A stretch of DNA of 64,000 nucleotides from a bacterium (GTDB lineage Bacteria; Patescibacteriota; Minisyncoccia; CAIUEV01): positions 12,495 through 76,494 of the forward strand of contig JAJXZR010000029.1 in NCBI GenBank assembly GCA_021779915.1, in the 5' to 3' direction. Positions 1-64,000 of the stretch are shown piece after piece. The notes under the pieces were generated by a model. It was not told where the DNA came from. It made no database searches and saw only the letters and a list, made by a program, of their open reading frames with translations. The first letter of the stretch is position 1; each line of letters begins with the position of its first letter. The position numbers and the translations under genes were made by a program.

Positions 1-12
1 CCACTTGCTGTT

Positions 13-546
13 TTGGCTGTTTTGATTGTCTTAGTGGCGTTTTTAGTGGCGGTTTATAACGGGCTTATTAAGCTTCGAAACAAGACGGAGGAAGCCTGGT
101 CGGATATTGATGTTCAACTCAAGAGAAGGTATGACCTGATCCCTAATCTGGTTGAAACAGTAAAGGGTTATGCTAAACACGAAAACAAGACTTTTGAAGA
201 TATAGCGAATCTCAGAAGCCAAGCTATGCAAGCAAATACTCCTGCTGAGAAAGCTAAAGCTGACAACATGCTTTCAGACACGCTAAAGAGTCTTTTTGCG
301 GTAGTGGAGAATTATCCTGAGTTGAAGGCTAATCAAAATTTTATGGATCTTCAAAGTCAACTTTCTTCGATTGAAGAAACAATTCAGCAGTCAAGAAGAT
401 ATTATAACGGCAATGTCAGAGACTTCAACATCAAGCTCGAAACATTCCCCAACAATTTGGTTGCTGGTTCGTTCGGATTCAAAAAATTTGATTTTTTTGA
501 AGTAGCTGACGCCAAAGAAAAAGAAAATGTGAAAGTGGAATTCTAA
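13..546 (+). CDS. LemA family protein
   Basis: N-terminal TM helix followed by a conserved LemA-like block (NGLIKLRN...WSDIDVQLKRRYDLIPNLVETVKGYAKHE); could start upstream of window. Confidence 0.65.
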   Translation: MAVLIVLVAFLVAVYNGLIKLRNKTEEAWSDIDVQLKRRYDLIPNLVETVKGYAKHENKTFEDIANLRSQAMQANTPAEKAKADNMLSDTLKSLFAVVENYPELKANQNFMDLQSQLSSIEETIQQSRRYYNGNVRDFNIKLETFPNNLVAGSFGFKKFDFFEVADAKEKENVKVEF

Positions 547-551
547 AATGT

Positions 552-663
552 AGTTCATCAAGTTTTTCAAGTTTATCAAGTTCATAAAGTAAGAAATTTT
601 ACGAATTTTGGTAGACTATAAACTTGATAAACTTGATGAGCTTTATAACTTGATAAACTAATC
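552..663 (+). promoter_or_regulatory. CTTGATAAAC / GTTTATCAAG palindromic repeat module ending in the start-codon-proximal motif
   Basis: catcaagtttttcaagtttatcaagttcataaag ... ctataaacttgataaacttgatgagctttataacttgataaactaat-cccc-ATG. Confidence 0.5.
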
Positions 664-666
664 CCC

Positions 667-1047
667 ATGCCCAAAGAAGACAAAAAAGAAGAAAAAGAAA
701 CTAAAAAGGAGGAAAAAATTGACGAAGCTCTGCAAAAAGACATTGAAGCCAACAAGGCTGTAACTTTTCTCAGCTATCTAGGAATTCTTGCACTCATCCC
801 CTTACTTGCTAACAAGGACAGTAAATTTGCCCAATTTCATGCTAAACAAGGCTTGATTCTTGCTCTTGCAGTTATTGTGGGAGTTTGGATCTCTGGATTA
901 ATTCCAGTTCTGGGTTGGATGATTTTGTCTCCTGCCATAAGTATTGGAGGAATTGTTCTTATGATTATGGGTCTTATTAATGTTGCTAACGGGGAAATGA
1001 AAGATCTTCCGATTATTGGCGATTTCTCAAAAAAAATAAAACTATAA
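667..1047 (+). CDS. DUF4870-like small integral membrane protein
   Basis: K/E-rich N-terminus then two TM segments with an FHAKQG motif typical of DUF4870. Confidence 0.45.
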   Translation: MPKEDKKEEKETKKEEKIDEALQKDIEANKAVTFLSYLGILALIPLLANKDSKFAQFHAKQGLILALAVIVGVWISGLIPVLGWMILSPAISIGGIVLMIMGLINVANGEMKDLPIIGDFSKKIKL

Positions 1048-1063
1048 TTTCAAAATTTAAAAA

Positions 1064-1462
1064 ATGGAAATTCCGTCGAACAAAACTCTTTATGTGATTG
1101 TTGGTGTTTTGGGTGTTGTTATAGTTGTCTTACTAATTGCTTTACTTATTTTAAAAAAACCTCAAGGAAGTAGTCTTTCTGAGGTGAATAAAATAAATAA
1201 TGTTACAGATCCTAATGCCGGGAAAACGTTAGAAGAACTTACCACAGCTCCTGATAACAGTTCCAATACAAATGATGCCCCTCAAACTAATGAAGAATTA
1301 CAAAAAATGATTTCTGCTCCTCCACCCAAAAATTCATCAGGAGAGAATAAAAATAAAGTGAAGACAGAAAACATTGGTACGGAACCTCTAAACATCCCAA
1401 AAGAAGAACAGTCAATGAGCAAAGAACTTCAAGACAGCCTGACAGCGCCGAGTCGGGAATAA
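1064..1462 (+). CDS. hypothetical membrane-anchored protein with a low-complexity Ser/Asn/Pro-rich tail
   Basis: single N-terminal TM helix; low complexity; no recognisable domain. Confidence 0.3.
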   Translation: MEIPSNKTLYVIVGVLGVVIVVLLIALLILKKPQGSSLSEVNKINNVTDPNAGKTLEELTTAPDNSSNTNDAPQTNEELQKMISAPPPKNSSGENKNKVKTENIGTEPLNIPKEEQSMSKELQDSLTAPSRE

Positions 1463-1567
1463 AATAACTTGCATCATCCCGATTTGTATTCAAAACCTAT
1501 TTTTATTTTCTTTCTCTCGACTAAACTATTTATTCAGGCTAATCTTCGCTTAAAGTAAAGAAATTAA

Positions 1568-2626
1568 ATGAAAATTCCTGATTCTAAAACTATTGTTTCC
1601 ATTGATTCGAACACTATTTTTCGCACACTTTTGATCATTCTTCTGCTGTTTTTTTTGTATTATATTTCGGATGTTCTCATTATTATTTTCTTGTCTTTTA
1701 TTATTGTTTCCGCTATTGCTCCAGTGGTGGACTATTTAGAAAAATTCCGTCTTCCTCGAAGCGTAGTTACGCTTGCGATCTACGTTCTGGTTATTGGTGG
1801 GACGTTTTATATCCTCTCGCTTTTAGTTCCGGCGGTGGGGGAACAGCTGGGACAATTGGGTAACAATATTCCTCGTTACAGCCAGAGTCTGCATAATCTA
1901 GAAGAGCGAATTTTGAATTTTATGGGGAGTAAAGGAATTGCCGAGTCTCAGAGTAGCCAATTGCTGGTTAACTTGAGTAACAAACTTAACGAGGGGTGGT
2001 GGAACCTGTTTTCTCAAGCCGGATCTTTCTTGAGTGGCATAGTCAGTTTTATTGCCATTCTCTCTCTTTCCTTTTATTCTAGTATTCAAAAAAAGAATGT
2101 AGGCGAATTTTTACAAGCTTTTATTCCGGTTTCACATCGAGAATACGTGCTGACTTTGATGGATAGAATCCAGCAAAAAATTGGTTACTGGCTACTCGGG
2201 CAGATAATTCTTAATATAATTATCGGAGTGATGGTTTATATTGGACTCAGTTTGTTGGGAGTGCCCTATGCTTTGGTCTTGGCACTGCTCGCGGCAATTT
2301 TTGAGGTAGTTCCTTATGTTGGACCAATTCTTTCTTCAGTGGCAGGAATTCTTGTGGCTCTCAGTCTCGGTCCTGTGCAAGCTTTAGCTGTCCTTGTAAT
2401 GTACATTTTTGTCCAACAGCTAGAGAATCATTTAATTGTTCCTATGGTAATGAAACAAGCCGTGGGGCTCAATCCAGTCGCTGTCATTATTGCCATGCTC
2501 ATTGGGATGAAAGTTGCCGGACCTCTGGGACTGATTCTAGCTATTCCAGTTACAGCGGTAATAAGCGTGTTTTTGTCAGATTTGATTAAAGTGGAGAACA
2601 AAAGTGGGGTTGGGAGTGGGAAATAG
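1568..2626 (+). CDS. AI-2E family transporter (PerM/YhhT-like, UPF0118)
   Basis: 352 aa polytopic membrane protein with the characteristic AI-2E family architecture and C-terminal Gly-rich helices. Confidence 0.65.
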   Translation: MKIPDSKTIVSIDSNTIFRTLLIILLLFFLYYISDVLIIIFLSFIIVSAIAPVVDYLEKFRLPRSVVTLAIYVLVIGGTFYILSLLVPAVGEQLGQLGNNIPRYSQSLHNLEERILNFMGSKGIAESQSSQLLVNLSNKLNEGWWNLFSQAGSFLSGIVSFIAILSLSFYSSIQKKNVGEFLQAFIPVSHREYVLTLMDRIQQKIGYWLLGQIILNIIIGVMVYIGLSLLGVPYALVLALLAAIFEVVPYVGPILSSVAGILVALSLGPVQALAVLVMYIFVQQLENHLIVPMVMKQAVGLNPVAVIIAMLIGMKVAGPLGLILAIPVTAVISVFLSDLIKVENKSGVGSGK

Positions 2627-2845
2627 ATGTCCTTTTTATAATAATTTTCAATTTCACAATTTTATAATTTTCAAACAAACACAACTATCTATATTATATT
2701 TTCTAGAAGAAGATAGTCCGTTTTTAAAATTGAAAAATTAAGGAATTGGAAATTAGAAATTGGAAATTAGGTATACAATTTAAATCTCTAAACTTGAAAT
2801 ACAAAAAAGCAAATTTTTCTATACTCAAATTAATCAACTATTTCT

Positions 2846-4000
2846 ATGCGTACTTCCTATTCTTCTCTCAACAATTTTAAAACCTGCCCTCTTAAATATA
2901 AATACAAGGAAATTGACAAAATCAAAGGGAAACAAACCGCAATCCTCGCTTTTGGGAATTTGATGCATAAAACGCTCCGGTTTATTTACACTCCCACTGC
3001 TCATGGTTTTCCTACTAAAGAAGAAGCGATAAATTTTTTCGGACAGAATTGGAAACAGGAAATTTTAATCAAGGAAGGTGAAGAAAAAGGGTATTTTGAA
3101 GACGGGATCAAAATTTTGAGCAACTATATTGATTCCAAAGACGATGCGGAGAGAAACCAAGTGATTGCGCTTGAACACCATTTCAACATTAAAATCGGAG
3201 AACACGACTTGGAAGGATTTATTGACCGAATAGACAGAACTAAAGAAGGTTTTGAGATTATTGATTACAAAACCAGCCAAAAAATTCCCCCTGAAAAAGA
3301 AATTGAGAATGACTTGCAACTCAGTATCTATCTGCGAGCGTTCATCAATGAATGGCCTTCCCTCTTCAAAGAAGTCAAAGAAACTGACAAAATCAAACTA
3401 ACTCTCTATTTTTTGAGACACGACATAAAACTCTCGGCTACTCGAACTAAAAAAGATTTAAAAGATATCGACGAGAAAATTACCGAGCTTATTAATGCAG
3501 TTGAGGAGGCAAAAAAAAATAATAAATTTGATCCGTTCCCTTCTAATCTTTGTGGTTGGTGTGATTATCAGGAAATATGTCCTGTTTGGTCGCACAAATT
3601 CAAACCCGTTTCAAAGGAGCTTGAGGAAAAAGAAATTCAAGAAATAAGTCAAAAGTTTATCAGTCTGCGAGCCAAGAAAAAAGAAATCGAAGGGGAAATC
3701 AGAGAAGTTCAAGAAAAAATTAACAAGTATTTTACCGATACCAAATTGGAGCAGTTTTTCACGGATTTTGGAAGCATTTTAAAGTCGCCTCGCAAAACTT
3801 ACTCTTACAATCCAATCAAGATAGCTGAAATAATAAGACAAATAGGCAAAGACCCGATTTCAGTTATGAAAGTGGACTCTCGGGCTTTAACCGGTCTGAA
3901 AGCAGGATTAGAAAGAGAACAAAAAAAGATGATTGAAGAGGCGAAAGAGTTGGAGAGAGAAGGGTTTGTATTGGTGGTGAAGGGGGATAAGAAAGTTTAA
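2846..4000 (+). CDS. PD-(D/E)XK nuclease superfamily protein (RecB/Cas4-like) with C-terminal Cys cluster and K/E-rich coiled-coil tail
   Basis: RecB/Cas4-like N-terminus (CPLKYKY...), D..E.K-type core (IDRID...IIDYKTS) and CGWCDYQEICPVW cysteine motif. Confidence 0.45.
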   Translation: MRTSYSSLNNFKTCPLKYKYKEIDKIKGKQTAILAFGNLMHKTLRFIYTPTAHGFPTKEEAINFFGQNWKQEILIKEGEEKGYFEDGIKILSNYIDSKDDAERNQVIALEHHFNIKIGEHDLEGFIDRIDRTKEGFEIIDYKTSQKIPPEKEIENDLQLSIYLRAFINEWPSLFKEVKETDKIKLTLYFLRHDIKLSATRTKKDLKDIDEKITELINAVEEAKKNNKFDPFPSNLCGWCDYQEICPVWSHKFKPVSKELEEKEIQEISQKFISLRAKKKEIEGEIREVQEKINKYFTDTKLEQFFTDFGSILKSPRKTYSYNPIKIAEIIRQIGKDPISVMKVDSRALTGLKAGLEREQKKMIEEAKELEREGFVLVVKGDKKV

Positions 4001-4098
4001 AATGGAAAAATCAAAATGGAAAATTGTGGAGTCACTTTGCGACAATCAAATGTCACCTTTGGCGACACCGCAATTTTACATTTTGATTTTTCCATTTT

Positions 4099-5220
4099 TC
4101 ATTCTCTGATGTGCAGATTCTGTCCGCATTTGAAACAACCTCCGTTTTCGTCGAAGCGGTCAATTTGGTAATTTCTTCTTTCAATATTGATGGCTTTGCA
4201 GTGGGGACAGATTGTGTTGGCGAGGTTTGTGATTGATGCGTAGACAAATTTCAATCCTTCTTTTTTGCCTATTTCATAGGCTTTTTTTATTTCTTCTTCG
4301 CTAGTTTTTTGCCAGCTTTGCATTTGCCAGGAAATTTCGGGAGAAAAGTCGAGGAGATGCCAAGGGGTGGTTCTAGAAAGCTTATTTTTAATGAAAGAGG
4401 CGATTCCTCGGAGCATATTTTCGTTGTTGGAAAACTTCGGAATTATTAAAGTGGTAACTTCTAAGTGAATATCAGATTCTTTTATTTTAATTAGATTGGC
4501 AAGAACTCGAGAGAGTTTTCCTTTTGGATGCGACTGATAAAATCTTTGATCAAAAGATTTTAAATCCACATTCATGGCATCAATGTAAGGAAAAATCTCT
4601 TCCCGGGCAGAATCGGAAAAAAATCCGTTGGTAATCCACACGTTCTTAATTTTAGCTTTTTTAGCCAGTTTCATTACATCCATTACAAACTCAATAGATA
4701 TCGTTGGTTCGTTGTAAGTGTAAGCGATTCCTATACAATTATTTTCCACTGCTTGATTCACTATTTCGGCGGGGGAAATGTCGGAAAAATTTTCCAGGAT
4801 AGAATTTAAAGATTCTGGTTTTGTATGGACTAGAGAGGAAGTTTGAGAAATTTGCCAGTTATGGCAGTTGGGACAACGGAAGTTGCATCCAAAACTTCCA
4901 AAAGAAAGGAGGTTTTCGCCCGGAAAAAAATGGTAAAGAGGTTTTTTTTCAACAGGATCGACGGCAAGGCTGGTAACTTTGCCATAAGTAAGAGAATAAA
5001 GAATCCCATTTATATTAGTTCTTGTTCCGCAAAATCCCATATTTTCTTTTTTTAGGTAAGGAAAAATAGAAAGATTCGGGCTTCCCTTTGCTGGTAAAAT
5101 AACACACTTATGCTCGCAAAGATCACACCTCACAGCTCCAGCGTTTAATTTTTCATATAGAATCGCTTCTTTAAAAATATTTTTCATATTTGTTTTGATA
5201 AAAATCTTAATTTCTTTCAA
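4099..5220 (-). CDS. radical SAM enzyme, AmmeMemoRadiSam-system type (PflA-like)
   Basis: CNFRCPNCHNW radical-SAM CxxxCxxC motif, N-terminal Cys/His cluster (CDLCEHKC), C-terminal CPHC...CFKC zinc ribbon. Confidence 0.55.
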   Translation of the reverse strand: MKEIKIFIKTNMKNIFKEAILYEKLNAGAVRCDLCEHKCVILPAKGSPNLSIFPYLKKENMGFCGTRTNINGILYSLTYGKVTSLAVDPVEKKPLYHFFPGENLLSFGSFGCNFRCPNCHNWQISQTSSLVHTKPESLNSILENFSDISPAEIVNQAVENNCIGIAYTYNEPTISIEFVMDVMKLAKKAKIKNVWITNGFFSDSAREEIFPYIDAMNVDLKSFDQRFYQSHPKGKLSRVLANLIKIKESDIHLEVTTLIIPKFSNNENMLRGIASFIKNKLSRTTPWHLLDFSPEISWQMQSWQKTSEEEIKKAYEIGKKEGLKFVYASITNLANTICPHCKAINIERRNYQIDRFDENGGCFKCGQNLHIRE

Positions 5221-6478
5221 TCTCCACTCCGATTCCCTTCAATCTTGTATCAATATCTGCATATCCCCTCTCGATCTGGTATATGTTGTCAATTACGGTT
5301 TCGCCTTCAGCGATTGATCCAGCAAGAACCAAAGCTATTCCTGCCCGAATATCGGGGCTGGCCAGTTTTTTACCGATCAAAGGAGTAGGTCCTTGAACCA
5401 CAATCCGATGCGGGTCGCACATAATTATTTTCGCTCCCATCTGGGAAAGATTGTCGGTAAAGAATAGTCGACCATCAAAAATCGGCTCATGGATGAGGCT
5501 TATTCCCTGGGCTTGGGTCATGAGAACCGTATAGGGCGGTTGATAGTCCGTTGCAAAACCAGGATATTCGTGAGTCATAATATTGTTACTCCCAAGCTCT
5601 TTATAAGGTAAACTAGTAACATAATTTTTGTTCTTCTCAATTTTTACTCCCGATTTTTGAAGCATATTGATAAGAGCCTCAATAAGGCTGGGATCACATT
5701 TTGAGATCTTTAATTTGGTTTTGTGGAGAGCTCCTAAAATCAAAAAGGTAGCCGCTTCTATCCGATCAGGAATGATTTTGGTTTCTCCTCCTCTCAATCT
5801 TTCTACTCCTCTAACTTGAATTTCTGATGTTCCGACTCCTTTTATTTTCGCTCCGCATTTGTTGAGAAAATTACATAAAGCAATAATTTCTGGCTCTAAA
5901 GCACAATTTTTTAAAATTGTTTTTCCCCGAGCCAAGACCGATGCGATAATAAGTGCCTCAGTTGCCGTAACACTTATTCTGGGAAAAAAGAATTCCCCTC
6001 CTTTCAATCGACCGCCTTTGGCCTTGAGATTGATCATCTCTTCGTCTCCCGAGACATCCGCCCCCAACTCTTTAAAGCCTTCCAGAAAGATATCAACGGG
6101 TCTCTTGCCAAGAACACAACCGCCTGGATGATAAAAGCTCACTTTGCCGAAACGTGAAAGTAAAGCGGCTGCCAAAACAATAGAGGTTCGAATAGTGCTT
6201 GATTTCTGAGGATCAAGTTTAGTAGTGGTAATATTTTTTGCATTAACGTAGACTGTTTCTTTTTCTCTTTTCACTTCTACTCCAATGGAAACAAGTAACT
6301 CTTCTTTTCTTCGGACATCCTCAATAAGGGGGATATTGGTTATTTTTACCGTTTTATCAGTCAAAACTGTAGCGGCCAAGACTTTCAGAGCATGGTTCTT
6401 CGCCCCCCTAACCGCAATTTCTCCTCCAACATCGGTTGATTTTTTAATAATAAAACGAGCGTTGTTTTCTTGTTGCAT
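5207..6478 (-). CDS. murA: UDP-N-acetylglucosamine 1-carboxyvinyltransferase
   Basis: 423 aa; N-terminal GAKN motif and full-length EPSP-synthase-fold similarity to MurA. Confidence 0.85.
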   Translation of the reverse strand: MQQENNARFIIKKSTDVGGEIAVRGAKNHALKVLAATVLTDKTVKITNIPLIEDVRRKEELLVSIGVEVKREKETVYVNAKNITTTKLDPQKSSTIRTSIVLAAALLSRFGKVSFYHPGGCVLGKRPVDIFLEGFKELGADVSGDEEMINLKAKGGRLKGGEFFFPRISVTATEALIIASVLARGKTILKNCALEPEIIALCNFLNKCGAKIKGVGTSEIQVRGVERLRGGETKIIPDRIEAATFLILGALHKTKLKISKCDPSLIEALINMLQKSGVKIEKNKNYVTSLPYKELGSNNIMTHEYPGFATDYQPPYTVLMTQAQGISLIHEPIFDGRLFFTDNLSQMGAKIIMCDPHRIVVQGPTPLIGKKLASPDIRAGIALVLAGSIAEGETVIDNIYQIERGYADIDTRLKGIGVEIERN

Positions 6479-6564
6479 AATATTAAGCTGTGAAGATTTA
6501 AAATGCTTTTTATAGAGTTTGGCACTGTTTTTAAACTAGCCAAATAAAAATAAAAATTTTCTCC

Positions 6565-7107
6565 TTACACTTGTTTCTCCTCTCCTTCCGTCGTCACCCT
6601 TCCTCCTTGCCACTGACCTCGATAAAGGTTTGTTTCACCTTTAACTTCTTGGAAAGTAATATGAACAATTCTTGATCCAAGGGCAATTTTAATATTTTTC
6701 CCTCCAAGGTTACAGAGAGCAAAAGTCAGTTTTCCTTGATAGCCAGGAGAAACGGCACCATTAAAAAGTGCAATTCCCGAGCGAAAAAGAGTGGTACGTG
6801 AAACGATGAAAGCAATGAGATCCTGAGGTAAATTAACTGATTCTACGGTAGTAATGAGATAATATTTTCCAGGGTTAAATTCAAAAAAAGTTTCCTCACT
6901 TCCTTCTTTAAACTCCGCTATTTTTTTTAAATCGGGAGTATCACGATTCTCAACCCCTAAAAACCCGCTTCCCTCTAATTCATAAATCTCACCCATTCGA
7001 AGGTCAAAACCCGCTCCCTCGGGATTACTAAGTTCTCTCTCACAAAGCCCTTCCACTAATTTTTTTTCTTTTACTAGTTGTAATAAGCTATCAACACCGA
7101 GAATCAT
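6565..7107 (-). CDS. dcd: dCTP deaminase (dUTPase fold)
   Basis: 180 aa dUTPase-like beta-barrel protein with Dcd-like motifs. Confidence 0.65.
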   Translation of the reverse strand: MILGVDSLLQLVKEKKLVEGLCERELSNPEGAGFDLRMGEIYELEGSGFLGVENRDTPDLKKIAEFKEGSEETFFEFNPGKYYLITTVESVNLPQDLIAFIVSRTTLFRSGIALFNGAVSPGYQGKLTFALCNLGGKNIKIALGSRIVHITFQEVKGETNLYRGQWQGGRVTTEGEEKQV

Positions 7108-7210
7108 GATTCTTATTTAAGATTTAGATTACTTAGTTATTAAATAATAGATTTATAGGGAGGCAAAGGATACCTAATTTTATACATTCCAAACAAGATG
7201 GGGCTATGGT

Positions 7211-7249
7211 CTATGCATAATCCCGGATCAAATCTGGGATTATGCATAG
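7211..7249. repeat. 17-bp-arm inverted repeat in the dcd/gatB divergent intergenic region
   Basis: ctatgcataatcccgga-tcaaa-tctgggattatgcatag. Confidence 0.5.
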
Positions 7250-7347
7250 AACCGTAATTTTCTTTGCAAATTGAAAAATATATCCTTTTTTGAACAATTA
7301 ATATATTTATTATAGCTTAAATAGGTCTAATCGAAGTAACTCCAAAA

Positions 7348-8838
7348 ATGGAAAAACAACCAAGTTGGAAAGTCATAATTGGAATGGAAGTACATGTTCA
7401 GCCAAAAACGGAAAGCAAGATGTTTTGCGAGTGCAAAAACGATCCTTTTTGCAAAGATCCGAATATTCACACTTGTCCGGTGTGTATGGCTCTGCCAGGA
7501 AGTTTGCCGGTGGCTAATGAAAAAGCGATTGAAGAAATTATCAAGCTGGGGGTCGCTCTCAATTCAAAAATAGCTTCTTATAGTTGTTTTGCCAGAAAAA
7601 GTTATTTTTATCCCGATCTCCCCAAGGGTTATCAAATCAGTCAATACGATAAGCCATTTTGTCAGGGAGGAGAACTTTCTGTAAACGGTAAAAAGATTAA
7701 AATCACCCGTATTCATCTGGAAGAAGATGCAGGAAAAAATTTCCATCCCAAAGGAACCGATTACACTCTGGTAGATCTAAACAGAGCCGGTGTGCCACTT
7801 ATTGAGCTGGTAACCGAACCGGATATCGAAAGTGCTGAAGAAGCCAAGCTTTTTTGTCAGGAATTGCAATTAGTTTTGCGCTACTTAAAAATTTCCGATG
7901 CTGATATGGAAAAAGGTCAGATGCGGTGCGAAGCCAACATTTCTTTAGTTCCGAAGGGAACTTTAGAGAAGGACAAGCTTTCTGGAACCAAAGTCGAAGT
8001 TAAAAATCTCAATTCTTTTAAAGCGGTGGAGAGAAGTATTGAATTTGAAATAAAAAGACAATCAAGAATTCTCGAAAGAGGAGAGAAAGTGGTAGCGGAA
8101 ACTCGCGGTTGGAGCGAAGGAAAACAAGGAACAGTGAGTCAAAGGAGCAAGGAGGAAGCCAGTGAATACCGCTACTTCCCCGAACCCGACCTGCCTCCTA
8201 TTCTTGTTGATCCGAAGGACGTTGAAAAACTGAGAGATAATTTACCCGAGCTTCCCCAAGAATTTAGAAAAAGGCTGAGAGACGAATATAAACTGGCTCC
8301 AAGCGCAATCGAGGCTTTTACTTGCGATAAAAACTTGGGAAACTATTTTGAAGAGGCTGGGAGTGAACTTCGCGCCTGGTGGGAAGATACTTCCAAAGAA
8401 AAGTTTTCTAAAGATATTTATCAACTACTCGCTAATTACTTGATAACGGAAATTAAAAAATATTTAAGTGTCAGCAAAACAGACATAAAAGATCTTCTGG
8501 TTACTCCTGAAAATCTAGCAGAGCTCATTGTTATGCTTTATGAAAACAAAATAAACTCTTCTGCCGCTCAAACCATTCTAGCAAAAATGCTTGAAAAGGG
8601 AAGCGACCCAGATCAGATTGCTAAAGAATTGGATCTTCTTCAAATATCCGACAATAGCGCACTCACAGAAATTGTAGAAAAGGTTTTAAGCAATAATCCT
8701 CAAGCTATTGAGGATCTAAAAAGCGGTAAGGAACAAATTTTACAATACCTCATCGGCCAAGTAATGAAAGAAACCAGAGGAAAAGCCAACCCAAAAGTTG
8801 TGGATGATATGATCAGAGAGAAGATATTTGGAAAATAG
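7348..8838 (+). CDS. gatB: Asp-tRNA(Asn)/Glu-tRNA(Gln) amidotransferase subunit B
   Basis: N-terminal VIGMEVHVQ motif and C-terminal GatB/YqeY domain; 496 aa. Confidence 0.9.
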   Translation: MEKQPSWKVIIGMEVHVQPKTESKMFCECKNDPFCKDPNIHTCPVCMALPGSLPVANEKAIEEIIKLGVALNSKIASYSCFARKSYFYPDLPKGYQISQYDKPFCQGGELSVNGKKIKITRIHLEEDAGKNFHPKGTDYTLVDLNRAGVPLIELVTEPDIESAEEAKLFCQELQLVLRYLKISDADMEKGQMRCEANISLVPKGTLEKDKLSGTKVEVKNLNSFKAVERSIEFEIKRQSRILERGEKVVAETRGWSEGKQGTVSQRSKEEASEYRYFPEPDLPPILVDPKDVEKLRDNLPELPQEFRKRLRDEYKLAPSAIEAFTCDKNLGNYFEEAGSELRAWWEDTSKEKFSKDIYQLLANYLITEIKKYLSVSKTDIKDLLVTPENLAELIVMLYENKINSSAAQTILAKMLEKGSDPDQIAKELDLLQISDNSALTEIVEKVLSNNPQAIEDLKSGKEQILQYLIGQVMKETRGKANPKVVDDMIREKIFGK

Positions 8839-8851
8839 AGGCTGTTTTTCT

Positions 8852-8924
8852 GGGCTCGTAGCTTAGTTGGTAGAGCGCCGCGTTTGCAACGCGGAGGTCA
8901 GGGGTTCGAATCCCCTCGAGTCCA
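8852..8924 (+). tRNA. tRNA-Ala (anticodon TGC)
   Basis: cloverleaf with G3:U70 in the acceptor stem, anticodon loop tTTGCAa, T-arm GGTTCGAATCC; no encoded CCA. Confidence 0.85.
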
Positions 8925-8953
8925 CTAGAGGAAGAGCGGTCGCCTGAGGCGAC

Positions 8954-8984
8954 AGGTCAGGGGTTCGAATCCCCTCGAGTCCAC
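8954..8984 (+). repeat. 31-bp perfect direct repeat of the 3' end (T-arm plus acceptor 3' strand) of tRNA-Ala; att-site-like remnant or tRNA pseudo-fragment
   Basis: AGGTCAGGGGTTCGAATCCCCTCGAGTCCAC occurs at 8895-8925 and again at 8954-8984; the second copy lacks a 5' acceptor strand and D-arm. Confidence 0.7.
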
Positions 8985-9087
8985 ACAGCCTCTAAACAAA
9001 CAAGGACAATTTTTAAAACTCTAAAGAACTTTAACAATTTGGAAGTCTGAAAAGGAAAAGTAGACTCTAAAATCTCAACAAGACATC

Positions 9088-9120
9088 GACACCAGCTTAA
9101 ATTAGGCTGGTGTTTATTTT
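9088..9120 (+). terminator. rho-independent terminator downstream of tRNA-Ala
   Basis: CACCAGC...GCTGGTG hairpin followed by a T-run. Confidence 0.5.
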
Positions 9121-9214
9121 TCTCTTGACAAGATTGTTATTATATCTAAACTAAACAGTTCTATTAAATTAGGAAAAGCACTTTAAAAATTAGAAAAATG
9201 GGAGGTAACGATTT

Positions 9215-9943
9215 ATGGGAGCTTTGAAACACGAACATGAAAGGGATCACTACAGGGTTGATAATCTCGTGATTTTCAAACCTCAGAGACAAAACTCGGA
9301 CGCTTGGTTGTTGGAAGTTGGAGATTTGGTTCTTCTAAAAACCAGCTTTAACCGTAAATTAGGAAAAATTGGGTTCGCTCCAAGCTTCCCTTCTTCTGAT
9401 GCTATTTTTGACAGTATGGAAAGTTCCATCAGAGTTTTCCGCCCCCTGAATAATAATTTTTCTTTGGGAGAGAAAGGAGAGGAATGGCTGGTCAGGGTTG
9501 AGACAGTGAAGGTGAACAAGTGGAAAAGAACAAGCGATGACAGAATTTTTGTTTATATTGGGGTGAAAGTTTCGGAGCGAGTAGAGGTTACAGTAAGACA
9601 TTATTATGTCTCAGAGAACCTTTACACGGAAACGATTCAGAGTGGCACTTCAATCATTTCAAGCAGGATTGTCAGGAATCCCAAGGTGGAGGAAAAGTAT
9701 TATCTCGATGGAACGCTAGTGTCCAAAGGGATGACAATTTTTTCTCCTGAAGGAGAACGGCTGGCTGTCAATCGTATTGAGTCCGAGAGCAAAGAAGGGT
9801 ACTTCCAAAGAAGAGTCGCAGAAATAAAGGACTCTCCTTTTGCAGGAAAGCTCGGACAACCGGCAGATGTCATCGGGAGGGAGTTAAAATCATTTCCTAA
9901 GTTCCCTAGCGAAGAAAAATTTGGGTTTAATTTGCATTACTAG
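9215..9943 (+). CDS. hypothetical protein
   Basis: 242 aa ORF with a strong GGAGG RBS; no recognisable motif; own terminator at 9961-10000. Confidence 0.4.
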   Translation: MGALKHEHERDHYRVDNLVIFKPQRQNSDAWLLEVGDLVLLKTSFNRKLGKIGFAPSFPSSDAIFDSMESSIRVFRPLNNNFSLGEKGEEWLVRVETVKVNKWKRTSDDRIFVYIGVKVSERVEVTVRHYYVSENLYTETIQSGTSIISSRIVRNPKVEEKYYLDGTLVSKGMTIFSPEGERLAVNRIESESKEGYFQRRVAEIKDSPFAGKLGQPADVIGRELKSFPKFPSEEKFGFNLHY

Positions 9944-9960
9944 TAAAAGTACAAAACAAT

Positions 9961-10000
9961 TGCCCGTTGGTTAAAAATCTAATCAACGGGCTTTTTTATT
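9961..10000 (+). terminator. rho-independent terminator
   Basis: GCCCGTTG...CAACGGGC hairpin plus TTTTTT. Confidence 0.55.
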
Positions 10001-10110
10001 TTAAAATAAATAAAAAGCCAGAAAAATTCGACCAGTACTTATTTATGAGTTAGAAATTTTTAAACTGGTTCCTTAAAAATTTGATTGCTTCAAATGAAAG
10101 GAGGAAGGAA

Positions 10111-10884
10111 ATGTTAGGATTTATGGTTCGAAAAAAGTGGAAGCGAGGTGCTTCTAAAGTAGGTAAAATAAGTGAAACGGTTGATTTTTCAAAAAGCGAA
10201 TTAGAAAAATGTTTTGATCAGCAGACGACAAAAGTTTTAAACCCCCAGACTTATCCTGAAGCGGAATTCAAAATCTCCGTTCTGGCGTCTTTATTGGAAC
10301 TGCTCAGAAAAAAGATTCCTGAAAAAATTCCCTGTGAAGAGAGTAACATTCCTATTCTGCTTGTTTTGGGAAACTTTTTACCACTTGACGAGCAGCTTAA
10401 GGGAATGCAATTTCGGGAGAAAGACAGAGAATGTTCTTTACACCCCTATTTGGATCACAAATATCTTCCCAGGTCTCCTCTTTCGTATACTAACACCGAC
10501 CTTCCTTATTTGCTTTTTGATGTTGAACCCGGGGAAAAAACCAAAGGGATTTCGGAAGAAAAATGCCGAAAAATTTTTTCAGTTGTGGAACGTTTAGGGC
10601 TAGATATTTACGAAGTTGTGGCCCTCATCACTCAATTTTCGAAATACTGCTTAAATTACTCCGGATCACTTGAAACATATGTGATTTCAAACCCGGGAAG
10701 TATGACGAGCAGAAAAAGCGATATCTTTGTGCACCAAGAACACGTTATTTTTCCTCCGATATGGGGTAGAAAAAGAGTGGATTGGTATCCAATAAAGATC
10801 TTGGCTGGAGAGAAGGAAAACGACGAGCTGATCGAAGAAAACCGGTGCTGGCCTTCGTGCAAAAAGAGATTGTTTATGAGTTAA
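10111..10884 (+). CDS. hypothetical protein
   Basis: ORF preceded by an AAGGAGGAAGG RBS; start chosen at the ATG at 10111 rather than the upstream ATG at 10081; no recognisable domain. Confidence 0.4.
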   Translation: MLGFMVRKKWKRGASKVGKISETVDFSKSELEKCFDQQTTKVLNPQTYPEAEFKISVLASLLELLRKKIPEKIPCEESNIPILLVLGNFLPLDEQLKGMQFREKDRECSLHPYLDHKYLPRSPLSYTNTDLPYLLFDVEPGEKTKGISEEKCRKIFSVVERLGLDIYEVVALITQFSKYCLNYSGSLETYVISNPGSMTSRKSDIFVHQEHVIFPPIWGRKRVDWYPIKILAGEKENDELIEENRCWPSCKKRLFMS

Positions 10885-11011
10885 TTTTGCAAAAAGCGTT
10901 TTTTCCTTGACAAAACTGATTAAACTTGGATAATAACGGGTTCGTTAATAATTTGGAAATATTAGGAAGAATTAGGTTTGGGGAGAGCAATTTAGCTCGA
11001 GGAGGGTTTTT

Positions 11012-11215
11012 ATGGTATCTTCAAATGAGGTTGAACAGGCAAAAATTAGAGTTCTGTTCGAGGAGGCGAAAAAATCTGAAAATGCAGCGATTGCAGTTTG
11101 CAACCGGTGTATCCGTCAGAAAGAGTTTGATGTCGCCGAAGAAATTCGGGACAATTTTGTTCCCGAGTATGATTTGGAAAAGAAGATACAAGAACTTGTG
11201 GGTAATTTGAATTAG
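11012..11215 (+). CDS. small hypothetical protein
   Basis: 67 aa ORF followed by a terminator at 11287-11327. Confidence 0.3.
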   Translation: MVSSNEVEQAKIRVLFEEAKKSENAAIAVCNRCIRQKEFDVAEEIRDNFVPEYDLEKKIQELVGNLN

Positions 11216-11286
11216 TGGGGTTGTGATGAAATAACGAACGAAGGAGGATTGGCTGAGCCTTCAAAGCAAAAGTAAGCCGACACAAA

Positions 11287-11327
11287 ACCCGCGATTAAAC
11301 AATCGTGGGTTTTATTTTTTTCTGTGT
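11287..11327 (+). terminator. rho-independent terminator
   Basis: CCCGCGATT...AATCGTGGG hairpin plus a T-run. Confidence 0.55.
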
Positions 11328-11355
11328 CATCCCTGACCCCGAGCCGGGATGACAG
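11324..11355. repeat. solo hairpin unit of the GTGTCATCC...GATGACA repeat family (H4)
   Basis: GTGTCATCCCTGACCCCGAGCCGGGATGACAG; palindromic; same termini as the long elements. Confidence 0.6.
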
Positions 11356-11479
11356 GTACACTACAATGAGTCTTTGTTTATAAAATTCAGCTTAAAAGCT
11401 GGACAAACTTGTATTTGTTTAATAGAAAGGGACGGAGAAAAAGAACTTTGAAGTTTCCATAAAAGGAGGAATATGGAAC

Positions 11480-11662
11480 ATGAAAAAAGGAAAAAACAAT
11501 CCTTCGTCCGTTGGATACATTTGTCCAAACTGTGGATTTAGGCCTAAAAAGCCCAAACATCTAGTCTGTCTCGAATGCAATCATGAATTGGAGAGAGTAA
11601 TAGATATTAATCCGGAAGAACTCTACAAATTAGCTTTAAGGAGGGAAAAAAATGGAAATTGA
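11480..11662 (+). CDS. small zinc-ribbon protein
   Basis: CPNCGF...CLEC four-cysteine motif; AAGGAGG RBS upstream. Confidence 0.35.
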   Translation: MKKGKNNPSSVGYICPNCGFRPKKPKHLVCLECNHELERVIDINPEELYKLALRREKNGN

Positions 11663-11855
11663 GGGAAAAAAAGTAAAAGTTCTGAAGATTTTTGGCCAAA
11701 TTGGTTGTGGATTGGTAGACGGAGGCGATTTTGTCAATGTTTATCCAAGAAACGTTGAGCGGGAAAAACTATTTGAAGCTCTAAAAGAAGCCGAAAAAGA
11801 AGGACTGGAAGTCATCCAAGACTGCTATGGCAAACAATTTGGAGTTCAATTCTAA
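11652..11855 (+). CDS. small hypothetical protein
   Basis: 67 aa ORF overlapping the previous stop; terminator at 11878-11912. Confidence 0.3.
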   Translation: MEIEGKKVKVLKIFGQIGCGLVDGGDFVNVYPRNVEREKLFEALKEAEKEGLEVIQDCYGKQFGVQF

Positions 11856-11877
11856 TTTTCTACCGTTAATTTAACAA

Positions 11878-11912
11878 AAGACAGGCGCAAAAACCTGTCT
11901 TTTTTCTTTGGA
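11878..11912 (+). terminator. rho-independent terminator
   Basis: AGACAGGCGCAAAAACCTGTCT hairpin plus TTTTTTC. Confidence 0.55.
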
Positions 11913-11993
11913 AAAAATTGTGCTATTAGTTAAGTGATATTGATAAATAAATGAGCTACTTTCGACTTTTTACTTTCAACTTGCAACTAAATC

Positions 11994-13775
11994 ATGTACA
12001 TCACCAACAAACAATTAAAAAACTTTTTGCTCGAATCGGAGATTATATCGCCTGATACTTTGGATCAGGTGGAAAAAGAACTTCCAACCCAAGATGATAA
12101 ATTGGGAGAATTGTTGGTTCAAAAGGGCTTGCTTGAAGAAGAACAGCTTCGTAAAACCTATGCCTATATTTCTGGAATTCCTTTTGTAAACTTGGAGAAT
12201 CAATTTGTTGCCAAGGAAATTCTCAATATTATTCCCGAACCAATTGCGCGCAAGCACAATATAGTCGCTTTTGAAAGGGACGGAAGCAAAATCAAAGTGG
12301 CGATGCTTGATCCTCGAGATCTTCAAACGATTGATTTTATCAGAAAAAAAACTCAAAGCAAGATTCTGCCGTGCCTTACTTCAGAAAAATCAATTTCCCA
12401 TATTCTAACCTTGTACCAAAAGTCTTTGAAAGCTGAATTTGGCGATATTATTGAAGAAAGCGTTAAAATTTCTTCCGTTATGAATGAAGCAAGAGGGGTC
12501 GGTACAACTTCTGATGGGGGAGAGAAAGAAGAAGAAACACTAAAGAAAACTGCTGAAGAATTACCCGTTATAAAGATTATAGACGTACTCCTCAAGCATG
12601 CCATTTTGCAACAGGCCAGCGATATCCACATTGAACCCATCGAAAAAGAGGTTATTGTAAGATACAGGATTGATGGCATTTTGCACGACGTAATGTTTCT
12701 TCCTAGGGAGATATTGTCCGCAGTTATCGCCAGAATAAAAGTACTTTCCGATTTGAAGCTCGATGAGCACAGACTCCCTCAAGACGGAAGATTTAAACTG
12801 GAGACTCAAGATTATAAATTTTCTTTCCGAGTTTCGATTCTTCCTATCATCGATGGAGAAAAGATTGTTATTCGTCTTCTCAATGAAACGAGTAAAGGAT
12901 TAACTTTAGAGCAATTGGGCTTTCGAGGGAAAGCACTCGAGGTGATCCAAAAGAACATTCATCGTCCGCACGGAATGCTCTTGGTTACCGGACCGACCGG
13001 ATCAGGCAAAACCACCACCCTCTATACCATGATGGATATTTTGAATACCAACCAAGTGAATATTAGCACTGTAGAAGACCCAATTGAATACCGAATGCAA
13101 AGAATCAATCAAACTCAGGTTAATTCAAAAGTGGGTCTTACGTTTGCAGTTGGGCTTAGGTCTCTTTTACGCCAAGACCCGGACATCATTATGGTTGGAG
13201 AAATCAGAGACGAAGAGACGATGCATATTGCGATTAATGCTGCTATGACTGGGCATTTAGTGCTTTCAACCTTGCATACCAATTCTGCCGCTGCTACAAT
13301 GCCACGGCTCATGGACATGGGAGCTGAGCCGTTTCTTTTAGCCTCCACTTTGAACGTTGCCATTGCCCAAAGATTGGTGCGAAAAATCTGTCCCAATTGC
13401 CAGGAGGATTATTTAATGGGACAAAACGATGTTGAACTTTTGAAGAAAAAAGTTGATGCGGATAAGATTTTTGAAATTTTAAAGCAAGAGAAGATTATTC
13501 CTGAAACAGCTAGGGGTTTTGAGGAAGTGGCTTTTGCCAGAGGCAAAGGTTGCGTAAGATGCAACAACACCGGATACAAGGGAAGACTGGGCATTTATGA
13601 GGTGATCGAGGTTGATGACGATCTTCGAGCACTTATTTCCGAAAGAAAAGATTCTGATACAATCAACGCCAAAGCAGTGGAAAATGGCACGATCACTATG
13701 CTTCAAGATGGATTTATCAAAGCAATCCAAAAAGTTACTACAATCGAGGAAATTTTAAGAGTTACACAAGAATAA
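11994..13775 (+). CDS. pilB: type IV pilus assembly / type II secretion ATPase (GspE/PilB family)
   Basis: T2SSE_N domain, Walker A GPTGSGKTTTLY, Walker B DPDIIMVGEIRD, His box GHLVLSTLHTN, tetracysteine CPNC...CVRC. Confidence 0.85.
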   Translation: MYITNKQLKNFLLESEIISPDTLDQVEKELPTQDDKLGELLVQKGLLEEEQLRKTYAYISGIPFVNLENQFVAKEILNIIPEPIARKHNIVAFERDGSKIKVAMLDPRDLQTIDFIRKKTQSKILPCLTSEKSISHILTLYQKSLKAEFGDIIEESVKISSVMNEARGVGTTSDGGEKEEETLKKTAEELPVIKIIDVLLKHAILQQASDIHIEPIEKEVIVRYRIDGILHDVMFLPREILSAVIARIKVLSDLKLDEHRLPQDGRFKLETQDYKFSFRVSILPIIDGEKIVIRLLNETSKGLTLEQLGFRGKALEVIQKNIHRPHGMLLVTGPTGSGKTTTLYTMMDILNTNQVNISTVEDPIEYRMQRINQTQVNSKVGLTFAVGLRSLLRQDPDIIMVGEIRDEETMHIAINAAMTGHLVLSTLHTNSAAATMPRLMDMGAEPFLLASTLNVAIAQRLVRKICPNCQEDYLMGQNDVELLKKKVDADKIFEILKQEKIIPETARGFEEVAFARGKGCVRCNNTGYKGRLGIYEVIEVDDDLRALISERKDSDTINAKAVENGTITMLQDGFIKAIQKVTTIEEILRVTQE

Positions 13776-13784
13776 AAAATGTTT

Positions 13785-14004
13785 GTGTCATTCCCAGCGT
13801 GTCGACCGAGAATCCAGGAGGGTAGAAAATTATTCTAATTGACCTAATTATACTAATTATTCTAAACAAAATCCAAAAACCAATTTCTAAAATTTATTTT
13901 TATTGTTTGGTACTTGGTGCTTTTTTAGTATAATTAGTATAATTAGGTCAATTAGAATAATTAATGAGATTAAACTGAATCTCGTATTAAGCCCGAGATT
14001 ACAC
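13785..14004. repeat. MITE-like palindromic element, hairpin-TIR family, long subtype (H1)
   Basis: left terminus GTGTCATTCCCAGCGTGTCGACCGAGAATCCAGG, degenerate right terminus, internal ctaattat/ttggtgctttttt inverted module shared with the copies at 36851, 55222 and 63194. Confidence 0.65.
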
Positions 14005-14067
14005 AGATATAGGATATTTCGATTAAATATTTCTATACTATACATTTAAGATTTCAAATTACTCCAG

Positions 14068-15171
14068 ATGCAAATTCAGTCTCTTAAGACGTGGTTATCC
14101 GGCCACCAGTGGCTTCTCTGGCTCACGGTGGGAATGGCTGTAGTTATCAGTCTCAATACTCTTTACAGCATCTTTTATGGGACACCTCAGATCAAGATAT
14201 TCTATCACCAAATCATTTATGTTTTATTAGGATTTGTAATGGCTTATCTTATTGGTAGATATGATTACCGAATTTTTCGGCGTCATATTTTGGTGTTTTT
14301 TTTGGGAGCTTTGCTACTTTTGATTTTGGTTCTCGTTAGAGGCTTGAAAATCAATGGTACAACGGGTTGGCTAGATTTTAAAGTTTTTAGTTTTCAACCG
14401 GTTGAAGTGGCAAAGGTCGTAGTAATTTTAGCTTTAGCAACCTTTTTCGCTAAATATCACAATGTTTTGTATTCTTGGAAAGTTTTAGCTTTTTCCTTTT
14501 TAATTCCGTTGCCTTTTGCCACACTTACTTTATTACAACCAGACTTGGGATCAACTCTAGCTTTGATGGGTATTTGGGGAGGATTCATTTTTGCTTCCTC
14601 AGCCAGAAAAACTCAAAAAATAACCCTTATCGCTGTTACAGTGTCGATCGCTCTCTTTGGTTGGTTCTTTCTACTTAAGGATTATCAAAGAGATCGGCTT
14701 AGTACTTTTGTTAATCCGGAAAGAGACGCCCTTGGAACGGGTTACAACACTCTTCAGGCGGTAACTGCTATTGGTTCAGGAGGAGTGAAAGGCAAAGGAC
14801 TGGGTTTTGGCTCTCAAAGTCAACTCCATTTTCTTCCAGAAGCTCACAGCGACTTTATTTTTGCCGTTTTTGCAGAGGAAACCGGTTGGATTGGAGTGAT
14901 TATTTTTTTGGTCGCTTCCTTGCTTTTTTATTTTTCCATAATTAATATAGCTAGATTTAGCAAAGATAATTTTGGATATTTTTTAGTAGTGGGGATTTTC
15001 TGGTTTTTTCTTATTCATTTTTTTGTTAACGTTGGGATGAATCTGGGATTATTACCGATAGTTGGCCTTCCTCTCCCCTTCATAAGCGCTGGAGGGACAA
15101 ACCTCTTTGTTTCTTTTATCCTCGTGGGACTAGTACAAAGTGTTGGCAGACTAAGCCTTAAGAACAATTAA
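14068..15171 (+). CDS. FtsW/RodA/SpoVE (SEDS) family peptidoglycan glycosyltransferase
   Basis: 367 aa, about 10 TM segments, SEDS-family conserved blocks. Confidence 0.8.
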   Translation: MQIQSLKTWLSGHQWLLWLTVGMAVVISLNTLYSIFYGTPQIKIFYHQIIYVLLGFVMAYLIGRYDYRIFRRHILVFFLGALLLLILVLVRGLKINGTTGWLDFKVFSFQPVEVAKVVVILALATFFAKYHNVLYSWKVLAFSFLIPLPFATLTLLQPDLGSTLALMGIWGGFIFASSARKTQKITLIAVTVSIALFGWFFLLKDYQRDRLSTFVNPERDALGTGYNTLQAVTAIGSGGVKGKGLGFGSQSQLHFLPEAHSDFIFAVFAEETGWIGVIIFLVASLLFYFSIINIARFSKDNFGYFLVVGIFWFFLIHFFVNVGMNLGLLPIVGLPLPFISAGGTNLFVSFILVGLVQSVGRLSLKNN

Positions 15172-15208
15172 AAATTTATTAAGAATCTCTGTAAGAATAT
15201 TTTTTTGT

Positions 15209-15444
15209 GTGTCATCCTTGCGAAAGCGAGGATCCAGAGAAGTAAGACTGAAAAATTCCAAGAAACAAGAAGCAAGCTCCAAACAAATTAAAAATCACAA
15301 ATTCCAAACGAAAAAAGTTTTGAGTTTCGAATTTCGAATTTGGAAGATTGTATCTTGTTTGCCTGCCTACCGGTAGGTGGGTAATTTGTTTCTTGTCTCT
15401 TGGAATTTTACTTTCATGGATCCTCGCTTTCGCAAGGATGACAC
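15209..15444. repeat. MITE-like palindromic element, hairpin-TIR family with internal ccaagaaacaa/cctaccggtagg arms (H2)
   Basis: termini GTGTCATCCTTGCGAAAGCGAGGATCCAG ... GGATCCTCGCTTTCGCAAGGATGACAC are a perfect inverted repeat. Confidence 0.75.
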
Positions 15445-15456
15445 GGTGGAGTATCT

Positions 15457-15488
15457 TCTTGATAAACTCTATAACTTGATAAACTAAT
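15457..15488 (+). promoter_or_regulatory. CTTGATAAAC direct-repeat motif abutting the yebC start codon
   Basis: CTTGATAAACTCTATAACTTGATAAACTAAT then 4 nt then ATG; the same about 22-nt sequence precedes the ATGs at 667 and (rc) 37768. Confidence 0.5.
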
Positions 15489-15492
15489 TTAT

Positions 15493-16218
15493 ATGTCCGG
15501 TCATAGCCATTGGTCTGGTATAAAACGCAAAAAAGCGCTGGTTGATTCTAAAAGAGCCCAAAAATTTACTAAGTTGGGTAGGGCTATTACGATTGCCTCT
15601 CGAGAAGGAGGAGAAAATCCCGATTTCAACCCGAATTTACGCTTGGCTATCGAGAAAGCCAAAGAGTTTAATATGCCCAAAGATAAAATTCTGAATTCTA
15701 TCAAGAAAGGATCTTCTAAAAACGCTGAAGACCAACTGGAAGAAGTAACTTACGAAGCCCTGGGGCCGGAAGGTATAATGCTTGTTATTGAAACAATTAC
15801 AGACAATAGAAACCGTACAGTCTCAGAGATCAGGCACATTCTAGACGAACATGGCGGAAAAATGGCCGATGGAGGGGTGGGATGGAATTTTAGAAGAAGA
15901 GGGTTAATAACCTTTCAGGTTTTAGAGGAGCAAAAAGAAGAATTTGAATTAAAAGCTATTGAATGCTCGGTGGAAGACCTTATGGAGGAAGAAAAGGGTG
16001 CTGTTTCAGTTATATGCAGTCTTGAAGATATTGAAAAAATCAAAGAGAAGCTATCTGATTTTCCCATTATTGAAAATATTGTTGCTTATCTTTCTAACAA
16101 TCCGGTTGCTATTTCTGACAAAGTTCGAAAAAAATATGATATATTGTTAGACGATTTAGAGAATCAATCGGATGTTCAGGAAATCTGGGATAATGTCGAG
16201 AAAATAACGGTTATTTGA
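15493..16218 (+). CDS. yebC: YebC/PmpR family DNA-binding regulatory protein
   Basis: 241 aa; matches the YebC family along its full length. Confidence 0.85.
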   Translation: MSGHSHWSGIKRKKALVDSKRAQKFTKLGRAITIASREGGENPDFNPNLRLAIEKAKEFNMPKDKILNSIKKGSSKNAEDQLEEVTYEALGPEGIMLVIETITDNRNRTVSEIRHILDEHGGKMADGGVGWNFRRRGLITFQVLEEQKEEFELKAIECSVEDLMEEEKGAVSVICSLEDIEKIKEKLSDFPIIENIVAYLSNNPVAISDKVRKKYDILLDDLENQSDVQEIWDNVEKITVI

Positions 16219-16404
16219 TGAATAGTAGCGAATATAGGGCATATTATTCTATTTTATCGGTAAGACCCTTTATTTGACATATTATTAAGGTATGGTATTC
16301 CTTCAAAGTAAGGTATAAAGCGAGAAAAAGATATTTTGGTTTACTTAAAGAAAAAGAAATAATAATTTTGATTTTACTTTTAAAAAGAAAGGGGGTGAAA
16401 TTAA

Positions 16405-16677
16405 ATGAATAAAGAAGAATTAGTAGCTGCAATCGCTAAGAAAGCCGGTCTTTCAAAGAAAGACTCCGAAGGAGCCTTGAAATCCGCTTTGGAAGCCATT
16501 AAGGACGCCCTCAAAAAAGGGGGGAAGGTAACCTTGACCGGATTCGGAACTTTTATGGTCGCTAAACGAGCCGCCCGCAAAGGGGTAAACCCACAAACGG
16601 GAGCGGAAATCAAAATCCCAGCTCGAACAGTACCTAAGTTCAAACCGGGCAAAGCCCTCAAAGACGCCGTAAAATAG
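16405..16677 (+). CDS. hup: DNA-binding protein HU
   Basis: 90 aa HU fold with a GFGTF arm motif. Confidence 0.9.
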
Positions 16678-16708
16678 TCTTGGATAGAAACGAAATTAAA
16701 TAAGCAAA

Positions 16709-16738
16709 AAAGAGACCAAAAGTCTCTTTTTTGCTTTG
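16709..16738 (+). terminator. rho-independent terminator after hup
   Basis: AGAGACCAAAAGTCTCT hairpin plus TTTTTTG. Confidence 0.6.
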
Positions 16739-16785
16739 TAATAGAAATGCCAGCTATTTACAACCTTAAAAAATAGGAGTTACGT

Positions 16786-16880
16786 TATTAGTTCATAAAG
16801 TTCATAAAAAACATTAGAGGAAAATATTCCTTTTAACTTTACAAACTTTATAAACTTTCTAACTTTAAGAACTAGTTTGT
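16786..16880. repeat. degenerate copy of the TTCATAAAG/AACTTTATAAAC repeat module upstream of the GT4 gene
   Basis: gttcataaagttcataaa...aactttataaactttctaactttaag immediately before the ATG at 16881. Confidence 0.4.
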
Positions 16881-18038
16881 ATGCGTATTGGAGTCGATAT
16901 TAGATCTCTTAGTGCTGGAGGGCATTCTGGGGTGGAGGAGTATATTTTTAATCTTCTGCCTAATCTTTTCCGTTTGGGAAGGGAGGACCAGTTTGTTCTG
17001 CTTTACAACAGCTATTCCCGTGCTCTTCCGGAAAAAGTGAAAAAATGGGAAAAGTTACCGAACGTTAGTATTAAGGGATTTAAAATTCCCAGTAAATTGC
17101 TCAACGGTCTGCTTTGGCAGTTTAATTTTCCTTATCTCGATAAATTAATAGGCGGGGTGGATGTTTTTTTCTCTCCCAATATTACTTTCACTGCTGTTTC
17201 TGTAGGAACCCCCCACGTCATAACCATTCACGACTTATCTTTTGAGCTTTTTCCTCATTTTTTCAATTATTACAGGAGGTTGTGGCATTTTCTGGTTAAT
17301 CCTCGCAGACAGGCGAAAAAAGCAACGAAAGTAATTACTGTATCTAAATCGACGATGTCCGATGTAAACGAGCTGTACAGGATAAAAAAGAGCAAAATCA
17401 GACCGATTTATCTTGGGCTGTCTTCAATTTTTCAAAATTACACAAAAAATGAAAAGAAAGAAGAAAAAATTAGAAAAAAATATAAAATTCCCGCTAAACC
17501 CTTTATCCTTTACCTTGGTACTTTAGAGCCCAGAAAAAATATCGCTTCTTTGCTTTTGGCATTCAATGAATGGAAAAAGTCCTCTAAAGAAAATTACACG
17601 TTGGTAATTGCCGGAACAAAGGGGTGGTCCTTTCAGGAGATATTTCAATTGTCAGAGGAATCTCCTTACAAAAAAGATATTGTCTTTACCGGTGAGCTTC
17701 AAGAAAAAGATCGCCCCGCTATTTATAAAATGGCAAGCCTGTTTGTTTTCCCTTCTTTTTTGGAAGGTTTCGGTTTCCCACCCCTCGAGGCTCTTTCTTC
17801 AGGTGTCCCGGTAATTTGTTCGGCTTCTACTTCGCTTCTGGAAATATTTGGTGATCATTCCATTCTTGTCAATCCGCATGATGCAGGAGAATTGGCTTGG
17901 ACAATCGGCAGAGTCTTAGGCGACCAAGCCATTCAAGCTTCTTTGATTAAGGAAGGAGAGAAATATGCTAAGAAATTTACTTGGGAAAAAACAGCCAGGG
18001 AAACTTTGGAGGTGCTGAGAGAGGCAGGGGGAGAATAA
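16881..18038 (+). CDS. glycosyltransferase family 4
   Basis: GT-B fold; C-terminal GT4 motif E(G/A)FG.P..EA (FLEGFGFPPLEALSSGVPVI). Confidence 0.75.
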   Translation: MRIGVDIRSLSAGGHSGVEEYIFNLLPNLFRLGREDQFVLLYNSYSRALPEKVKKWEKLPNVSIKGFKIPSKLLNGLLWQFNFPYLDKLIGGVDVFFSPNITFTAVSVGTPHVITIHDLSFELFPHFFNYYRRLWHFLVNPRRQAKKATKVITVSKSTMSDVNELYRIKKSKIRPIYLGLSSIFQNYTKNEKKEEKIRKKYKIPAKPFILYLGTLEPRKNIASLLLAFNEWKKSSKENYTLVIAGTKGWSFQEIFQLSEESPYKKDIVFTGELQEKDRPAIYKMASLFVFPSFLEGFGFPPLEALSSGVPVICSASTSLLEIFGDHSILVNPHDAGELAWTIGRVLGDQAIQASLIKEGEKYAKKFTWEKTARETLEVLREAGGE

Positions 18039-18152
18039 AATGACGAATGACGAATATCGAATATCGAATGACGAACCAATAATAGAAGATATTTTTTGCC
18101 ATTTTATATTTGGATTTGATTCGTCATTCGTCATTTGGAATTTGTCATTTTA
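18039..18152. repeat. TGACGAA-heptad palindromic element (T1) between convergent stop codons
   Basis: atgacgaatgacgaatatcgaatatcgaatgacgaa ... ttcgtcattcgtcatttggaatttgtcatt. Confidence 0.7.
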
Positions 18153-18154
18153 TC

Positions 18155-18826
18155 CTAGTTTCTCCTAATCACACACCCTTCTTCTCTTTCCTTCTTAAAT
18201 TTATTAACAATCTTAAAGCGAATTTGGTTTTCTCCAGGTTTTAGGAATACGGGAGAAGAAAAGACTCCATTTTTGTCAACCAAGATATCTTCTCCGTTAA
18301 TAAAAATGTGTCCTTCTGGCTGGATGGTACCTCGAAGCTCTATTGTTTCTTCATTTGTGTTGAAGGGACAAGTAGCCGGACTGCTCAAGGCAAAAGAGGG
18401 CTGGCTGTAGAGAGGTAAAATTATTTTTATTAAAAAATATATCAACGTCATACTTATCATTGTTCCCATTAGCAAAATAAAATTTCTATAGTTTACATAA
18501 CGAAAAATTTTTGAATAGGGGCTTATCGGATGAAAAGAAAAAGAATCTTTTTCGACTCTTTTCTTTCTTTTTTCATAAAGCAAGATGGCTTTTTTGGGAT
18601 CAATTTGAACAAAATTAGCATAGCTTCCAACAATACCTCTGGAGTAAATATTGGGAGGAAGTGAGAAAAAATCATTTTGTTCCAGAGCGATTATGTATTC
18701 TTTACTTATAGTAAGAGACTTAGCGACTGTTTCGATCGTTAACCCCAATGATTCCCTTCCATTTTTCAAATAATCCCCCAAATTTTCTTCGTTAATTTTT
18801 CTAACCTTAAAGGCTGAGTCTCTCAT
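18155..18826 (-). CDS. RodZ-like helix-turn-helix membrane protein (XRE-type HTH, single TM, C-terminal DUF4115-like domain)
   Basis: N-terminal HTH, central TM helix, C-terminal beta-rich domain. Confidence 0.5.
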   Translation of the reverse strand: MRDSAFKVRKINEENLGDYLKNGRESLGLTIETVAKSLTISKEYIIALEQNDFFSLPPNIYSRGIVGSYANFVQIDPKKAILLYEKRKKRVEKDSFSFHPISPYSKIFRYVNYRNFILLMGTMISMTLIYFLIKIILPLYSQPSFALSSPATCPFNTNEETIELRGTIQPEGHIFINGEDILVDKNGVFSSPVFLKPGENQIRFKIVNKFKKEREEGCVIRRN

Positions 18827-20276
18827 CGCTTAGATATTGTTTAGAAAATATTTGCTTGATTTCGGAAATTTTAATTCCCGAAGTAAGAAACAATAGGCCT
18901 ATATAAATTCCTGAGCTTATAAGTCCTTTTATAACAAGACCGGTCCAAAGAGAGAAAGATAAGCCATTAAGAAGGTATAATGCAATAATCATTCCTAATG
19001 ACGACACTAATAGTGATAGGACTGGGAGTGGCTTCCAGCCCTTGCCCCGCCCAATACCCCATTTTCTACTGACAAGGAAAACCACAAAAGTTACCAAGGC
19101 TTCAGAAATAGTTGATATCACAGCTGCTGCCATAAAAGAGTAATAAGGAATAAAAATTACATTAAGGACGATATTAAGAAAAGCCACTCCTGAAAGAATA
19201 AGCAACAGCAATCTTTGTTTATTAACAACGATCAGAATACTGTTGAAAAAATGAGCCAAAAAAATAGCTCCAAGCGCAGGGGCTAAGATTTTCATTACTA
19301 GTGTCGACTCCTCAAAGCCTTTTCCAGCAATTATTCTTACTACTTCTCCTGATAGGAAAAAAATTAGAATAGTAATGGGTAGAGTAACGACCCATAGAGT
19401 TTTTAAAATCTGACTGGCAATCCTAAGAAATTTCTTGGGATATTTGAAAATATTATAGGAAAAAACCGGCATAACAAGACCCATAAACATGAAGGGGAAA
19501 TAAATCAAACTCTCTATCACCTTGTAGGCAGCTCCATAAATTCCTACGTCATGGCTAGTTTTATAGTGAGAAAGCAATAATATATCGGCTTTGAAATATA
19601 AAAAATTGACAATGGCGGCGAGTCCAAGAGGAAGAGATTCTTTGAGAAAATATTTCCAATATTTTTTATCAATCGAGAAAGTGGGTCTGATATATTTTCC
19701 AGCTAAATTCCAAGAAGCAAGAAAAATAAAGAGGTAACTCGAGGCAGTGGCGGCAACAACTCCACCTACGCCCAAATTGTAACGAACTGCCAAAAAAGTC
19801 AAACCTACCTGAAGAATTCTACCAGTAAGCTCTCTCCAAGCCAAACGGTTCATTACCAGTCTCTTCTGAAAAATGCTGTTTAGAGTTTGGGAAAGAGAGG
19901 TAAAAACAAGAGCTATACACATAATCCAGATGCCTTGTTTGATTGATGGGGCATAGTTTAAGAAAAACACACAGACAGCGCCTATAAAAGCAACAACGGA
20001 AGAAACTGTCAATTGAAGTCCTAAAATATTTGCCACAATATTTTTTTCATCTGCATCGGGTCGAGAGATTTCTCGGGTAAGAATTTGGGTAATCCCAAAA
20101 TCAGAAAGCGCCGTGATAAGGAAATAAAAGGCGATAACCGTTGAATAATCGCCATATCCTCCCGTTCCCAAATAGCGGGTCATAAGGCCTACCGTTATGA
20201 GAGCTAAAGCCAAGCTCAAAACTCGAGTAGTGGCTGCAATTATTGAATTGTGGGCAATGCGAGAAGCAAGAGACAT
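18807..20276 (-). CDS. polysaccharide/lipid-linked oligosaccharide flippase (MOP superfamily, Wzx/MurJ-like)
   Basis: 489 aa with about 14 TM segments and a MOP-family N-terminus. Confidence 0.6.
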   Translation of the reverse strand: MSLASRIAHNSIIAATTRVLSLALALITVGLMTRYLGTGGYGDYSTVIAFYFLITALSDFGITQILTREISRPDADEKNIVANILGLQLTVSSVVAFIGAVCVFFLNYAPSIKQGIWIMCIALVFTSLSQTLNSIFQKRLVMNRLAWRELTGRILQVGLTFLAVRYNLGVGGVVAATASSYLFIFLASWNLAGKYIRPTFSIDKKYWKYFLKESLPLGLAAIVNFLYFKADILLLSHYKTSHDVGIYGAAYKVIESLIYFPFMFMGLVMPVFSYNIFKYPKKFLRIASQILKTLWVVTLPITILIFFLSGEVVRIIAGKGFEESTLVMKILAPALGAIFLAHFFNSILIVVNKQRLLLLILSGVAFLNIVLNVIFIPYYSFMAAAVISTISEALVTFVVFLVSRKWGIGRGKGWKPLPVLSLLVSSLGMIIALYLLNGLSFSLWTGLVIKGLISSGIYIGLLFLTSGIKISEIKQIFSKQYLSDERLSL

Positions 20277-20462
20277 AGGAGGGATGTAGAATTATTTAAT
20301 AATTTTCAATTTCACAATATTTTAATGTTATAGACTAAATTTTTCTTTTTACAATCACTTTTATTAGTGTAGAATTGTTTGAGAAATTAAAAAACTAAAT
20401 CTCTTGGAACTTGTTTGAAAATTGTGAATTAAAAATTTTAATTCGTATTTAACTTAAAAACA

Positions 20463-20750
20463 ATGAAAAATATATTTTCTGACCAAAAAGACAATATTGA
20501 GAATAATATTGATGACTACGAAAAGGATATTCCAAAAGATGGTTTAGCGCAAAAAAGAAAAATATTGGATGCAATTGAAGAAGCCCCCAAGCCCTTTTTG
20601 AATCTCGAGGAAAAAGATTTAGGAGAATTGAAAAAATCCCAGGTGGATTATAAAACTCTCGTTGCTAATAGAAACCAGGGGGAATTTAGCAACGGAAACA
20701 GTGTAAAAGTAGATAATTTTTCTGGTTTAAGGAATAAACCGAGGTACTGA
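20463..20750 (+). CDS. hypothetical protein
   Basis: 95 aa acidic ORF; the stop codon is followed directly by repeat H3. Confidence 0.3.
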   Translation: MKNIFSDQKDNIENNIDDYEKDIPKDGLAQKRKILDAIEEAPKPFLNLEEKDLGELKKSQVDYKTLVANRNQGEFSNGNSVKVDNFSGLRNKPRY

Positions 20751-20754
20751 GTGT

Positions 20755-21005
20755 GTGTCATTCTCGGCGTGTCGACCGGGAATCCAGGAGGATAGTATTG
20801 GTCTAACAAAATTCCAAATTCCAAGAAACAAATTACCCACCTACCGGTAGGCAGGCAAACAAGATACGATTTTCCAAATTAAAAATTAAAAACATTATTT
20901 TTTTATTTTAAATTTGTGATTTTGAATTTGTTTGGAACTTGTTTCTTGCTTCTTGGAATTTTATGGTCTTACTTACATAGATCCTCGCTTTCGCAAGGAT
21001 GACAC
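20755..21005. repeat. MITE-like palindromic element, hairpin-TIR family with internal arms (H3), inverted relative to H2
   Basis: GTGTCATTCTCGGCGTGTCGACCGGGAATCCAGG ... GGATCCTCGCTTTCGCAAGGATGACAC; internal ttacccacctaccggtaggcaggcaaacaag. Confidence 0.75.
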
Positions 21006-21044
21006 GGAGGCAGGAACTTAAAACTAACAAATTAATCTACCTCT

Positions 21045-22391
21045 TTGCAAAAATTCAAACAAATTCTATTTTTTCTAACTATCTTATCTCTTCCCATTGA
21101 GCTGGCTTTTGTTAAAATTGGTGGTAGGGATATTAAATTCTGGTTTATTTTTGCCGTTTTGGGGGGTGTTGTTGTTTTGGCGGATTGGTGGAAGAAGGGA
21201 ATAAAAGAAATAACCAGTTTGAAAAGTTTTTATCTGGGAATTGCTACGATATTTTTTTCTTGCATTGCCCTGGTCGATTCGCCTGTTAAATCTTTCTCGA
21301 TCCAGCAACTGGTAATTCTTATCTCGCTGATTACGCTGGCTATGTTTGTTGAAAAATATTCCAAGAGATGCAAAAAAAAAATTCCCTCAGGACTTGCCAT
21401 TGGCATGATCTTAAGCTCAATTCTGGCTATTTGGCAAAACATTGCTTTTAATCTAGGAAATCAAAGTCTTGAGATTATGGCGGCAAGACCCAATGCGCTT
21501 TTTCCGGAACCCGATTGGCTAGGGTTTTATTTGTCTTTAGGGCTGGTGTTCTTCGTTGTTTCAACAAGAAATAAACAGTTACCGGAATTTTTAAAAAACA
21601 AATTTTCTTTGAGCATTTTTTGGCTGTTAAATATTACGGCACTTATCATTACAGTCGCTAGAGCGAGTTGGTTGGCTTTTATTTTGGAAGCTGGCGTCAC
21701 ATCCTTGCTATTAGCCACTTCTCTTTACCTTAGAAAAAAAGATTTAAAAGAAGCTCTAACTGCCTTTTTAAAAAAAGGGGGGGCTTTTGTTGCTCTGATT
21801 TTAATTTCTATTGCCATTATCCAAATCTTCCAATTAACGCGCTTCAATCTTTTTGATCGAATGAGAAGTATTTTTTTTAAACAACATATTGTCACTATGG
21901 CTTATAATCCGATTACGAAAGAGAGCTTAAAAATAAATTTGGAAGAAAAAGAGACTTACATTCAAAAAGGATTTGAAATTAAAGATGCTTATGTGCCCGA
22001 TGAAAATGTTATAAGTCGAGAAGATAAGGCAGTAAGTGCGTGGGACATTATCAAGAAGCATCCGATCCTAGGAAACGGATTGGGAATTATTCTCATTGAA
22101 ACCAACTATCAACACAACGCCAATAATCTCTTTCTTGAATGGTGGGCAAGCGCCGGTATTGGAGGGTTGATGGCAATTACCGGAACCCTTGTTTATTTTA
22201 TTGTCAAAGGATTGACTTTTATTAAAAATGAGAAGCGAAAATCCATTCTGCTAATTGCCGGAACCTTGGGATTTATCGCACTCAATCTCTTTAACGCTTC
22301 GATACTCCTCGCTTTTGCATGGTTTTTTCTAGGATATCTTTTTTCGCTTACCCACGTGTCATCCCGGCCTCCGAGCCGGGATCCAGGATGA
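21045..22391 (+). CDS. O-antigen ligase/polymerase-like integral membrane protein
   Basis: polytopic protein with a Wzy_C-like loop (TVARASWLAF) and a periplasmic insert; the C-terminal 11 aa and the stop codon lie inside repeat H5. Confidence 0.4.
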   Translation: MQKFKQILFFLTILSLPIELAFVKIGGRDIKFWFIFAVLGGVVVLADWWKKGIKEITSLKSFYLGIATIFFSCIALVDSPVKSFSIQQLVILISLITLAMFVEKYSKRCKKKIPSGLAIGMILSSILAIWQNIAFNLGNQSLEIMAARPNALFPEPDWLGFYLSLGLVFFVVSTRNKQLPEFLKNKFSLSIFWLLNITALIITVARASWLAFILEAGVTSLLLATSLYLRKKDLKEALTAFLKKGGAFVALILISIAIIQIFQLTRFNLFDRMRSIFFKQHIVTMAYNPITKESLKINLEEKETYIQKGFEIKDAYVPDENVISREDKAVSAWDIIKKHPILGNGLGIILIETNYQHNANNLFLEWWASAGIGGLMAITGTLVYFIVKGLTFIKNEKRKSILLIAGTLGFIALNLFNASILLAFAWFFLGYLFSLTHVSSRPPSRDPG

Positions 22392-22394
22392 CAC
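22356..22394. repeat. solo hairpin unit of the GTGTCATCC family (H5) overlapping the 3' end of the upstream CDS
   Basis: GTGTCATCCCGGCCTCCGAGCCGGGATCCAGGATGACAC. Confidence 0.7.
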
Positions 22395-22511
22395 CTTCAA
22401 TAATGATTTTGGACCCTTAACTTATTTACAGGGATTTGCAAATTTTCTCTTTTTAATTTTTTCATTTACAATACATCTCCCAAATAAAAAAATAATTTTT
22501 AAACAAAAAAT

Positions 22512-22703
22512 ATGACGAGAAACAAAAACCAAAAGAACCAGGAGCTCGTTAGCGCTTGCCCCCATTGCGGTTCTGACAATGTTTACGCCATTACAAGAGT
22601 TACGGGGTATTTCTCCAAAACTTCCATGTGGAACAAAGGAAAAATCGCCGAACTTAAGGACAGAGAAAGAGCTCTTAACAAGAAGTATTTTTCAAATGCT
22701 TAA
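22512..22703 (+). CDS. mini zinc-ribbon protein resembling the C-terminal glycyl-radical region of anaerobic ribonucleotide reductase NrdD
   Basis: CPHCGS ... TRVTGYFSKTSMWNKGKIAELKDRE resembles the class III RNR C-terminus (CxxC, RVxGY, WNxGKxxExxxR). Confidence 0.4.
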   Translation: MTRNKNQKNQELVSACPHCGSDNVYAITRVTGYFSKTSMWNKGKIAELKDRERALNKKYFSNA

Positions 22704-22711
22704 ATTTCTCT

Positions 22712-23263
22712 ATGAGTTTTGATAAGGGAAAACTTTTCATTATTACCGGAGCAGACGGATCCGGAAAAACGAAGGTGATTGAAGATCTGGAAAAGATTAA
22801 GTCTTTTTATTTGGTAAATTACATTACCACTGCTTCTCAAAGCGAAAAAGGAGTAGTTCCGGTCAGTTGGGATAATTTTCAATCATTCGCAGAGAACGAC
22901 GGTTTTGTTCTTTCTTTCAAAAAAAGAAATGCGATGACAGGAGTCACTCATGAGGAGATTAAAAAGGCCGAAGCAAGCGGTCAACCGATCGTTTGGGAGA
23001 TTGATATCCAGTGGATTGAAGATATTAGAAACGAACATCCGGAAGCGACTACAATTCTCGTAAATGGACTGGACGCCGAAGGATTTTATCAGCACTATGA
23101 AAGCAAAGGGAGCGCCGTACCCACTCTTACGGCAATCAAAGCTCAAAGAGCTGAGCATCTGCACGAATGGGGCAGAGGACAAGTAGATTACATCGTAGAA
23201 AATAAATTTGGAGAAAGCGCCAAAGCAGCAGAAGAAGTGAAAAAGATAATGGAAGGAGGATAA
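22712..23263 (+). CDS. guanylate kinase-like P-loop nucleotide kinase
   Basis: GADGSGKT P-loop and a C-terminal VDYIVENKF...EEVKKIM segment like Gmk. Confidence 0.45.
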   Translation: MSFDKGKLFIITGADGSGKTKVIEDLEKIKSFYLVNYITTASQSEKGVVPVSWDNFQSFAENDGFVLSFKKRNAMTGVTHEEIKKAEASGQPIVWEIDIQWIEDIRNEHPEATTILVNGLDAEGFYQHYESKGSAVPTLTAIKAQRAEHLHEWGRGQVDYIVENKFGESAKAAEEVKKIMEGG

Positions 23264-23392
23264 AAAATGACGAATGACAAATGTCGAATGACGAATTAAT
23301 GGCAAAATCCAAATATCAAAAAATTTTGTCATTTGGTATTTGAAATTTATCGTTTTATTAGAAATTAGGTGAATTAGGTTAATTAGAAATTT
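23264..23392. repeat. TGACGAA-heptad element (T2) with an ATTAGAAATTAGGTGAATTAG right terminus
   Basis: aatgacgaatgacaaatgtcgaatgacgaatt ... ttttgtcatttgg ... ttagaaattaggtgaattaggttaattagaa. Confidence 0.6.
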
Positions 23393-23396
23393 TATA

Positions 23397-24254
23397 ATGT
23401 CTTCTCTCTCCTCCGATCTCTCAGACTCTCTCTCAAAAAACAATATCTTCCCCAATAAAAAATTAGGTCAGTGTTTTCTTGTTTCAAAAAAAGCTTTGGA
23501 GCAAATTATAAAAGCTTCCAAAATAAAAAAAGGTGAAAAAATACTGGAAATTGGTCCGGGAACAGGAATTTTGACTAGAGAATTATTAAATCGGGGAGCC
23601 AAGGTTGTTGCAGTTGAAAAAGACAAGCGCCTTTTTGAAATAATTAGGGATAACTTTCAAAAAGAAATTAAGGAGGCAAGGCTAACCCTTATAAAAGGAG
23701 ACTTTCTGAATTTAAATTTCCCTCGATTTTTAAAAGATTTGAATTTTAAAGAAAAAGAATACAAAGTTGTTTCCAATTTGCCCTACCAAATCACTTCTCC
23801 TGTTCTCAAAGTTTTATTAGAAGAAAATTTTCTTCCTAAAGACATCATTATTACCATTCAAAAAGAGGTTGCGATGAGAATTTGTGCTGGTAAAGGAGAG
23901 CTTGGTTCTTTGAGCGTAATGGTTCAATCCTGCTCAAAAGGATGTAACATAGTGAACAAATTTCCTCCATCATATTTTAAACCTCAGCCAGAGGTTGATT
24001 CTGCCTTGATCAAAATTGAAGGGCTGGACTATCCTAAGGGAATTGATATTAATTTTCTGAGAAATCTTCTCCGAATTGGGTTTTCTTCTAAAAGAAAAAA
24101 ATTAGCAAAGAATTTTAAAAATGTTTTTCCTAAAGAACAAATCGATATTATTTGGGAAGAGTTAAATATACCGGAGAATGTTAGAGCGGAGGATTTAGTA
24201 GTAGAGAAATGGGGGGAAATCGCAAGGAAGATCAAAACTTGGAGTACAAATTAA
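23397..24254 (+). CDS. rsmA: 16S rRNA (adenine1518-N6/adenine1519-N6)-dimethyltransferase
   Basis: GQ.FL motif, SAM-binding LEIGPGTG, 285 aa. Confidence 0.85.
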   Translation: MSSLSSDLSDSLSKNNIFPNKKLGQCFLVSKKALEQIIKASKIKKGEKILEIGPGTGILTRELLNRGAKVVAVEKDKRLFEIIRDNFQKEIKEARLTLIKGDFLNLNFPRFLKDLNFKEKEYKVVSNLPYQITSPVLKVLLEENFLPKDIIITIQKEVAMRICAGKGELGSLSVMVQSCSKGCNIVNKFPPSYFKPQPEVDSALIKIEGLDYPKGIDINFLRNLLRIGFSSKRKKLAKNFKNVFPKEQIDIIWEELNIPENVRAEDLVVEKWGEIARKIKTWSTN

Positions 24255-24344
24255 AAGATATATTTAATAAAGACTAATCCAGCTATTTTTGAGCGAGTAA
24301 TGGGAGTCGACCCCGTCTTTTAGCCTTGCTTGCCCACCGAAATG

Positions 24345-24416
24345 AGCGGTAGACCGGGATCGAACCGGCGATCTTCTGCTTGGGAAGCAGACGTTCTACC
24401 ACTGAACTACTACCGC
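24345..24416 (-). tRNA. tRNA-Gly (anticodon CCC)
   Basis: rc is GCGGTAGTAGTTCAGTGGTAGAAC...TCTGC-TTCCCAA-GCAGA...GGTTCGATCCCGGTCTACCGCT; anticodon loop tTCCCAa. Confidence 0.8.
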
Positions 24417-24507
24417 ATAATTTAGGCGTGGGAAGGTCATGCAATACCGATATACGATACCCGCATATTTTTAATGGTAGAAATTATTTTTAGAATAGTC
24501 CAGACAA

Positions 24508-24575
24508 TTAAGAGTTAAAAGTTAAAAATGCAAAGTTCAAAGGAACAATTAACTTTTAATTGTCAATTGTTCGTG
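24508..24575. repeat. copy of the GCAAARTTCAAAGGAACA palindromic module (F2) upstream of the fused pilB
   Basis: agagttaaaagttaaaaatgcaaagttcaaaggaacaattaacttttaattgtcaattg. Confidence 0.45.
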
Positions 24576-24623
24576 CTATAATTTTCTCATCTTTTAAATT
24601 GTCAATAAAAAAACAAATAATCA

Positions 24624-27600
24624 ATGTCTCTTTCGAAAAAAGTTAGTGGCGGAAAACAGCAAGATTTTGAGGAAATTGCCCTTCGTGATACAACCAGAAG
24701 ATTAAGCAGGGCTTCAGAAGAGGAACAGGCTGCCATTCGAGCGGCTGGGTCCGGTCTTCCTTACCTTGATCTCAATATTTTTCCCGTAGGGGCGGAAACT
24801 TTAAGCATTCTTCCCGAAGAAGTGGCTCGACTAGGAGAAATTACCGTTATCCAGAAAGCGGGACGAGAAATTAAGGTAGGAGTTTTTGACCCCAACAACA
24901 AAACCACTCAAGAAGTTTTGGAAAAGTTGGAAAAAGACGAAGGATATCGTATTAAACTTTACATCGTTTCCAGAACCAGTCTTAAAAGAACTTGGGATAG
25001 ATATAAGCACATTAATCTAGCTTCTTCCCTGGAAGATATGATGCTGACACTTTCTGGCAAGGATTTAGAAAAATTTGAGAACGACATTAAAGAGCTTGTT
25101 GACCTAAAGAAAAGAATCCGGGAACTTCCAACCACCGAAGTATTAAACGTCATTATCGCCGGTGCAATCAAGATGGATGCTAGCGATATCCACACCGAAC
25201 CTCAAAAAGATGATGTTCGCATCCGTTATCGTCTGGATGGAGTTTTGCATGACATTGTCCATATTCCTTACAATTACTACCCTTACGTCCTTTCTCGAGT
25301 GAAAATGCTTTCTGGACTCAAACTCAATATCAAAGACCGTTCACAAGACGGACGTTTTTCCATCAAAACTAACAAGTACGAGATTGACGTTCGTATTTCA
25401 ATCCTTCCGGGAAATTATGGAGAAAACATAGTAATGAGGCTTCTCAACCAAAACGAAACTGGATTCACTTTGGAAGATTTAGGTCTTCGCGGAAGAGCCG
25501 CTGAACAACTGGCTATTCAAATGGCCAAACCTAACGGAATGATTCTTAATACCGGACCTACCGGTTCTGGAAAAACCACCACTCTTTATGCTTGTATCCG
25601 CAAATTGAATTCTCCCGACACAAAAATAATCACTATTGAAGACCCGATAGAATATCGTTTGGCAGGTGTATCCCAAACTCAAGTTCACAAGGAAAGAGGA
25701 TATGATTTTGCTAATGGTCTTCGAGCGATTGTTAGACAAGACCCTGATGTAATTTTGGTTGGGGAAATCAGAGACGAAGAAACGGGAGATATTGCAGTCC
25801 ACGCCTCTTTAACGGGACATCTGGTGCTTTCCACCCTTCACACTAACAGCGCCGCCGGAGCTATTCCTCGTTTGATTGATTTGGGAATCCGGCCTTCTCT
25901 TATCACTCCTTCGATTAATTGTATTATTGCTCAAAGGCTAGTTCGAAAACTTTGTCCTTTTTGCCGGGAAGAATATGTTCCTGCTCAGGAGACTTTAGAA
26001 AGCATGAGTCGCTTCTTGTCGATTATTTCCCCTAAAGCGCGAGTAGAAGTTCCGAAAAATATCACCACTCTTTATCGGGCAACGGGCTGTCCAAAATGCC
26101 ACGGATTGGGATATAAAGGCAGAATCGGAATATTTGAAATTTTTGAAGTCACTCCTTCTATTGAGAAACTAGTTCTAGAAATGGCTCCTGCTTCCGATCT
26201 TTTGGCTGCTTCTATGGAAGAAGGGATGGTAACAATGCTTCAAGACGGAATCCTTAAGGCCGCCGAAGGAATGACTTCGATGGAAGAGGTTGAAAGAGTG
26301 ACGGGATCCGGCCAATACCTGCAAGAAATTTACGAAAAAATTATGGTGCAACTTCTTTCACTCCAGCTAAAAATCACCGCAAAGCAAGGCGAAGAAGTGG
26401 TTGGTTGCGGATATGAAGCAAAAAATATCGCTGACTACATTCAAAAAGCATCAAATAAAGATATTCTTAATTATATTGTGGCTGGAGGGCTTTCTTTCGA
26501 TGCGGGAGATATCCACATGGAACCGCAAGGAGATAGAATAAAAATCCGCTATCGGATTGACGGTATTTTGGAAGATATTACTGATATAAAGGCAAGCGAC
26601 TATTTGCCGGTTCTTTCTCAAATAAAACTACTGGCCGGACTCAAAACCGATTCCCACGCTGCCGTTCAAGACAGTCGTTTTGGGATCAGTCTCGAAACAC
26701 CGATCCGCGACATCCCTAATAAACAAATAGACGTGAGAGTTTCCATTATTACTGGAGGGTATGGAGAAACAGTGGTGATGAGACTTTTGCATAAATCAGC
26801 TCAAGCCCTGGAAGTAGAAAAAATCGGTTTCCGACCACAACTACTGGACAAACTATTACGCGAAATTGAAAAACCCAACGGAATGATTCTTAACACAGGA
26901 CCAACCGGTTCTGGAAAAACTACCACTTTGTACTCTCTTCTTAATCGATTGAATAAACCCGAAGTTAAAATCATCACTGTGGAAGACCCAATTGAGTATC
27001 GCTTGGCGGGAATATTGCAAACTCAGGTTTCAGTTGATGAAGGATACAATTTTGCCGACGCTCTGCGAGCGCTCCTTCGCCAAAATCCGGATATTATGAT
27101 GATTGGGGAAATTAGAGATGAAGAAACGGGAAAAATTTCTATCCAAGCCTCTTTGACAGGGCACTTGGTACTTTCCACTTTGCATACCAACAATGCCGTA
27201 GCTTCTATCCAACGTATGATCAATATGAACATCGACCCCACTGACATCGCCACCGCTACCAACGCCATGATGGCTCAAAGATTGGTCAGAAAGCTTTGTC
27301 CTGTTTGCAAAAAGAAAGTTCCTATTACTCCCGATAACAAAAAAAGATTGGAAGAAATTATTGCCGGAATTCACCCCTCGACTGGAATTTCAATTCCAAG
27401 CAACACAGTTGACTTTCTATATGAACCAGTTGGCTGTTCAGAGTGTAAAAACATAGGTTTCAAGGGAAGATTTCCCGTCGCAGAACTAATGCTAATGACT
27501 CCGACTCTCGAAGAAATGGTAGCCCACTTTGCCATCACTTCTGAAATTGAAAAACAAGCCATCCAAGAAGGAATGCTCACTATGACCCAAGACGCAGCCC

Positions 27601-27659
27601 TCCGCATCGCCGACGGAGAAACCAGTCTGGCCGAAGCAGCGAGATTGACAGAGCTATAA
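24624..27659 (+). CDS. tandem-fused double GspE/PilB-family ATPase (T2SSE_N domain plus two complete ATPase cores)
   Basis: two Walker A motifs GPTGSGKTTTLY at about aa 312 and 754, two Walker B DPDxIxxGEIRDEET boxes, two His boxes GHLVLSTLHTN, two tetracysteine motifs. Confidence 0.8.
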   Translation: MSLSKKVSGGKQQDFEEIALRDTTRRLSRASEEEQAAIRAAGSGLPYLDLNIFPVGAETLSILPEEVARLGEITVIQKAGREIKVGVFDPNNKTTQEVLEKLEKDEGYRIKLYIVSRTSLKRTWDRYKHINLASSLEDMMLTLSGKDLEKFENDIKELVDLKKRIRELPTTEVLNVIIAGAIKMDASDIHTEPQKDDVRIRYRLDGVLHDIVHIPYNYYPYVLSRVKMLSGLKLNIKDRSQDGRFSIKTNKYEIDVRISILPGNYGENIVMRLLNQNETGFTLEDLGLRGRAAEQLAIQMAKPNGMILNTGPTGSGKTTTLYACIRKLNSPDTKIITIEDPIEYRLAGVSQTQVHKERGYDFANGLRAIVRQDPDVILVGEIRDEETGDIAVHASLTGHLVLSTLHTNSAAGAIPRLIDLGIRPSLITPSINCIIAQRLVRKLCPFCREEYVPAQETLESMSRFLSIISPKARVEVPKNITTLYRATGCPKCHGLGYKGRIGIFEIFEVTPSIEKLVLEMAPASDLLAASMEEGMVTMLQDGILKAAEGMTSMEEVERVTGSGQYLQEIYEKIMVQLLSLQLKITAKQGEEVVGCGYEAKNIADYIQKASNKDILNYIVAGGLSFDAGDIHMEPQGDRIKIRYRIDGILEDITDIKASDYLPVLSQIKLLAGLKTDSHAAVQDSRFGISLETPIRDIPNKQIDVRVSIITGGYGETVVMRLLHKSAQALEVEKIGFRPQLLDKLLREIEKPNGMILNTGPTGSGKTTTLYSLLNRLNKPEVKIITVEDPIEYRLAGILQTQVSVDEGYNFADALRALLRQNPDIMMIGEIRDEETGKISIQASLTGHLVLSTLHTNNAVASIQRMINMNIDPTDIATATNAMMAQRLVRKLCPVCKKKVPITPDNKKRLEEIIAGIHPSTGISIPSNTVDFLYEPVGCSECKNIGFKGRFPVAELMLMTPTLEEMVAHFAITSEIEKQAIQEGMLTMTQDAALRIADGETSLAEAARLTEL

Positions 27660-27702
27660 AATAATGTTGCAATTAACAGAACTAAGTAAAATGTTAAACC
27701 CC

Positions 27703-27844
27703 GTGTCATCCCGGGCTTGACCCGGGATCCAGTTAGACTAACAGAATGTTATTTTAACGTGTATTTGTAAAAAACTAAACAAAAGAACGTTTTGTTAGAC
27801 TAACACTATTTTCCTGGATCCCGGCTCAGAGGCCGGGATGACAC
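27703..27844. repeat. MITE-like element, hairpin-TIR family, short subtype (H6)
   Basis: GTGTCATCCCGGGCTTGACCCGGGATCCAG ... CTGGATCCCGGCTCAGAGGCCGGGATGACAC; internal ttagactaaca modules. Confidence 0.75.
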
Positions 27845-27894
27845 ATAACCCCAAGGGTTTCTTTTCTTAAAATATAAAAACTAATAAATAAAAA

Positions 27895-30795
27895 ATGTTT
27901 AAAAACAAAAAAACTACAAAAAATCAAAAAATACTGATTATTTCTTTGGTTTTGTTTGTTTTGCTTGTTTCTGTTTTTCTCTGTCTTAATGTGGCAAAAA
28001 AAACCGCTTTAAGAAATGAAGTGACTAGTAAGTTGGAGCTTCAGCATCAAATATCAAAGAATTTAGCGGGAATAACTGAAACTTATAGTTATAATGCCTA
28101 TACAAGCGGAGTACCTATGCATACTGTCTATGAAGATGAGAATTATTTAGGCATTCCGACTGGTGTAAAATCAGATTTTTTGATTATCCCAGATGGCGCA
28201 CAATTGCTTCAGGATTTGGGATATTCAAAATCCGTTTTGGGAAACAATTATCGTACTATGAATGAGGGAAAAGACGTTATTTTTTCATCAAATGCATGGG
28301 ATTATGTCACAAACAAAGAGAGTGGTGAATACACGGGATATAGATTAAGAGATTCCGGGCTGTTTATTCCGTTTGAGGGACTGGATTCGCGGACAACTTG
28401 GGAAAAAACCGCACCCGAATTTTTGGGAGGAAAAACCGCTAGAGAGAAACTTGATGAATTGCAAGCAAGTAACTCTCCAGAGAAAGTCCAATCTCTAAAA
28501 AAAGAACTAACCCCTGGTAGCATTGGAGATGGAAATGGTAATGTTATTCTTGGCACACCTGGTGTTCCTGGTAGTGCTTCAGGAGATACAAATGGGATTA
28601 CAGAAGTAGTCGGTCCAGACAAGCAGACACACAAACTTGATGAGAATGGCAATCCAGTGGTTTTGAACCCGAATACCAATAAATGGGAACCAGACACCAC
28701 TCCCGATGCAACGATTTCTCCATCTAACCAAAAAGATTCAAACAACCAAAATCCGAATCCGGGAAATATGCAGGCAAGTTCTGATCTGAGTGACCAGCAG
28801 GTCGCTTCTGATGCTTATCCTGCCAACGGGTTTCCAACACCTGGTCCAGACAATTCTTTATTATCCACTGCTAAGAAACAAGAAGCGGAGCAGAGGTACC
28901 AAGAAGCTTTGGACAAATATAATAAAGGAGAACTCTCTGCCGACGATTTTTCCTTGGAAAAAGCGCTTTACAGAGGATCATTTATAGAGCCTAAAACTGA
29001 CGAATTAAAACAATTAGAAAAAAACACTTTGGATAGTGCTAATGCTGTTTACAATAATTTTGCTAATTTGTATCCAGAAAGAGCAAAAGAAATACTTGCG
29101 GAGGAAGAAGCGAAAAAAACATATTCGAAGGATGGTAATTCAGGTAATAATCCTCCTTCAGATAATTCTTCCCCGTCTCTCGGAAAATCTGTAGGGGAAT
29201 CTTGGATTAATCCTCCTGCACCCAAAGACATGGCAACTCTGGATGATGCCACAAACAGGTTACTGGGATCGGATGGCATAACAAAAGAAGCGGTAAAAAA
29301 TGCACTTGAACTGTCCAAAAATTACGATAGTTTAGATGATAAACAAAAGGCTTTAGTGGATTCGGTAAACGATTTTATTTCCTATGGTAAGAAAACCACG
29401 GAAAAAGAGCTCGAACAACCTCAATTAAATGTCCTTGAACCTTCTCTTACTGGCAATAAAGTTCGGGAAGAAATGAATGCTTGGAATAAACTGGATGAGG
29501 AACGAACAAAAGCTGGTTTTCCAGATACCACCTCAATTACTCCTTCGAATGACTTTGATAAAGAAGGAGGTACTCTTGAACCCTTTAATGGGGAAGCGAA
29601 ATGGAACGTTGACCCTTCTAAGTTGAATCCGCCAAGCCCTTCTGCCATGGAAGCTTATCAAACTTTGAATGATTTTTCCCAAAATGGTACAGACCCCAGA
29701 AGTTGGTCGGAATATCTTAATCCGCTTGGTCCATCTTTACAGGAAAAATTAAATGATTTACAAAAAACAGCTAGTCTTACTCCCGAGGTTAAGCAATTTG
29801 GTGGCATCGACTTAACTAAAGGGGACGTTTCAGAACCTGTAAAAAAATTGGACGACTATTTTAACAACATGCAAGATCCCCGCAGTTTGTCTGAAAGATT
29901 GAACCCTTTTGGCCCAACAATTGATGAAAAAATAAACTCCTTGGAAAATCAGATTTATGAGGATGAAAGCAAAAAGAAACAAATTTTAAACGGAGCGGAG
30001 TTTAATTACCAAGACGCTCTTTATAAATACGCGAATGGCGAAATTTCTGAGGAAGAAAAAAATAAGGCACTAGAAAAATTTCAGGAGGAAACAGATAAAT
30101 ATTTAAAAGAAACGGCTGTAATTTCTCAAACCACTTCACCAGAAACACTGCCACAAAGCAATTTTGATTTTAATTCTGACAACTCCAATAGTTCACCTGC
30201 CGACAAGGGAAGTGATCGATCAGAGGGACAAAATGTTCAAACCACCGGGGACAGAACGGGGAGTGGGACGACTACTTCAAATTTTTGGGATAGGAATGAA
30301 AATCAATATTCTGGAGAAAATAATTCTGCGGGGGCAAATGAGGTTAAGAATGATAACAGTAGTCAAACACAAACTGTATCCACAGAACCTTATAATTTTA
30401 AAGATAATTTTTCTGCCGGAAACGGGAGTCAGGAGGAACCTTTTGCTGGTTGGACAAACAAAAATATTGCTGAAGCCTTCTCCTATGATGAAAAAACGGG
30501 GGAATTAAAATTAAACGAAGACTGGAAAGAACAGACGGGGCTTCCCGGAGGAGAATATCTTATTATTCCGCCAAGCAAAGCAGAGATCATAAAAGGTCTT
30601 TTTGAAGAAAATAAAATAGATTCACGAACTAAAGATGCTCTTGATAAAAAAAATGAAGCGGGAACACTGAAAAAAGAAATGCCAGAGAATCAAGATGTAT
30701 ACGATCTAAAAAAACAAGAGACTACTGAAGGAAAACCCAACAGCGACAAGTACCGAGAAATGAAAGCAGAAGAGATTCTGAAAACAAGTCAGTAA
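27895..30795 (+). CDS. large membrane-anchored extracellular protein with low-complexity regions and internal repeats
   Basis: N-terminal TM anchor; repeated block DPRSWSEYLNPLGPSLQEKLNDLQK / DPRSLSERLNPFGPTIDEKINSLEN; S/N/G/D-rich segments. Confidence 0.5.
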   Translation: MFKNKKTTKNQKILIISLVLFVLLVSVFLCLNVAKKTALRNEVTSKLELQHQISKNLAGITETYSYNAYTSGVPMHTVYEDENYLGIPTGVKSDFLIIPDGAQLLQDLGYSKSVLGNNYRTMNEGKDVIFSSNAWDYVTNKESGEYTGYRLRDSGLFIPFEGLDSRTTWEKTAPEFLGGKTAREKLDELQASNSPEKVQSLKKELTPGSIGDGNGNVILGTPGVPGSASGDTNGITEVVGPDKQTHKLDENGNPVVLNPNTNKWEPDTTPDATISPSNQKDSNNQNPNPGNMQASSDLSDQQVASDAYPANGFPTPGPDNSLLSTAKKQEAEQRYQEALDKYNKGELSADDFSLEKALYRGSFIEPKTDELKQLEKNTLDSANAVYNNFANLYPERAKEILAEEEAKKTYSKDGNSGNNPPSDNSSPSLGKSVGESWINPPAPKDMATLDDATNRLLGSDGITKEAVKNALELSKNYDSLDDKQKALVDSVNDFISYGKKTTEKELEQPQLNVLEPSLTGNKVREEMNAWNKLDEERTKAGFPDTTSITPSNDFDKEGGTLEPFNGEAKWNVDPSKLNPPSPSAMEAYQTLNDFSQNGTDPRSWSEYLNPLGPSLQEKLNDLQKTASLTPEVKQFGGIDLTKGDVSEPVKKLDDYFNNMQDPRSLSERLNPFGPTIDEKINSLENQIYEDESKKKQILNGAEFNYQDALYKYANGEISEEEKNKALEKFQEETDKYLKETAVISQTTSPETLPQSNFDFNSDNSNSSPADKGSDRSEGQNVQTTGDRTGSGTTTSNFWDRNENQYSGENNSAGANEVKNDNSSQTQTVSTEPYNFKDNFSAGNGSQEEPFAGWTNKNIAEAFSYDEKTGELKLNEDWKEQTGLPGGEYLIIPPSKAEIIKGLFEENKIDSRTKDALDKKNEAGTLKKEMPENQDVYDLKKQETTEGKPNSDKYREMKAEEILKTSQ

Positions 30796-30796
30796 A

Positions 30797-30914
30797 ATAA
30801 ATGACGAAGTTCGAATGACGAATGACGAATTGTGGTGTTCACTATCCTCACAATCAATCGTCGCCTTCGGTGACACCTTAATTTGTCATTCGTCATTCGA
30901 ACTTCGTCATTTAT
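30797..30914. repeat. TGACGAA-heptad palindromic element (T3) between convergent stop codons
   Basis: aatgacgaagttcgaatgacgaatgacgaatt ... aatttgtcattcgtcattcgaacttcgtcattt; nearly perfect inverted halves. Confidence 0.75.
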
Positions 30915-31621
30915 TGAAACAGCCCTTCATTAAATATCAGATTTATAAGGGTGGCTCTGGCTGGGGCGACTCCCCAGACTTCATACGAACCACCTAATTG
31001 ATTCAAATTAACGTCTCCTCCAATAATATTAGCAAAAACTGCTGCTTCTATTTTGGGAGGAGTTCCCCAAGTGCAGTTTCCTTCTAGCATTCCCTTAACT
31101 GTGCCTTGGCAGTCTCCACCCTGCTGTTTGCCCAGTCCTTCAAAAAGAAAGGGGATTCCAAATTGCAGATTTTGTTTGGCAATTCCTCCAGCATTGTCAA
31201 GAGCCGCTACGGCTAGTCCTCCCGCAGGAGCGCTCGCAAGCGTCGCTGGAGTACCAAAACTTCCATAGGTGAGAAGTTCGTTACGATACTGATCGACCAA
31301 AGTACTCCAAGCATTTTGGTTGACATCTTCAATTTGTTTGAGAAGTGTTTGAACATCACTAACAAAATGACCTCCCATGGATTGCATGCCGGCATGCCCC
31401 TGAAAAACAAACTGCAGTTTTTCCGGTACTTGGTTCTGAGATACCCGAGACTGAGGGTCTTGATAAGAGTCGGGAGCACTGGCTTGTCCCGCTCCAACAT
31501 TAATATTTCCACTAGGACCAAAAAGCCCGCCACCAGGAGAAAGATTGGCAGCACTGGCTACATTAAAAATGGTGATGGGAAACAAAATTGTAAGAGCTGA
31601 AATAAGAAATGTTTTTTTCAT
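30911..31621 (-). CDS. secreted hypothetical protein (signal peptide, Gly-rich)
   Basis: N-terminal signal peptide MKKTFLISALTILFPITIFNVASA. Confidence 0.45.
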   Translation of the reverse strand: MKKTFLISALTILFPITIFNVASAANLSPGGGLFGPSGNINVGAGQASAPDSYQDPQSRVSQNQVPEKLQFVFQGHAGMQSMGGHFVSDVQTLLKQIEDVNQNAWSTLVDQYRNELLTYGSFGTPATLASAPAGGLAVAALDNAGGIAKQNLQFGIPFLFEGLGKQQGGDCQGTVKGMLEGNCTWGTPPKIEAAVFANIIGGDVNLNQLGGSYEVWGVAPARATLINLIFNEGLFQ

Positions 31622-31625
31622 CAGT

Positions 31626-32702
31626 TTATTGAATTGATTTTTTTACTTCTCCTGAAAAAGCGTCAAGCTCCGCATTGATTTTCTCAGCCCGACCGGCAGC
31701 AAGGAACGATCGGAAATAATCACCTTCCTGAATGTTATCAAAAACGATTCCCAGAGATTTAACAATATGGAGAACTTTTGTATGAAGGTTTTTTAAATCA
31801 GGATTTATTGGCATCAAGGTTAACTCGTTATAAGAACTGTCTATCTCTTTTTTCCAGATACTTGCTTTTTCCAAATCAATATCACTTTTTCTCATTTGGG
31901 AAAGGGAGTCGATTATTTTCTTAATTCCTCCTTCCAATGTATCGCCATCACTTATTAATCCGTTCTTTCTTAGCACACTCTTTACTTGTTCAAGATATTT
32001 TTTCGCATCTTTGTCTATTTTTTCATCCACTAAAATCTTGTTTTCATCAATACTGAAAGCAAAATCAAGACCCGTGCCCTTAAGAAGACTGGCAGTGAAA
32101 TCAGTGATTTCTGATTTCACTTTGTCTTGCACATCAGCAGGAACTGAATCATAAGAAACGGAATAAAGCTTATAGCTTGCTATGATATCGTCTACTTTGG
32201 AAGCTACTTTGTCGGTTAGACTACCGCTGGTTAAGGGGTCAGCATTTTGATTAAAATTGTCGATTACTAAGGTCGAATTAGCTTGGTTGTTATTCAAATT
32301 TCCGTTTTGATTATTATTTTGATTACTATTTTGGTTAGAATTATTGTTTGCATTATTATTTGCGTTATTATTGGTATTAGAAGCGGAATAGTGGTCGGAT
32401 GTTGCCGTTAATTTATCACTTGGCGCGGCAACGAGAGGGCTGTACCCGCCTTTCACTTCTTGACCATCCATAAATCCATCCCCGTCAGTATCAGGATTTT
32501 TGGGGTCAGTTCCCCATTTTTTTTCGTCCGCATCGGAAAGCCCGTCCTTATCTGAATCAACATTTGCATTGCTAGTATTGCTAACGGCACCAAAAAGGGT
32601 GGGGACAGGAACCTTCTCCTTGGATGAAGAAATCCTCCCTCCCAGTCCCCAGACTGCAAGGACTAAAAATAAAACTAATGCGATTATTCTGATTTTTTTC
32701 AT
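31626..32702 (-). CDS. secreted protein with thrombospondin-type-3-like calcium-binding Asp repeats and an Asn-rich linker
   Basis: signal peptide; DKDGLSDADE...DPKNPDTDGDGFMDGQE repeats; poly-N/NNQ tract. Confidence 0.5.
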   Translation of the reverse strand: MKKIRIIALVLFLVLAVWGLGGRISSSKEKVPVPTLFGAVSNTSNANVDSDKDGLSDADEKKWGTDPKNPDTDGDGFMDGQEVKGGYSPLVAAPSDKLTATSDHYSASNTNNNANNNANNNSNQNSNQNNNQNGNLNNNQANSTLVIDNFNQNADPLTSGSLTDKVASKVDDIIASYKLYSVSYDSVPADVQDKVKSEITDFTASLLKGTGLDFAFSIDENKILVDEKIDKDAKKYLEQVKSVLRKNGLISDGDTLEGGIKKIIDSLSQMRKSDIDLEKASIWKKEIDSSYNELTLMPINPDLKNLHTKVLHIVKSLGIVFDNIQEGDYFRSFLAAGRAEKINAELDAFSGEVKKSIQ

Positions 32703-32879
32703 TTATTTTGAAATAACCCAACAAAGAATTTTCCTATTTTTTAAATATAACACGATTTTTTTGGGAATAAAATCCAACTCAACACAACTCAACAAACTTG
32801 GCTTCGCACCTGGGCTAAGACTCATCAACTAGAGAGCCACTCATCAAAAATAATCATTGATATTCCATTTAAAATTAAA

Positions 32880-32906
32880 AAAACGCTCAGCTGAGCGTTT
32901 TTTTAA
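32880..32906. terminator. perfectly palindromic hairpin plus T-run downstream of tRNA-Tyr, potentially bidirectional
   Basis: AAAAACGCTCAGCTGAGCGTTTTTTT. Confidence 0.6.
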
Positions 32907-32916
32907 AATTTTTTTG

Positions 32917-32999
32917 TCCGAGGAGAGGGATTCGAACCCCCGTAGGGAAGACCCGACAGATTTACAGTCTGTTGCAATTGACCACTCTGCCACCCTCGG
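32917..32999 (-). tRNA. tRNA-Tyr (anticodon GTA), class II with long variable arm
   Basis: rc CCGAGGGTGGCAGAGTGGTCAATTGCA-ACAGA-CTGTAAA-TCTGT-CGGGTCTTCCCTACG-GGGGTTCGAATCCC...CTCGGA; anticodon loop ctGTAaa. Confidence 0.8.
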
Positions 33000-33019
33000 T
33001 AATTAACTTTTTAAATCCT

Positions 33020-33190
33020 ACACTAGTTCATCAAGTTTATCAAGTTACGCGAATTAGTTTAGAAGGTTTAGAAAGTTTTGAAAGTTTAGAAAGACAGAAT
33101 GGTGCTTTTTTATGAAAAATATTATAACCAAAAACTCTCTGACTTTCTAAACTTTCCTAACCTTCTAAACTTTCTAAACTAGCTTTCCTG
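33020..33190. repeat. composite palindromic repeat: CTTGATAAAC units upstream of tRNA-Tyr plus a GTTTAGAAAG palindrome
   Basis: rc of 33024-33049 reads taacttgataaacttgatgaactag; gtttagaaaggttt.../...aaactttctaaac inverted halves. Confidence 0.5.
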
Positions 33191-33268
33191 ATTTTCATTT
33201 TATCTTTTTTTTATAATTATTTTATCTCCACTCATTTATAAGGAAGGTATAATTATTAATTTTTCAAA

Positions 33269-33742
33269 ATGACTTTGAAAAAAAATATATCCTCCTTTTT
33301 AACTTTTTCTTTAATTTGGAAAATTATTTTTCCTCTTTTTTGTATTTCATCCGGGTTCTTGTCCGGATTTTTTTATAAACAGTATCTCGGAAAAGAAGAG
33401 TGCCTCAATCTTGCATTTTCCAACAATCAAGAAGCGATGAGTCAATCTCAAATAGAAGAAATCAGTCAACTTCTCAATCAAGGAAATGAGACGGGACCTC
33501 TGTCTCAAGAAAATTTAAACGCGAATCAAAATAATTCAAACGTGAATGCTAACCCACTCAAAGATACTCCTCAAGCCAATAATACTGGAACAGGCAAATT
33601 TGTTGGAAGCCAAAAAAGCGACAAATTTTATCCTATCGCCTGCCACTTCGCCAAAAGAATCAAGGAAGAAAACAAAGTCTGGTTTGCAAGTGTAGAAGAA
33701 GGCGAAAAAGCAGGAAGGAAGTTTGTGGAATGTAATAATTAA
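33269..33742 (+). CDS. secreted protein with a C-terminal Ada-type metal-binding-like domain
   Basis: signal/TM N-terminus; C-terminal F.V......YPIACHF......EN.VWFAS.EEGEKAGRKFVEC resembles the Ada_Zn_binding pattern. Confidence 0.3.
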   Translation: MTLKKNISSFLTFSLIWKIIFPLFCISSGFLSGFFYKQYLGKEECLNLAFSNNQEAMSQSQIEEISQLLNQGNETGPLSQENLNANQNNSNVNANPLKDTPQANNTGTGKFVGSQKSDKFYPIACHFAKRIKEENKVWFASVEEGEKAGRKFVECNN

Positions 33743-33780
33743 AAATTAAAAGTTAGAAATGCAAAAGAACAATTCAAATT
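33741..33780. repeat. short copy of the GCAAAAGAACA module (F3)
   Basis: aaaagttagaaatgcaaaagaacaattcaaatt. Confidence 0.3.
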
Positions 33781-33789
33781 ATTTCTTTC

Positions 33790-33961
33790 GTGTCACCCTA
33801 ACTCCACCTGTCATTCCCGCGAAGGCGGGAATCCAGGAAGATTTTATTAAATTAATAGAATGTTATTTTAGTTATTTTCTTAACTATAGAACCCAAACAA
33901 TCATTCTTTTAGTCTAATAAAGTATTAGTTTACTGGATTCCCGCCTTCGCGGGAATGACAC
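33790..33961. repeat. MITE-like element, hairpin-TIR family, short subtype (H7)
   Basis: GTGTCA...TGTCATTCCCGCGAAGGCGGGAATCCAGG ... CTGGATTCCCGCCTTCGCGGGAATGACAC; compensatory hairpin variant. Confidence 0.75.
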
Positions 33962-33997
33962 GGACGAATTTATAACTTTTAATTTTTAACTAAAGAG

Positions 33998-36547
33998 ATG
34001 TCCACAAAACCATTTCTACCAATCCTAATATTCCTTCTTTTTCCTATTTTCGCCTTCGCCAGCCCCTCTGAAGAAACCATCAGTTCGAATCTTTCCATTA
34101 TCCAAAACACCATCTGGAGCGGAACAAAAATCATTAATGGAGCGAAAATTACGGTTGAAAACACAGCTACCCTCACCCTTGAGCCAGGAACAACGGTTAT
34201 TGGTTTAAATGGCGCGTCTATTTATATTAAAGGAAGGTTTATCGCGATTGGAGAAGAAAACCATAAGATCAGATTTACCTCTGACAAAGATAGGCAACAA
34301 AATTTTACTTTAACCTATTCTCTCAGTTCCATAGCGGGAAGCGAGGTTGAGATGAGAAATTTTATCTTGGAGGACGGAGGAGGAAACCAAGATCTAGCCT
34401 CTCTTCCAGCCCTTACCCTTAAGGGAAAAGGAACCCTTTCCGATTGTATTATCAGAAGAAACAGAACCACGGGGGTTCGTTTTTGGGACAGTGTTGATAA
34501 TGAATCAATAGAAAATTGCGAAATTTACGAAAACGAGAATTTAGCCATTGAAAACAAAACCACTAATCTCTTGAAGGCCGAGAATAATTGGTGGGGATCG
34601 AAAGACGGCCCCAGTTATTTTGTCAGCGCTCCCCGTGCCTACATCTGGGGCAATATTGATTTTGATCCTTGGCAACAAAAAGGTCCTATTCCTATTATTC
34701 TGGTACCGGGATTTGGGGGAAGCTTCAGTTTTAAGCTATTTAGTAATTCGGCAAAAAACGACTGGTGGATGACGCCTCTAGGGACTGGTTCTTACCGCTA
34801 TTTTGCAAAAGCTCTAGCTTCCAAAAATTACACTTTGGGGCAAGATTATTTCTGGGCCTTTTACGATTGGAGAAAGCTTAATGAAGAAAGTGCCCAAAAC
34901 TATTTAAAAAAAACTATTGAGGAAGCCAAACAAAAAAGTGACCACAACGAAGTTAATCTTGTTGCTCACAGCATGGGAGGCCTTTTAGCCAGAAGCTATA
35001 TTCAAAGCGATAATTTTGAGGATGATGTTGATCGTTTGGTAACTGCCGGAACTCCTCACCTGGGGTCTAGTGAAACTTATTCTCTTTGGGAAGGAGGAGA
35101 GCTCCTCGGTGCTAAAAAAATATTACTTCCTTACCTCTGGTACCTGGAAATTCTAAATCGAAATTATTCCAACATTGACACGCTTCGAAATGAATTTCCT
35201 TCTCTTGCCGAAATGCTTCCCACTTATGATTATCTCTACCAAAAAGATTCAGGAGAAACTATTTCTTACGCTTCTCAAAAATATCAAAATTCGTTTTTAG
35301 AAAGCATAAATTCCGATCTTAAAAACCTCAAAAGAAAAGTTTGGCTGGGAGTTGTTGCAGGAACAGGAGAAAAGACTTTGGAAAAAATCCCTGTAAAAGC
35401 TTGCACAGAAAATTCCAATATTTTTGAAGATGGAGTTCCGGATCCTCTTAACTCAATTCCTGATTCACTTTTCGGTGACGGAACCGTTACTCAAAAAAGC
35501 GCTACTCTAAATAACCAATTAACTAACAATTCAATTACTATCCCCAGTTCCCATGGAGAACTTTTTCAAAAAGGTCAGAAAAATTTGTTTGACGAATTAA
35601 ATATTCGCCCTTCCACTTTTTCCCTTGCCGATATTTTAGATGACTTTTTATTCAGCTCCTCCGGGCCGATTGACATTTCAATTGAAAACGAAGCCGGAAA
35701 AATTTTGAACACAGACGCAAAAGAAATTAATGAAAGCGAGTACGACGAGGAAGAAATTGAAGGAAAAAAGCTAGTTTTTGCCAGTTTTCCAATCAATTAC
35801 TCGACCTCTTTGCAAAAGCAGAGTCTAAAAATTACTGTTTTGGGAAAGGACGAAGGAACAGCCAAGCTGGCTTTTTGGCATTTTTCTTCTAATGAAGATT
35901 TTGATAAAGTTGAAAAAGAAATCGGCACAGACGAAAATTCTAAAGTCATTTACACCGTTTCTCTGGAAAAAGGCTTGGATGGAAAACCAAAAATAAATAT
36001 TACTGATACTGATTCCTTAAGCTTTATTAAGACAAGAATACCTCTTCCTAACGACAATTATTTGAATTGGCAATATCTGCTTCCGGAAGCATACATCTGG
36101 AGCGGGGAAGACGACGAAAAAATCGAAAGTTCGAAGGTAAGCTATTCTCTTGATCAAAAGGACGTTAGTGGAAGCCTAGATCTTTCTTCTTTGCCACTTG
36201 GCCACCATGAGATAAAAGTCCGAGGAAGTTGGTTAAAAAAAGGTGTCTCTCAAAATGACGAAAAAGAAATTCCCTTCGTTATCAGCACTTCCTTAAAAAG
36301 TTTTTCTACTCTCCTAGACAGATTTTACAAAGAAGGAAAAATCAACAGCTGGAAAGACAGAAGCAATCTAACTAATTTATCTTCTTTAGCTTATCAAGAT
36401 TTATCGGAAGGAGATCTGAATGGGGCAAAAAACAAGATAAGAGAAATAAAAAACACTCTTTTAGAAAAAGAAGATTTGTTTAAGGACAAAAAAGACAAGG
36501 AAATAATGAATAATTCTATTGCTTATTTGGAAAATAATCCAAATTAA
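33998..36547 (+). CDS. secreted protein: N-terminal right-handed beta-helix (pectin-lyase-like) domain plus alpha/beta-hydrolase lipase/esterase domain
   Basis: signal peptide; NxxxGxxI beta-helix repeats; lipase nucleophile elbow VNLVAHSMGGLLARSY (GxSxG). Confidence 0.6.
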   Translation: MSTKPFLPILIFLLFPIFAFASPSEETISSNLSIIQNTIWSGTKIINGAKITVENTATLTLEPGTTVIGLNGASIYIKGRFIAIGEENHKIRFTSDKDRQQNFTLTYSLSSIAGSEVEMRNFILEDGGGNQDLASLPALTLKGKGTLSDCIIRRNRTTGVRFWDSVDNESIENCEIYENENLAIENKTTNLLKAENNWWGSKDGPSYFVSAPRAYIWGNIDFDPWQQKGPIPIILVPGFGGSFSFKLFSNSAKNDWWMTPLGTGSYRYFAKALASKNYTLGQDYFWAFYDWRKLNEESAQNYLKKTIEEAKQKSDHNEVNLVAHSMGGLLARSYIQSDNFEDDVDRLVTAGTPHLGSSETYSLWEGGELLGAKKILLPYLWYLEILNRNYSNIDTLRNEFPSLAEMLPTYDYLYQKDSGETISYASQKYQNSFLESINSDLKNLKRKVWLGVVAGTGEKTLEKIPVKACTENSNIFEDGVPDPLNSIPDSLFGDGTVTQKSATLNNQLTNNSITIPSSHGELFQKGQKNLFDELNIRPSTFSLADILDDFLFSSSGPIDISIENEAGKILNTDAKEINESEYDEEEIEGKKLVFASFPINYSTSLQKQSLKITVLGKDEGTAKLAFWHFSSNEDFDKVEKEIGTDENSKVIYTVSLEKGLDGKPKINITDTDSLSFIKTRIPLPNDNYLNWQYLLPEAYIWSGEDDEKIESSKVSYSLDQKDVSGSLDLSSLPLGHHEIKVRGSWLKKGVSQNDEKEIPFVISTSLKSFSTLLDRFYKEGKINSWKDRSNLTNLSSLAYQDLSEGDLNGAKNKIREIKNTLLEKEDLFKDKKDKEIMNNSIAYLENNPN

Positions 36548-36792
36548 GGTACTTTGTCCACACCTCCTTCGTTCCAGGGATGGCATCTAGAAATTCTTTT
36601 GACAGTCAACCAGGAGCCTTTTGCTAAACCATATTTTTTAAGCGCCTGAACGGAATATTCCGAACAAGTGGGATGAAAAATACAAACCCTAAACCCCATA
36701 CTTTTCCCCCAGAAACTTTGGTCAGGAGAAAGGGTTTTTTGATAGATGCGGATGAGGAAAATGAGGGGGAGGGTAGTAATTTTTTGGAACAT
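36544..36792 (-). CDS. yidD: membrane protein insertion efficiency factor YidD
   Basis: 82 aa; conserved CxxxPTCSxY and CHPW motifs. Confidence 0.8.
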   Translation of the reverse strand: MFQKITTLPLIFLIRIYQKTLSPDQSFWGKSMGFRVCIFHPTCSEYSVQALKKYGLAKGSWLTVKRISRCHPWNEGGVDKVP

Positions 36793-36850
36793 AGGGTTTT
36801 GAGTTTAAAATAGCAGAATTTACAAATTTCAATTTCTTATTATATTTTGT

Positions 36851-37095
36851 GTGTCATCCCGGGCTTGACCCGGGATCCAAGAGAATAGAAAATTGCTCTA
36901 ATTAACCTAATTATACCCACCGCCTAAGGCGGGATCCCGCTTTGCGGTGATAATTGACCTAAAAAAGCACCAAACAATAAAAAATAAATCTTGAAAATTG
37001 GTTCTTGGCATTTTATTTAGAACAATTAGATCAATTAGGGTAATTAGAATAATTGGCGAGTCTAACTAGATCCCGGGTCAAGCCCGGGATGACAC
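36851..37095. repeat. MITE-like element, hairpin-TIR family, long subtype (H8), inverted relative to H1
   Basis: GTGTCATCCCGGGCTTGACCCGGGATCCAAG ... CTAGATCCCGGGTCAAGCCCGGGATGACAC; internal aattagggtaattagaataatt module. Confidence 0.75.
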
Positions 37096-37108
37096 TTGGT
37101 TACAAATT

Positions 37109-37768
37109 TTACTTGTCCATTTGTTTCCTCCTCCATTTCTCAATCTTCTTCGGGTCCCCGCACAAAAGCACACTCGGTACCTTCCAGCCTTTATAAACTT
37201 CGGGTCTAGTATATTGCGGGTACTCCGTTTCATTAGTATTATAAGATTCCTCTTTCAAAGATTCTTCATTCCCTAGCACTCCAGGGATTAATCTGGTGAC
37301 GGAATCAAGAATGGTGGCCGCTCCCAGTTCTCCCCCGCTTAGAATATACTTTCCCATAGATATTTCTTCATCAGCTATATGATTTATCACCCTTTCGTCG
37401 ACCCCTTCATATCTGCCACAAACAAAAATTATTTGCTTATATTTTTTAGATAATTCAAGGGACTTCTTTTGGTTAAAAATCTTTCCTTTGGCGGCAAGTA
37501 AAATTATTCTAATTTCATTTCTTTTATATGGACTTTTTTTCAAAATTTCCTCAACACATTTTTCAACCGGCTCAACTTTCATGAGCATTCCCACCCCTCC
37601 TCCATACGGGACATCATCTGTCGTCCTATGTTTATCCTTGGCATAATCCCGAAGGTCATGCACAAAAATTTCAATTAGCTTCTTTGCTTTAGCCCTTTTA
37701 ATTTGGGCTTCAGCAAAATAGGAATCGAGAATGTGAGGGAATATGGTGATTATGTCAAATCGCAACAT
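37109..37768 (-). CDS. trmD: tRNA (guanine37-N1)-methyltransferase
   Basis: 219 aa SPOUT-fold protein with TrmD motifs (DIITIFP, YGGG.GM). Confidence 0.9.
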   Translation of the reverse strand: MLRFDIITIFPHILDSYFAEAQIKRAKAKKLIEIFVHDLRDYAKDKHRTTDDVPYGGGVGMLMKVEPVEKCVEEILKKSPYKRNEIRIILLAAKGKIFNQKKSLELSKKYKQIIFVCGRYEGVDERVINHIADEEISMGKYILSGGELGAATILDSVTRLIPGVLGNEESLKEESYNTNETEYPQYTRPEVYKGWKVPSVLLCGDPKKIEKWRRKQMDK

Positions 37769-37810
37769 TAGTTTATCAAGTTTATAAAGTTATAAAGTTT
37801 ATCAAGTATT
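37769..37810 (-). promoter_or_regulatory. CTTGATAAAC direct-repeat motif abutting the trmD start codon
   Basis: rc: CTTGATAAACTTTATAACTTTATAAACTTGATAAACTA-ATG. Confidence 0.5.
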
Positions 37811-37818
37811 CTAAAAGG

Positions 37819-37926
37819 AAAATATTTTGTTTCAAATTGGGAAACTGTGTTTTAAAAACTATGATTTTCTTATAGGAAATCCCCTAGTTTTTAAAACACA
37901 GTTTCCCAATTTGAAACAAAATATTT
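37819..37926. repeat. 42-bp perfect inverted repeat separated by about 35 bp in the divergent trmD / 37993 intergenic region
   Basis: aaaatattttgtttcaaattgggaaactgtgttttaaaaact ... agtttttaaaacacagtttcccaatttgaaacaaaatatttt. Confidence 0.7.
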
Positions 37927-37992
37927 TTTGAAGATTAAACTTTATCAACTAGTTAATTCATAGTATAAAATTATAAAGCTTTAAATTCAATT

Positions 37993-39174
37993 ATGCCAAG
38001 CGGATCGGAACCAGGTTTCCTCGAAATTCTGTGGCAGGTTATTATTTTTGGTTGGTGGATTTTTCTTCCAATTGGTCTTTATTCGATTTTTAGACCTCTT
38101 TGGGAAAAGTATGTTTCAGGAGTTTATGCCAGAGAAAGTTTAAATACAATTCTACTTAAAATTAAAATTCCGCAGGATCAATCTGCTAATCCAAAGGCAA
38201 TGGAAAGCGTTCTTATAGGACTAACTGGAACTGGCAGGACAATAACTCTTTATAACGCCATAACCACAGGGGCTTTTCAAGATTATTTCTCTCTCGAGAT
38301 TGCCAGCCGGGAGGGAGAAACTTCATTTTATATTGCTACGCCAAAAAGATCTGAGGATTTAGTGAAAAAACTTTTTTACAGTCAATTCCCCGACATTGAA
38401 ATTATGGAAGCTCCTGAAGATTACACCAAAGCCATTCCCGATACTATTCCCGATGAAAACTGGGGACTTTGGGGAGGAAAATATATTTTGGAAAAAAACC
38501 AGGCTCAACCAATCAATACTTATCCTTCTTTTGAAGACAAGTTCACCGGTGAAATGGTAGACCCGCTCTCTGGGCTCCTAGAGGCAATGGGAAGCCTTGG
38601 ACCTGGAGAGCATCTATGGTTTCAAATTCAAATCGGTCTCCCTCCTGCCGAATGGAGAAAAGAAGGCAAAAAAGAAATAGAGAAGATTTTAAAAAAATAC
38701 AATTTGATGCCTGCTTCTGAAAGTAGCGAAGAAGTAATGATGAGAGTACTTCCTCACCATGAACAAGAAACCATCAAAGCTATCAGCTACAAAATGTCAA
38801 AACCCGCCTTCAGCACTCAAATAATCTTTGCTTATATAGCGAGGCAAGAAGTTTTTAATCCTATCTTAGCGGCAAATATTGGTGGAGCCATGAAGCAATT
38901 TGAATCGGGAGATTTGAATGCTTTTATGCTCGACAAATATTACACTCTTTCCACTTACTTTTTACTCGCGAAAGGAAGAAAAGAATATCGAGCTAGAAGA
39001 TTAGTTGACATGCTTCGAGATAGGGATATGCAAGGGGTGTGTCCCGTCCTAAATGTTGAAGAATTGGCCACTTTATTCCATTTCCCAACTAAGATGATGA
39101 GAGTTCCAAGCCTTCCAAGGCTTGATAATAAACGAGCACCTGCTCCACCTAATTTGCCCTTGGAGGAAAAATAA
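37993..39174 (+). CDS. hypothetical membrane-anchored protein
   Basis: N-terminal TM hairpin followed by a 330 aa soluble domain; no recognisable motif. Confidence 0.4.
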   Translation: MPSGSEPGFLEILWQVIIFGWWIFLPIGLYSIFRPLWEKYVSGVYARESLNTILLKIKIPQDQSANPKAMESVLIGLTGTGRTITLYNAITTGAFQDYFSLEIASREGETSFYIATPKRSEDLVKKLFYSQFPDIEIMEAPEDYTKAIPDTIPDENWGLWGGKYILEKNQAQPINTYPSFEDKFTGEMVDPLSGLLEAMGSLGPGEHLWFQIQIGLPPAEWRKEGKKEIEKILKKYNLMPASESSEEVMMRVLPHHEQETIKAISYKMSKPAFSTQIIFAYIARQEVFNPILAANIGGAMKQFESGDLNAFMLDKYYTLSTYFLLAKGRKEYRARRLVDMLRDRDMQGVCPVLNVEELATLFHFPTKMMRVPSLPRLDNKRAPAPPNLPLEEK

Positions 39175-39226
39175 AGATACAGTAATTTTAGATGGTATAA
39201 TTAAATAAAAATAACAAAATAAAAAA

Positions 39227-42200
39227 ATGAAAAAAGACCAATTATTTCGACTTGCAAAGAAAAGTTCAGTGTCTTTTTTAGCTTTGTCGTTTTTGTTTCA
39301 GATGGGAAGTCTACAGAGTCTTATTCAAGCAGAGGTTTCCCATGCCGATTTTAGTCGGGGAGATATGTCAAAGTTATTTAAATCTACCCCTAGAAATAAC
39401 CAAGTTCAAACCAAAATTAACAAATCAAGTAATCAAAAATCAGATTTCGTTCCAGGAGAAGTTTTAGTTAAGTTTAAGGAAAATAAAATCAGTTTAAAAA
39501 GTTTTTTGGGAGGAAAAAATAATAAAAAATTGAATATCGAAAATTCCTTGGCAGGAAAAAGTATTAATAGCGTTGCAAATAAATATAATCTGGAAAAAAA
39601 AGATTATCTACCAAAAGATAATTCTTCTCTGATGAAAATTAAAGACTCCGATAGCATCGAACAGAAAATAGAAAAATTAAAAAAAGATCCAACAATTGAA
39701 TCGGCTCAACCTAATTATAAATATCATTTAAATTCCATTACTCCTGGTAACGATACTTATTATGTAGATCAGTGGGCACTTCATAACACTGGACAAACAG
39801 TTGATGGCGTAAAAGGAACGGCGGATGCTGACATTGACGCTCCAGAAGCTTGGGCCACTTCTGAAGGAAACAACAGCATAATTGCTGCAGTAATTGACAC
39901 AGGAGTAGCCTATGATCACCCAGATCTTTTGGCTAATATGTGGGATGGGTCAAGTTGTAAAGATGAAAATAATGCGACAATCCCGGGAGGATGTACCTAT
40001 GGTTATGATTATGACAGCAACGACACCAATCCAGCTCCAGATGGAGATTCTCTTACCACTGGCGCCTATTCTCACGGCACTCACGTAGCTGGAATTATCG
40101 CGGCGGCCGACAACACAAACGGGATTGTTGGGGTGGCACCTCACACCAAAATTATGGCAGTAAAAACTGCTTTGTTGACTACTTCCGAAATTGTTAAAGC
40201 CATTGCTTTTGCTGAAAACAATGGTGCAAAAATAATTAACGCCAGCTGGGGGGGCTCTGAAAACGACACTCTTATGAAAGAGGCTATTAGGGGGTTTAGT
40301 GGTCTATTCATCGCAGCCGCAGGAAACTCAGGAGATGATAATGATGGAGCTGATCCTTTGTATCCTTGTTCTTTTGATTTAGATAATATTGTTTGTGTAG
40401 CCGCTACTGATCAAAATGACAAACTAACAAGTTGGTCCAGCTATGGGGCGAATACCGTTGATGTTGGAGCACCTGGAGATAACATTATTAGTGATGTCGC
40501 AGAAAGAAAAACAGTAAATCAAGACTTTGAAACCACTACTGTTGGTCAAATTCCTACTGGTTTTTCTAAAACCGGTAATTGGCAAGTAAAAACTGCTCCG
40601 GCAGAATTGAATTGGGGAACCACTAAGGTTCTTTTTGCGGATAACTCCTTTCCTTACGCCGATAATGCCAATTCAACTTTTGCCAACACCACTGCCTATA
40701 ATTTGGATGGTTCCACTACAGCAGAACTCAGTTTTTGGACAGCCTGTGATACTGAATACGACAGTCGCAGTTCTGCTTGGACAGATTATTTGGCCTTGGA
40801 GTTAAGCAGTGACGGCACAAATTTTTCTGAAGTAGCCAGGTGGGATAAAGGATCTCTTTCTGGTGGGGGAATTGGCTATTCAACTGGATTTTATGATGAT
40901 TTTATTCCTTCGGGATATTTAACTTCTAATTTTAAATTACGTTTTAGATGGGTCACTAACGGAACGAATAACTATTACGGTGGTTGTCTTATTGATGATT
41001 TAAAGCTAGAAACTTACGGAAATAGTATTAACGACGAATATGATTATTGGTCCGGCACTTCTATGGCAACTCCTCAAGTTGTAGGACTTACTAGTTTGGT
41101 TTGGGAAACAAATGGTAGCTTGACAAATAGCCAAGTAAAAAATTTAATCTTAAAATCTGGTGATCCCCTCGCTGATCTTGACGGAACAACCGTTTCGGGA
41201 AAAAGAATTAATGCCTATAAAGCACTCACAACCAAACGGATTGACACTTTCGATTTTAATAGCCTAGATCCAACCGTTTCTGGGGATATTGATGAAACTA
41301 ACCACACAATAAGTCTTGTGGTTCCTTATGGAACAAACATTACTTCTCTTGTTCCCACAATCAGTTACACAGGAGGAACAATGAGTCCGGCAACGGGAGT
41401 AGCTCAAAATTTTACCAGTCCCAAAACTTATACTGTTACTGCTGCTGACGGTACAACTCAAAATTACACAGTTACCGTAACCGTCAGTACCGAACTAACA
41501 AAACAAATTACTGCTTTTGATTTTAATGATTTGGGTGTTTCTGGAATTATTAATGAAGGAAATAACACAATCTCTCTTACCGTACCTCACGATACTAATG
41601 TAACCTCTCTTTCCCCAACAATCACCTTCACGGGAGAGTCTTTAAGTCCTTTGAGTAATATTCCTCAGAATTTTACTAATCCCGTAACTTATACTATTAC
41701 CGACTCAGACGGTTTTACCAGAAATTATACCGTTACAGTGACAGTTTTAAGAAATTCTGAAAAACAAATTACTGCTTTTGATTTTAATGATTTTTCCTAC
41801 CCTGTTATTGGATCGATCGACGAAGAAAATAAAACTATTAATTTAACTGTTGCCAACGGCACTAATTTAACTTATCTTACTCCAACAATCAGTTATTCTG
41901 GTTCTTCCATTAGTCCTGGTTCGGAAGTCAGTCAAGACTTCACAAGTCCCATAACCTACACAATAACAGCAGAGGATGGATCGACAACTTCCTACACGGT
42001 AACAGTCGACAAATCAACCGATCCTTACATTTCTAATATTCAAAGAATTAACAAGAAAAAAACTAGAATTATTATTTCCGATTTAACTCTTTCAACTCAA
42101 AAAAAATTAAAACCGACCACTGCCTTTTTAAATGGCAATAGAGTAAGAATTTCTGGGGTCAAAAATTCCGGAAATAGAACTTTTTTAATAGCGAATTTGA

Positions 42201-42322
42201 GCTACTCAAAATGGCCACGAGGACCATATGAGTTTTCTTTTAGTTACAAAATTTCAACCGGTAAAAAATCTTATAGAGTAGAAACTTTTAATCCTTCAGA
42301 AAATGATTTCCAAATAAATTAA
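39227..42322 (+). CDS. secreted subtilisin-like serine protease (peptidase S8) with N-terminal inhibitor-I9-like region and three C-terminal about 80 aa Ig-like repeats
   Basis: signal peptide; catalytic triad contexts VIDTGV (D), HGTHVAGII (H), GTSMATPQV (S); threefold repeat FDFN..TISL.VP.GTN.TSL.PTI...G...SP......FT.P.TYT.T..DG.T.NYTVTV. Confidence 0.85.
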   Translation: MKKDQLFRLAKKSSVSFLALSFLFQMGSLQSLIQAEVSHADFSRGDMSKLFKSTPRNNQVQTKINKSSNQKSDFVPGEVLVKFKENKISLKSFLGGKNNKKLNIENSLAGKSINSVANKYNLEKKDYLPKDNSSLMKIKDSDSIEQKIEKLKKDPTIESAQPNYKYHLNSITPGNDTYYVDQWALHNTGQTVDGVKGTADADIDAPEAWATSEGNNSIIAAVIDTGVAYDHPDLLANMWDGSSCKDENNATIPGGCTYGYDYDSNDTNPAPDGDSLTTGAYSHGTHVAGIIAAADNTNGIVGVAPHTKIMAVKTALLTTSEIVKAIAFAENNGAKIINASWGGSENDTLMKEAIRGFSGLFIAAAGNSGDDNDGADPLYPCSFDLDNIVCVAATDQNDKLTSWSSYGANTVDVGAPGDNIISDVAERKTVNQDFETTTVGQIPTGFSKTGNWQVKTAPAELNWGTTKVLFADNSFPYADNANSTFANTTAYNLDGSTTAELSFWTACDTEYDSRSSAWTDYLALELSSDGTNFSEVARWDKGSLSGGGIGYSTGFYDDFIPSGYLTSNFKLRFRWVTNGTNNYYGGCLIDDLKLETYGNSINDEYDYWSGTSMATPQVVGLTSLVWETNGSLTNSQVKNLILKSGDPLADLDGTTVSGKRINAYKALTTKRIDTFDFNSLDPTVSGDIDETNHTISLVVPYGTNITSLVPTISYTGGTMSPATGVAQNFTSPKTYTVTAADGTTQNYTVTVTVSTELTKQITAFDFNDLGVSGIINEGNNTISLTVPHDTNVTSLSPTITFTGESLSPLSNIPQNFTNPVTYTITDSDGFTRNYTVTVTVLRNSEKQITAFDFNDFSYPVIGSIDEENKTINLTVANGTNLTYLTPTISYSGSSISPGSEVSQDFTSPITYTITAEDGSTTSYTVTVDKSTDPYISNIQRINKKKTRIIISDLTLSTQKKLKPTTAFLNGNRVRISGVKNSGNRTFLIANLSYSKWPRGPYEFSFSYKISTGKKSYRVETFNPSENDFQIN

Positions 42323-43240
42323 ATGAATAAAACCAACTTATTATCCAAGGCTGTAGCCATTGTAGGGCCAACTGCTGCTGGAAAAACCAGACTGGGAGTT
42401 TTTATTGCCAAAAAATTTGATGGGGAAGTTGTTTCTGCAGACTCTCGCCAGATTTATAGACATTTAGACCTTTCAACTGGAAAAGACAAAGGTGATTATG
42501 TTTTGAAGAATAAAAAAATTCCTTATCACTTAATCGATATTCTTGAGCCAAATGAAGAGTTTAGTTCTGCCGAATTTCAAAAGAAGGCTTTTATTTCAAT
42601 TGATAACATTTTAAAAAAAAGAAAACTTCCGCTTCTGGTCGGCGGAAGCCCTTTCTACATCTACTCCGTTACAGAAGGTTGGCAATTTCCCAAAATTAAA
42701 AAAGATGAAAAATTAAGAAAAAAGCTTGAAAAAATGGACTTGGAAGATTTGAAAAGATTACTAGAAAAAATTGATCCTCAAGCTTTTTCTAAAATTGACC
42801 AAAAAAATCCAAGAAGATTACAAAGAGCCATTGAAACATGTATTCTTTCCGGAAAAAGTTTTGAGGAAGCCAAACCAAAATCTAATCCAAAGTATGATTT
42901 TTTGTTTCTCGGCATCACTTTTCCCTTTCCGGAGCTCAAAAAAAGAATTGAAAAACGACTTAAAGAAAGAATCAAGGAGGGGATGGTTGAAGAAATTTCA
43001 GAAATTTTAAAAAGCCAAAAAGCTTCCCGCGACGATCTTCTTAAGATGGGTCTGGAGCCAAGATTCATCACTTATTATCTTGATCAAAAAATAAACAAAA
43101 AAGAGCTAGAAGAGCTCCTGGTCAGAAATATTCTAAGTTTTGCCAGAAGACAAATGAATTGGTTTCGAAAAGACGAGAATATTAAATGGATAGAGAATGA
43201 TAGAGAAGCAGAAAAGATTACTGGGAAATTTCTAAGCTAA
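42323..43240 (+). CDS. miaA: tRNA dimethylallyltransferase
   Basis: P-loop GPTAAGKT and DSRQIYR motif. Confidence 0.85.
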   Translation: MNKTNLLSKAVAIVGPTAAGKTRLGVFIAKKFDGEVVSADSRQIYRHLDLSTGKDKGDYVLKNKKIPYHLIDILEPNEEFSSAEFQKKAFISIDNILKKRKLPLLVGGSPFYIYSVTEGWQFPKIKKDEKLRKKLEKMDLEDLKRLLEKIDPQAFSKIDQKNPRRLQRAIETCILSGKSFEEAKPKSNPKYDFLFLGITFPFPELKKRIEKRLKERIKEGMVEEISEILKSQKASRDDLLKMGLEPRFITYYLDQKINKKELEELLVRNILSFARRQMNWFRKDENIKWIENDREAEKITGKFLS

Positions 43241-43415
43241 TTTTTTAAGTAGGGAAAACTAGCTCCAAATTTTCAATTCGTAATTTTCAATTTTTGAAAA
43301 ATTTATTTTTGTGCTTCCGGTCCAATCGGGAAGTTATCAGGATAGACGGTCAGTTTCTCTGTCCCATCCTGTTTCTTGGTAACATTTATTTGTTACTCTA
43401 GACAAGTTCCAAAAA

Positions 43416-44729
43416 TTATTTCGGATTTATAACGTCTTTCCCAACGTATCCTCGCAGGACTTCAGGCACGACCACGCTTCCGTCTTTTTGTTGAAAATTT
43501 TCCAAAATTGCGATCAGGGTTCTAGGACTGGCTAGAGCAGTATTATTGAGCATATATACATATTTTTTGTCTTTTCCGTCAGTGTATTTCACGTCCAATC
43601 TCCTTGCCTGCCAATCAAGAAAATTGGAGGCTGACCCGGTTTCACCAAAGCGATTCATGCCAGGAAGCCAAGCCTCAATATCAAAAGCTCTATATTTTCC
43701 AGGGCTCATATCACCCGTGCAAATCTGAACAATCCGATAGGGAAGTTTAAAATCTTCATGGATTTCTTTAGAAATTTGAAGCATCTCTTCTTGAATTTTT
43801 TTAGAGGCTTCAACGTCATCATCAGCAATCACTACTTGCTCCACCTTCATAAACTCATGGACTCGATAAATACCTTTGGTGTCCTTTCCATAACTTCCAA
43901 TTTCACTTCGGTAACATTGACTGAATCCGCACATTTTTAATGGAAGGTCTTCTTTTTTTAAAACTTCTCCGGAATAATAGGCAAGGAGAGATGGTTCAGC
44001 TGTTCCCACCAAAAATTTATTTTCTTTACTTTGTTCCCCTAACTGATTTTTCTCGAAATTAGCAATTTGATAAATTTCATCAATTTCAGGATTAAACTCG
44101 GCATCTTTAAAATATCCGCTACCAAAAAGAGCAAACTCTTTCACCAAAGTCGGTGGAATCATCGGCGAATAACCTTTGGAGATCATTTTGTTAAGTGCGT
44201 ACATCATCATCCCAAAAACCAGCATAACTCCTTCATTCTTGAGGTAATACCCTCTGTATCCTCCGACTTTTACACCCCTTTCGAAATCAATAATGTCTAA
44301 ATTTTTTGCAAGTTCTATGTGATCTTTAGGAACAAAACTAAATTGGGGAATCTCTCCAAAACGAGAAACTTCAGGATTGTCGTCTCCATTTTTTCCTACC
44401 GGAGTATCAGGAGAAGGAATATTAGGGACTCTCGCCATGAGATTTTTTAATCTCCCTTTGACCTCTCGGTAATCAGTTTCTAATCTTGCAATTTCGTTGC
44501 GAATCATCCGCCCCTTGGTAGATATTTCTTTTTGTTCAACATCCGTAAGATTCATCCCCATCGAACTTAGTTGGTTTTTCTCCGCCCTCCTCATCTCTAT
44601 TTCCTGTGCCATAGCAACTCTGTCTTTATCGACCGAAAGAAGATAATCAAGATCAAGCTCAATTCCCTTATTTTTTATCGCCTCTTTTAGTTTGTCACTA
44701 TTTTCGCGAATGAATTTAATATCGAGCAT
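43416..44729 (-). CDS. serS: serine--tRNA ligase
   Basis: N-terminal coiled-coil arm and class II catalytic core; start placed at the ATG giving MLDIKFIREN, not the upstream GTG. Confidence 0.85.
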   Translation of the reverse strand: MLDIKFIRENSDKLKEAIKNKGIELDLDYLLSVDKDRVAMAQEIEMRRAEKNQLSSMGMNLTDVEQKEISTKGRMIRNEIARLETDYREVKGRLKNLMARVPNIPSPDTPVGKNGDDNPEVSRFGEIPQFSFVPKDHIELAKNLDIIDFERGVKVGGYRGYYLKNEGVMLVFGMMMYALNKMISKGYSPMIPPTLVKEFALFGSGYFKDAEFNPEIDEIYQIANFEKNQLGEQSKENKFLVGTAEPSLLAYYSGEVLKKEDLPLKMCGFSQCYRSEIGSYGKDTKGIYRVHEFMKVEQVVIADDDVEASKKIQEEMLQISKEIHEDFKLPYRIVQICTGDMSPGKYRAFDIEAWLPGMNRFGETGSASNFLDWQARRLDVKYTDGKDKKYVYMLNNTALASPRTLIAILENFQQKDGSVVVPEVLRGYVGKDVINPK

Positions 44730-44759
44730 TGGGAGGATTAAAAGTAAGATTCTACCCAC

Positions 44760-44899
44760 GTGTCATCCCGGGCTTGACCCGGGATCCAGGAGAGTGGTAT
44801 TAGTCTAATAAAATGTTAGTTTGTTCAATCTCTTACAATGCACATTAAAATAACATTCTGTTAGTCTAACTGGATCCCGGGTCAAGCCCGGGATGACAC
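44760..44899. repeat. MITE-like element, hairpin-TIR family, short subtype (H9)
   Basis: GTGTCATCCCGGGCTTGACCCGGGATCCAGG ... CTGGATCCCGGGTCAAGCCCGGGATGACAC; nearly perfect. Confidence 0.8.
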
Positions 44900-45050
44900 C
44901 TCTGGTAAAATTCAATAAAATAACAAAATATTTTCAAATTAGGAATATTTTTTGAATTAGTTTATAAATTATTTATTGCACAACAAAATAATAAATCCAA
45001 GCCCTAACAACTTTATATCTTTCGACTTTATACTTTTTAACTAATTTGTT

Positions 45051-45755
45051 ATGTTTGATACTCGTGGACTTGAAAAATTTTCCTTAGTTGAATGGCCTGG
45101 GAAAATGTCGGCCATCATTTTCACCGGCGGATGCAATTTTCGCTGTCCTTTTTGTCATAATCCGGAATTAGTAACTGAGCTTCAAAAGACACCGATTTAC
45201 CCCTGGGAAGAAATTGAAAAATTTCTTAACAAAAAAGTGGGGTGGATTGATGCGATTATTATCACTGGGGGGGAGCCTACTCTACAAGAGAGTTTACCTG
45301 AAATTCTCCAAAAAATTAAAAAAATGGGATACTTAACCGGAATCGCAACTAACGGAACCAATCCTGAAATGCTGGAAGAACTGATAAGAAAAAACTTGCT
45401 GGACAAGATAGCTATGGACATCAAAAGCTCCGAGGAAAAATATTATTTAGCAACAGGCACGAATGAAGTTGGCTTGGAAAAAATTAAAAAGAGTATCAAT
45501 TTGATAATCAACAGTGGAATCGAATATGATTTTAAAGTGACTTTAGCTCCAGGAATAGTCGAAACTAGCGATATTGAAGGAATCGGGAAATTCATTAAGG
45601 GAGCAAAAAAAGTCACTCTTCAACAATTCCGCCCCCTTAAAACACTTGACAAAACCTTCGAACACAAAGTACCCTATTCACTAGATACTATTAAAGAAAT
45701 GAAAGAAATTTTGGGTAGTTACGTTGAAAGTGTTAGTTTGGAAGGAATAGAATAA
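45051..45755 (+). CDS. nrdG: anaerobic ribonucleoside-triphosphate reductase activating protein-like radical SAM enzyme
   Basis: WPGKMS...GGCNFRCPFCHNPE matches the NrdG-type signature (WPG, GCN.RC..CHN). Confidence 0.6.
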   Translation: MFDTRGLEKFSLVEWPGKMSAIIFTGGCNFRCPFCHNPELVTELQKTPIYPWEEIEKFLNKKVGWIDAIIITGGEPTLQESLPEILQKIKKMGYLTGIATNGTNPEMLEELIRKNLLDKIAMDIKSSEEKYYLATGTNEVGLEKIKKSINLIINSGIEYDFKVTLAPGIVETSDIEGIGKFIKGAKKVTLQQFRPLKTLDKTFEHKVPYSLDTIKEMKEILGSYVESVSLEGIE

Positions 45756-45836
45756 AAATTTCAATTTCTAATTTTCAATTTTCAAACAATTTTCAATTTA
45801 TTAATTACTCAATTACATAAATAATACCCGTCTAGT

Positions 45837-45928
45837 GTGTCATCCTTGCGAAAGCGAGGATCCAGGAGAATGATATTAGACTAATAGAGTATTAATTTCC
45901 TGGATTCCCGCTTTCGCAGGAATGACAC
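45837..45928. repeat. MITE-like element, hairpin-TIR family, minimal subtype (H10)
   Basis: GTGTCATCCTTGCGAAAGCGAGGATCCAGG ... CTGGATTCCCGCTTTCGCAGGAATGACAC. Confidence 0.75.
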
Positions 45929-46016
45929 GTGTTTCTTTGTTTGAAAATTAATGAATTGTAAAATTGAAAATTGTTTGAAAATTGAAAATTAGAAATTGAA
46001 AATTTTTTAATACACT

Positions 46017-47108
46017 ATGTCTAAAGATTACTACGGTGTTCTGGGTCTTTCCAAGAACGCTACGCCAGAAGAAATTAAAAAAGCTTACCATAAGCTTGCA
46101 CACAAGTATCATCCCGATAAAAAAGGCGGTGACTCTGAGAAATTCAAAGAGATTAACGAGGCTTACAGCGTTCTTTCCGACTCGAAGAAAAAAGCCACTT
46201 ATGATCAGTTCGGATCTTATCAGGAAGGAGCTAGTGGTCCTTCTGGTTTTGGCGGGGCTGATTTTTCCGGATTTGGAAATTTTTCCGGATTTGATTTCTC
46301 TCAAGGGATTGATTTGGGAGATCTTTTTGGTGATATTTTTGAAGGGTTTGGAGTTAGAAGAGGAGGCACTTCTTCAAGAAGAGAGAGAGGGTCTGACATT
46401 CAAATCGATCTAGAAATTTCTTTTTTTGAAATGGCTCAAGGGGTTAGAAAGAACGTATCCGTCTACAAGAACGAACGTTGTCAAGCTTGCAAGGGGAAAG
46501 GGGCGGAAAAAGATGAAGATGTGGAAAAGTGTTCCTATTGCAATGGAACGGGAAAAATGGAGAGGAGGATTAACACTGGATTTGGATCTTTTGCCCAGGT
46601 TACACCTTGTTCCAATTGCCAAGGAAAAGGTTTTCAAATAAAGAAAAAATGTTCCAATTGCCAGGGGATTGGCGTTGCCAAAAGAAAAACAGAGTTAAAT
46701 ATTACCATACCCGCTGGCGTAGAAGAAGGTAGTGTTTTGAAACTTGAAAACATGGGGGCAGAATCTAGAGATGGAATAAGCGGAGATCTTTTTGTCAAAA
46801 TTCATGTTATGCCTCATTCTTCATTTAAAAGAGTCGGAAATGATGTCTTTTTCGAAAAAGAAGTTTCTCTTACTGATGCCCTATTGGGAAAAACAATTTC
46901 TGTTCCTACTCTTGAAGGCGAGGACAAGCTGGAAATTCCTGAAAACACAGTGAACGGGGAGCTTTTCCGCATGAAAGGAAGAGGCATAAAAGCAGGGATA
47001 TCCCGAACGGATGGCGACGAAATTGTACAAGTTAAAATAAAAATGCCAAAAAGGCTTTCAAGTAGGGCTAAGAGACTACTGGAGGAATTGAGGGAAGAAG
47101 GGATGTGA
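46017..47108 (+). CDS. dnaJ: molecular chaperone DnaJ
   Basis: J domain with HPD (YHPDKK), G/F-rich linker, four CxxCxGxG zinc-finger repeats. Confidence 0.9.
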
Positions 47109-47157
47109 TGATTTGAATTTCTAATTCACCTAATTTTTAATTTACCTAATAAAATAA

Positions 47158-47390
47158 CCAAATTCCAAGAAACAAATTACAAACAAGAAACAATTTTCCA
47201 AATTAAAACATCCCACGTGTCATCCCCGGCGTGTTGACCGGGGATCTAGGAAAATTATATTTTACTAGTCTAATATAATTCTCCTGGATCCTCGCTTTCA
47301 CAAGGATGAAACGCTAAAAGGGTATTGTTTTGTATTTCGAATTTGTTTGTAATTTGTTTCTTGCTTCTTGGAATTTTTATTAGAACTTAT
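47158..47390. repeat. composite element (H11): hairpin-TIR core (47217-47322) flanked on the outside by ccaagaaacaa inverted arms
   Basis: arm ...aattccaagaaacaaattacaaacaag... | GTGTCATCCCCGGCGTGTTGACCGGGGATCTAGG ... CTGGATCCTCGCTTTCACAAGGATGAAAC | ...cttgcttcttggaatt arm. Confidence 0.7.
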
Positions 47391-47417
47391 GTAAATTAGA
47401 AATTAAACTAAAACCTC

Positions 47418-49673
47418 ATGAAGCTCGTCATCGTTGAATCTCCTACTAAAGCCCGAACTATTGGTCGTTTCCTAGACAAAGAATATCATGTTCTTTCTTC
47501 TTACGGTCATATTCGCGATCTTCCCACAGGAAAATTGGGAGTAGACGTCGAAAAAAATTTTTCTCCAGACTATGTTATTCCTCCAAAAGCGAAAAAGAAT
47601 CTTTCCCTTCTTAAAACAGAAAGTAAAAAAGCGACAAAAATCATTCTCGCTACTGACGAAGACCGGGAAGGAGAGGCGATTGCCTACCATTTAAAGCATG
47701 TTCTCGGAGGTATCAACAAAAAAGTTCCTTTTGAAAGAATTACATTTCATGAAATAACTCCTCTTGCTATCAAAGAAGCCTTGAAACATCCCCGAGAAAT
47801 CGATGTTCGGCTTTTCGAGGCTCAACAAACCAGAAGGATTTTGGATCGTCTAGTTGGTTATGAACTTTCTCCTTTTCTCTGGAAGAAAATCCGCAAAGGC
47901 CTTTCTGCTGGGAGAGTTCAGTCAGTCGCGGTCAGATTAATTGTTGAAAGAGAAAGAGAAAGAGAAAAATTCAAATCGGAAGAATTTTGGAAAATAAAAA
48001 TTCTTTGGAAAAAACAAGGCGAAAAAGAGCAAAAAGAAACTTTGGAAATCATAAAAGAAAGTGAATTAAATAAGCTTCTAAAAATTAAGGAAGAAAAGGA
48101 AAAAATTAACGGTTCAATCGCCACCCTTGTTGAAAAAAATGGAAAAAAGCTAAACAAGCTTTCCATAAAAGAAGAAAAAGAAAGTCAAAAGATACTGGAT
48201 ACCCTTTGTTCTTCAAAAATGGAAGTCACAGGTATAGAAAAAAAGAGAGTTTTTCGACAACCATCTCCGCCATTTCGAACCAGTACATTACAACAAGAAG
48301 CTGGAAGAAGGCTGGGCTTTTCCGCTAAAAGAACTATGATGACTGCCCAACAGCTTTATGAAGGAATCAGCGTTGACAGAAAACAAGTTGGTCTTATTAC
48401 TTATATGAGAACAGATTCGCTAACTATTTCTGCTTCTGCTCTTAATACTATAAAAGAGGTTATTAATAAGAATTTTGGTCCAAACTATTCATTACAATCC
48501 CCTCGTTATTTTAAAAACAAAGCCAAAGGAGCTCAAGAAGCCCATGAAGCGATCAGACCTTCTTTTCCAGAAAAAACTCCTGATGAATTGAAAGATTTTT
48601 TAAGTTCCGACCAGTATAAATTGTACCGTTTAATTTGGGAAAAAACGATTGGAAGCCAAATGGCGCCGGCAGAGTTGAATACTGTTAAAATAAAATTTAG
48701 AATTTCCGAGTATGGTTTTTTGTCAGAAGGAAGCCAGATTGTTTTTGATGGATTCATGAAAGTCCTTGGGAAGGGTATTTTAAAAGAAGAGTTGCTTCCG
48801 GAAGTTTCAAAAGGAGAAAAAGTAGACAAGAGGAAGTTATTTGCTGAACAGAATTTTACCAAACCGCCCGCCCGCTACACCGAAGCGAGCCTTATCAAAG
48901 CACTAGAAGAAAATGGTATTGGCCGACCTTCCACCTATGCTCCAACTATCAGTACTATTCAAGACCGAGGCTATGTTTCCAAGGACGACAGCCAATCCTT
49001 GTTTCCTAACGAAATCGGTTGTATCGTCAACGACTCCCTAGTAGAACATTTTCCCAATATTGTTGAAATCAAGTTCACTGCAAGTGTTGAAGAAGATTTA
49101 GATAAAATCGCTAGTGGCAAAGAGAAATGGGTACCAGTTGTTAGTAATTTTTATAAGCCCTTCAAGAAAAATCTGCTTATAAAAGACAAGGAGGTTTCTA
49201 AATTTCAAAAACTGATTGACAAGAAGTGTCCGGAATGCGGAAAGCAACTAGTGGAAAAATTTGGTCGATTTGGAAAATTTTATGCTTGCTCCGGTTATCC
49301 CGAGTGTAAACATTCAGAAGGAACCGACGAAGAAAAACAACTAGAGAAAGAGGTAAGCGCCGAAAAATGTCCGGAATGCGGACACCCCCTCACTGTGAAA
49401 AGAAGCAAATGGGGAATGTTCAAAGGGTGTAGCAACTACCCTAATTGCAAGTTCATCAAAAAGTTTGAAAAAACTATCGGTATCAAATGCCCCGAATGTA
49501 AAACGGGGGATCTAGTGGAAAAACGGGGAAAAAGAGGACCCTTCTACGCCTGCAACCAATATCCGAAATGCAAATACATCGCCAAGGGAAGACCAGGGAA
49601 AAACAAGTGTGAGAAATGCGGGCAAATTATGATGAGAACGAAAGAAGGAGAACACTGTTTGAATTGTGGATAA
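47418..49673 (+). CDS. topA: DNA topoisomerase I with C-terminal tandem zinc ribbons
   Basis: TOPRIM N-terminus (LVIVESPTKA), active-site Tyr region, five C-terminal CxxC...CxxC ribbons. Confidence 0.9.
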   Translation: MKLVIVESPTKARTIGRFLDKEYHVLSSYGHIRDLPTGKLGVDVEKNFSPDYVIPPKAKKNLSLLKTESKKATKIILATDEDREGEAIAYHLKHVLGGINKKVPFERITFHEITPLAIKEALKHPREIDVRLFEAQQTRRILDRLVGYELSPFLWKKIRKGLSAGRVQSVAVRLIVEREREREKFKSEEFWKIKILWKKQGEKEQKETLEIIKESELNKLLKIKEEKEKINGSIATLVEKNGKKLNKLSIKEEKESQKILDTLCSSKMEVTGIEKKRVFRQPSPPFRTSTLQQEAGRRLGFSAKRTMMTAQQLYEGISVDRKQVGLITYMRTDSLTISASALNTIKEVINKNFGPNYSLQSPRYFKNKAKGAQEAHEAIRPSFPEKTPDELKDFLSSDQYKLYRLIWEKTIGSQMAPAELNTVKIKFRISEYGFLSEGSQIVFDGFMKVLGKGILKEELLPEVSKGEKVDKRKLFAEQNFTKPPARYTEASLIKALEENGIGRPSTYAPTISTIQDRGYVSKDDSQSLFPNEIGCIVNDSLVEHFPNIVEIKFTASVEEDLDKIASGKEKWVPVVSNFYKPFKKNLLIKDKEVSKFQKLIDKKCPECGKQLVEKFGRFGKFYACSGYPECKHSEGTDEEKQLEKEVSAEKCPECGHPLTVKRSKWGMFKGCSNYPNCKFIKKFEKTIGIKCPECKTGDLVEKRGKRGPFYACNQYPKCKYIAKGRPGKNKCEKCGQIMMRTKEGEHCLNCG

Positions 49674-49702
49674 GGAATATAATTTTCAATTTGACTTATT
49701 TT

Positions 49703-49826
49703 TCTCCCCTTCAGATGAAGGGGAGTACCCCGTAGGGGGAGGGGTTTGATGCCGAAGGCCGAATTTTGATCGCTTCGCGTTCAAACCCTCCGCCCTTACG
49801 GGCACCTCCCTTCATCTGAAGGGAGG
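49703..49826. repeat. 124-bp GC-rich nested palindrome after the topA stop (G1)
   Basis: tctccccttcagatgaaggggag-taccccgtagggggaggggtttga ... tcaaaccctccgcccttacgggca-cctcccttcatctgaagggagg. Confidence 0.7.
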
Positions 49827-49872
49827 AAAAAGTCACCTTTTAGGTGAATTAGAAATTTTAATTATCTTTCCT

Positions 49873-51030
49873 ATGAAAATCGCCATCTTCTCCGACACCT
49901 TTCCCCCTGAAATCAATGGGGTGGCTAATTTTGTTAAATTTTCTGCCCAGAGTTTGGCTAAAAAAGGACATGAAGTCCAAGTTTTTACCGTATCAAAATT
50001 CAGTGAAAAAAAACTGAATAAAAATTATCCCAAAAATCTTTTCGTAAACACTCTTCCTTCTTTGCCAGCACTTGTTTATCCCGACATCCGCTTCACCGTG
50101 CCAGCTGTATTAACCCTTTCAAAACTAAAAAAATTCAATCCCGACATAATACACTCCCACACTCCTTTTGCTTTGGGATGGGAAGCCGTGATGGATGCAA
50201 AAATCTTAAAAAAACCACTGGTCGGAACCCATCACACTTTCTATGACCAATACCTAAAACATTTAAAAGTCGATTTTGAATCAACGCGAAAATTCACTTG
50301 GAAATATACAGTCAGTTTCTATAATTTTTGCAATCTGGTTACAACCCCCAGCCAATCCCTTGCCAAAGAAATGGCGAAAAACGGGCTTTTGAAACCAGCT
50401 TTTGTATTACCTAATTTTGTAGACACAAAACTTTTTTCTCCTCCAAGCTCCAAAGAAAAAGTCGAATTTAAAAAATTTTTCAAAGTTTCTGGGACAACGA
50501 TTGTCTATATGGGAAGACTTAGCTATGAAAAAAGCGTTGATCGAGCAATAAAGTCTTTTGCTCTTGCGCAAAAAGTAATACCTGATATTTCCTTGCTAAT
50601 TATAGGTGATGGACCAAAAAAAAATAGCCTTGAAGATTTAGTAAATCAACTAGAAATACAAAATAAGGTTGTCTTTACTGGTTTTCAAAGGGGAGAATCA
50701 TTAGTTAATGCTCTTAGAGCGGGAGACATTTATTTTACTGCCAGCGAAACCGAGACTTTCTGTATTTCAGCCTTGGAAGCCATGGCGGTCGGTCTCCCCG
50801 TAGTTGCAGTTGACAAGGGAGGACTGGGAGAAATAGTTCAAGATAAAAAGAACGGGCTTTTGGCTTCTGAGAACGGAATCAACCAAATGGCGCAAAATCT
50901 GTTAACTTTCCTCCGAAATCAAAAAATGCTTACCGAATATGGTGAAAGATCCCGGGAGTACTCTTTGGAATATTCCAAAGAAAAAGTGACTAAAAAACTG
51001 GAAGAGATCTATGAAAAAGCAATTTTGTGA
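49873..51030 (+). CDS. glycosyltransferase family 4
   Basis: GT-B fold; motif SETETFCISALEAMAVGLPVVA. Confidence 0.7.
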   Translation: MKIAIFSDTFPPEINGVANFVKFSAQSLAKKGHEVQVFTVSKFSEKKLNKNYPKNLFVNTLPSLPALVYPDIRFTVPAVLTLSKLKKFNPDIIHSHTPFALGWEAVMDAKILKKPLVGTHHTFYDQYLKHLKVDFESTRKFTWKYTVSFYNFCNLVTTPSQSLAKEMAKNGLLKPAFVLPNFVDTKLFSPPSSKEKVEFKKFFKVSGTTIVYMGRLSYEKSVDRAIKSFALAQKVIPDISLLIIGDGPKKNSLEDLVNQLEIQNKVVFTGFQRGESLVNALRAGDIYFTASETETFCISALEAMAVGLPVVAVDKGGLGEIVQDKKNGLLASENGINQMAQNLLTFLRNQKMLTEYGERSREYSLEYSKEKVTKKLEEIYEKAIL

Positions 51031-51065
51031 ACGTGATTTTCAATAATTCTTTAAAATAAAAAATA

Positions 51066-52073
51066 ATGAAAATCTGCCTCTATTTAGACCTTAAAAGAAA
51101 TTTTAACGGCGTTCTCTACAAAAACATAGGCAGTGGAATAATTTCCGCTTACAAAAATCAAGAGAGACTTTTAAAAAGCCTAAAAATAGACTTTTCGGAT
51201 AATATCAAAGATTCTTGGGATATATTGCAAATTAATTTACCTGGTCCTTTGTCTATTTTACAAATGAAAAAGGCTCGAAAAAATAATAAAAAAATAATTG
51301 CCTGGTCTCATATGACAGCCGAAGACTTTACTGGGGTTTTCCGTATTGGAGGTCTTTCTTATCCCATAACAAAAAAATATTTAGCCTACGTATACAACCT
51401 TGCAGACCTAGTATTCTCTCCTAGCGAATATACCAAAGGTCTCCTTGTTTCCTATGGCATCCCTGAAGAAAAAATTGTTGTGATGAGTAACGGTGTTGAT
51501 TTAAAAATATTTCGCAAAGATAAGATAAAAAGAAAAATCGGTAGGGAAAAACATGGGGCGAAAGGAATAACCATCGGTACAGCTAGCTTGGTAGTGCCAA
51601 GAAAAGGCGTGGACACTTTTTTGTCGCTTGTTAAACAATTTCCAGATAACCAATTTCTCTGGTTTGGAAAAATATACAATTCTTTTCTAGCTAAAGCTCT
51701 TCCGAAAGATCTGCCAAAAAATATTGATTTTAAAGGCTATGTCCAAGATGTAAACGAAGCTCTCAATGCCCTAGATATTTTTCTTTTCCCTTCCTACGAG
51801 GAAAACCAAGGAATGGCAATTATTGAAGCTGCTGCTGTTGGCCTTCCTTTGCTCATTAGAGACCTCCCGGTTTATAAGGGCTGGCTTATCCACCAAGAGA
51901 ACTGTCTAAAGGCTAAAAACGATAAAGAATTCAAAAAATACCTTAATTTATTAATCAAAGACAAAAATCTAAGAGAAAGGCTTGGCAAAAATGCTTTAAA
52001 AATGGCTCAAGATGAAGATATTCTTGAAATTGCCAAAAAAACTAAAAGAATATACGAAAACCTTCTTCAATAG
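51066..52073 (+). CDS. glycosyltransferase family 4
   Basis: GT-B fold; motif EENQGMAIIEAAAVGLPLL. Confidence 0.65.
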   Translation: MKICLYLDLKRNFNGVLYKNIGSGIISAYKNQERLLKSLKIDFSDNIKDSWDILQINLPGPLSILQMKKARKNNKKIIAWSHMTAEDFTGVFRIGGLSYPITKKYLAYVYNLADLVFSPSEYTKGLLVSYGIPEEKIVVMSNGVDLKIFRKDKIKRKIGREKHGAKGITIGTASLVVPRKGVDTFLSLVKQFPDNQFLWFGKIYNSFLAKALPKDLPKNIDFKGYVQDVNEALNALDIFLFPSYEENQGMAIIEAAAVGLPLLIRDLPVYKGWLIHQENCLKAKNDKEFKKYLNLLIKDKNLRERLGKNALKMAQDEDILEIAKKTKRIYENLLQ

Positions 52074-52083
52074 AACAGATTTA

Positions 52084-52638
52084 CTATTTCTTTTTTCTTT
52101 GTTTTCTTCTTTTGAAGAGAAAGTAGGCTATTGGAATAAAAATAAGCATGAACAAAGCAATTGTTGTGTCCAAAAAAACATTGCTGTATCTTTTCCATAC
52201 TTCGCCAAAATAATAACCTACTGCAACCAGAAACGCCGATTTGATAGCGGTAGCAAAAAAATCAAGAATTAAAAACTTCCACCAAGGATACTGGGCAATA
52301 CCTGCGGTAATCAGAATAGGAAGCCCAACAAAGTGAGAAAGTTTCCCAAACACAATTACTTTTTTTCTGTTACTTTGAAAAAATATTTTGGCCTTTTCAA
52401 TTTCTTTTAGGGTAAAGCCAAAAAATTTGGCCAGTTTTGGCAATAGTTTTATGCCTCCAAAATACCCCAATGAATAATAAAGAAAATCCGCACTTAAGTC
52501 CCCAAAAACATGAGTTAGATAGCCAAGATAAATATTCATATAACCCAAACGAGAAAGAAATCCCACCGAAACCCCGGCAGTAGGACCCTCAGTAAAAGAG
52601 GCTAAAAAAATACCCAGATATTTTAGGAATTCAAACAT
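52084..52638 (-). CDS. DedA/TVP38 (SNARE-associated) family membrane protein
   Basis: 184 aa, 4-5 TM segments, DedA-like N-terminal block. Confidence 0.65.
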   Translation of the reverse strand: MFEFLKYLGIFLASFTEGPTAGVSVGFLSRLGYMNIYLGYLTHVFGDLSADFLYYSLGYFGGIKLLPKLAKFFGFTLKEIEKAKIFFQSNRKKVIVFGKLSHFVGLPILITAGIAQYPWWKFLILDFFATAIKSAFLVAVGYYFGEVWKRYSNVFLDTTIALFMLIFIPIAYFLFKRRKQRKKK

Positions 52639-53132
52639 AAAAATTTTTGAAAAATGGTCTAATCTATTTTACTAAAAAAAAATAATTTCACTAGCCCCAA
52701 AGTTATATTTTAGACGGCACAATGATTTACACTGGAATTGTTTTTTAATGGCTCAATTCGGCTACCTCTTTTTCAAATGCAGAAAGAAAAAAAGAGACTG
52801 GTTATTCAGTCCCTTTTGATAAAAACAAGAAATTAACAATTCTCCAATTTTTTTGTTCGAAATAAGCTGTCCCTCATTTCATCAATTAAAACTGCCGAGT
52901 ACATGAGGAAAATGGCAATGCCCAAGATTGTTGCGGCAAAAAGAGTAGCTATTTCTTCTTTCCATTCAAAAATAAAGTTTTCTACCTTTCTTATTTTTAT
53001 TTCAGAAGGTGAAAGCTCCCTCATTTTTTTAAAGGTCTTTTGTCTGTTATTTTTTATTCGCATCTTGTTTTCTCCTTTTTGACATAGAAAAATTTGCTAA
53101 TTTCTTTTATATATTATTACATTTGAAATTAG

Positions 53133-53525
53133 TTGGACGCAAGAAAAAAATTGGAGGATAAAATGGCAACGGCACTCGTTGACCAGAGAGGAAAAAGTTT
53201 TATTGGCCTTCTTTCCGCGGCAAAAAGAAGATTTCCCAAACAAGTTTATCTTTCTTCTGATGATATTAAAATTCTAAAGAGGAAAGTTTTTGAGGGAAGA
53301 TCAGCTTCATCCCTTGATGCAATTGAGGTGAAGTTAGGCAGAATACTTTATTTACGTCGGTGCCCCTATTGCAAAGAACCGATGATACAAATTAAAGTAT
53401 ATTCTCGCGAAGGGGGAAAGTATTCAAACTTCAAAAAACCACCGAAGAGGCTTGCAGACGAATACATTTGTACCAGTTGCAAAAGCCATTTTAGAGCCAT
53501 TAGAATTTTTCCAGATTTTTTCTGA
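53133..53525 (+). CDS. hypothetical zinc-ribbon protein
   Basis: CPYC...CTSC motif; terminator follows. Confidence 0.35.
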   Translation: MDARKKLEDKMATALVDQRGKSFIGLLSAAKRRFPKQVYLSSDDIKILKRKVFEGRSASSLDAIEVKLGRILYLRRCPYCKEPMIQIKVYSREGGKYSNFKKPPKRLADEYICTSCKSHFRAIRIFPDFF

Positions 53526-53547
53526 AAAGAAAATTTTCCTCCGATTT

Positions 53548-53590
53548 TTTGTATAACCCATCAAACATTGATTTTGATGGGTTTTTTATT
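53548..53590 (+). terminator. rho-independent terminator
   Basis: CCCATCAAACATTGATTTTGATGGG hairpin plus TTTTTTATTTTTT. Confidence 0.6.
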
Positions 53591-53592
53591 TT

Positions 53593-54783
53593 TTAATCGT
53601 TTTTTCCTAAAAATTTTACCCCTTCCTCAAATTTTCCCAACAGCATGTCAGCAGCAACTTCTTCAATTTCTTTTTCTCCCAAATCTCTTCCTCCCAAACC
53701 ATAAACATAGCTTTGAACCTTTCTGCCAGATTCCTCGAAACGGAAAAGGGTTGTCATAATTTCAGTACACAAAGGAGGAACACTACCAAAACTAAATGCT
53801 CGATCAAGAACGGCAATATTGGCTACGTTTCCGAGAGCTCTAAACATCTCTTCATAGGGAAAGGGACGAAAAAGTCGAACTTTGATCACTCCAACTTTAT
53901 GTCCTTTTTTGTGCAAGCTCTCGGCCACTGCCTTGGCCGTTCCTGCACTTCCTCCAAGCAAAATTATCACTCCTTCCGTATCTTTTTCAACTTGAAAAAC
54001 TTCGATTTTAGGATATTCCCGATTAGTTATTTTTGAAAGTTTTTGAGCCATTTCATCGTAGACCGATTCAACTTCTGCCATAGCTTCGGATTGGTCTATT
54101 TTAACTTCAAAAAAATGGTCTGGAAGAACAAGTGCTCCGAAAGTAATTTTTTTATCATTTTTAAGAAGGGAATAAGGATAATCATACTTTCCAATAAATT
54201 CCTCTACCTCATCATCGGGAAGAAGCTCTATCTTTTCCATCAAGTGAGAAGTTGAAAAGCCATCTTGAATTACCATCGCCGGCAATAATACTTTTTTGTT
54301 TTCTGCTATTTTAACGGCTAATAGATTGTGGTCATAGGCTTCTTGCGCTGTTTCGGAGAAAATTTGAATCCAACCAGCCTCCCTGACTCCCATAACATCC
54401 GAGTGGTCACAATGAATATTAATCGGGGAAGAAAGGGCTCGACTGGCAACGTTCATTACAATAGGAAGCCTCATCCCAGACGCCACTCCCAACATTTCAT
54501 ACATAAGTGCCAATCCCGCAGAGGAGCTTGCGGTCATTGCTCTAACTCCCGAGCTTGCCGCACCAATCGTCGCACTCATAACTGAATGCTCTGATTCGCA
54601 AGTGATTACCTCGCTGTCAACCTTGCCGTCAGCAACATATTTTATAAAATTCTCAATAATAGGGGTCTGGGGAGTAATAGGATAAACCGGAACTACTCCT
54701 GGATTGATCTGTCTCATTGCCTCGGCTGTCGCTTCGCCTCCAGTAAGAGCTAAATTTTTAGTTTTATTTTGATAAGACAACAC
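53593..54783 (-). CDS. porA: pyruvate/2-oxoacid:ferredoxin oxidoreductase alpha subunit (GTG start)
   Basis: N-terminal LTGGEATAEAMRQINPGVVPVYPITPQTP typical of the POR/KOR alpha subunit; 396 aa. Confidence 0.8.
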   Translation of the reverse strand: MLSYQNKTKNLALTGGEATAEAMRQINPGVVPVYPITPQTPIIENFIKYVADGKVDSEVITCESEHSVMSATIGAASSGVRAMTASSSAGLALMYEMLGVASGMRLPIVMNVASRALSSPINIHCDHSDVMGVREAGWIQIFSETAQEAYDHNLLAVKIAENKKVLLPAMVIQDGFSTSHLMEKIELLPDDEVEEFIGKYDYPYSLLKNDKKITFGALVLPDHFFEVKIDQSEAMAEVESVYDEMAQKLSKITNREYPKIEVFQVEKDTEGVIILLGGSAGTAKAVAESLHKKGHKVGVIKVRLFRPFPYEEMFRALGNVANIAVLDRAFSFGSVPPLCTEIMTTLFRFEESGRKVQSYVYGLGGRDLGEKEIEEVAADMLLGKFEEGVKFLGKND

Positions 54784-54789
54784 GAAAAA

Positions 54790-54902
54790 AATTAAAAGTT
54801 AAAAGTTAAAAATTCAAAAGAACAGTTTAAAATTCAAAATTTCCTTAAATAATTTTTAATTTTGAACTGTTCCTTTGAATTTTGCATTTTTAACTTTGAA
54901 TT
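54790..54902. repeat. palindromic module (F1) occupying the porD-porA intercistronic gap
   Basis: aaaagttaaaagttaaaaattcaaaagaacagttt ... aactgttcctttgaattttgcatttttaactttgaattg. Confidence 0.65.
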
Positions 54903-55156
54903 GTTACGCTTATCGCCTTCACCGGACACTCATTGACACAAACCAAACATCCCTTACAATAATCCGCATCCACTTCCACATCTTTTCCATTCTCCTTTAT
55001 ATTAATACAATCCTCCGGACAAAATAAAACACAAGTGTGACATTTAATGCACTTTTTTTGATCAATAAAAGCCCTCTTGGTTGCCCAGGAACCAGTTTTA
55101 TTTTTTTTACTATTACCACCGTCGGTAATGATTGCACCGAGAGAAACTTTATCCAC
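54890..55156 (-). CDS. porD: POR delta subunit, 2x[4Fe-4S] ferredoxin
   Basis: CIKCHTCVLFCP and CKGCLVCVNECP cluster motifs; 88 aa. Confidence 0.8.
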   Translation of the reverse strand: MDKVSLGAIITDGGNSKKNKTGSWATKRAFIDQKKCIKCHTCVLFCPEDCINIKENGKDVEVDADYCKGCLVCVNECPVKAISVTIQS

Positions 55157-55221
55157 GAGAAAAAGTTTAAAGTTAAAAATTCTATACTAAAAAAATTATT
55201 ACACTTGAAATATTTAACCCC

Positions 55222-55433
55222 GTGTCCTCCCGGGCTTGACCCGGGATCCAGTTAAACTCACTAAATTATTCTAATTGCTCTAATTAGCCTAATTATTCTA
55301 AACAAAATACCAAGAACCAATTAAAAAATTTTTGTTTATTGGTACTTAGTGCTTTTTAGAATAATTAGTATAATTAGGTTAACTAGAGTAATTCTCTACC
55401 CGCCTGGATCCCGGGTCAAACCCGGGATGACAC
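55222..55433. repeat. MITE-like element, hairpin-TIR family, long subtype (H12)
   Basis: GTGTCCTCCCGGGCTTGACCCGGGATCCAG ... CTGGATCCCGGGTCAAACCCGGGATGACAC; internal ctaattagcctaattattctaaacaaaata module. Confidence 0.8.
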
Positions 55434-55441
55434 CTTTCCTT

Positions 55442-56755
55442 TTAATTAAAAAGGCTCACGCCTCTTAGGACAACTAACACTAACGTTACTATCGAAATTC
55501 CAATCGCAAAAATTGCAAAAGCTTTTTTTCCTTGACCGTTTTCTTTGAATTCTTGAAGATAGTCTAATTCCTTTTGTTTCCTAAGAAATGTCAGCGAAGC
55601 AAAAATAAACAGCATCCAGACCAAGAAATAAAGCAAGGTACTTTCCGAATAGTATAGCAATTGTCCCGTCATAACCCCAAACAAGGATCCAATGATTGCC
55701 AGCGTAAGAGTCCTTTCCGTTTTGCCGGAGAGAAAAGCGACTATTCCAAAGATTAAAATAAAAAATTCAAGTGCCAAATAAAACAATATTTTATCGAGCA
55801 GTATGGGGTGATTTAATAAAACCGAATAATACGGCATAATAGAAACTTTTTCCGTATGCAGTATGAGAGGAGAAGTAGCTTGAGAAAAGGAAAAAAGAAA
55901 AACAAAGAAAAGATATTTTCCTTTCCCCTTTGTAATATTTCGAAGAAAAGAACCGTTTTTAGGAAGAGGTATTCCCAACTGTCTTTGGTCGGCTCTTTCC
56001 ACTTCTCCCCGATGTTTGAATAAAAAATCAAAAAAAACAATAATCCCGGTTCCAGAAGCCCACACCCACCAGCTGAGGGGATAATCCAAAACCGATGAGA
56101 TAAAAAGGAGAGCCAACGCACTGAAAAGATTCAACCAATCCATCACTTTTTCTTTGACTTTAACCGTCCACCAAAGAGCTAGGGAGGTTACCCCACAAAC
56201 TGCCACCACCAAAGAAGGGGTTCTTGCGAAATTAGCCGTTATGAACTCACTTTTCCCAAAATAAGCCAATATAACAAGAAAAATCGAAGAAGCCGACAAA
56301 GAGAAAAGAAACATCTCCAAATTTTGTCGCCAAGAGTCTTTAGAAAAAAACTGCGTACCCAAAAGGTAAAAAATAAAAAAAGTCACGTATTCACTCACTC
56401 CGGAAGTAAAACTCCCTTGATAACCTTCCCAGGATATTTGATGGTTGTTTGAATACAAAAACAACACCCCAAGAAGAAATGAAAGGAAAATTACCACCCA
56501 ATTAAACCTGTTTCTTTTCCACTCCAGCGCTCCTCTCTTGATAATCCCCATTAAACTGACGATCAGCATTAATCCTACAATCAGAATTAAAAAAGATTGT
56601 TTAAGAAGTTCTAGAGGTTTGGAGTAAAGAAAAAACAGCCAAGGAAAGGCGATTGTTAGAATAATCATTCCACTCTTCAAAATATTTTCTTCTATTTTTC
56701 CTTTTTCCAAATAACTTTTATTTCCCGCCAAATTAGAGTTTTGTATTTGAAACAT
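55442..56755 (-). CDS. polytopic integral membrane protein (O-antigen polymerase/ligase-like)
   Basis: 437 aa, at least 10 TM helices; no strong motif. Confidence 0.35.
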   Translation of the reverse strand: MFQIQNSNLAGNKSYLEKGKIEENILKSGMIILTIAFPWLFFLYSKPLELLKQSFLILIVGLMLIVSLMGIIKRGALEWKRNRFNWVVIFLSFLLGVLFLYSNNHQISWEGYQGSFTSGVSEYVTFFIFYLLGTQFFSKDSWRQNLEMFLFSLSASSIFLVILAYFGKSEFITANFARTPSLVVAVCGVTSLALWWTVKVKEKVMDWLNLFSALALLFISSVLDYPLSWWVWASGTGIIVFFDFLFKHRGEVERADQRQLGIPLPKNGSFLRNITKGKGKYLFFVFLFSFSQATSPLILHTEKVSIMPYYSVLLNHPILLDKILFYLALEFFILIFGIVAFLSGKTERTLTLAIIGSLFGVMTGQLLYYSESTLLYFLVWMLFIFASLTFLRKQKELDYLQEFKENGQGKKAFAIFAIGISIVTLVLVVLRGVSLFN

Positions 56756-56904
56756 TTTACAAAAATTATTGATTGCTTATATTATCCTATATTCTATTAT
56801 TATTGCAACTTCATTATGCTTATGGTAGAGTGATAGCGTAGATTAGAAATTTGATTAGTCATAGAACATTAAAATAATTACGATAAAATTCCAATAGCCA
56901 AGAT

Positions 56905-57128
56905 ACAATTTCCAAACAAGATACAATTTTCCAAATTTGAAAAACCAAACAACTTCACGTGTCATCCCGGCCCCTGAGCCGGGATCCAGAAAAATAATAT
57001 TTTAAGAGTCTAATATTATTCTCCTGGATCCCGGGTCAAGCCCGGGATGACACACTAAAAGGGTACTATTTGGAGTTTGTGATGCTTGAATTTGTTTGGA
57101 ATTTGTTTCTTGTTTCTTGGAATTTTTT
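56905..57128. repeat. composite element (H13): hairpin-TIR core (56959-57053) flanked by outer ccaaacaag / cttgtttcttgg arms
   Basis: GTGTCATCCCGGCCCCTGAGCCGGGATCCAG ... CTGGATCCCGGGTCAAGCCCGGGATGACAC. Confidence 0.75.
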
Positions 57129-57199
57129 AAATTTAGTTTTAGGAATTTTATTAAAGATTAGACTAAATTAGAACTTAAAAATTTATTTTAACTACCATC

Positions 57200-58081
57200 A
57201 TGGTTTCTCAAAAAATAAAAAAGGCCATTATTGCCGTGGCAGGAAGTGGGACTCGATTGCTTCCAGCCACCAAGGCTATGCCCAAAGAAATGCTTCCAAT
57301 TGTAGACAAGCCGATTATTCAATTAGTGGTGGAAGAATTGATTGAAGCAGGAATTGAAGATATTATTCTTGTTACCAAGTGGGACAAAAAACCATTGGAA
57401 GACCATTTTGATAGAAGCTGGGCTCTAGAGAATGAACTGGAAAAAAACAACAAGCTAGAAAAACTGGAAGAAATCAAAAGAATTTCCGAACTGGCTAATT
57501 TTATTTATGTCAGGCAGAAAGGTCCTTATGGAAACGGTACCCCGGTTCTTTCGGCCGGAAGCTTGGTAGATGACGAACCTTTTGTTTTTGTTTGGGGAGA
57601 CGATCTAGTTAAAGCTAAGCAATCTTTTACTAAATCAATGGTAGAAGATTACGAAAAAAACGGACATCTCATGATAGGAGTTCAAAAAGTGCCAGAAACC
57701 GAAGTCAGTCGTTATGGAATCGTAAAACTTCGAGAAGGAACTAATGAAATCGAGGACATTATTGAAAAACCCAAGCAAGAAGAAGCTCCGTCTTGCCTTG
57801 CCGATTTTGGCAGAATGATCCTTGATCAAGAAATAATCAACATCTTGAAAAACACAGCTCTTGGAAAAGACAATGAGCTTTGGATTGTCGACGCTATCAG
57901 AACTTACGTGAAAAACGGGGGAATTTTCCTGGCTAAAGAAGTGGAAAATGGGGAATGGATGACAACTGGGGACGCTCTCAATTACCTAAAAGCCACTCTA
58001 GCTTACGCTTTTGACAGAGAGGATTTAGCTAGGGAGATTGAGGCGTATATTGGGAAGATCAAGGGGGGATCTGGGGTTTAG
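57200..58081 (+). CDS. galU: UTP--glucose-1-phosphate uridylyltransferase
   Basis: KAIIAVAGSGTRLLPATKAMPKEMLP N-terminal signature. Confidence 0.85.
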   Translation: MVSQKIKKAIIAVAGSGTRLLPATKAMPKEMLPIVDKPIIQLVVEELIEAGIEDIILVTKWDKKPLEDHFDRSWALENELEKNNKLEKLEEIKRISELANFIYVRQKGPYGNGTPVLSAGSLVDDEPFVFVWGDDLVKAKQSFTKSMVEDYEKNGHLMIGVQKVPETEVSRYGIVKLREGTNEIEDIIEKPKQEEAPSCLADFGRMILDQEIINILKNTALGKDNELWIVDAIRTYVKNGGIFLAKEVENGEWMTTGDALNYLKATLAYAFDREDLAREIEAYIGKIKGGSGV

Positions 58082-58148
58082 TTAAGTTTTTTGCAATAAT
58101 TAAATCTACCATCCTGTTAACATAAAATATTTTTAATTCATCTACTAA

Positions 58149-58266
58149 AATGACTAATGACTAATATCGAATGACGAATCAATGACAAAGTCCTAATATC
58201 AAAAAATTTTGTTATTTGGATTTCGGATTTGGTTTGTTATTTGTCATTCGGAATTCGTCATTTGAT
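58149..58266. repeat. TGACGAA/TGACTAA-heptad palindromic element (T4) after the galU stop
   Basis: aatgactaatgactaatatcgaatgacgaatcaatgacaaag ... ttgtcattcggaattcgtcatttg. Confidence 0.65.
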
Positions 58267-58336
58267 TAGTTAGATTAGGCTTTTTTGCAGTTTCTCTTGA
58301 ATAATCAGTTTAATTATTACTCTTCATCAACATCTA

Positions 58337-59812
58337 ATGTCTTCAAACCAAACCCTCAAACAACTTCTTGCGGATCGAAAGAAAAAACTCGATTTAATTA
58401 AAGAAGCGGGGGTTAATCCCTATCCGAGCAAAGCAAAACGTACTTGCACAAATGCTGAGGCTTTGAAAAATTTCAACAAATTAAAAAAAAGAAAGATTAC
58501 TTTGGTCGGGAGAATAATGGGAAAGAGAGGCCATGGAGGAATAAATTTTGCCGATCTGGAAGATGAAAGTGGTAAAATCCAAATTGCCCTCAGAAAAGAT
58601 GAGATCGGAGAGAAAAATTTCAATATCTTTTTGAATTTAATTGAAAGGGGAGATTTTATTGAAGTTGAAGGAACTCTTTTCCTAACCCGTGCCGGAGAAA
58701 AAACGTTAGGAGTTTCTCGATGGAAACTTCTTTCCAAAGCCTTAAAGCCTCTTCCGGAAAAATGGAAGGGATTACAAAGCGAAGAATTACGCTACCGAAA
58801 GCGCTATCTTGATCTTCTTACCAACCAAGAAACAAGAGAAAGATTTAGAAAAAGAAGCCATTTCATCGAACTTTTACGTAATTTTCTTCTTGGCAAAGGA
58901 TTTCTGGAAGTGGAAACTCCCATTTTACAACAAATGGCTGGGGGAGCGATTGCTAAGCCTTTTAAAACTAGACACAATGCTCTTGGACAGGATTATTTTT
59001 TACGCATTGCTCCCGAGTTATATCTCAAAAGATTGATCGTTGGCGGATTCGAGAAAGTTTTTGAATTTGCCAGAAATTTTCGCAACGAAGGAATCAGTAC
59101 CCAGCATAATCCCGATTTTACCATGCTAGAATTTTATCTTGCCTACAGTGACTACGAGAAACTGATGAGCTTGACCGAAGAGATGTTTAAAAAAATCATC
59201 CCCAAAATCAACGGATCTTTTGTCATAAATTTTCAAGGAAAAAAGTTTGATTTTAAACCTCCTTATAAAAAGGTATTGTTTAGTGATTTAGTAAAGAAAG
59301 AATTAAAGCTGGATATGGATAAGTTGAAAAGAAAAGATTTGTTAGAGATAATCAAGAAGAACTCAATTGAACTAAAAAATATCAGCTCGGAGTCAGATGC
59401 GAAACTCCTAGATGAAATATACAAAAAAATAATTCGTCCAAAACTTTCCGGTCCGTTATTTCTGATGGATTATCCCAAAGAAATGATTCCTCTTGCCAAA
59501 ACTAAAGAAGAAAATCCCAAACGAATTGCTACCTTTCAACTGATTGTTAATGGTTGGGAAATAATTAAAGCCTACAACGAGCTTAATGATCCTGGGGAAC
59601 AAGCCGATCGTTTTTTAGAGCAAGCTAAAGCAAAAGAAAAAGGCGACGAAGAAGCTCACGGTTTTGATGAAGATTACGTTGAGGCTCTTTCCTACGGCAT
59701 GCCCCCAACAGCTGGCTGGGGAATGGGGATAGACCGATTTTTGGCTATTTTATTGGATCAGAAGAATTTAAGGGACGTGATTTTGTTTCCCTTGAGGAGG
59801 AAGAAGGATTAA
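58337..59812 (+). CDS. lysS: lysine--tRNA ligase (class II)
   Basis: OB-fold anticodon-binding domain plus class II core (motif 2 FRNEG, motif 3 GMGIDR). Confidence 0.9.
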   Translation: MSSNQTLKQLLADRKKKLDLIKEAGVNPYPSKAKRTCTNAEALKNFNKLKKRKITLVGRIMGKRGHGGINFADLEDESGKIQIALRKDEIGEKNFNIFLNLIERGDFIEVEGTLFLTRAGEKTLGVSRWKLLSKALKPLPEKWKGLQSEELRYRKRYLDLLTNQETRERFRKRSHFIELLRNFLLGKGFLEVETPILQQMAGGAIAKPFKTRHNALGQDYFLRIAPELYLKRLIVGGFEKVFEFARNFRNEGISTQHNPDFTMLEFYLAYSDYEKLMSLTEEMFKKIIPKINGSFVINFQGKKFDFKPPYKKVLFSDLVKKELKLDMDKLKRKDLLEIIKKNSIELKNISSESDAKLLDEIYKKIIRPKLSGPLFLMDYPKEMIPLAKTKEENPKRIATFQLIVNGWEIIKAYNELNDPGEQADRFLEQAKAKEKGDEEAHGFDEDYVEALSYGMPPTAGWGMGIDRFLAILLDQKNLRDVILFPLRRKKD

Positions 59813-59817
59813 AGAAG

Positions 59818-59996
59818 TTCTAATTCACCTAATTCCTAATTCACCTAATAAAATGTCAAAGGTCAAATGACGAATGACGAATTAATTCCGAATATCAAAT
59901 GACAAAAAAAGTATTTTGAAATTTGGATTTTGTCATTGATTTGTCATTTGACATTAGTCATTTGTCATTTTATTAGAAATTAGGTGAATTAGAACT
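59818..59996. repeat. TGACGAA-heptad element with TTCTAATTCACCTAAT / ATTAGGTGAATTAGAA terminal inverted repeats (T5) after the lysS stop
   Basis: ttctaattcacctaattcctaattcacctaat-aaaatgtcaaaggtcaaatgacgaatgacgaatt ... ttgtcatttgacattagtcatttgtcatttt-attagaaattaggtgaattagaa. Confidence 0.75.
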
Positions 59997-60087
59997 TAGA
60001 AATTTATCCCCCCTCTCTTGCCTTTCCCAAAAAAACCTCTCTATAATGGTAAGTTAGGCGTTTAAAAATTATTTCTAAATATTTTTT

Positions 60088-63000
60088 ATGTTTAAGTCCG
60101 TTGACCCTAAAATACCTCCCTCGGAAAGAGAAAAGAAAACCATCAAGTTTTGGAAGAAAAATATGGCTTTTGAAAAGTCCATTGAGAACAGACGGGAAGC
60201 TCCAATTTACAGCTTTTTCGACGGTCCTCCTTTTATTACTGGTGTACCTCATTATGGGACGCTTCTCTCTTCTATTGCTAAAGATGTGGTTCCTAGATAT
60301 TGGACAATGAGAGGTTATCGGGTTGACAGGCGTTGGGGTTGGGATTGTCATGGACTTCCGGCCGAACACATGGTGGAAAAAAAGCTAGGACTCAAGACAA
60401 AAAAAGAGATTGAGGAAGGAGTCGGAATCGAGAGATTTGTCTGTGAATGCCTCCGATCAACCAGCAAAGTCGCCTCTTCTTGGGAAGATACCATTGACCG
60501 CATCGGTCGTTGGATAGACTATAAAAATGCCTATCGTACCATGGACTCTGATTACATGGAATCGGTTTGGTGGGCTTTCAAAGAACTTCACAGCAAAGGA
60601 CTTATCTATAAAGACACCCGTATTTCTCTTTACTGTCCGCGTTGCGCCACTCCACTGGCTAATTTTGAAATTGCTATGGACAACAGTTATCAAGATGTGG
60701 TAGACGCCTCCGCCTTCGTTCGATTTCCTCTTACTCAAGAATCTAAGGAAAAATTGAGTCTTTCTGCAAAGGATCCGGTCTATTTCGTTGCTTGGACAAC
60801 TACTCCCTGGACTTTGCTTTCTAATTCCGGATTGGCAGTCAGTCCAAAGATGGATTATTTGGTAATCAAACCTAAAAAAGAAAAAGGCCTTTTAATTTTA
60901 GCCAAATCAAGATGGGAATATGTCAAAGAACTTGCAAAAATTGAGGGAGAGATAGTATCCGAAATAAAGGGAAGTGGTCTCGAGAATCTCACTTATGAAA
61001 GAATTCTCCCTGAAGAAACAGTTTACGAAAAATCAGAGAACGACAACGGTTTTCGAGTGGTTTTGGGGGATTTCGTTGAAGAAGACAACGGTAGTGGAAT
61101 TGTTCACATGTCTCCGGCTTTTGGGGAAGAGGACTACAAAAAAGGAAAGGAAGAAAATCTACCTATTCTCTTAAATGTTGACTCCGAAGGGAAGTTCATT
61201 GAAGGACAGTTTGAAGGAAAAAATGTTTGGGATGCCAACCCAAAAATTGTAGAACTCCTCAAAAAGAAAGAACTTCTCTTAGTGGAAGAAAAAATCACCC
61301 ACAGTTACCCATTCTGCCATCGATGTCACACAAAACTGATTTACAAAGTCCAACCGGCTTGGTTTATCAAAGTCAGTAGCCTTAAAGACCAATTAATTTC
61401 AGAAAATGAAAAAATCAATTGGCATCCAGAACATTTGAAACATGGAAGATTCTTGAAGGGAATTGAATCGGCTCCTGATTGGAATATTTCCCGAGACCGC
61501 TTTTTTGGTACCGCTATCCCTATTTGGGAATGTGAAAGTTGCAACAAACAAATTGCGGTCGGTTCCTACGACGAACTTTATCAGCTTTCGGGACAAAGAC
61601 TTGATGATTACCACCGACCTTACGTCGACAAAATCACTTTCAAATGCCCAGATTGCGAAAATACTTGTAGAAGAATTCCTCAAGTGCTTGATTGTTGGGT
61701 TGAATCAGCATCCATGCCTTTTGCGGAAAGACACTATCCTTTTAAAAACCAAGAAGATTTCAACCAAAAATTCCCTTGCGATTTTGTTTCCGAATACATT
61801 GGCCAAACTCGAGCCTGGTTTTTTGTAATGCACACAATGGCCGTCGCTCTTTTTGGAAAACCAGCCTTTAAAAATGTCGTTACCACTGGAGTCATCGCCG
61901 GTTCTGACGGGAAAAAAATGTCCAAGTCTTTGGGTAATTTTCCCGACCCAGAAGAAGTCCTCAATAAATATTCCGCGGACGCCTTACGCTTTTATCTTAT
62001 GAGTTCCCCTATTATGGAAGCTGAAAATATGAATTTTTCGGAAGAGAAAGTGGGAGAAATTCAAAAAGGTCTGCTTCGCGCCTGGCTTAATTCCTACTAT
62101 TTTTTCATCACTTACGCCCGCCTCGACAAATGGAAGCCCGATATGGAAATTCCTTTCCGTTGGAGCGACCCCCAATCTTTCAGAGAGGCTTGGCAAAAAC
62201 CAACAATCACTATCGACGCTTGGATTCTTTCCGAACTTCACACACTCCTCCGAGATATGCGAGAGTTTATGGATAATTACAAAATAGCAAGGGCTGCAAG
62301 ACTCCTTCCTCCGTTCCTGGACAAACTTTCCAATTGGTATATTCGAAGAAGTAGAAAACGTTTTTGGAAAAGCGAAAATGATGAAAACAAAAACGACGCT
62401 TATCAGGCTCTCTACGAAGTTCTTACCAAGCTTGGCCAGTCCGCCGCTCCTTTTTTGCCTTTTCTAACCGAAGAAATTTATCAAAATATTAATGTGTTTG
62501 AAGGAAAAGACTTAGAACTAGACGAAGGCAAAGAAATGAACAAAACCCTCAACAAAGAATCAATCCACCTAACCGACTTTCCTGAAGTAAATCCTATGCT
62601 CATCGATGAAGAGTTAAATCTTTCCATGGAAAGAGTGAGACAAATCGTAACCATTGGTCTTTCTCTTCGTGCAAAGAAAGGGATTAAAGTCCGCCAACCT
62701 CTTCAAACTCTTTTTGTGAAAGAGTTAGGGAACATTACCGAAGAACTTTGGGAATTGGTAAAGGAAGAATTAAATATTAAGGAGATAAAAGAAAAAACTA
62801 ATTTAGATGAGCTTATCTTGGAAAATAAACTTCCTCAAGATCTAATCGGGATAACCGAGAAAGAAGAAACTATTGCTATCGATTTAAAACTAAACGAAGA
62901 CCTTCTTCTCGAAGGAGAAATGAGGGAAGTGGTAAGACAAATTCAAGAAGGAAGAAAAAAGGCTGGATTCAATATTGAAGATCATATCATCCTCGGCTAC

Positions 63001-63156
63001 ATCGGAAAAGAAGAAATATTCAATCGCTTTGGCTATGTGATCAGCAAAGAAACACTGGCCGATGAAATATTTAACAAAGAACTTCCTGAGAAAGAATATT
63101 TTTTTGAGATTAAATTAGGAACAGAAAAAGTCAGTATTTCGCTTAAGAAAAAATAG
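60088..63156 (+). CDS. ileS: isoleucine--tRNA ligase, type 2 (eukaryote-like)
   Basis: GPPFITGVPHYG (type-2 IleS HYGH-region variant), KMSKS, WNISRDRFFGTAIPIW, Zn-binding CxxC pairs; 1022 aa. Confidence 0.8.
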   Translation: MFKSVDPKIPPSEREKKTIKFWKKNMAFEKSIENRREAPIYSFFDGPPFITGVPHYGTLLSSIAKDVVPRYWTMRGYRVDRRWGWDCHGLPAEHMVEKKLGLKTKKEIEEGVGIERFVCECLRSTSKVASSWEDTIDRIGRWIDYKNAYRTMDSDYMESVWWAFKELHSKGLIYKDTRISLYCPRCATPLANFEIAMDNSYQDVVDASAFVRFPLTQESKEKLSLSAKDPVYFVAWTTTPWTLLSNSGLAVSPKMDYLVIKPKKEKGLLILAKSRWEYVKELAKIEGEIVSEIKGSGLENLTYERILPEETVYEKSENDNGFRVVLGDFVEEDNGSGIVHMSPAFGEEDYKKGKEENLPILLNVDSEGKFIEGQFEGKNVWDANPKIVELLKKKELLLVEEKITHSYPFCHRCHTKLIYKVQPAWFIKVSSLKDQLISENEKINWHPEHLKHGRFLKGIESAPDWNISRDRFFGTAIPIWECESCNKQIAVGSYDELYQLSGQRLDDYHRPYVDKITFKCPDCENTCRRIPQVLDCWVESASMPFAERHYPFKNQEDFNQKFPCDFVSEYIGQTRAWFFVMHTMAVALFGKPAFKNVVTTGVIAGSDGKKMSKSLGNFPDPEEVLNKYSADALRFYLMSSPIMEAENMNFSEEKVGEIQKGLLRAWLNSYYFFITYARLDKWKPDMEIPFRWSDPQSFREAWQKPTITIDAWILSELHTLLRDMREFMDNYKIARAARLLPPFLDKLSNWYIRRSRKRFWKSENDENKNDAYQALYEVLTKLGQSAAPFLPFLTEEIYQNINVFEGKDLELDEGKEMNKTLNKESIHLTDFPEVNPMLIDEELNLSMERVRQIVTIGLSLRAKKGIKVRQPLQTLFVKELGNITEELWELVKEELNIKEIKEKTNLDELILENKLPQDLIGITEKEETIAIDLKLNEDLLLEGEMREVVRQIQEGRKKAGFNIEDHIILGYIGKEEIFNRFGYVISKETLADEIFNKELPEKEYFFEIKLGTEKVSISLKKK

Positions 63157-63193
63157 AAAGAAAGACCTGTATATACACAATCTTAATTTTAAC

Positions 63194-63419
63194 GTGTCAT
63201 TCCCGGCGTGTCGACCGGAAATCCAGGTTAGACTCACTAATTATTCTAATTTCTCTAATTGACCTAATTATTCTAAACAAAATCCCCAAAAACCAATTTC
63301 CAAATTTTATTTTTTATTGTTTGGTATTTGGTGCTTTTTTAGGTTAATTAGTATAATTAGGTCAATTAGAGCAATTTTACGTTCTCCCAGATCCCCGGTC
63401 GACACGCCGAGGATGACAC
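63194..63419. repeat. MITE-like element, hairpin-TIR family, long subtype (H14)
   Basis: GTGTCATTCCCGGCGTGTCGACCGGAAATCCAGG ... CCAGATCCCCGGTCGACACGCCGAGGATGACAC; internal ctaattgacctaattattctaaacaaaatcc module as in H1 and H12. Confidence 0.8.
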
Positions 63420-63460
63420 ATAAGAGTTAAATGAATTACAATAAAGACTAAATACAACTC

Positions 63461-64000
63461 ATGAACTTAAATTTTTTTCTCCCCAAACAACCTGAATTTT
63501 TTGTTTACTTTGATGAGTACGGCGACTGTTTGAATGAAATGGCCAATTTGTTTAAAAAGTTTACTCACAATTTTAACAATTTTGAGGAATATTTTGAAGA
63601 AGCTAGAGTAATTGAACATGAAGGAGACAAGATCTGCCGTAAAATTATCGACAAACTCAATCGCACCATCATCACTCCTTTTGATCGCGAAGACATCCAT
63701 TTAATTGCCAGGAAGACTGACCGATTGATTGACTTGACTGAGAACGTCATTAGAAACATCTATTTCTATAAACCCAAAGAAAAAATTGAGGCTGTTACAG
63801 AATTTTCCGACCTTATTTGTAGAGCCACCATGAATACAACCAAACTCTTGAAACTCCTCAAAAAAATGAAATACACCTCTGAGGTTAAAAAACTAGTTAT
63901 GGAAAATCACAAACTGGAAGATCGAGGCGATCTTGTCTTCAAAAAATCTATCGTGAAACTCTTTGAAGACGAAAAAGACCCGGCCAACATCATCAAATGG
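63461..64000 (+). CDS. DUF47 family protein (PhoU-like phosphate-transport regulator-related); 3' end beyond the window
   Basis: ATG at 63461; translation MNLNFFLPKQPEFFVYFDEY...EEAR...EHEGDKICRKI matches the DUF47 N-terminal pattern; ORF still open at 64000. Confidence 0.45.
   Translation, partial: MNLNFFLPKQPEFFVYFDEYGDCLNEMANLFKKFTHNFNNFEEYFEEARVIEHEGDKICRKIIDKLNRTIITPFDREDIHLIARKTDRLIDLTENVIRNIYFYKPKEKIEAVTEFSDLICRATMNTTKLLKLLKKMKYTSEVKKLVMENHKLEDRGDLVFKKSIVKLFEDEKDPANIIKW

Follow-up and report, generated by a model that had tools for sequence, protein, structure and literature searches.

Repeat-armed palindromes with candidate promoter ends in the intergenic spacers of a Patescibacteria-like genome

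Correia elements (NEMIS/CREE) of Neisseria are small palindromic intergenic repeats that lie near genes in many copies and are transcribed into hairpins, and the −10- and −35-like sequences at their ends enable them to create outward promoters. Leaderless genes of Actinobacteria and Deinococcus that use an extended −10 (TGn) element carry TG at −15/−14 and TAnnnT at −12 to −7, have no Shine-Dalgarno sequence, and start 6–8 nt downstream of the −10 at a Y-R-Y triplet that coincides with the ATG. REP/BIME/REPIN sequences are high-copy extragenic palindromes, often arranged as inverted doublets and found mostly between co-directional or convergent genes, which are thought to function as hairpins in RNA and to be moved by factors acting in trans (PMC3733652). 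BrickBuilt, a MITE of Porphyromonas gingivalis (Bacteroidota), is a multi-copy intergenic repeat with a minisatellite, for which bidirectional promoter capability has been shown experimentally (PMC4596501). The Foldback/Galileo transposons of Drosophila have long inverted termini built of short tandem repeats in variable copy number, a design that resembles the element described here (PMC3573991).

Repeat units and palindromes in the window

The stretch of DNA analysed here (the window, 64,000 nucleotides) contains eight exact copies of CTTGATAAAC, located at 571–580 (minus strand), at 623, 649, 15458 and 15475 (plus) and at 33035, 37771 and 37797 (minus), against a mean of 0.21 in dinucleotide shuffles, none of 100 of which reached eight. 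All eight are intergenic and none is coding. An initial annotation had placed the motif at the starts of the DUF4870 (PF09685), yebC (PF01709/PF20772) and trmD (PF01746) genes and upstream of tRNA-Tyr, and we found these positions, the gene identities and the distances to the start codons as described: CTAAT CCCC ATG at 667, CTAAT TTAT ATG at 15493 and, with motif and start codon overlapping, CTAATG at 37768. Each has a further copy upstream, at 16, 7 and 16 nt respectively, and a GGAGG-like sequence is absent upstream of all three genes. The latter is informative, since the HU gene, which belongs to the same gene cluster as yebC, has kept its Shine-Dalgarno sequence. The 19-mer TATAACTTGATAAACTAAT is exact at 644–662 and 15470–15488, but its trmD copy (37785–37767, minus) differs at three upstream bases and reads ATAAAC in place of TATAAC.

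Three features had escaped the initial annotation, namely that the CTTGATAAAC units repeat in tandem every 9 nt (TRF periods 9 and 8–17), that a fifth array on the opposite strand (553–589) forms an inverted pair with the array at 623–658, and that arrays built of other units occupy many further spacers of the window. It is well supported that CTTGATAAAC is the 9-nt unit of roughly four-copy tandem arrays, which form the outward-pointing arms (GTTTATCAAG..., spacer, ...CTTGATAAAC) of a palindromic intergenic repeat element filling the stretch from a stop codon to the start codon that follows. Equally well supported is its membership, as one family, in a wider class of repeat-armed palindromes, which is built from several unit families and fills most spacers of this Patescibacteria-like genome.

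Between the LemA and DUF4870 genes, TRF detects paired 9-nt arrays at 552–590 and 618–659. The left, stop-facing arm (553–589, minus; period 9, 4.3 copies) starts 6 nt past the LemA stop codon (544–546), consists of the four tandem units CTTTATGAA CTTGATAAA CTTGAAAAA CTTGATGAA C and pairs with 620–646 in the predicted fold. The right, start-facing arm (623–658, plus) reads CTTGATAAA CTTGATGAG CTTTATAA CTTGATAAA C (9+9+8+9); its unit order recurs in other Patescibacteria assemblies, and the arm is conserved in L004, L028, L032, L116, L180 and L224. In the fold of 547–669 the left arm pairs with units 1–3 of the right arm.

In the spacer between ftsW and yebC, a single reverse-type unit, TTTATTAAG (15175–15183, plus), lies 3 nt past the ftsW stop codon (15169–15171) and pairs in the predicted fold with 15483–15475, closing a nested palindrome of 300 nt. 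Between this outer unit and the start-facing yebC arm (15458–15484, plus; CTTGATAAA CTCTATAA CTTGATAAA C) sits an inner palindrome (15205–15450, no strand) whose flanks are the REP-like hairpins GTGTCATCCTTGCGAAAGCGAGGATCC and GGATCCTCGCTTTCGCAAGGATGACAC, and which has an inverted copy elsewhere in the window (15209–15409 and 20808–21005 are 85% identical). The arm before trmD (37771–37806, minus; TRF and fold) reads CTTGATAAA CTTTATAA CTTTATAAA CTTGATAAA C, after which come TA and the ATG at 37768. Outer units close around nested palindromes in the predicted folds at all three genes, and intergenic fold z-scores range from −3 to −16.

A degenerate member of the family (16790–16873, plus; GTTCATAAAGTTCATAAA, spacer, CTTTACAAA CTTTATAAA CTTTCTAA CTTTAAGAA CTAGTTTGT) precedes a glycosyltransferase gene and ends at its ATG (16881), and in more than 10 spacers of the window TRF reports paired arrays with units of other families. 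A true REP-like family (GTGTCATCC, stem, GGATCC) is present as a separate component. The AATGACG family exactly fills the convergent gaps 18039–18150 and 30800–30911, as would be expected if the palindromes were intrinsic bidirectional transcription terminators built from repeats; hairpins that start 0–8 nt past many stop codons and T-rich linkers point the same way. We consider this function very unlikely, however: the terminator scan flagged none of the modules, their stems are long, A/T-rich and imperfect, T-richness is maximal at −1 and not beside the stem, modules occur inside ribosomal-protein operons and in divergent regions, and canonical GC-rich terminators are found elsewhere in the genome (e.g. 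16702–16736 and 9962–9991).

Geometry of the start-facing ends

Of 70 start-facing arrays, 33 have the ATG 6–9 nt past their last unit, whereas distances to stop codons are scattered over 0–28 nt; the distance from AACT to ATG is 5–7 nt in 41 of 68. Among the 33 start-facing arms outside the window that were used for the hexamer and −1 statistics, 23 (70%) end in TAAACT preceded by TG, compared with 24 of 67 (36%) stop-facing arms (Fisher p=0.0026). All 33 start-facing arms have a pyrimidine at −1 (55% in controls), and the start codon at that distance is ATG in 31. A pyrimidine at −1 followed by ATG constitutes a Y−1 R+1 Y+2 start element, which co-localises with the transcription start when centred 7–8 bp past the −10 (PMC12641261).

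Two genes of the window share TGaTAAACT, then 7 nt, then Y/ATG. The candidate leaderless promoter core of the DUF4870 gene (651–669, plus) comprises TG at 651–652, TAAACT at 654–659, the 7-nt AATCCCC and C/ATG at 667, a geometry that agrees with the cross-genome consensus, and that of yebC (15477–15495, plus) comprises TG at 15477–15478, TAAACT at 15480–15485, the 7-nt AATTTAT and T/ATG at 15493. On the module-rich contig L186, the gene at 12500 is preceded by a textbook TGTGGTATAAT and 7 nt.

Our preferred explanation, offered tentatively and with somewhat less than even confidence, is that the element is a palindromic cassette, repetitive and probably mobile, whose ends serve as outward promoters, the geometry of the start-facing end being that of a putative extended −10 promoter firing leaderless mRNA. 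The outer arm end that faces a gene start would form a compact promoter with TG at −15/−14 and TAAACT at −12 to −7, followed by an A/T-rich discriminator of 5–7 nt, with a pyrimidine at −1 and +1 falling on the first base of the ATG. RNA polymerase would start at the ATG of the DUF4870 gene and of yebC and produce a leaderless mRNA that requires no Shine-Dalgarno sequence, so that these genes could manage without a ribosome-binding site. Being symmetric, the element would offer a promoter end in either direction, and a short spacer or operon junction could therefore host it (and probably receive its insertion) with the downstream gene unsilenced. The TAAACT form is largely lost at ends that face gene 3′ ends, and the paired arms may also act as a hairpin that insulates against, or weakly terminates, incoming transcription.

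The initial annotation had likewise suggested a promoter giving leaderless or short-leader transcripts, with TATAAC as the −10. This hexamer lacks the essential final T, and the candidate is instead TGaTAAACT in the last unit; so revised, the suggestion is supported at 667 and 15493, but trmD does not fit. TAAACT is separated there from the ATG by 1 nt (5–7 nt elsewhere), which puts trmD outside the leaderless geometry, and position −1 is A. A sigma-70-type match (TTGAAA, 16 nt, TAGAAT; 10/12) at 37808–37835 (minus) lies directly upstream of the arm, and, judging from the sequence, the trmD array is most likely a transcribed 5′ leader behind a conventional promoter. At tRNA-Tyr, the related tandem that had been reported, CTTGATAAA-CTTGATGAA-C, is indeed present at 33044–33026 (minus), 26 nt before the 5′ end at 32999. 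The proposal that its TTGATA serves as a −35 box is compatible with the sequence (33015–33044, minus; 9/12 sigma-70 match), in which TTGATA (33043–33038) is followed by 17 nt, TAGGAT (33020–33015) and 15 nt to the tRNA; one unit would here supply the −35-like element. In the divergent region between tRNA-Tyr and 33269, an inverted pair of sister-unit arrays (CTTTCTAAA, four copies per arm; 33056–33180, no strand) flanks a perfect TGgTTATAAT (33130–33121, minus).

A sigma-70 scan within the modules for a −35, 16–18 nt, −10 pair returned none, the −35-like TTGATA of the module has a poor 15-nt spacing, and TAnnnT 5–7 nt before starts is not enriched window-wide (10 genes compared with about 7 expected). 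Weaker −10-like sites also occur upstream of the arrays at 623 (TGgTAGACT) and 15458 (TATCTT), so that arrays could be leaders everywhere; the former, a second extended −10-like site read directly from the spacer outside the scoring of the sigma-70 scan (609–617, plus), would make the right arm 623–658 a 5′ leader if used. Position −1 is T at all 17 junctions of L186 whatever the sequence, and the modules of other unit families that take the same positions there have no −10-like hexamer at the right distance, so a different or a further mechanism is needed to account for the whole class. Bacteroidales, whose primary-sigma consensus differs, also have arrays that adjoin ATGs.

Alternatively, the element could operate in RNA, with the inverted arms forming a long A/U-rich intercistronic hairpin in the mRNA, outside which the last unit, the linker with its terminal U and the AUG would stay unpaired. 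The outcome would be Shine-Dalgarno-independent initiation, translational coupling over the hairpin base, or cleavage by an endonuclease immediately upstream of the AUG, as at the RNase III sites of the T7 early region or in mitochondrial tRNA punctuation. An architecture common to all unit families, including the invariant T of the L186 junctions, fits this mechanism, as do the unpaired state of 647–669 in the 547–669 fold, the good promoter upstream of the trmD array and the Bacteroidales arrays, which are hard to read as promoters. Furthermore, modules separate cistrons whose operons are transcribed as units in other bacteria (S10-spc, str, infC-rpmI-rplT-pheST), and in the CTTGATAAA family the sense hairpin is stabler than the antisense one in about 19 of 28 modules. 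Over all families, however, sense hairpins are not favoured (3 sense versus 13 antisense on L186, 6 versus 10 in the window), the arms at 553–658 are only about 75% complementary, and single arms exist without a partner (e.g. L039, L057, L067 and L107). Nor does a hairpin function predict the restriction of TAAACT enrichment to start-facing ends or the polarity of unselected inverted pairs elsewhere, 34 of which point outward and 1 inward (19 and 0 in a separate count). We regard an RNA-level element as a possible but rather unlikely alternative to the promoter-ended cassette.

Distribution across genomes and signs of mobility

A genome scan placed the CTTGATAAAC unit family in Shapiro-, Roizman-, Woese-, Falkow-, Doudna-, Moran- and Saccharibacteria, in Ignavibacteria and in Bacteroidales, and a metagenome scan recovered the same family; it is found across many assemblies of the candidate phyla radiation (Patescibacteria), Ignavibacteria and Bacteroidota. 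The inverted pairs are placed between stop and start codons, ribosomal-protein operons included, and some relatives have repeat-armed palindromes at every ribosomal-protein operon junction. Downstream genes elsewhere are often translation-related, internal cistrons among them (L22, S18 twice, EF-P, L33, L35, L20, PheT, S7, S3, L6, L18, S13, S21, EF-Ts, RpoA, NusG and YebC again).

This enrichment, the recurrence of a module at yebC in two unrelated lineages (the window and L179) and the direct-repeat arrays set in inversion about a short spacer would suit an operator or iteron array bound by a shared regulator of translation-related genes; an operator for a common regulator was among the readings of the initial annotation. 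We find such an operator hardly credible. Arms adjoin 3′ ends of genes (67) and starts (70) with similar frequency, one of them (L058) adjoins a tRNA 3′ end on the opposite strand, at least six unit families occupy equivalent positions within a single operon, and with a 9-bp period neighbouring sites would not share a face of the helix. The nearest relatives (YebC 54–61% identical), which keep the T2SSE-ftsW-yebC-HU synteny, have no arrays in their ftsW–yebC gaps of 9–101 nt, compared with 321 nt here, which also counts against a shared operator. Its presence at any one locus is lineage-specific.

Copies of entire composite palindromes are scattered through the genome, for example those at 13776–13990, 55230–55440 and 63190–63400 with about 80–85% identity. 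Together with the nested architecture, the element-free orthologous sites, the occurrence of the same sequences in distant phyla and gene contexts equal to the genomic background (14 co-directional, 2 convergent, 2 divergent), this dispersal is consistent with selfish foldback-type MITE or REP-like DNA that has no expression role, adjoins codons through insertion into very short spacers and is crossed by read-through. Neutral insertion, however, does not explain fixed distances to starts alongside loose distances to stops, and predicts neither the uniform pyrimidine at −1, nor the difference in TAAACT between start- and stop-facing ends, nor the saturation of essential ribosomal-protein operons; we judge purely selfish DNA to be improbable. 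No transposase, clear target duplication, or strain or insertion polymorphism was found for the element. We infer that it is probably mobile, and of the three readings in the initial annotation that of a mobile module carrying or creating start contexts best fits the observations as a whole: the element is dispersed and nested, has a palindromic form, crosses phyla and differs between lineages at a given locus.

Comparison with known systems

The proposed cassette shares with Correia elements a small palindromic form, a multi-copy intergenic position near genes and the potential for outward promoters, but Correia arms are ordinary 26-bp inverted repeats with a TA target duplication, whereas those described here are 9-mer arrays. 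To our knowledge, Correia elements are restricted to one genus and, unlike the present element, are not positioned for an RNA start at the ATG. BrickBuilt is likewise a multi-copy intergenic minisatellite repeat; it differs in its 23-nt unit, its one direct array framed by a leader and a tail segment, its small terminal inverted repeats, its distance of 49–591 nt from genes and its confinement to one species (PMC4596501). Foldback/Galileo elements are eukaryotic and kilobase-scale, have a known transposase partner and are not known to be linked to start codons. REP sequences are single hairpins of 20–40 bp, tagged by GTAG or CGTC, in which tandem 9-mer arms and a fixed relation to start codons are absent. 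Finally, the −10 of leaderless genes in Actinobacteria and Deinococcus is a unique sequence before each gene, whereas here it would be the final unit of a module that is repeated, palindromic and spread across phyla.

Repeat arrays and start codons in the window

A repeat abutting the start codons of three unrelated genes, the central observation of the initial annotation, is borne out: eight copies of the decamer CTTGATAAAC, all of them intergenic, are present in the 64-kb window, where dinucleotide shuffles give an expectation of 0.21. The products of the three genes were confirmed by Pfam as DUF4870, YebC and TrmD. The exact 19-mer TATAACTTGATAAACTAAT precedes both the DUF4870 gene (ATG at 667) and yebC (ATG at 15493); at trmD (minus strand), the copy has three mismatches in its upstream part and extends into the ATG (37768). 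Second decamer copies are located 16, 7 and 16 nt further upstream, respectively, and two units lie 26 nt upstream of tRNA-Tyr. The tandem units of this motif are the 9-mers CTTGATAAA and CTTGATGAA plus the 8-mer CTTTATAA. Tandem Repeats Finder delineates arrays of about four copies at 618-659, 15458-15485 and 37770-37807, and an array of opposite polarity at 552-590. Together with 623-658, the latter makes up an inverted pair, which occupies the LemA-DUF4870 spacer from 6 nt past the stop codon to 8 nt before the ATG. The CTTGATAAA family is present at four loci in 79 kb of this genome and at hundreds in other assemblies, and the element displays the terminal inverted arms and many dispersed copies that characterize a MITE. 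At gathering thresholds, Rfam returned only three tRNAs from the window.

Many genes of candidate-phyla-radiation bacteria have no ribosome-binding site and, to our knowledge, transcription and translation start are essentially unstudied in most of these organisms. As the initial annotation had stated, no Shine-Dalgarno sequence precedes the starts at 667, 15493 or 37768. Almost no gene of the window carries one (GGAGG-like, 5-10 nt upstream). The HU gene is an exception: it has AAAGGGGGTGA together with a conserved TTGACA-type promoter, which shows that the anti-Shine-Dalgarno system is functional in this organism. Downstream of the HU promoter (TTGACA, 16 nt, TGgTATTC) come about 100 nt of leader and a strong Shine-Dalgarno sequence that reads GGGGGTGA or GGAGGTGA. 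Unlike nearly every other gene, HU retains its promoter, leader and Shine-Dalgarno sequence both here (16290-16404) and in all three relatives (contigs L121, 6700-6945; L122, 4635-4855; L123, 6708-6865). The leader of the glycosyltransferase gene contains TAACTTTAAGAA at 16855-16866, 12 bases that are identical, possibly by coincidence, to the core of 'epsilon', the translational enhancer of phage T7 gene 10 found in pET vectors.

Nested palindromes in intergenic spacers

The intergenic regions fold far better than their shuffles, with z-scores of −3 to −16, and the predicted structures place each of the three focal arms (an arm being one array of units) on the 3′ strand of an outer stem. For yebC, that stem joins the last unit (15475-15483) to TTTATTAAG at 15175-15183, 3 nt past the ftsW stop codon, and closes a 300-nt nested palindrome. 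In the fold of 547-669, the last unit, the linker and the AUG are unpaired. The same design, an intergenic palindrome with two repeat-array arms around a spacer (hereafter, a module), recurs with other units at more than ten spacers of the window, in many cases nested with REP-like hairpins. The heptamer AATGACG / CGTCATT builds inverted arrays with 4-5 copies per arm at 18039-18150, 23266-23350, 30800-30911, 58149-58260 and 59866-59970, AATTATTCT units at 13828, 55264 and 63237, CTTTCTAAA units at 33056/33142, and TTGAAAA units at 45757/45941. The AATGACG arrays start 1-5 nt past stop codons and fill two convergent gene gaps exactly; the copy at 30800-30911 is an almost perfect palindrome in which a variant unit is mirrored as well.

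Larger composite structures accompany these arrays. A 200-nt palindrome occurs in three homologous copies that are approximately 80-85% identical (13776-13990, 55230-55440 and 63190-63400) and as a half copy at 37017-37095. Each full copy has a REP-like hairpin at either end, and between the two lie four AATTATTCT-type units, a conserved core and the mirrored units. Because variant units are mirrored as well, the arms must stem from an inverted duplication, as opposed to independent slippage. In the divergent spacer between trmD and the gene at 37993, a near-perfect palindrome of about 100 nt (AAAATATTTTGTTTCAAATTGGGAAACTGTGTTTTAAAAACTA..., 37826-37929) is nested within outer CTTGATAAA-family units. 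A 201-nt segment is present as inverted copies of 85% identity at 15209-15409, upstream of yebC, and at 20808-21005, upstream of the Wzy_C gene at 21045.

The REP-like hairpins, about 24 in the window, read (C/T)GTGTCATCC, a variable stem with compensatory changes, and then GGATCCAGG. They are arranged in inverted doublets at a spacing of 30-240 nt and map to 13786, 15210/15436, 20756/20997, 22357/22386, 27704/27836, 33809/33953, 36852/37087, 44761/44891, 45838/45920, 47218, 55425, 56960/57045 and 63195/63411. This doublet-forming GTGTCATCC...GGATCC family is separate from the CTTGATAAA arms. In an Ignavibacteriae MAG (contigs L021 and L026), similar hairpins (CTGTCATTCCGGCGCAGGCCGGAATCCAG) adjoin CTTGATAAA arrays.

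Several other identities were considered for the repeat and set aside. A terminator scan does not flag the modules as intrinsic terminators; their stems are A/T-rich, and T-richness peaks at position −1 of the next gene, away from the stem. The units match DnaA boxes at only 6 of 9 positions, their period or positions are wrong for Fur or IHF sites, and they pair with conserved 16S rRNA segments over at most 4-7 bp. The Bacteroidetes TAnnTTTG motif is absent from the arrays. A mini-ORF TTG ATA AAC TAA coupled to the ATG would have its stop-start overlap at trmD alone.

Start-facing ends and a candidate outward promoter

Across genomes, inverted pairs that had not been selected by the search pattern are outward (reverse units, spacer, forward units) in 34 cases and inward in one. 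Modules between ORFs are flanked by co-directional (14), convergent (2) or divergent (2) genes, which is roughly the genomic background. A same-strand ATG ORF begins within 45 nt after 70 of 222 arrays, with a sharp peak in the array-to-ATG distance at 6-9 nt (33 cases), and another 67 of the 222 adjoin an ORF on the opposite strand at its stop codon, the distances being scattered over 0-28 nt. The arms thus adjoin gene 3′ ends as often as starts; in addition, other unit families substitute at equivalent positions and the element is absent at the yebC genes of relatives. On these grounds we reject the earlier suggestion that the repeat is an iteron-like operator of a common regulator.

The distance from the last AACT to the ATG is 5, 6 or 7 nt in 41 of 68 cases, and TAAACT is the terminal hexamer at 23 of 33 start-facing ends versus 24 of 67 stop-facing ends (p=0.0026). 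At position −1, T accounts for 88% and C for 12%, so that all 33 sites carry a pyrimidine and none a purine, compared to a pyrimidine share of 55% in controls and 50-70% at neighbouring linker positions. The start codon at the 6-9 nt peak is ATG in 31 of 33 cases. An extended −10 element initiating at the ATG would predict all four features, namely the start spacing, the terminal hexamer, the −1 pyrimidine and the preference for ATG.

In the window, TGaTAAACT at 651-659 and 15477-15485 places TG at −15/−14 before a hexamer with A at −11 and T at −7, and is followed by 7 nt that end in C|ATG at the DUF4870 gene and T|ATG at yebC. Judged on sequence, this putative promoter core matches the extended −10 definition. 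A cross-species study describes a Y−1 R+1 Y+2 start element located 7-8 bp after the −10 (PMC12641261). The promoter reading of the initial annotation, which took TATAAC for the −10, therefore survives in a revised form for these two genes: TATAAC is without the essential final T, and TAAACT fits better. It does not extend to trmD, where the gap between TAAACT and ATG is 1 nt with A at −1, a geometry unsuited to a leaderless start. The sequence TTGAAA-16-TAGAAT (37835-37808), which matches σ70 at 10 of 12 positions, is situated just upstream of the trmD array, which is thus probably a 33-nt leader. Beside the tRNA-Tyr array, TTGATA-17-TAGGAT likewise matches σ70 (at least 9 of 12 positions). 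Sites resembling a −10 are also present ahead of the DUF4870 array (TGgTAGACT, 609-617) and the yebC array (TATCTT, 15453-15458). No σ70 pair with a 16-18 nt spacer and at least 9 of 12 matches lies inside the arms at 623-659 or 15458-15485, where TTGATA or TTGATG is spaced 15 nt from TAAACT. Over the whole window, TAnnnT is not in excess 5-7 nt before starts.

AACTA is found 4-7 nt before the ATG in 9 of 44 window genes. At the gene starts of the window (42 of 44), AACT(A) behaves as a position-specific signal located 4-8 nt before the start codon, and it also appears at genes that have no recognisable CTTGATAAA array (11994, 33998, 45051, 47418 and 57200), which suggests that these are degenerate remnants of arm ends.

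In Patescibacteria, the genes downstream of modules frequently function in translation or transcription and include operon-internal ones: L22, S18 (twice), EF-P, L33, L35, L20, PheT, S7, S3, L6, L18, S13, S21, EF-Ts, RpoA, NusG and YebC a second time. On the metagenome contig SXGR01268968.1 (L186, 780-10568), the S10-spc ribosomal-protein operon has 17 intercistronic gaps (63-154 nt), and each of them is a repeat-armed palindrome; at least six unit families are represented. T is at −1 of the start codon in 17 of 17, and none of the 17 junctions has a Shine-Dalgarno sequence. The same contig contains a textbook TGTGGTATAAT followed by 7 nt and ATG, which demonstrates that such a start signal exists in organisms of this kind.

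Modules of the other L186 unit families share the T at −1 and are without a suitably placed −10, and the wider class consequently needs another or an additional mechanism. The main rival explanation, which we consider less likely, is an RNA hairpin between cistrons by which the start region is exposed or processed. The test of hairpin strand asymmetry gave inconsistent results. Sense versus antisense stability was approximately 19:9 in favour of the sense strand for the CTTGATAAA family, 3:13 for L186, and 6:10, called no bias, for the window.

We rank first, if tentatively and at a little under an even chance, a palindromic repeat cassette with outward leaderless promoters. The start-facing end would carry an extended −10 element with TG at −15/−14, TAAACT at −12 to −7, a discriminator of 5-7 nt and Y−1 R+1 Y+2, and transcription would initiate at the A of the ATG to give a leaderless mRNA. 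Firing could proceed outward from both ends of a module, and selection would act against antisense firing; this agrees with arms that point only outward and with stop-facing ends that have lost TAAACT. Being symmetric, the element could be accommodated in a short spacer or at an operon junction with no polar effects. This would account for its occurrence in essential operons and for a spacing that is tight towards starts and loose towards stops.

Distribution, mobility and relation to known elements

The window is matched by MAG GCA_027428295.1 and several ENA and Logan contigs; the species is also represented by the assemblies ERZ27236853, ERZ27236866 and ERZ27236874 and by the run SRR13178628. 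No insertion polymorphism was seen among this species' contigs, the copies compared being 99.97-100% identical. Beyond the species, the closest YebC homologues have just 54-61% identity. Three relatives retain the T2SSE-ftsW-yebC-HU-glycosyltransferase order, and in these distant genomes (54-61% YebC identity) the ftsW-yebC site lacks the element: the gaps of 32, 101 and 9 nt (321 nt here) hold no arrays or REP hairpins. The yebC module is thus lineage-specific. About 5 kb beyond the right end of the window, two same-species assemblies diverge, with genes for an IS1595-type transposase, Fic/RhuM and DUF4325 in one (L160, 15066-18491) and different small ORFs in the other (L159, 18134-20319).

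One genome per species was scanned for pairs of CTTGATAAAC copies within 20 nt; the matches listed include the 9-mer family in many Patescibacteria and, for Ignavibacteria as well as Bacteroidales MAGs, in several contigs. Units in these genomes are CTTGATAAA, CTTGACAAA, CTTTACAAA, CTTTATAA and CTTGATGAA. Lactobacillus plasmid 22-bp iterons and coding LDK-type repeats contain the decamer by chance and were set aside. A metagenome scan (GTTTATCAAG, a gap of 5-35 nt, CTTGATAAAC) yielded about 30 further multi-unit modules. The 35 matches in viral contigs are almost all coding repeats or unrelated iterons; the family is essentially absent from these contigs and is therefore not a phage feature.

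Of the readings offered initially, a mobile module best describes the whole picture, and we infer its mobility from (i) dispersal, (ii) nesting, (iii) lineage specificity and (iv) sharing across phyla. No transposase or autonomous partner was seen in the window. In the flanks of 50 modules, ...A|GTT and AAC|T... continue the palindrome, and no separate direct repeat that would mark a target-site duplication is evident. A broader proposal, which we regard as rather improbable, is that of a portable 'gene punctuation cassette', a palindromic repeat with two outward extended −10 ends from which transcription begins at the ATG. Such a cassette would have spread across Patescibacteria and the Bacteroidota/Ignavibacteria group and taken the place of Shine-Dalgarno-type junctions, even between cistrons in ribosomal-protein operons, so that the classical operons of some lineages would have become strings of separately initiated leaderless genes.

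If the promoter of the module does fire at the ATG, Shine-Dalgarno-free expression in these genomes would be explained, gene callers would gain a usable start-site signal, and a repeat family would be rewriting the architecture of even the most conserved operons known. The module would also constitute a portable 35-bp expression element that can be tested directly. That the family is common to Patescibacteria and Bacteroidota/Ignavibacteria raises the question of whether a small non-coding element was transferred horizontally or whether polymerase constraints led to convergence.

A full-text literature search with the repeat sequences and on Patescibacteria, leaderless, intergenic-repeat and foldback topics found no description of the element, and there appears to be no earlier account of an element that combines arms built from repeats, a strict outward polarity, a promoter geometry locked to the start codon, a spread across phyla and the occupation of ribosomal-protein operon junctions. 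The element is not a REP: a REP is a single 20-40 bp hairpin with a GTAG/CGTC tag (PMC3733652), whereas the CTTGATAAA arms are untagged arrays of 9-mers. Structurally, it resembles foldback transposons, whose inverted termini are built from tandem repeats. Functionally, the closest systems are the BrickBuilt MITE (PMC4596501), likewise an intergenic repeat with bidirectional promoter activity, and the Correia elements, intergenic repeats with outward or bidirectional promoter activity.

Follow-up and report, generated by a model that had tools for sequence, protein, structure and literature searches.

The functional tRNA-Ala(UGC) gene in the 64-kb stretch of Patescibacteria DNA analysed here (the window) is followed by a second, exact copy of its last 31 bp. 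In our best reading, to which a probability of about 0.5 is given, positions 8926-8984 are a 59-bp, 5'-truncated, head-to-tail pseudo-copy of tRNA-Ala covering tRNA positions ~13-74, that is, a partial tandem pseudo-tRNA rather than an island boundary. Genomic islands are commonly delimited by looking for direct repeats of tRNA 3' ends. On this reading, such a repeat in the reduced genomes of Patescibacteria can be a self-contained 59-bp pseudo-tRNA that is uninformative on the neighbouring genes, and an automated island caller would mis-assign the flank of tRNA-Ala as an island.

The tRNA-Ala gene and its truncated copy

The tRNA-Ala gene starts 13 nt after the stop codon of gatB (Table 1), so an upstream promoter of its own would have to overlap gatB. 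Its acceptor stem has a G3:U70 pair, and CCA is not encoded. The 31-bp repeat, AGGTCAGGGGTTCGAATCCCCTCGAGTCCAC, spans tRNA positions 44-74, i.e., the variable loop, T arm, acceptor 3' strand, discriminator, and one further base. It occurs twice in the window when up to three mismatches are allowed, and none of 100 shuffled sequences gave any match. A sequence-only reading of this DNA had described the duplication of the tRNA-Ala 3' end as perfect, and both copies match exactly; the 29 bp it placed between them measure 28 bp (8926-8953). An assembly artefact was ruled out by independent assemblies and by the recurrence of the unit in a sister species. The ENA assembly L081 has both copies, 59 bp apart, with one mismatch over 19.9 kb, and the Logan contig L082 (k=31, another run) starts exactly within copy 2, which is the expected effect of a 31-bp repeat at k=31.

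The 28-bp spacer is not foreign DNA; in the alignment it corresponds to the D arm and anticodon arm of a tRNA copy that has degenerated. Its first part, TAGAGGAAGAGCG, directly abuts the final base of the tRNA-Ala gene, and the GC hairpin that follows fills the exact slot of the 17-nt anticodon arm, forming a "closed" anticodon loop. As in a pseudogene, homology thus goes beyond the exact repeat and keeps both the register and the head-to-tail order. Parts needed for tRNA function are missing, as copy 2 of the repeat has no partner 5' acceptor strand and a 3-nt loop stands in place of the anticodon loop. The pseudo-copy therefore cannot be a tRNA, and neither ARAGORN nor the Rfam tRNA model called it as one. 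Neutral decay is not seen, since the hairpin stems and the 31-mer are identical across a gatB DNA identity of 75%. The sequence-only reading had itself named a tRNA pseudogene fragment as the explanation of the repeat that would speak against integration, and the data do place the repeat in a tRNA pseudogene copy.

When Rfam covariance models were applied at gathering score, only tRNA-Ala itself passed. The model tmRNA_permuted scored 22.7 bits, below its gathering score of 47, and what it matches is the T arm. A permuted or two-piece tmRNA was rejected on this ground, with no 5' acceptor strand downstream and no tmRNA call by ARAGORN. Also rejected was a split or intron-containing tRNA, as the unit overlaps the tRNA parts rather than complementing them and no group I intron was matched by Rfam in the window or the sister locus. 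Reading the hairpin loop (CUGAG/CUUAG) as a suppressor or Leu-like anticodon is unsupported, the arm being 2 nt short of a 7-nt loop.

Table 1. Features of the window around tRNA-Ala and the downstream genes
Feature	Position	Strand	Evidence or remark
gatB (context)	7348..8838	+	Pfam GatB_N 2.3e-111, GatB_Yqey 2.8e-43
tRNA-Ala(UGC), functional	8852..8925	+	ARAGORN; Rfam RF00005 75.1 bits at 8852-8924
Repeat copy 1 (tRNA positions 44-74)	8895..8925	+	sequence search
Pseudo-copy start TAGAGGAAGAGCG, D loop and 3' half of D stem	8926..8938	+	pairwise alignment to tRNA positions ~13-26
GC hairpin GTCGCC-TGA-GGCGAC, 6-bp stem, 3-nt loop	8939..8953	+	hairpin scan
Repeat copy 2: variable loop, T arm (8959-8975), acceptor 3' strand	8954..8984	+	sequence search
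Intrinsic-terminator-like hairpin closing the gatB/tRNA-Ala/pseudo-copy transcript	9088..9114	+	hairpin scan
ORF1, 242-aa orphan	9215..9943	+	promoter-like site 9125-9152; terminator 9962-9991
ORF2, 257-aa orphan	10111..10884	+	267 aa if TTG start at 10081; without terminator
ORF3, 67-aa orphan	11012..11215	+	promoter-like site 10907-10934 (11/12 matches); terminator 11284-11313
Solo hairpin CTGTGTCATCCC...GGGATGACAGGTAC	11322..11358	.	like inverted-repeat ends of MITE-like repeats elsewhere in the window
ORF4, 60 aa, CxxC...CxxC zinc-ribbon-like	11480..11662	+	all zinc-ribbon Pfam matches sub-threshold
ORF5, 67 aa	11652..11855	+	overlaps ORF4; terminator 11876-11903
PilB/GspE-type ATPase (context), first housekeeping gene past the cassette	11994..13775	+	Pfam T2SSE 3.6e-132

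The unit in the sister species and in other relatives

A homologous unit was found in a sister Patescibacteria species (loci L097 and L113-L115), with GatB 78% identical to that of the window, gatB DNA 75% identical, and tRNA-Ala identical at 74 of 74 nt. The order after tRNA-Ala in L114 is core, AAAGAGATTAGAGC, GGTCGCCTTAGGCGAC, core. About 55 of 61 positions match the window unit, TAGAGGAAGAGCG being homologous to AAAGAGATTAGAGCG in the alignment, and the DNA just downstream is unalignable. The sister hairpin, GTCGCC-TTA-GGCGAC, has the same stems and one changed loop base, and the 31-nt block is 31/31 identical. Further downstream, L114 encodes a 409-aa repeat protein and a metallophosphatase, and the genes that follow the unit in the window are not among them. 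Over 2574 + 1067 nt, nothing but the 61-bp unit distinguishes L114 from L115, which are otherwise 100% identical; the unit is also missing from L113 and L097, and so is present in one of the four sister assemblies, between identical flanks. Since it recurs without the cassette and turns over alone, repeat and cassette are unlinked. The sister species has a further 5' partial copy with the same hairpin upstream of tRNA-Ala, in which tRNA nt 1-17 are identical. The Rfam scan of the sister locus gave nothing above gathering score.

In a third species (L126), a copy directly adjoins tRNA-Met. Its D-arm part is near-identical, the palindrome ATCCCGCCATGGCGGGAT stands where the anticodon arm would be, and the 31-nt 3' block is identical; the trailer TTCCAAAAG is duplicated. 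The copy encodes CCA, while the tRNA-Met gene itself does not. Judged by its sequence, the tRNA-Met gene of L126 was simply duplicated in tandem, the copy having a closed anticodon loop. The unit is missing from L116, although GatB of L116 is nearer to that of the sister species than GatB of the window is, and the tRNA-Ala of L116 differs at four positions from the one common to window and sister. Relatives have another conserved element, ~140 nt long, which also terminates in a copy of the 3' end of the adjoining tRNA and whose closing helix covaries. A gene for a Tad4-domain protein flanks tRNA-Ala in L116, a GIY-YIG gene lies between a 17-nt 5' copy and tRNA-Ala in L120, and L085 has a tRNA nested in a pseudo-tRNA.

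None of the 37 loci scanned among 80 from GTDB relatives (nearest GatB 57% identical) has tRNA-Ala after gatB, and these loci are therefore useless for synteny. Among 30 metagenome loci sharing the same 24-mer, no tandem copy with an intervening island was found. Orphan copies of this 24-mer in L087, L095, and L108, which come from unrelated bacteria, have no adjoining integrase.

Downstream genes and the search for an integrated element

All five ORFs that the sequence-only reading had reported downstream exist, but the second is 257 and not 258 aa long. Each segment had been said to end in its own terminator. This holds for ORF1, ORF3, and ORF5, whose hairpins, with the one after the tRNA trailer, make four terminator-like hairpins; the 257-aa ORF has none, and ORF4 and ORF5 form one unit. 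The lack of a recognisable function was borne out, as PHROGs, PADLOC, Pfam, and NCBIfam gave nothing reaching threshold for any of the five. The two larger proteins had been proposed as candidates for defence or accessory functions, a suggestion that finds no footing in the known defence, phage, or mobility families of these four collections.

A word search of 5.8e9 proteins returned for the 242-aa protein only itself, whereas full phmmer gave 22 remote relatives, the best 45% identical, with conserved motifs in alignment A3. By this alignment it is a member of a small uncharacterised family of 23 clusters, which is a basis for structure prediction. It had no Pfam match, and the PDB profile search was empty. 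A single homolog of the 257-aa protein was found, 43% identical, on a 905-bp contig. Structure prediction, which the sequence-only reading had suggested for both proteins, gave AF2 models with pLDDT of 34 for the 242-aa protein, which is unusable, and 37 for the 257-aa protein.

Element-sized foreign DNA, as in a tRNA-targeting element, is not found between the two copies, which are separated by 28 bp of tRNA-derived sequence, although the direct repeat from the 3' part of the target tRNA is present (31 bp, positions 44-74). A distal att copy of the 31-mer had been proposed as a check; no third copy exists within the 64 kb with up to three mismatches, and blastn-short found nothing of at least 10 nt near 11.8-12.0 kb. 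The reported absence of an integrase agrees with the ORFs scanned. None is present at 1-19.9 kb of the window in the precomputed Pfam annotation, and none among the 19 ORFs of 183-751 aa scanned at 20-64 kb. The IMG/VR viral contigs have no exact match to the 31-mer, to the hairpin-plus-repeat junction, or to the hairpin with a free loop base.

Origin of the unit and competing explanations

The unit would have originated when the tRNA gene was partly duplicated in tandem or recombined with a tRNA-Ala-like paralog. The anticodon stem-loop would have been swapped for, or reshaped into, a short GC hairpin, and gene conversion probably held the 31-bp block beside this non-homologous hairpin identical to the functional gene. 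Slippage or recombination between the 31-bp direct repeats would delete the unit. In the window, it would be co-transcribed as part of the tRNA 3' trailer, which the terminator at 9114 closes, and it probably has no function of its own. Tandem tRNA genes and pseudogenes are likewise arranged head to tail, with homology from the D arm to the 3' end, with functional parts lost, and with no ARAGORN or Rfam call. The unit differs from them in its anticodon arm, which is a perfect GC hairpin without random decay, in its 3' 31 nt, which are perfectly identical across a deep species split, and in a design that recurs at tRNA-Met. As the hairpin is single-copy in the window, gene conversion there accounts for the 31-bp block and not for the hairpin, whose conservation then requires selection or a recent horizontal spread of the tRNA-Ala and unit module. 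That Ala and Met independently gained a stable GC hairpin of similar length, with no random decay, suggests that the structure is constrained or that some specific mechanism is at work. The 5' partial copy with the same hairpin upstream of the sister's tRNA-Ala is also unexplained by a single simple duplication.

The identity of hairpin stems and 31 nt between window and sister amid unalignable intergenic DNA is a problem for the pseudogene, and would be expected if this part of the tRNA-Ala 3' trailer were under selection as an RNA or cis element. Such an element might signal processing or stability, act as a decoy for T-arm-binding enzymes, or pair with the tRNA 5' acceptor strand. The same architecture at tRNA-Met of L126, with CCA encoded in the copy though missing in the gene, the ~140-nt elements with their covarying closing helix, and the predicted fold of the tRNA-plus-trailer transcript (z = -4.0) also favour such a mimic. 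We nevertheless consider it rather unlikely, as the unit is dispensable within the sister population (one of four assemblies) and missing from L116, has no matching Rfam family, and is known in three instances with no true covariation. Moreover, its second acceptor strand would compete with the real one in the predicted fold, which would do harm rather than good. The tRNA-like domain of tmRNA, YrlA, mascRNA-type signals for 3' end processing, and the functional 3' ETS of tRNA operons similarly present a T arm and an acceptor-strand mimic in a tRNA-linked transcript, and in tmRNA another helix substitutes for the anticodon arm, as in the unit. Unlike these RNAs, the unit lacks the 5' acceptor strand, and so an acceptor stem, and matches no Rfam model. 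An origin by integration would involve an element targeting tRNA-Ala whose tRNA-like site recombined in the 31-bp block; nearly all of the element would later have been deleted, so that only 28 bp now separate attL from attR. In another version, a module of tRNA-Ala and unit displaced the resident gene after horizontal spread. Integration classically leaves a direct repeat that runs from the variable loop as far as the tRNA 3' end (PMC9897764, PMC4383910). The tRNA-Ala genes of window and sister are identical, yet that of L116, which is closer to the sister, is different; the partial copy upstream of the sister's tRNA-Ala looks as though a resident gene had been displaced; and mobile-looking cargo (the Tad4-domain protein and the GIY-YIG gene) occurs at the tRNA-Ala of relatives. 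Such an origin is still judged improbable, since known elements between complete and partial tRNA copies have 9-23 kb (PMC9897764) and not 28 bp, two independent near-total deletions would be implausible for a tRNA-derived spacer homologous in two species, and the searches found no integrase among the ORFs scanned, no matching viral contig, and no distal site in the window. Islander-type islands and prophages with attL/attR of a tyrosine integrase share the exact repeat of the tRNA 3' part that starts inside the gene and leaves a functional gene intact. Their copies lie kilobases apart, and the unit has no integrase, was passed on as one piece in each of two species, and turns over alone. Thus, of the attL/attR scar seen by the sequence-only reading, the duplicated tRNA 3' end and a recombination-prone, hypervariable flank stand, but the copies enclose only 28 bp.

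For the same reason the two copies cannot be attL and attR of a cassette lying outside them. The suggestion that the tRNA repeat bounds an integrated island or cargo cassette, now decayed and represented by the five ORFs, is highly improbable. The ORFs do lie right after the tRNA, are missing at every related locus examined, and include a solo MITE-type hairpin among them. In another genome, a protein related to the 242-aa one (37% identical) is encoded ~670 nt downstream of tRNA-Ala(CGC), and two of three genomic contexts inspected for this family are downstream of a tRNA-Ala gene. However, both repeat copies are upstream of the cassette with none at its far end, the sister has the unit but not the cassette, G+C content is 0.36-0.42 both in and outside the cassette, and no phage, defence, or mobility domain was matched. 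In the proposed comparison with relatives, it was the 61-bp unit itself that proved present or absent, in the sister species; the cassette is missing from relatives, the nearest of which is the sister at 78% GatB identity, with entirely different downstream genes. Conserved synteny of the ORFs beside tRNA-Ala, which would also have spoken against an island, was not observed either. Gene order 3' of gatB is different in every relative at 69-78% GatB identity, so the missing ORFs probably reflect general flux and no defined insertion. They are best explained as independent, lineage-specific orphans in a hypervariable flank 3' of gatB and tRNA-Ala.

A wider proposal, which we regard as speculative and improbable, is that this Patescibacteria family has a class of tRNA 3'-end mimics that lie beside tRNA genes and are maintained by selection. 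The class would comprise the closed-anticodon truncated copies (here, in the sister, and at tRNA-Met of L126) and the ~140-nt elements, acting as RNAs (decoys of T arm or 3' end, processing modules) or as DNA landing sites for the exchange of tRNA gene cassettes between lineages. If conservation of the closed-anticodon hairpin does mean function, the unit would represent an undescribed family of tRNA-linked mimic RNAs or a mechanism of tRNA gene exchange. Odd tRNA genes are already known from Patescibacteria, in the form of group I introns (PMC13011429). The identical tRNA-Ala of window and sister and the nested tRNA of L085 hint at the landing sites.

Structure of the tRNA-Ala 3' flank

The window is from a bacterium of the Patescibacteria (CPR). 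In GTDB, GatB identity to the best representatives reaches only 57%, and tRNA-Ala was not downstream of gatB in any of the 37 such loci scanned for tRNA genes. GatB and PilB of the window are each singletons at 90% clustering. A family-level clade with GatB 65-78% identical was found in a large protein collection, and its genomic contexts were used for comparison.

The tRNA-Ala(UGC) gene is canonical, with G3:U70 present and CCA not encoded. The 31-mer AGGTCAGGGGTTCGAATCCCCTCGAGTCCAC (tRNA positions 44-74) has two exact occurrences, with no third match in the 64 kb when up to 3 mismatches were allowed and none in 100 shuffled sequences. Both copies are also present in L081, where the same organism was assembled independently (ENA; 1 mismatch in 19.9 kb). 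A Logan contig (k=31, another run) starts exactly inside copy 2, as a graph break is expected at a 31-bp repeat. The perfect duplication of the tRNA 3' end described in the sequence-only reading is thus real and non-random, and the gap, given there as 29 bp, is 28 bp.

The unit holding copy 2 begins with the base directly after the tRNA gene. Its TAGAGGAAGAGCG aligns with the tRNA's D-loop and part of its D-stem, starting near position 13, and GTCGCC-TGA-GGCGAC, a 6-bp hairpin with a 3-nt loop, occupies the exact slot of the 17-nt anticodon arm. Next come a variable loop, T arm, and acceptor 3' strand identical to those of tRNA-Ala; the 5' acceptor strand is absent, and neither ARAGORN nor Rfam calls the unit as a tRNA. 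By the D-arm alignment, the hairpin position, and the start right after the gene, the unit is a head-to-tail pseudo-copy of tRNA-Ala, truncated at its 5' end and with its anticodon loop closed, and the 28 bp between the repeats are not foreign DNA. The unit probably lies within the tRNA-Ala 3' trailer, since 13 nt separate the gatB stop codon from the tRNA and the unit is itself followed by a terminator-like hairpin.

Coordinates of features in the window and in contigs of relatives
Feature	Contig	Position (strand)	Remark
tRNA-Ala(UGC)	window	8852-8925	ARAGORN, Rfam
31-bp repeat	window	8895-8925, 8954-8984	copies 1 and 2
Unit	window	8926-8984	pseudo-copy of tRNA-Ala
Terminator-like hairpin	window	9088-9114	3' of unit
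Five-ORF cassette	window	9215-11855	242, 257, 67, 60, 67 aa
Nuclease-domain protein	window	2846-4000 (+)	384 aa
PilB/T2SSE-type ATPase	window	11994-13775	
Second PilB/T2SSE homolog	window	24624-27659 (+)	within 1011-aa ORF
tRNA-Gly	window	24344-24416 (-)	
MITE-like hairpin pairs	window	27708-27839, 33813-33956, 36856-37090, 44765-44894, 55228-55428, 56964-57048	
MITE-like single hairpin	window	22361-22382	
MITE-like solo remnant	window	11322-11358	
~140-nt element	L113	4288-4427 (+), 6503-6650 (-)	
~140-nt element	L126	5533-5672 (-)	
~140-nt element	L112	315-457 (+)	
~140-nt element	L100	3980-4132, 3809-3961 (-)	
tRNA-Ala(CGC)	L129	7035-7108	
P0130 gene	L129	7774-8535	
Tad4-domain gene	L116	10421-11065	
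tRNA-Ala with 17-nt copy	L120/L121	14107-14503 (-)	
Nested tRNA-Ala	L085	~1249-1480 (-)	

The unit in related species

The sister species (GatB, P0009, 78% identical; gatB DNA 75% identical) was sampled by four assemblies, L097, L113, L114, and L115, and tRNA-Ala of all four equals that of the window (74/74 nt). Directly 3' of it, L114 carries core, AAAGAGATTAGAGC, GGTCGCCTTAGGCGAC, and core, which is the unit. Compared with the window's unit, the hairpin has identical stems and one different loop base, the 31-mer matches at 31/31 positions, and part of the D-arm remnant is conserved; DNA just 3' of the unit cannot be aligned. As the sister's genes there, a 409-aa repeat protein and a metallophosphatase, are entirely unlike those of the window, the unit is not tied to the cassette. 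L114 and L115 are 100% identical across 2574 + 1067 nt with the 61-bp unit as the sole difference, and the unit is also absent from L113 and L097. Its gain or loss outpaces point mutation in the sister species, a pattern that deletion between 31-bp direct repeats spaced by 30 bp would produce. The third lineage, L116 (GatB identity 81% to the sister species and 75% to the window), has one tRNA-Ala, which differs at four positions, and lacks partial copies.

Origin of the unit

The sequence-only reading considered the repeat as attL/attR and the downstream ORFs as a decayed integrated island. This classical model fails on its defining geometry, because the copies enclose 28 bp, the cassette lies outside both, and no third copy bounds its far end as a distal att site. 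Elements integrated between complete and partial tRNA copies (principle in PMC4383910) span about 9-23 kb (PMC9897764), in contrast to these 28 bp. G+C content is 0.36-0.42 both in the cassette and around it. The lack of an integrase, noted in the sequence-only reading, holds for the stretch 1-19.9 kb by its precomputed Pfam annotation and for 19 ORFs (183-751 aa) scanned within 20-64 kb. No viral contigs had the 31-bp repeat or the hairpin junction, and 0/30 metagenome loci sharing the T-arm and acceptor 24-mer had a second copy of it. With the unit also occurring without the cassette in the sister species, an island is very improbable, and the repeat was mis-assigned as its boundary.

At about even odds (0.5), the unit is a partial tandem pseudo-tRNA. 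It would have originated by duplication of the tRNA gene or recombination within it, gene conversion with the functional gene beside it would keep its 31-bp block identical, and it would be lost by recombination between the repeats, being carried passively in the trailer transcript meanwhile. Left over are the hairpin kept across a deep split and the anticodon arm repeatedly turned into a stable closed hairpin, and these keep two rivals alive. One is a selected tRNA-mimic RNA or cis element, which is rather unlikely; the other, somewhat less likely again, is a horizontally spread module of tRNA-Ala plus unit, or a scar left by an element whose attachment site was tRNA-like. Spread or scar is suggested by the tRNA-Ala identical in the window and the sister species but not in L116, and by a partial copy 5' of tRNA-Ala in the sister species. 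The repeat is a variant of tRNA gene fragments, an already known kind of feature.

Orphan genes and tRNA-associated elements

The five ORFs, already described as without recognisable function, gave no match at threshold in Pfam, PHROGs, PADLOC, or NCBIfam, and the proposal of the 242-aa and 257-aa (258-aa there) proteins as defence candidates found no backing in PADLOC or PHROGs. Several ORFs have their own promoter-like sites and terminators, and ORF4 and ORF5 overlap. No homolog is present at any related locus, and gene order 3' of gatB is different in each of the relatives with 69-78% identity. The cassette is best regarded as a set of orphan genes specific to this lineage, which sit in a hypervariable flank and are probably unlinked to the repeat.

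The 242-aa protein had no other match in word-based search, but full phmmer found 22 remote relatives (best 45% identical) with conserved motifs, so the ORF is a real gene of an uncharacterised family; PDB and Pfam hold no relatives. The 257-aa protein has one homolog (43% identical). AlphaFold models of the two (single- or two-sequence input) had pLDDT 34 and 37 and were unusable. P0130, a protein 37% identical to the 242-aa one, is encoded about 670 nt 3' of tRNA-Ala(CGC) among housekeeping genes, and the family may be recurrently associated with tRNA-Ala flanks. In L116, a Tad4 (type I Thoeris inhibitor) domain protein (E = 1.3e-26) directly follows the single tRNA-Ala; at this position the sister species lacks it. 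About 5 kb 5' of the repeat locus, a phage-like or conflict-system-like protein has a PD-(D/E)XK nuclease domain (3.7e-33), DUF2800, and a Mu Gam/Sipho_Gp157-like domain of TOTE conflict systems. The second PilB/T2SSE homolog is 42% identical to the first and adjoins tRNA-Gly.

tRNA genes of this clade are evidently recombination hotspots. In L126 (GatB 72% identical), tRNA-Met is immediately followed by its own copy, with a nearly identical D-arm part, palindrome ATCCCGCCATGGCGGGAT instead of the anticodon arm, an identical 3' 31 nt, and a terminal CCA that the gene lacks; the 9-nt trailer TTCCAAAAG is duplicated too. It is a plain tandem duplication whose anticodon loop is closed. The partial copy in the sister species has nt 1-17 identical and then the same hairpin as the unit. 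In L120/L121, nt 1-17 are copied 320 nt upstream of the complete tRNA-Ala, with a 96-aa ORF for a GIY-YIG nuclease (Pfam 1.7e-14) in between; the stop codon of this ORF overlaps the tRNA 5' end. In L085, a complete tRNA-Ala is nested between halves of a second, different tRNA-Ala-like gene (outer 5' half, 25 nt, complete gene, 30 nt, outer 3' half), the inner ends of which are perfectly complementary over 11 bp (CACCCCGCACC / GGTGCGGGGTG).

In relatives, a conserved non-coding element of about 140 nt lies 3' of genes for tRNA-Ala, tRNA-Met, and tRNA-His. It combines an inverted T-arm-like segment on its 5' side, a conserved core (GGGGAAAAGTA...TTTCCCC, GCGACGTGAGA), a closing helix varying with the neighbouring tRNA, and a 3' end copying the last 15-20 nt of that tRNA and carrying CCA even where the gene does not. 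It has no Rfam match, and nhmmer found none in the window. ATCCCGCCATGGCGGGAT resembles a hairpin type common across these genomes and many related loci, the inverted ends of MITE-like repeats with at least 7 copies in the window. These are elements of about 100-270 bp between inverted copies of GTGTCATCCCGGGCTTGACCCGGGATCCAG, each end a GC hairpin; one lies between dcd and gatB in L114 and not in L113.

Follow-up and report, generated by a model that had tools for sequence, protein, structure and literature searches.

The 14 palindromic loci dispersed over the window, i.e., the entire 64-kb stretch of Patescibacteria DNA analyzed here, are a real feature, but hairpin repeats of this class have already been described and occur throughout the bacteria. 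Both ends of an element consist of a CGTC/TGTC-tagged REP, alias Ssn-related motif (SRM). We consider it probable that the dimers formed by these motifs are non-coding counterparts of an SRM-ssn-SRM unit that were spread in trans by an Ssn-type nuclease. The first-pass annotation of this DNA had treated the repeats as a potentially new element type, unless they matched known REP sequences with a RAYT. They do fit a described type, namely the CGTC-tagged REP superfamily, with the families CGTC-1 and CGTC-2, that was described by Di Nocera, De Gregorio and Rocco in 2013 (PMC3733652), and the NTS/SRM motif of Ssn nucleases (PMC11893778), but the partner enzyme is not the RAYT named there.

Census and architecture of the repeats

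The sequence GTGTCATYCC occurs 16 times in the 64-kb window against 0.10 occurrences expected, and GTGTCATCC, with at most one mismatch, 31 times against 6 expected; an SRM-type motif is present at each of the 14 loci listed from inspection of the sequence (Table 1). Scanning the window, with filters off, with a covariance model of the terminal hairpin (R1; matches counted at E<=5e-4) detected 24 oriented terminal hairpins, all within 13 of these 14 loci and none in the rest of the 64-kb window. The claim of a family with shared termini is thereby confirmed, the one locus without an R1 score, at 11324, being a degenerate hairpin. There is approximately one hairpin per 2.7 kb, and the 14 elements together span about 2.2 kb, or 3.4% of the window.

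The element ends read TGTC-AT(C/T)C....G(G/A)AT-CCAG. The tag TGTC precedes the stem in 23 of the 24 R1 hairpins (GTGTC in 22, CTGTC in one; GTTTC in the remaining one), the stem opens with AT, that is, with an A-T pair followed by T-A, in 23, and all 8 stem positions are paired in 21. The loop consists of 4 or 5 nt in 16 hairpins, 6 nt in three and 8 nt in five; the tail starts with CCA in 20 (CCAG in 18, CCAT and CCAA in one each), the others having CTAG (two), CTAT and CTGG. The five stem classes quoted initially are correct, and so is the observation that the stems differ between copies yet stay self-complementary. Compensatory substitutions are supported by a set of 150 hairpins from the window and the loci listed by a genome scan, for which the search pattern left stem positions 5-8 unconstrained: 120 pair at all 8 positions, and 70 distinct stem sequences are represented. 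In the curated alignment, the covariation score is 0.62, whereas shuffles score 0.18 and slid partners do not exceed 0.19, and covariation is seen at five of the eight stem pairs.

All 11 complete pairs are head-to-head, with a plus-strand hairpin on the left and a minus-strand hairpin on the right, separated by AT-rich spacers of ~34-190 bp; as single-stranded DNA, the dimers form long hairpins (z -9 to -13). The two ends are thus mutually inverted in orientation, as proposed, but the stem types are the same in only 6 of the 11 pairs and differ in the other 5. Four pairs (at 33808, 45837, 47217 and 56959) lie symmetrically inside larger AT-rich palindromes, so that the repeated unit is sometimes bigger than originally stated. 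Two boundaries had to be moved: the copy at 13785 extends to a decayed right end (13975-14004), and the copy placed at 33790 truly starts at 33808, adjoined by a remnant half-site (33790-33807). Nor are all copies intergenic, given that the solo copy at 22356 provides ORF 21045-22391 (Wzy_C-like) with its final 12 codons and stop codon. Identity between whole-element copies is 84-91%, as for E2 versus E8, E12 and E14, and the E11 composite (~240 bp) is homologous to the E13 composite. Dimers directly follow two PilB-like genes in the window.

Table 1. Repeat elements of the window (positions are those of the 64-kb stretch)
Element	Position	Strand	Description
E1	11324..11355		degenerate 32-bp solo hairpin (GTGTCATCCC...GGGATGACAG), seen in sequence
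E2	13785..14004		long dimer, family I; left hairpin 13785-13817 (R1 24.8 bits), right hairpin decayed
E3	15209..15444		head-to-head homodimer, stem ATCCTTGC; AAATTCCAAGAAACAAG palindromic module in spacer
E4	20755..21005		head-to-head heterodimer (ATTCTCGG / ATCCTTGC); spacer family of E3, inverted
E5	22356..22394	+	solo hairpin, followed directly by GATGACAC
E6	27703..27844		heterodimer (ATCCCGGG / ATCCCGGC), family III with E9
E7	33808..33961		homodimer, canonical dRS3/NTS stem ATTCCCGC-GAAG-GCGGGAAT
E8	36851..37095		long homodimer (ATCCCGGG), family I
E9	44760..44899		homodimer (ATCCCGGG), between divergent serS and radical-SAM genes
E10	45837..45928		short dimer inside outer AT-rich palindrome, arms 45754-45814 and 45946-46006
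E11	47217..47312		short heterodimer inside outer palindrome, arms 47146-47210 and 47326-47383
E12	55222..55433		long homodimer (ATCCCGGG), family I
E13	56959..57053		short heterodimer (ATCCCGGC / ATCCCGGG) inside outer palindrome, arms 56885-56926 and 57086-57126
E14	63194..63419		long dimer (ATTCCCGG / ATCCTCGG variants), family I

Match to the published motif and linkage to GIY-YIG genes

The published CGTC REP consists of a CGTC tag (with a TGTC variant), a stem of 8-9 bp starting with AT, a loop of 4-5 nt, with odd loops allowed in some genomes, and a tail near CCA; head-to-head dimers predominate, and some dimers lie within longer palindromes (PMC3733652). This definition fits the window elements with respect to the tag variant, stem, tail, dimers and nesting. 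The CGTC-1 family has been equated with Neisseria dRS3 and Rickettsia RPE-6 (Di Nocera et al., PMC3733652), and E7 is an exact match to the dRS3 consensus; the published NTS is CGTCATTCCCGCGMAVGCGGGAATCYRG (PMC11893778). The strict published SRM expression, HGTCWYN(0-2)YYVSBRHN(0-5)WNVSBRGN(0-2)RNCYNB, is matched by 10 of the 24 window hairpins, compared to 0.04 in Markov shuffles, the others failing on loop length or at single stem positions. The genome scan identified the SRM at no fewer than 120 loci, which belong to many phyla and show a great variety of fully paired stems.

Of 120 metagenomic motif pairs with a spacing of 285-315 bp, 84 enclose a gene for a ~95-aa GIY-YIG (Ssn-like) protein, and the proteins of these units match Pfam GIY-YIG. 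SRM(+)-ssn-SRM(-) units are present at three genome loci as well (L040, L090 and L106), and a further contig, L153, carries a complete SRM-ssn-SRM unit together with additional non-coding dimers (7 SRMs in 9.7 kb). The latter is a Patescibacteria contig, as indicated by its ThrRS, for which NCBI has an identical 'Patescibacteria group bacterium' protein. In 69 of 71 Ssn units, the GC content of the interior is lower than that of the host contig, by ~9 points, and 39 of the 71 have different stems on the two sides. Because the same motif pairs enclose GIY-YIG genes, including one on a Patescibacteria contig, the window elements look like non-coding counterparts of the motif-ssn-motif unit.

A genome with CGTC-tagged REPs/SRMs would be expected to encode an Ssn (cd10448, single-domain GIY-YIG) as well, as a rule with the motif on either side of the gene; there is no dedicated Ssn family in NCBIfam, and PADLOC gave no match. 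A metagenome search with a lineage-specific pattern (type-A hairpin, 285-315 nt gap, inverted hairpin) returned no match, and a protein search with the low-GC Ssn of L177 returned mostly unnamed matches, Gammaproteobacteria being the sole taxon named. Among viral contigs, 35 of 123 pattern matches had full stems and Ssn was found at 2 loci, so there is no strong case for phage carriage of SRM/Ssn. A GIY-YIG ORF of Paceibacterota (L031) was rejected as an Ssn candidate: it sits between duplicated tRNA-like sequences without a flanking SRM and, from its translation, looks UPF0213-like rather than Ssn-like.

Around the window elements themselves, no Ssn or other GIY-YIG gene was detected in the window and ~17 kb of flanking contig (81 kb in total), nor any HUH, TnpB or DDE gene in the window or these flanks, in agreement with the earlier statement that the window contains no transposase. 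Small ORFs beside elements (20463-20750, 10926-11210, 33269-33742 and others) yielded nothing relevant in Pfam and no GIY-YIG motif in their translations. Rfam 15, at gathering thresholds, identified nothing but 3 tRNAs in the window.

Proposed origin and spread of the dimers

In five relatives that share the gene order, no SRM hairpin is present in ~100 kb, indicating that the expansion is lineage-specific. Subtracting the element from the spacer in the window leaves the spacer length of the relatives, and in the relative L124 the alignable spacer lacks the E9 region. When filled spacers were aligned with empty ones, the divergence of the relatives was too great to place an empty site exactly to the nucleotide, and the 6-nt element flanks contain no direct repeats that would represent target-site duplications.

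Recognition by a hairpin-reading protein, as suggested in the first-pass annotation, is still the best reading. The dimers would derive from a compact SRM-ssn-SRM unit encoding a ~95-aa single-domain GIY-YIG nuclease (Ssn) and would have been copied around the Patescibacteria genome head-to-head, with the tags outward, in trans by an Ssn-type nuclease that is encoded elsewhere in the genome or has since been lost. Copying and reinsertion would occur in phases of single-strandedness, as in replication, repair or DNA uptake; a preferred landing place appears to be palindromic DNA between genes, and the inserted dimers probably fold in transcripts too, as a side effect. To our knowledge, GIY-YIG enzymes hydrolyze DNA and have no known strand-transfer activity, and we know of no demonstrated transposition of CGTC-REP/SRM repeats. 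Ssn of Neisseria meningitidis and three homologues bind the motif solely as single-stranded DNA, in one orientation, and nick it a few nucleotides 5' of the tag (PMC11893778); in a head-to-head dimer, the cut position would thus fall just outside the element on either strand. Chenal et al. demonstrated only cleavage and an effect on transformation (PMC11893778).

With identities of only 84-91% between copies and with several of them decayed (E1, the right end of E2, E5), the family may no longer be active. E1 and E5 have the look of candidate excision footprints. A possible, albeit distinctly less probable, reading takes this decay as central: an Ssn unit invaded the lineage, spread dimers and was lost, and the repeats now do no more than decay or drift, perhaps co-opted as RNA structures. 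The lack of Ssn within 81 kb, the level of identity between copies, which falls short of near-identity, the E7 remnant in addition to the decayed copies just named, and the report that 19% of the genomes with >200 SRMs lack an Ssn homologue (Chenal et al., PMC11893778) all speak for such relics. However, 21 of the 24 hairpins still pair perfectly and the tag and tail are kept, which argues for recent activity or selection, and an intact SRM-ssn-SRM unit exists on the Patescibacteria contig L153.

The SsnA of N. meningitidis is inactive on a motif with a changed stem sequence even when the structure is kept (PMC11893778). Given this specificity, the five stem classes of the window and the 39 of 71 units with mixed stems, one Neisseria-like enzyme would not serve all the motifs. 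It is conceivable, although rather doubtful, that the SRM expansion, with its five stem classes, took place with no Ssn resident in the genome, or else with several different Ssn specificities, and that the dimers are single-stranded DNA marks that gate recombination of incoming DNA. Patescibacteria are believed to rely on DNA uptake via type IV pili. If correct, gating by dimers would extend the transformation-control role of NTS/Ssn in Neisseria to the candidate phyla radiation, and the Patescibacteria expansion could also reveal a mobilizing activity other than Ssn.

That the elements are host regulatory structures (terminators, mRNA stabilizers or processing sites, promoter carriers), retained for that role and not as mobile DNA, is quite unlikely. 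They do fill spacers of co-directional genes, often at a distance of 5-50 nt from the preceding stop codon and 37-60 nt from the following start, and would fold strongly as RNA too, and in the E11 and E13 composites the outer arms are located just upstream of genes; moreover, many REPs have been argued to act as RNA elements (Di Nocera et al., PMC3733652). However, the hairpins lack a T-tract, none of the 12 terminator-like sites in the 44-58 kb region coincides with an SRM, the five relatives have the same gene junctions without elements, and copies also occur between divergent genes (E9, E13). That the unpaired tag and tail are conserved, in one orientation, from phylum to phylum is consistent with a DNA site recognized by a protein, and SsnA fails to bind RNA (PMC11893778).

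Still less credible is mobilization of REPIN/REP elements by RAYT, or of IS200/IS605-type elements by a TnpA/TnpB partner, although the HUH (RAYT, IS200/IS605 TnpA) or TnpB/IscB partner invoked initially would go with short tagged hairpins, inverted doublets folding as one long hairpin and the absence of target-site duplication. The tag is TGTC/CGTC, not GTAG; no tyrosine transposase gene with flanking CGTC repeats was found by Di Nocera et al. (PMC3733652); the hairpin-bounded gene elsewhere is GIY-YIG, at 84 of 120 loci; the window contains no HUH or TnpB gene, and its hairpin motifs are on opposite strands, contrary to the IS200/IS605 arrangement. Classical MITEs, i.e., deletion derivatives of an insertion sequence whose DDE transposase recognizes terminal inverted repeats, are the least likely of all: the inverted ends, small size, intergenic location and a DDE_Tnp_IS1595 ORF that one strain variant (L129) has ~5 kb past the end of the window fit, but target-site duplications are absent, no SRM flanks the IS1595 ORF, the ends are non-identical in 5 of 11 pairs, and the motif is common to many phyla with varying stems, unlike DDE inverted repeats. 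The description as MITE-like with inverted-repeat ends is therefore only loosely apt, considering the lack of target-site duplications, the five heterodimers and the mosaic elements.

The analysis removes a false lead, the element being no new hairpin transposon and having no RAYT or TnpB link, and adds several modest new facts: the high density of CGTC-REP/Ssn motifs in a streamlined Patescibacteria genome, the limitation of the SRM expansion to one lineage among syntenic relatives, the single architecture common to non-coding dimers and SRM-ssn-SRM units across phyla, and the landing of dimers within other palindromes. Taken as a whole, these facts lend support to an unproven proposal, raised but not tested by Chenal et al. 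(PMC11893778), according to which the SRM-ssn-SRM unit is mobile. The filled spacers of the window and the empty spacers of its relatives make a small natural system for the question of mobility.

Comparison with known repeat systems

REP-type elements are the appropriate comparison. REPIN/RAYT systems share with the window family tagged hairpins, inverted doublets that form one long hairpin, a small enzyme gene flanked by repeats and the absence of target duplication, but have a GTAG tag and an HUH tyrosine transposase with a covalent intermediate as opposed to a hydrolytic GIY-YIG nuclease. In IS200/IS605 elements and the derived PATE, the left and right subterminal hairpins are on the same strand, and the partner is TnpA/TnpB. 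Neisseria dRS3/NIME and Rickettsia RPE-4/RPE-6 contain the same hairpin in a mosaic with other repeat modules, and Rickettsia RPEs include intragenic and ORF-end copies, like E5; however, dRS3/NIME form large clusters whereas the window has isolated dimers, and the spacer modules are unrelated.

Among the closest systems is the CGTC-REP superfamily: the window elements share its unpaired tag, A-T/T-A stem start, CCA-type tail, head-to-head arrangement, homodimers and heterodimers, occasional copies at ORF ends and nesting of some dimers in longer palindromes. They differ in that some loops measure 6 or 8 nt, the 64 kb contain five stem classes side by side, and five spacers are 150-190 bp long compared to the usual 20-100 bp; furthermore, none of the 5 phyla listed in PMC3733652 is Patescibacteria, to which the window host belongs.

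Patescibacteria are host-dependent. The SRM is enriched in symbiont-type genomes, and SRM-rich genomes are reported to have more than 200-300 copies each (Chenal et al. 2025, PMC11893778). The NTS/SRM system differs from the window in that no ssn gene was detected in the 81 kb and the window stems vary beyond what the specificity of N. meningitidis SsnA would tolerate; neither Patescibacteria nor a derivation of non-coding dimers from the unit is discussed in PMC11893778. Nevertheless, the published CGTCATTCCCGCG...GCGGGAATCYRG is near-identical to TGTCATTCCCGCGAAGGCGGGAATCCAG in E7, and the SRM-gene-SRM unit of PMC11893778 was independently recovered here.

Terminal hairpins of the repeat elements

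The repeat family reported in the first-pass annotation is confirmed: the window contains 16 occurrences of GTGTCATYCC (0.10 expected), and a scan of the window, with the filters off, using a covariance model of the terminal hairpin built from 53 hairpins (R1) yielded 24 matches (E<=5e-4), which are confined to 13 of the 14 loci. A locus-by-locus check found the motif at all 14 named loci (E1 to E14, from left to right), including E1, where it is present but the hairpin is degenerate and unscored by R1. Among the 24 R1 matches, the tag is GTGTC in 22 and the tail CCAG in 18; the 8-bp stem starts with an A-T and then a T-A pair in 23 and is completely paired in 21, and the loop consists of 4 nt (8 matches), 5 nt (8), 6 nt (3) or 8 nt (5). 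All 11 complete pairs are oriented head-to-head, only six of them have the same stem at both ends, and five stem classes are present together in the window. The strict expression for the Ssn-related motif (SRM), a CGTC/TGTC-tagged REP hairpin, is matched by ten window copies (0.04 expected), and E7 carries TGTCATTCCCGCGAAGGCGGGAATCCAG at both ends. An Rfam search of the window returned three tRNAs and nothing else.

Some details of the original description had to be revised. The element at 13785 (E2) has a right end after all, albeit a decayed one, and the real left end of E7 is 33808 rather than 33790. The location is not exclusively intergenic either: the solo copy E5 is coding and provides the last 12 codons (residues HVSSRPPSRDPG) and the TGA stop of a Wzy_C-like ORF. 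Elsewhere, several ORFs for Ssn, a small GIY-YIG single-strand DNA nuclease, similarly run into the adjoining hairpin.

Element architecture and comparison with relatives

Comparison of whole elements identified a family consisting of E2, E8, E12 and E14 (84-91% identical), as well as the families of E3 and E4 (86%, in inverted relative orientation) and of E6 and E9 (87%); a further group comprises the short elements E10, E11 and E13, joined by part of E7. Whole dimers fold into single long DNA hairpins (z of -9 to -13), and no target-site duplication was found at the flanks of any element. Outer AT-rich palindromes enclose E7, E10, E11 and E13, the last three being placed symmetrically in the outer palindrome, with 30-37 nt to either arm. 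In the ~240-bp composites of E11 and E13, homology extends across the outer flanks as well. The AT-rich palindromic module AAATTCCAAGAAACAAG has 12 matches in the window compared to 1.3 expected, and the eight that match closely are arranged as four inverted pairs, each of them with an SRM dimer. These pairs lie either inside or outside the hairpin pair (see the table); therefore, the elements are mosaics, with a build like that of Neisseria intergenic mosaic elements. Two AAATTCCAAGAAACAAG copies have their right arm 40-75 nt ahead of a gene, topA in one case and an NTP-transferase gene in the other.

The distribution of the repeats is uneven, with one SRM dimer per ~4 kb between 13.7 and 63.4 kb and zero SRMs in ~20 kb at or before the window start (window 1-11300 and positions 1-9334 of contig L130). 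An SRM dimer (E2 and E6, respectively) begins 10-44 nt after each of the two genes for PilB-like T2SSE ATPases, one of which has a duplicated T2SSE domain; this may be due to chance and recalls the reported clustering of NTS repeats around particular Neisseria genes. The topA/glycosyltransferase spacer is filled by a GC-rich imperfect palindrome (~133 bp, 59-nt arms, 76% complementary), single-copy in the window and unrelated to the SRM family, which looks like another inserted structured element because the corresponding spacer in the relative L124 is 17 bp.

Coordinates of features in the window and on compared contigs
Feature	Sequence	Coordinates	Remark
E1	window	11324	degenerate hairpin
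PilB-like genes	window	11994-13775; 24624-27659	followed by E2 and E6
E2	window	13785-14004	decayed right end, 13975-14004
AAATTCCAAGAAACAAG pair, E3	window	15253-15408	inside hairpin pair
AAATTCCAAGAAACAAG pair, E4	window	20816-20961	inside hairpin pair
Wzy_C-like ORF	window	21045-22391
E5	window	22356	coding part, 22353-22391
E6	window	27703-27844
E7	window	33808-33961
E9	window	44760-44899
AAATTCCAAGAAACAAG pair, E11	window	47160-47376	outside hairpin pair
GC-rich palindrome	window	49699-49831	topA/glycosyltransferase spacer
AAATTCCAAGAAACAAG pair, E13	window	56886-57125	outside hairpin pair
E14	window	63194-63419
AT-rich module	L124	9822-10000; 11089-11319	repeated, intergenic
Variable island	L129; L128	13712-18491; 16807-20319	downstream of window
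GIY-YIG gene	L031	4090-4529	Paceibacterota contig
SRM	L041	365-394	GTGTCATTCCGCACTTGATGCGGAATCCAG

MAG GCA_027428295.1 also encodes proteins of the window, as do several assemblies from ENA and Logan. Among named DnaJ homologues, the closest all come from Patescibacteria (e.g., Tagabacteria, Nomurabacteria and Paceibacterota), and the GC content is ~37%. Five relatives (L124/L125, L126/L127, L372, L373 and L374) keep the serS / radical-SAM / dnaJ / topA order, with 59-70% identical DnaJ, and no SRM was found in ~100 kb of their sequence. In L124, the closest relative, spacer lengths match those of the window minus the element: 139 and 181, respectively, for serS / radical-SAM, 178 and 169 for radical-SAM / dnaJ, and 230 and 213 for dnaJ / topA. 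The serS / radical-SAM spacer is alignable to L124 apart from the block containing E9. The comparison shows a lineage-specific gain of the elements, with the insertion site not fixed to the nucleotide. SRM-free L124 contains a repeated intergenic AT-rich module of its own and, in the place corresponding to E10, two small GC hairpins, ATCGCCTGAGGCGAT and TCGCCTTTGGCGA, surrounded by AT-rich inverted arms, a layout similar to that of E10 but with a different hairpin.

Spread of the motif and linkage to Ssn genes

Scanning one genome per species with the pattern GTGTCATYCN{8,20}GRATCCAG yielded at least 120 loci; the matches listed include Nitrospirales, Alpha-, Gamma- and Deltaproteobacteria, Bradyrhizobium, Rickettsia endosymbionts, Coxiellaceae, Planctomycetes, Bacteroidota, Chloroflexota and several Patescibacteria. 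The motif occurs across the bacteria, and a perfect SRM is also present on a contig (L041) binned as a Methanosarcinales archaeon. All 8 stem pairs are formed in 120 of the 150 hairpins from the window and the listed genome loci, which contain 70 distinct stem sequences; the pattern leaves stem positions 5-8 free, and we estimate that only a few percent of matches would have a fully paired stem by chance. In an alignment of 53 distinct copies, both sides change in five of the eight stem pairs, and the covariation score is 0.62, compared to 0.18 after shuffling and 0.19 or less with slid partners; the 99.5% pairing in this alignment is partly by construction, since the copies were pre-selected to have 7 or more of the 8 pairs, 120/150 being the unselected value. 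Because of these pairing and covariation results, the claim that the stem changes are compensatory is correct, and it is valid across phyla. On viral contigs, most pattern matches are without a paired stem, with all 8 pairs present in 35 of 123.

Small-ORF clustering over the 120 listed genome loci revealed one recurrent family. Three members (L040, L090 and L106) are ~95-aa GIY-YIG proteins, two of them scanned with Pfam, whose genes are flanked by one SRM on the + strand and one on the - strand; in L040, 2-13 nt separate SRM and ORF at each ORF end. The fourth (L031) was set aside as a small GIY-YIG gene of another kind, located between tRNA-like duplicates; it encodes 84 aa, looks UPF0213-like rather than Ssn-like, and is bracketed by two copies of the tRNA-like 5' sequence GAGAGGTCGCATAGTGG. 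A metagenome scan for a full SRM with the beginning of an inverted SRM 285-315 nt further on gave at least 120 loci; among the matches listed, 84 of 120 contain an Ssn-like ORF, and the contigs carrying Ssn units have GC contents between 32% and 68%. Inside the unit (L132-L251), GC content averages 9 points less than in the host contig (lower in 69 of 71 parsed units), which would fit either frequent horizontal transfer out of low-GC donors or a gene-intrinsic composition; the two flanking stems are unlike in 39 of the 71 units. The complete SRM-ssn-SRM system occurs in Patescibacteria, as indicated by a 9.7-kb contig (L153) with 7 SRMs, namely a pair around ssn and further non-coding dimers, whose ThrRS is identical to an NCBI 'Patescibacteria group bacterium' protein and has named close homologues from Patescibacteria only. 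Two contigs from the viral collection IMG/VR (L299 and L305) carry an Ssn-like gene adjoining SRMs.

At the locus itself, neither an HMM of 4 Ssn sequences nor a subsequent one of 84 detected an Ssn in the window translated in all six frames, or in the flanks available from longer contigs (9.3 kb on the upstream side and 6-8 kb on the downstream side). Pfam annotation of the window genes identified no transposase, HUH, TnpB/IscB or GIY-YIG gene, bearing out the original observation on transposases. Downstream of the window, two assemblies of one population differ in a strain-variable island without SRMs, which in one variant contains a DDE_Tnp_IS1595 ORF, a Fic/RhuM gene and a DUF4325 gene, and in the other, different small ORFs.

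Possible mode of spread and published counterparts

With the motif, the element architecture and the linkage of the motif to Ssn genes established, the dimers are probably non-coding derivatives of the SRM-ssn-SRM unit that such a nuclease would have spread in trans while the DNA was single-stranded, other palindromes probably being favoured targets. Given the head-to-head arrangement, an Ssn nick just 5' of the tag would place the cut directly outside the element on each strand. This mechanism has weak points: to our knowledge, there is no known strand-transfer chemistry for GIY-YIG enzymes, and the mobility of SRM-type repeats has never been demonstrated. The failure to find ssn in the window and its flanks is another, as is the coexistence of five stem classes, given that Neisseria SsnA is sensitive to the stem sequence (PMC11893778). 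Because several copies are decayed, a serious alternative is that the elements are orphan relics. Transcription termination is unlikely to be the primary function: the hairpins are not trailed by a T-run, none of the 12 terminator-like sites in 44-58 kb coincides with them, and the five relatives do without them.

The initial interpretation as a protein-recognised, REP-type hairpin repeat stands, but the enzyme family and the novelty do not, as the GIY-YIG/Ssn link and two publications show (PMC3733652, PMC11893778). Di Nocera et al. (2013) defined CGTC-tagged REPs, with TGTC in many repeats, stems of 8-9 bp that nearly always begin with complementary A and T, loops of 4-5 nt and a tail fitting CCA; these form mainly head-to-head dimers with the tags outside, both homo- and heterodimers, some inserted into longer palindromes, were equated with Neisseria dRS3 and Rickettsia RPE-4/-6, and had no dedicated transposase that these authors could find (PMC3733652). 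Chenal et al. (2025) described the 28-nt NTS, CGTCATTCCCGCGMAVGCGGGAATCYRG, the degenerate version of which is the SRM; SsnA, a 94-aa single-domain GIY-YIG protein, binds the motif solely as single-stranded DNA in one orientation and cleaves a few nucleotides upstream, 5' of the tag, and its homologues commonly have the motif on both sides, a layout likened to an insertion sequence (PMC11893778). The kind of element is therefore already known, and is present here in a new host phylum and at high local density: the ends of E7, the ten strict SRM matches and the uniformly head-to-head pairs all agree with these descriptions, and the window elements fit the object described in the two studies.
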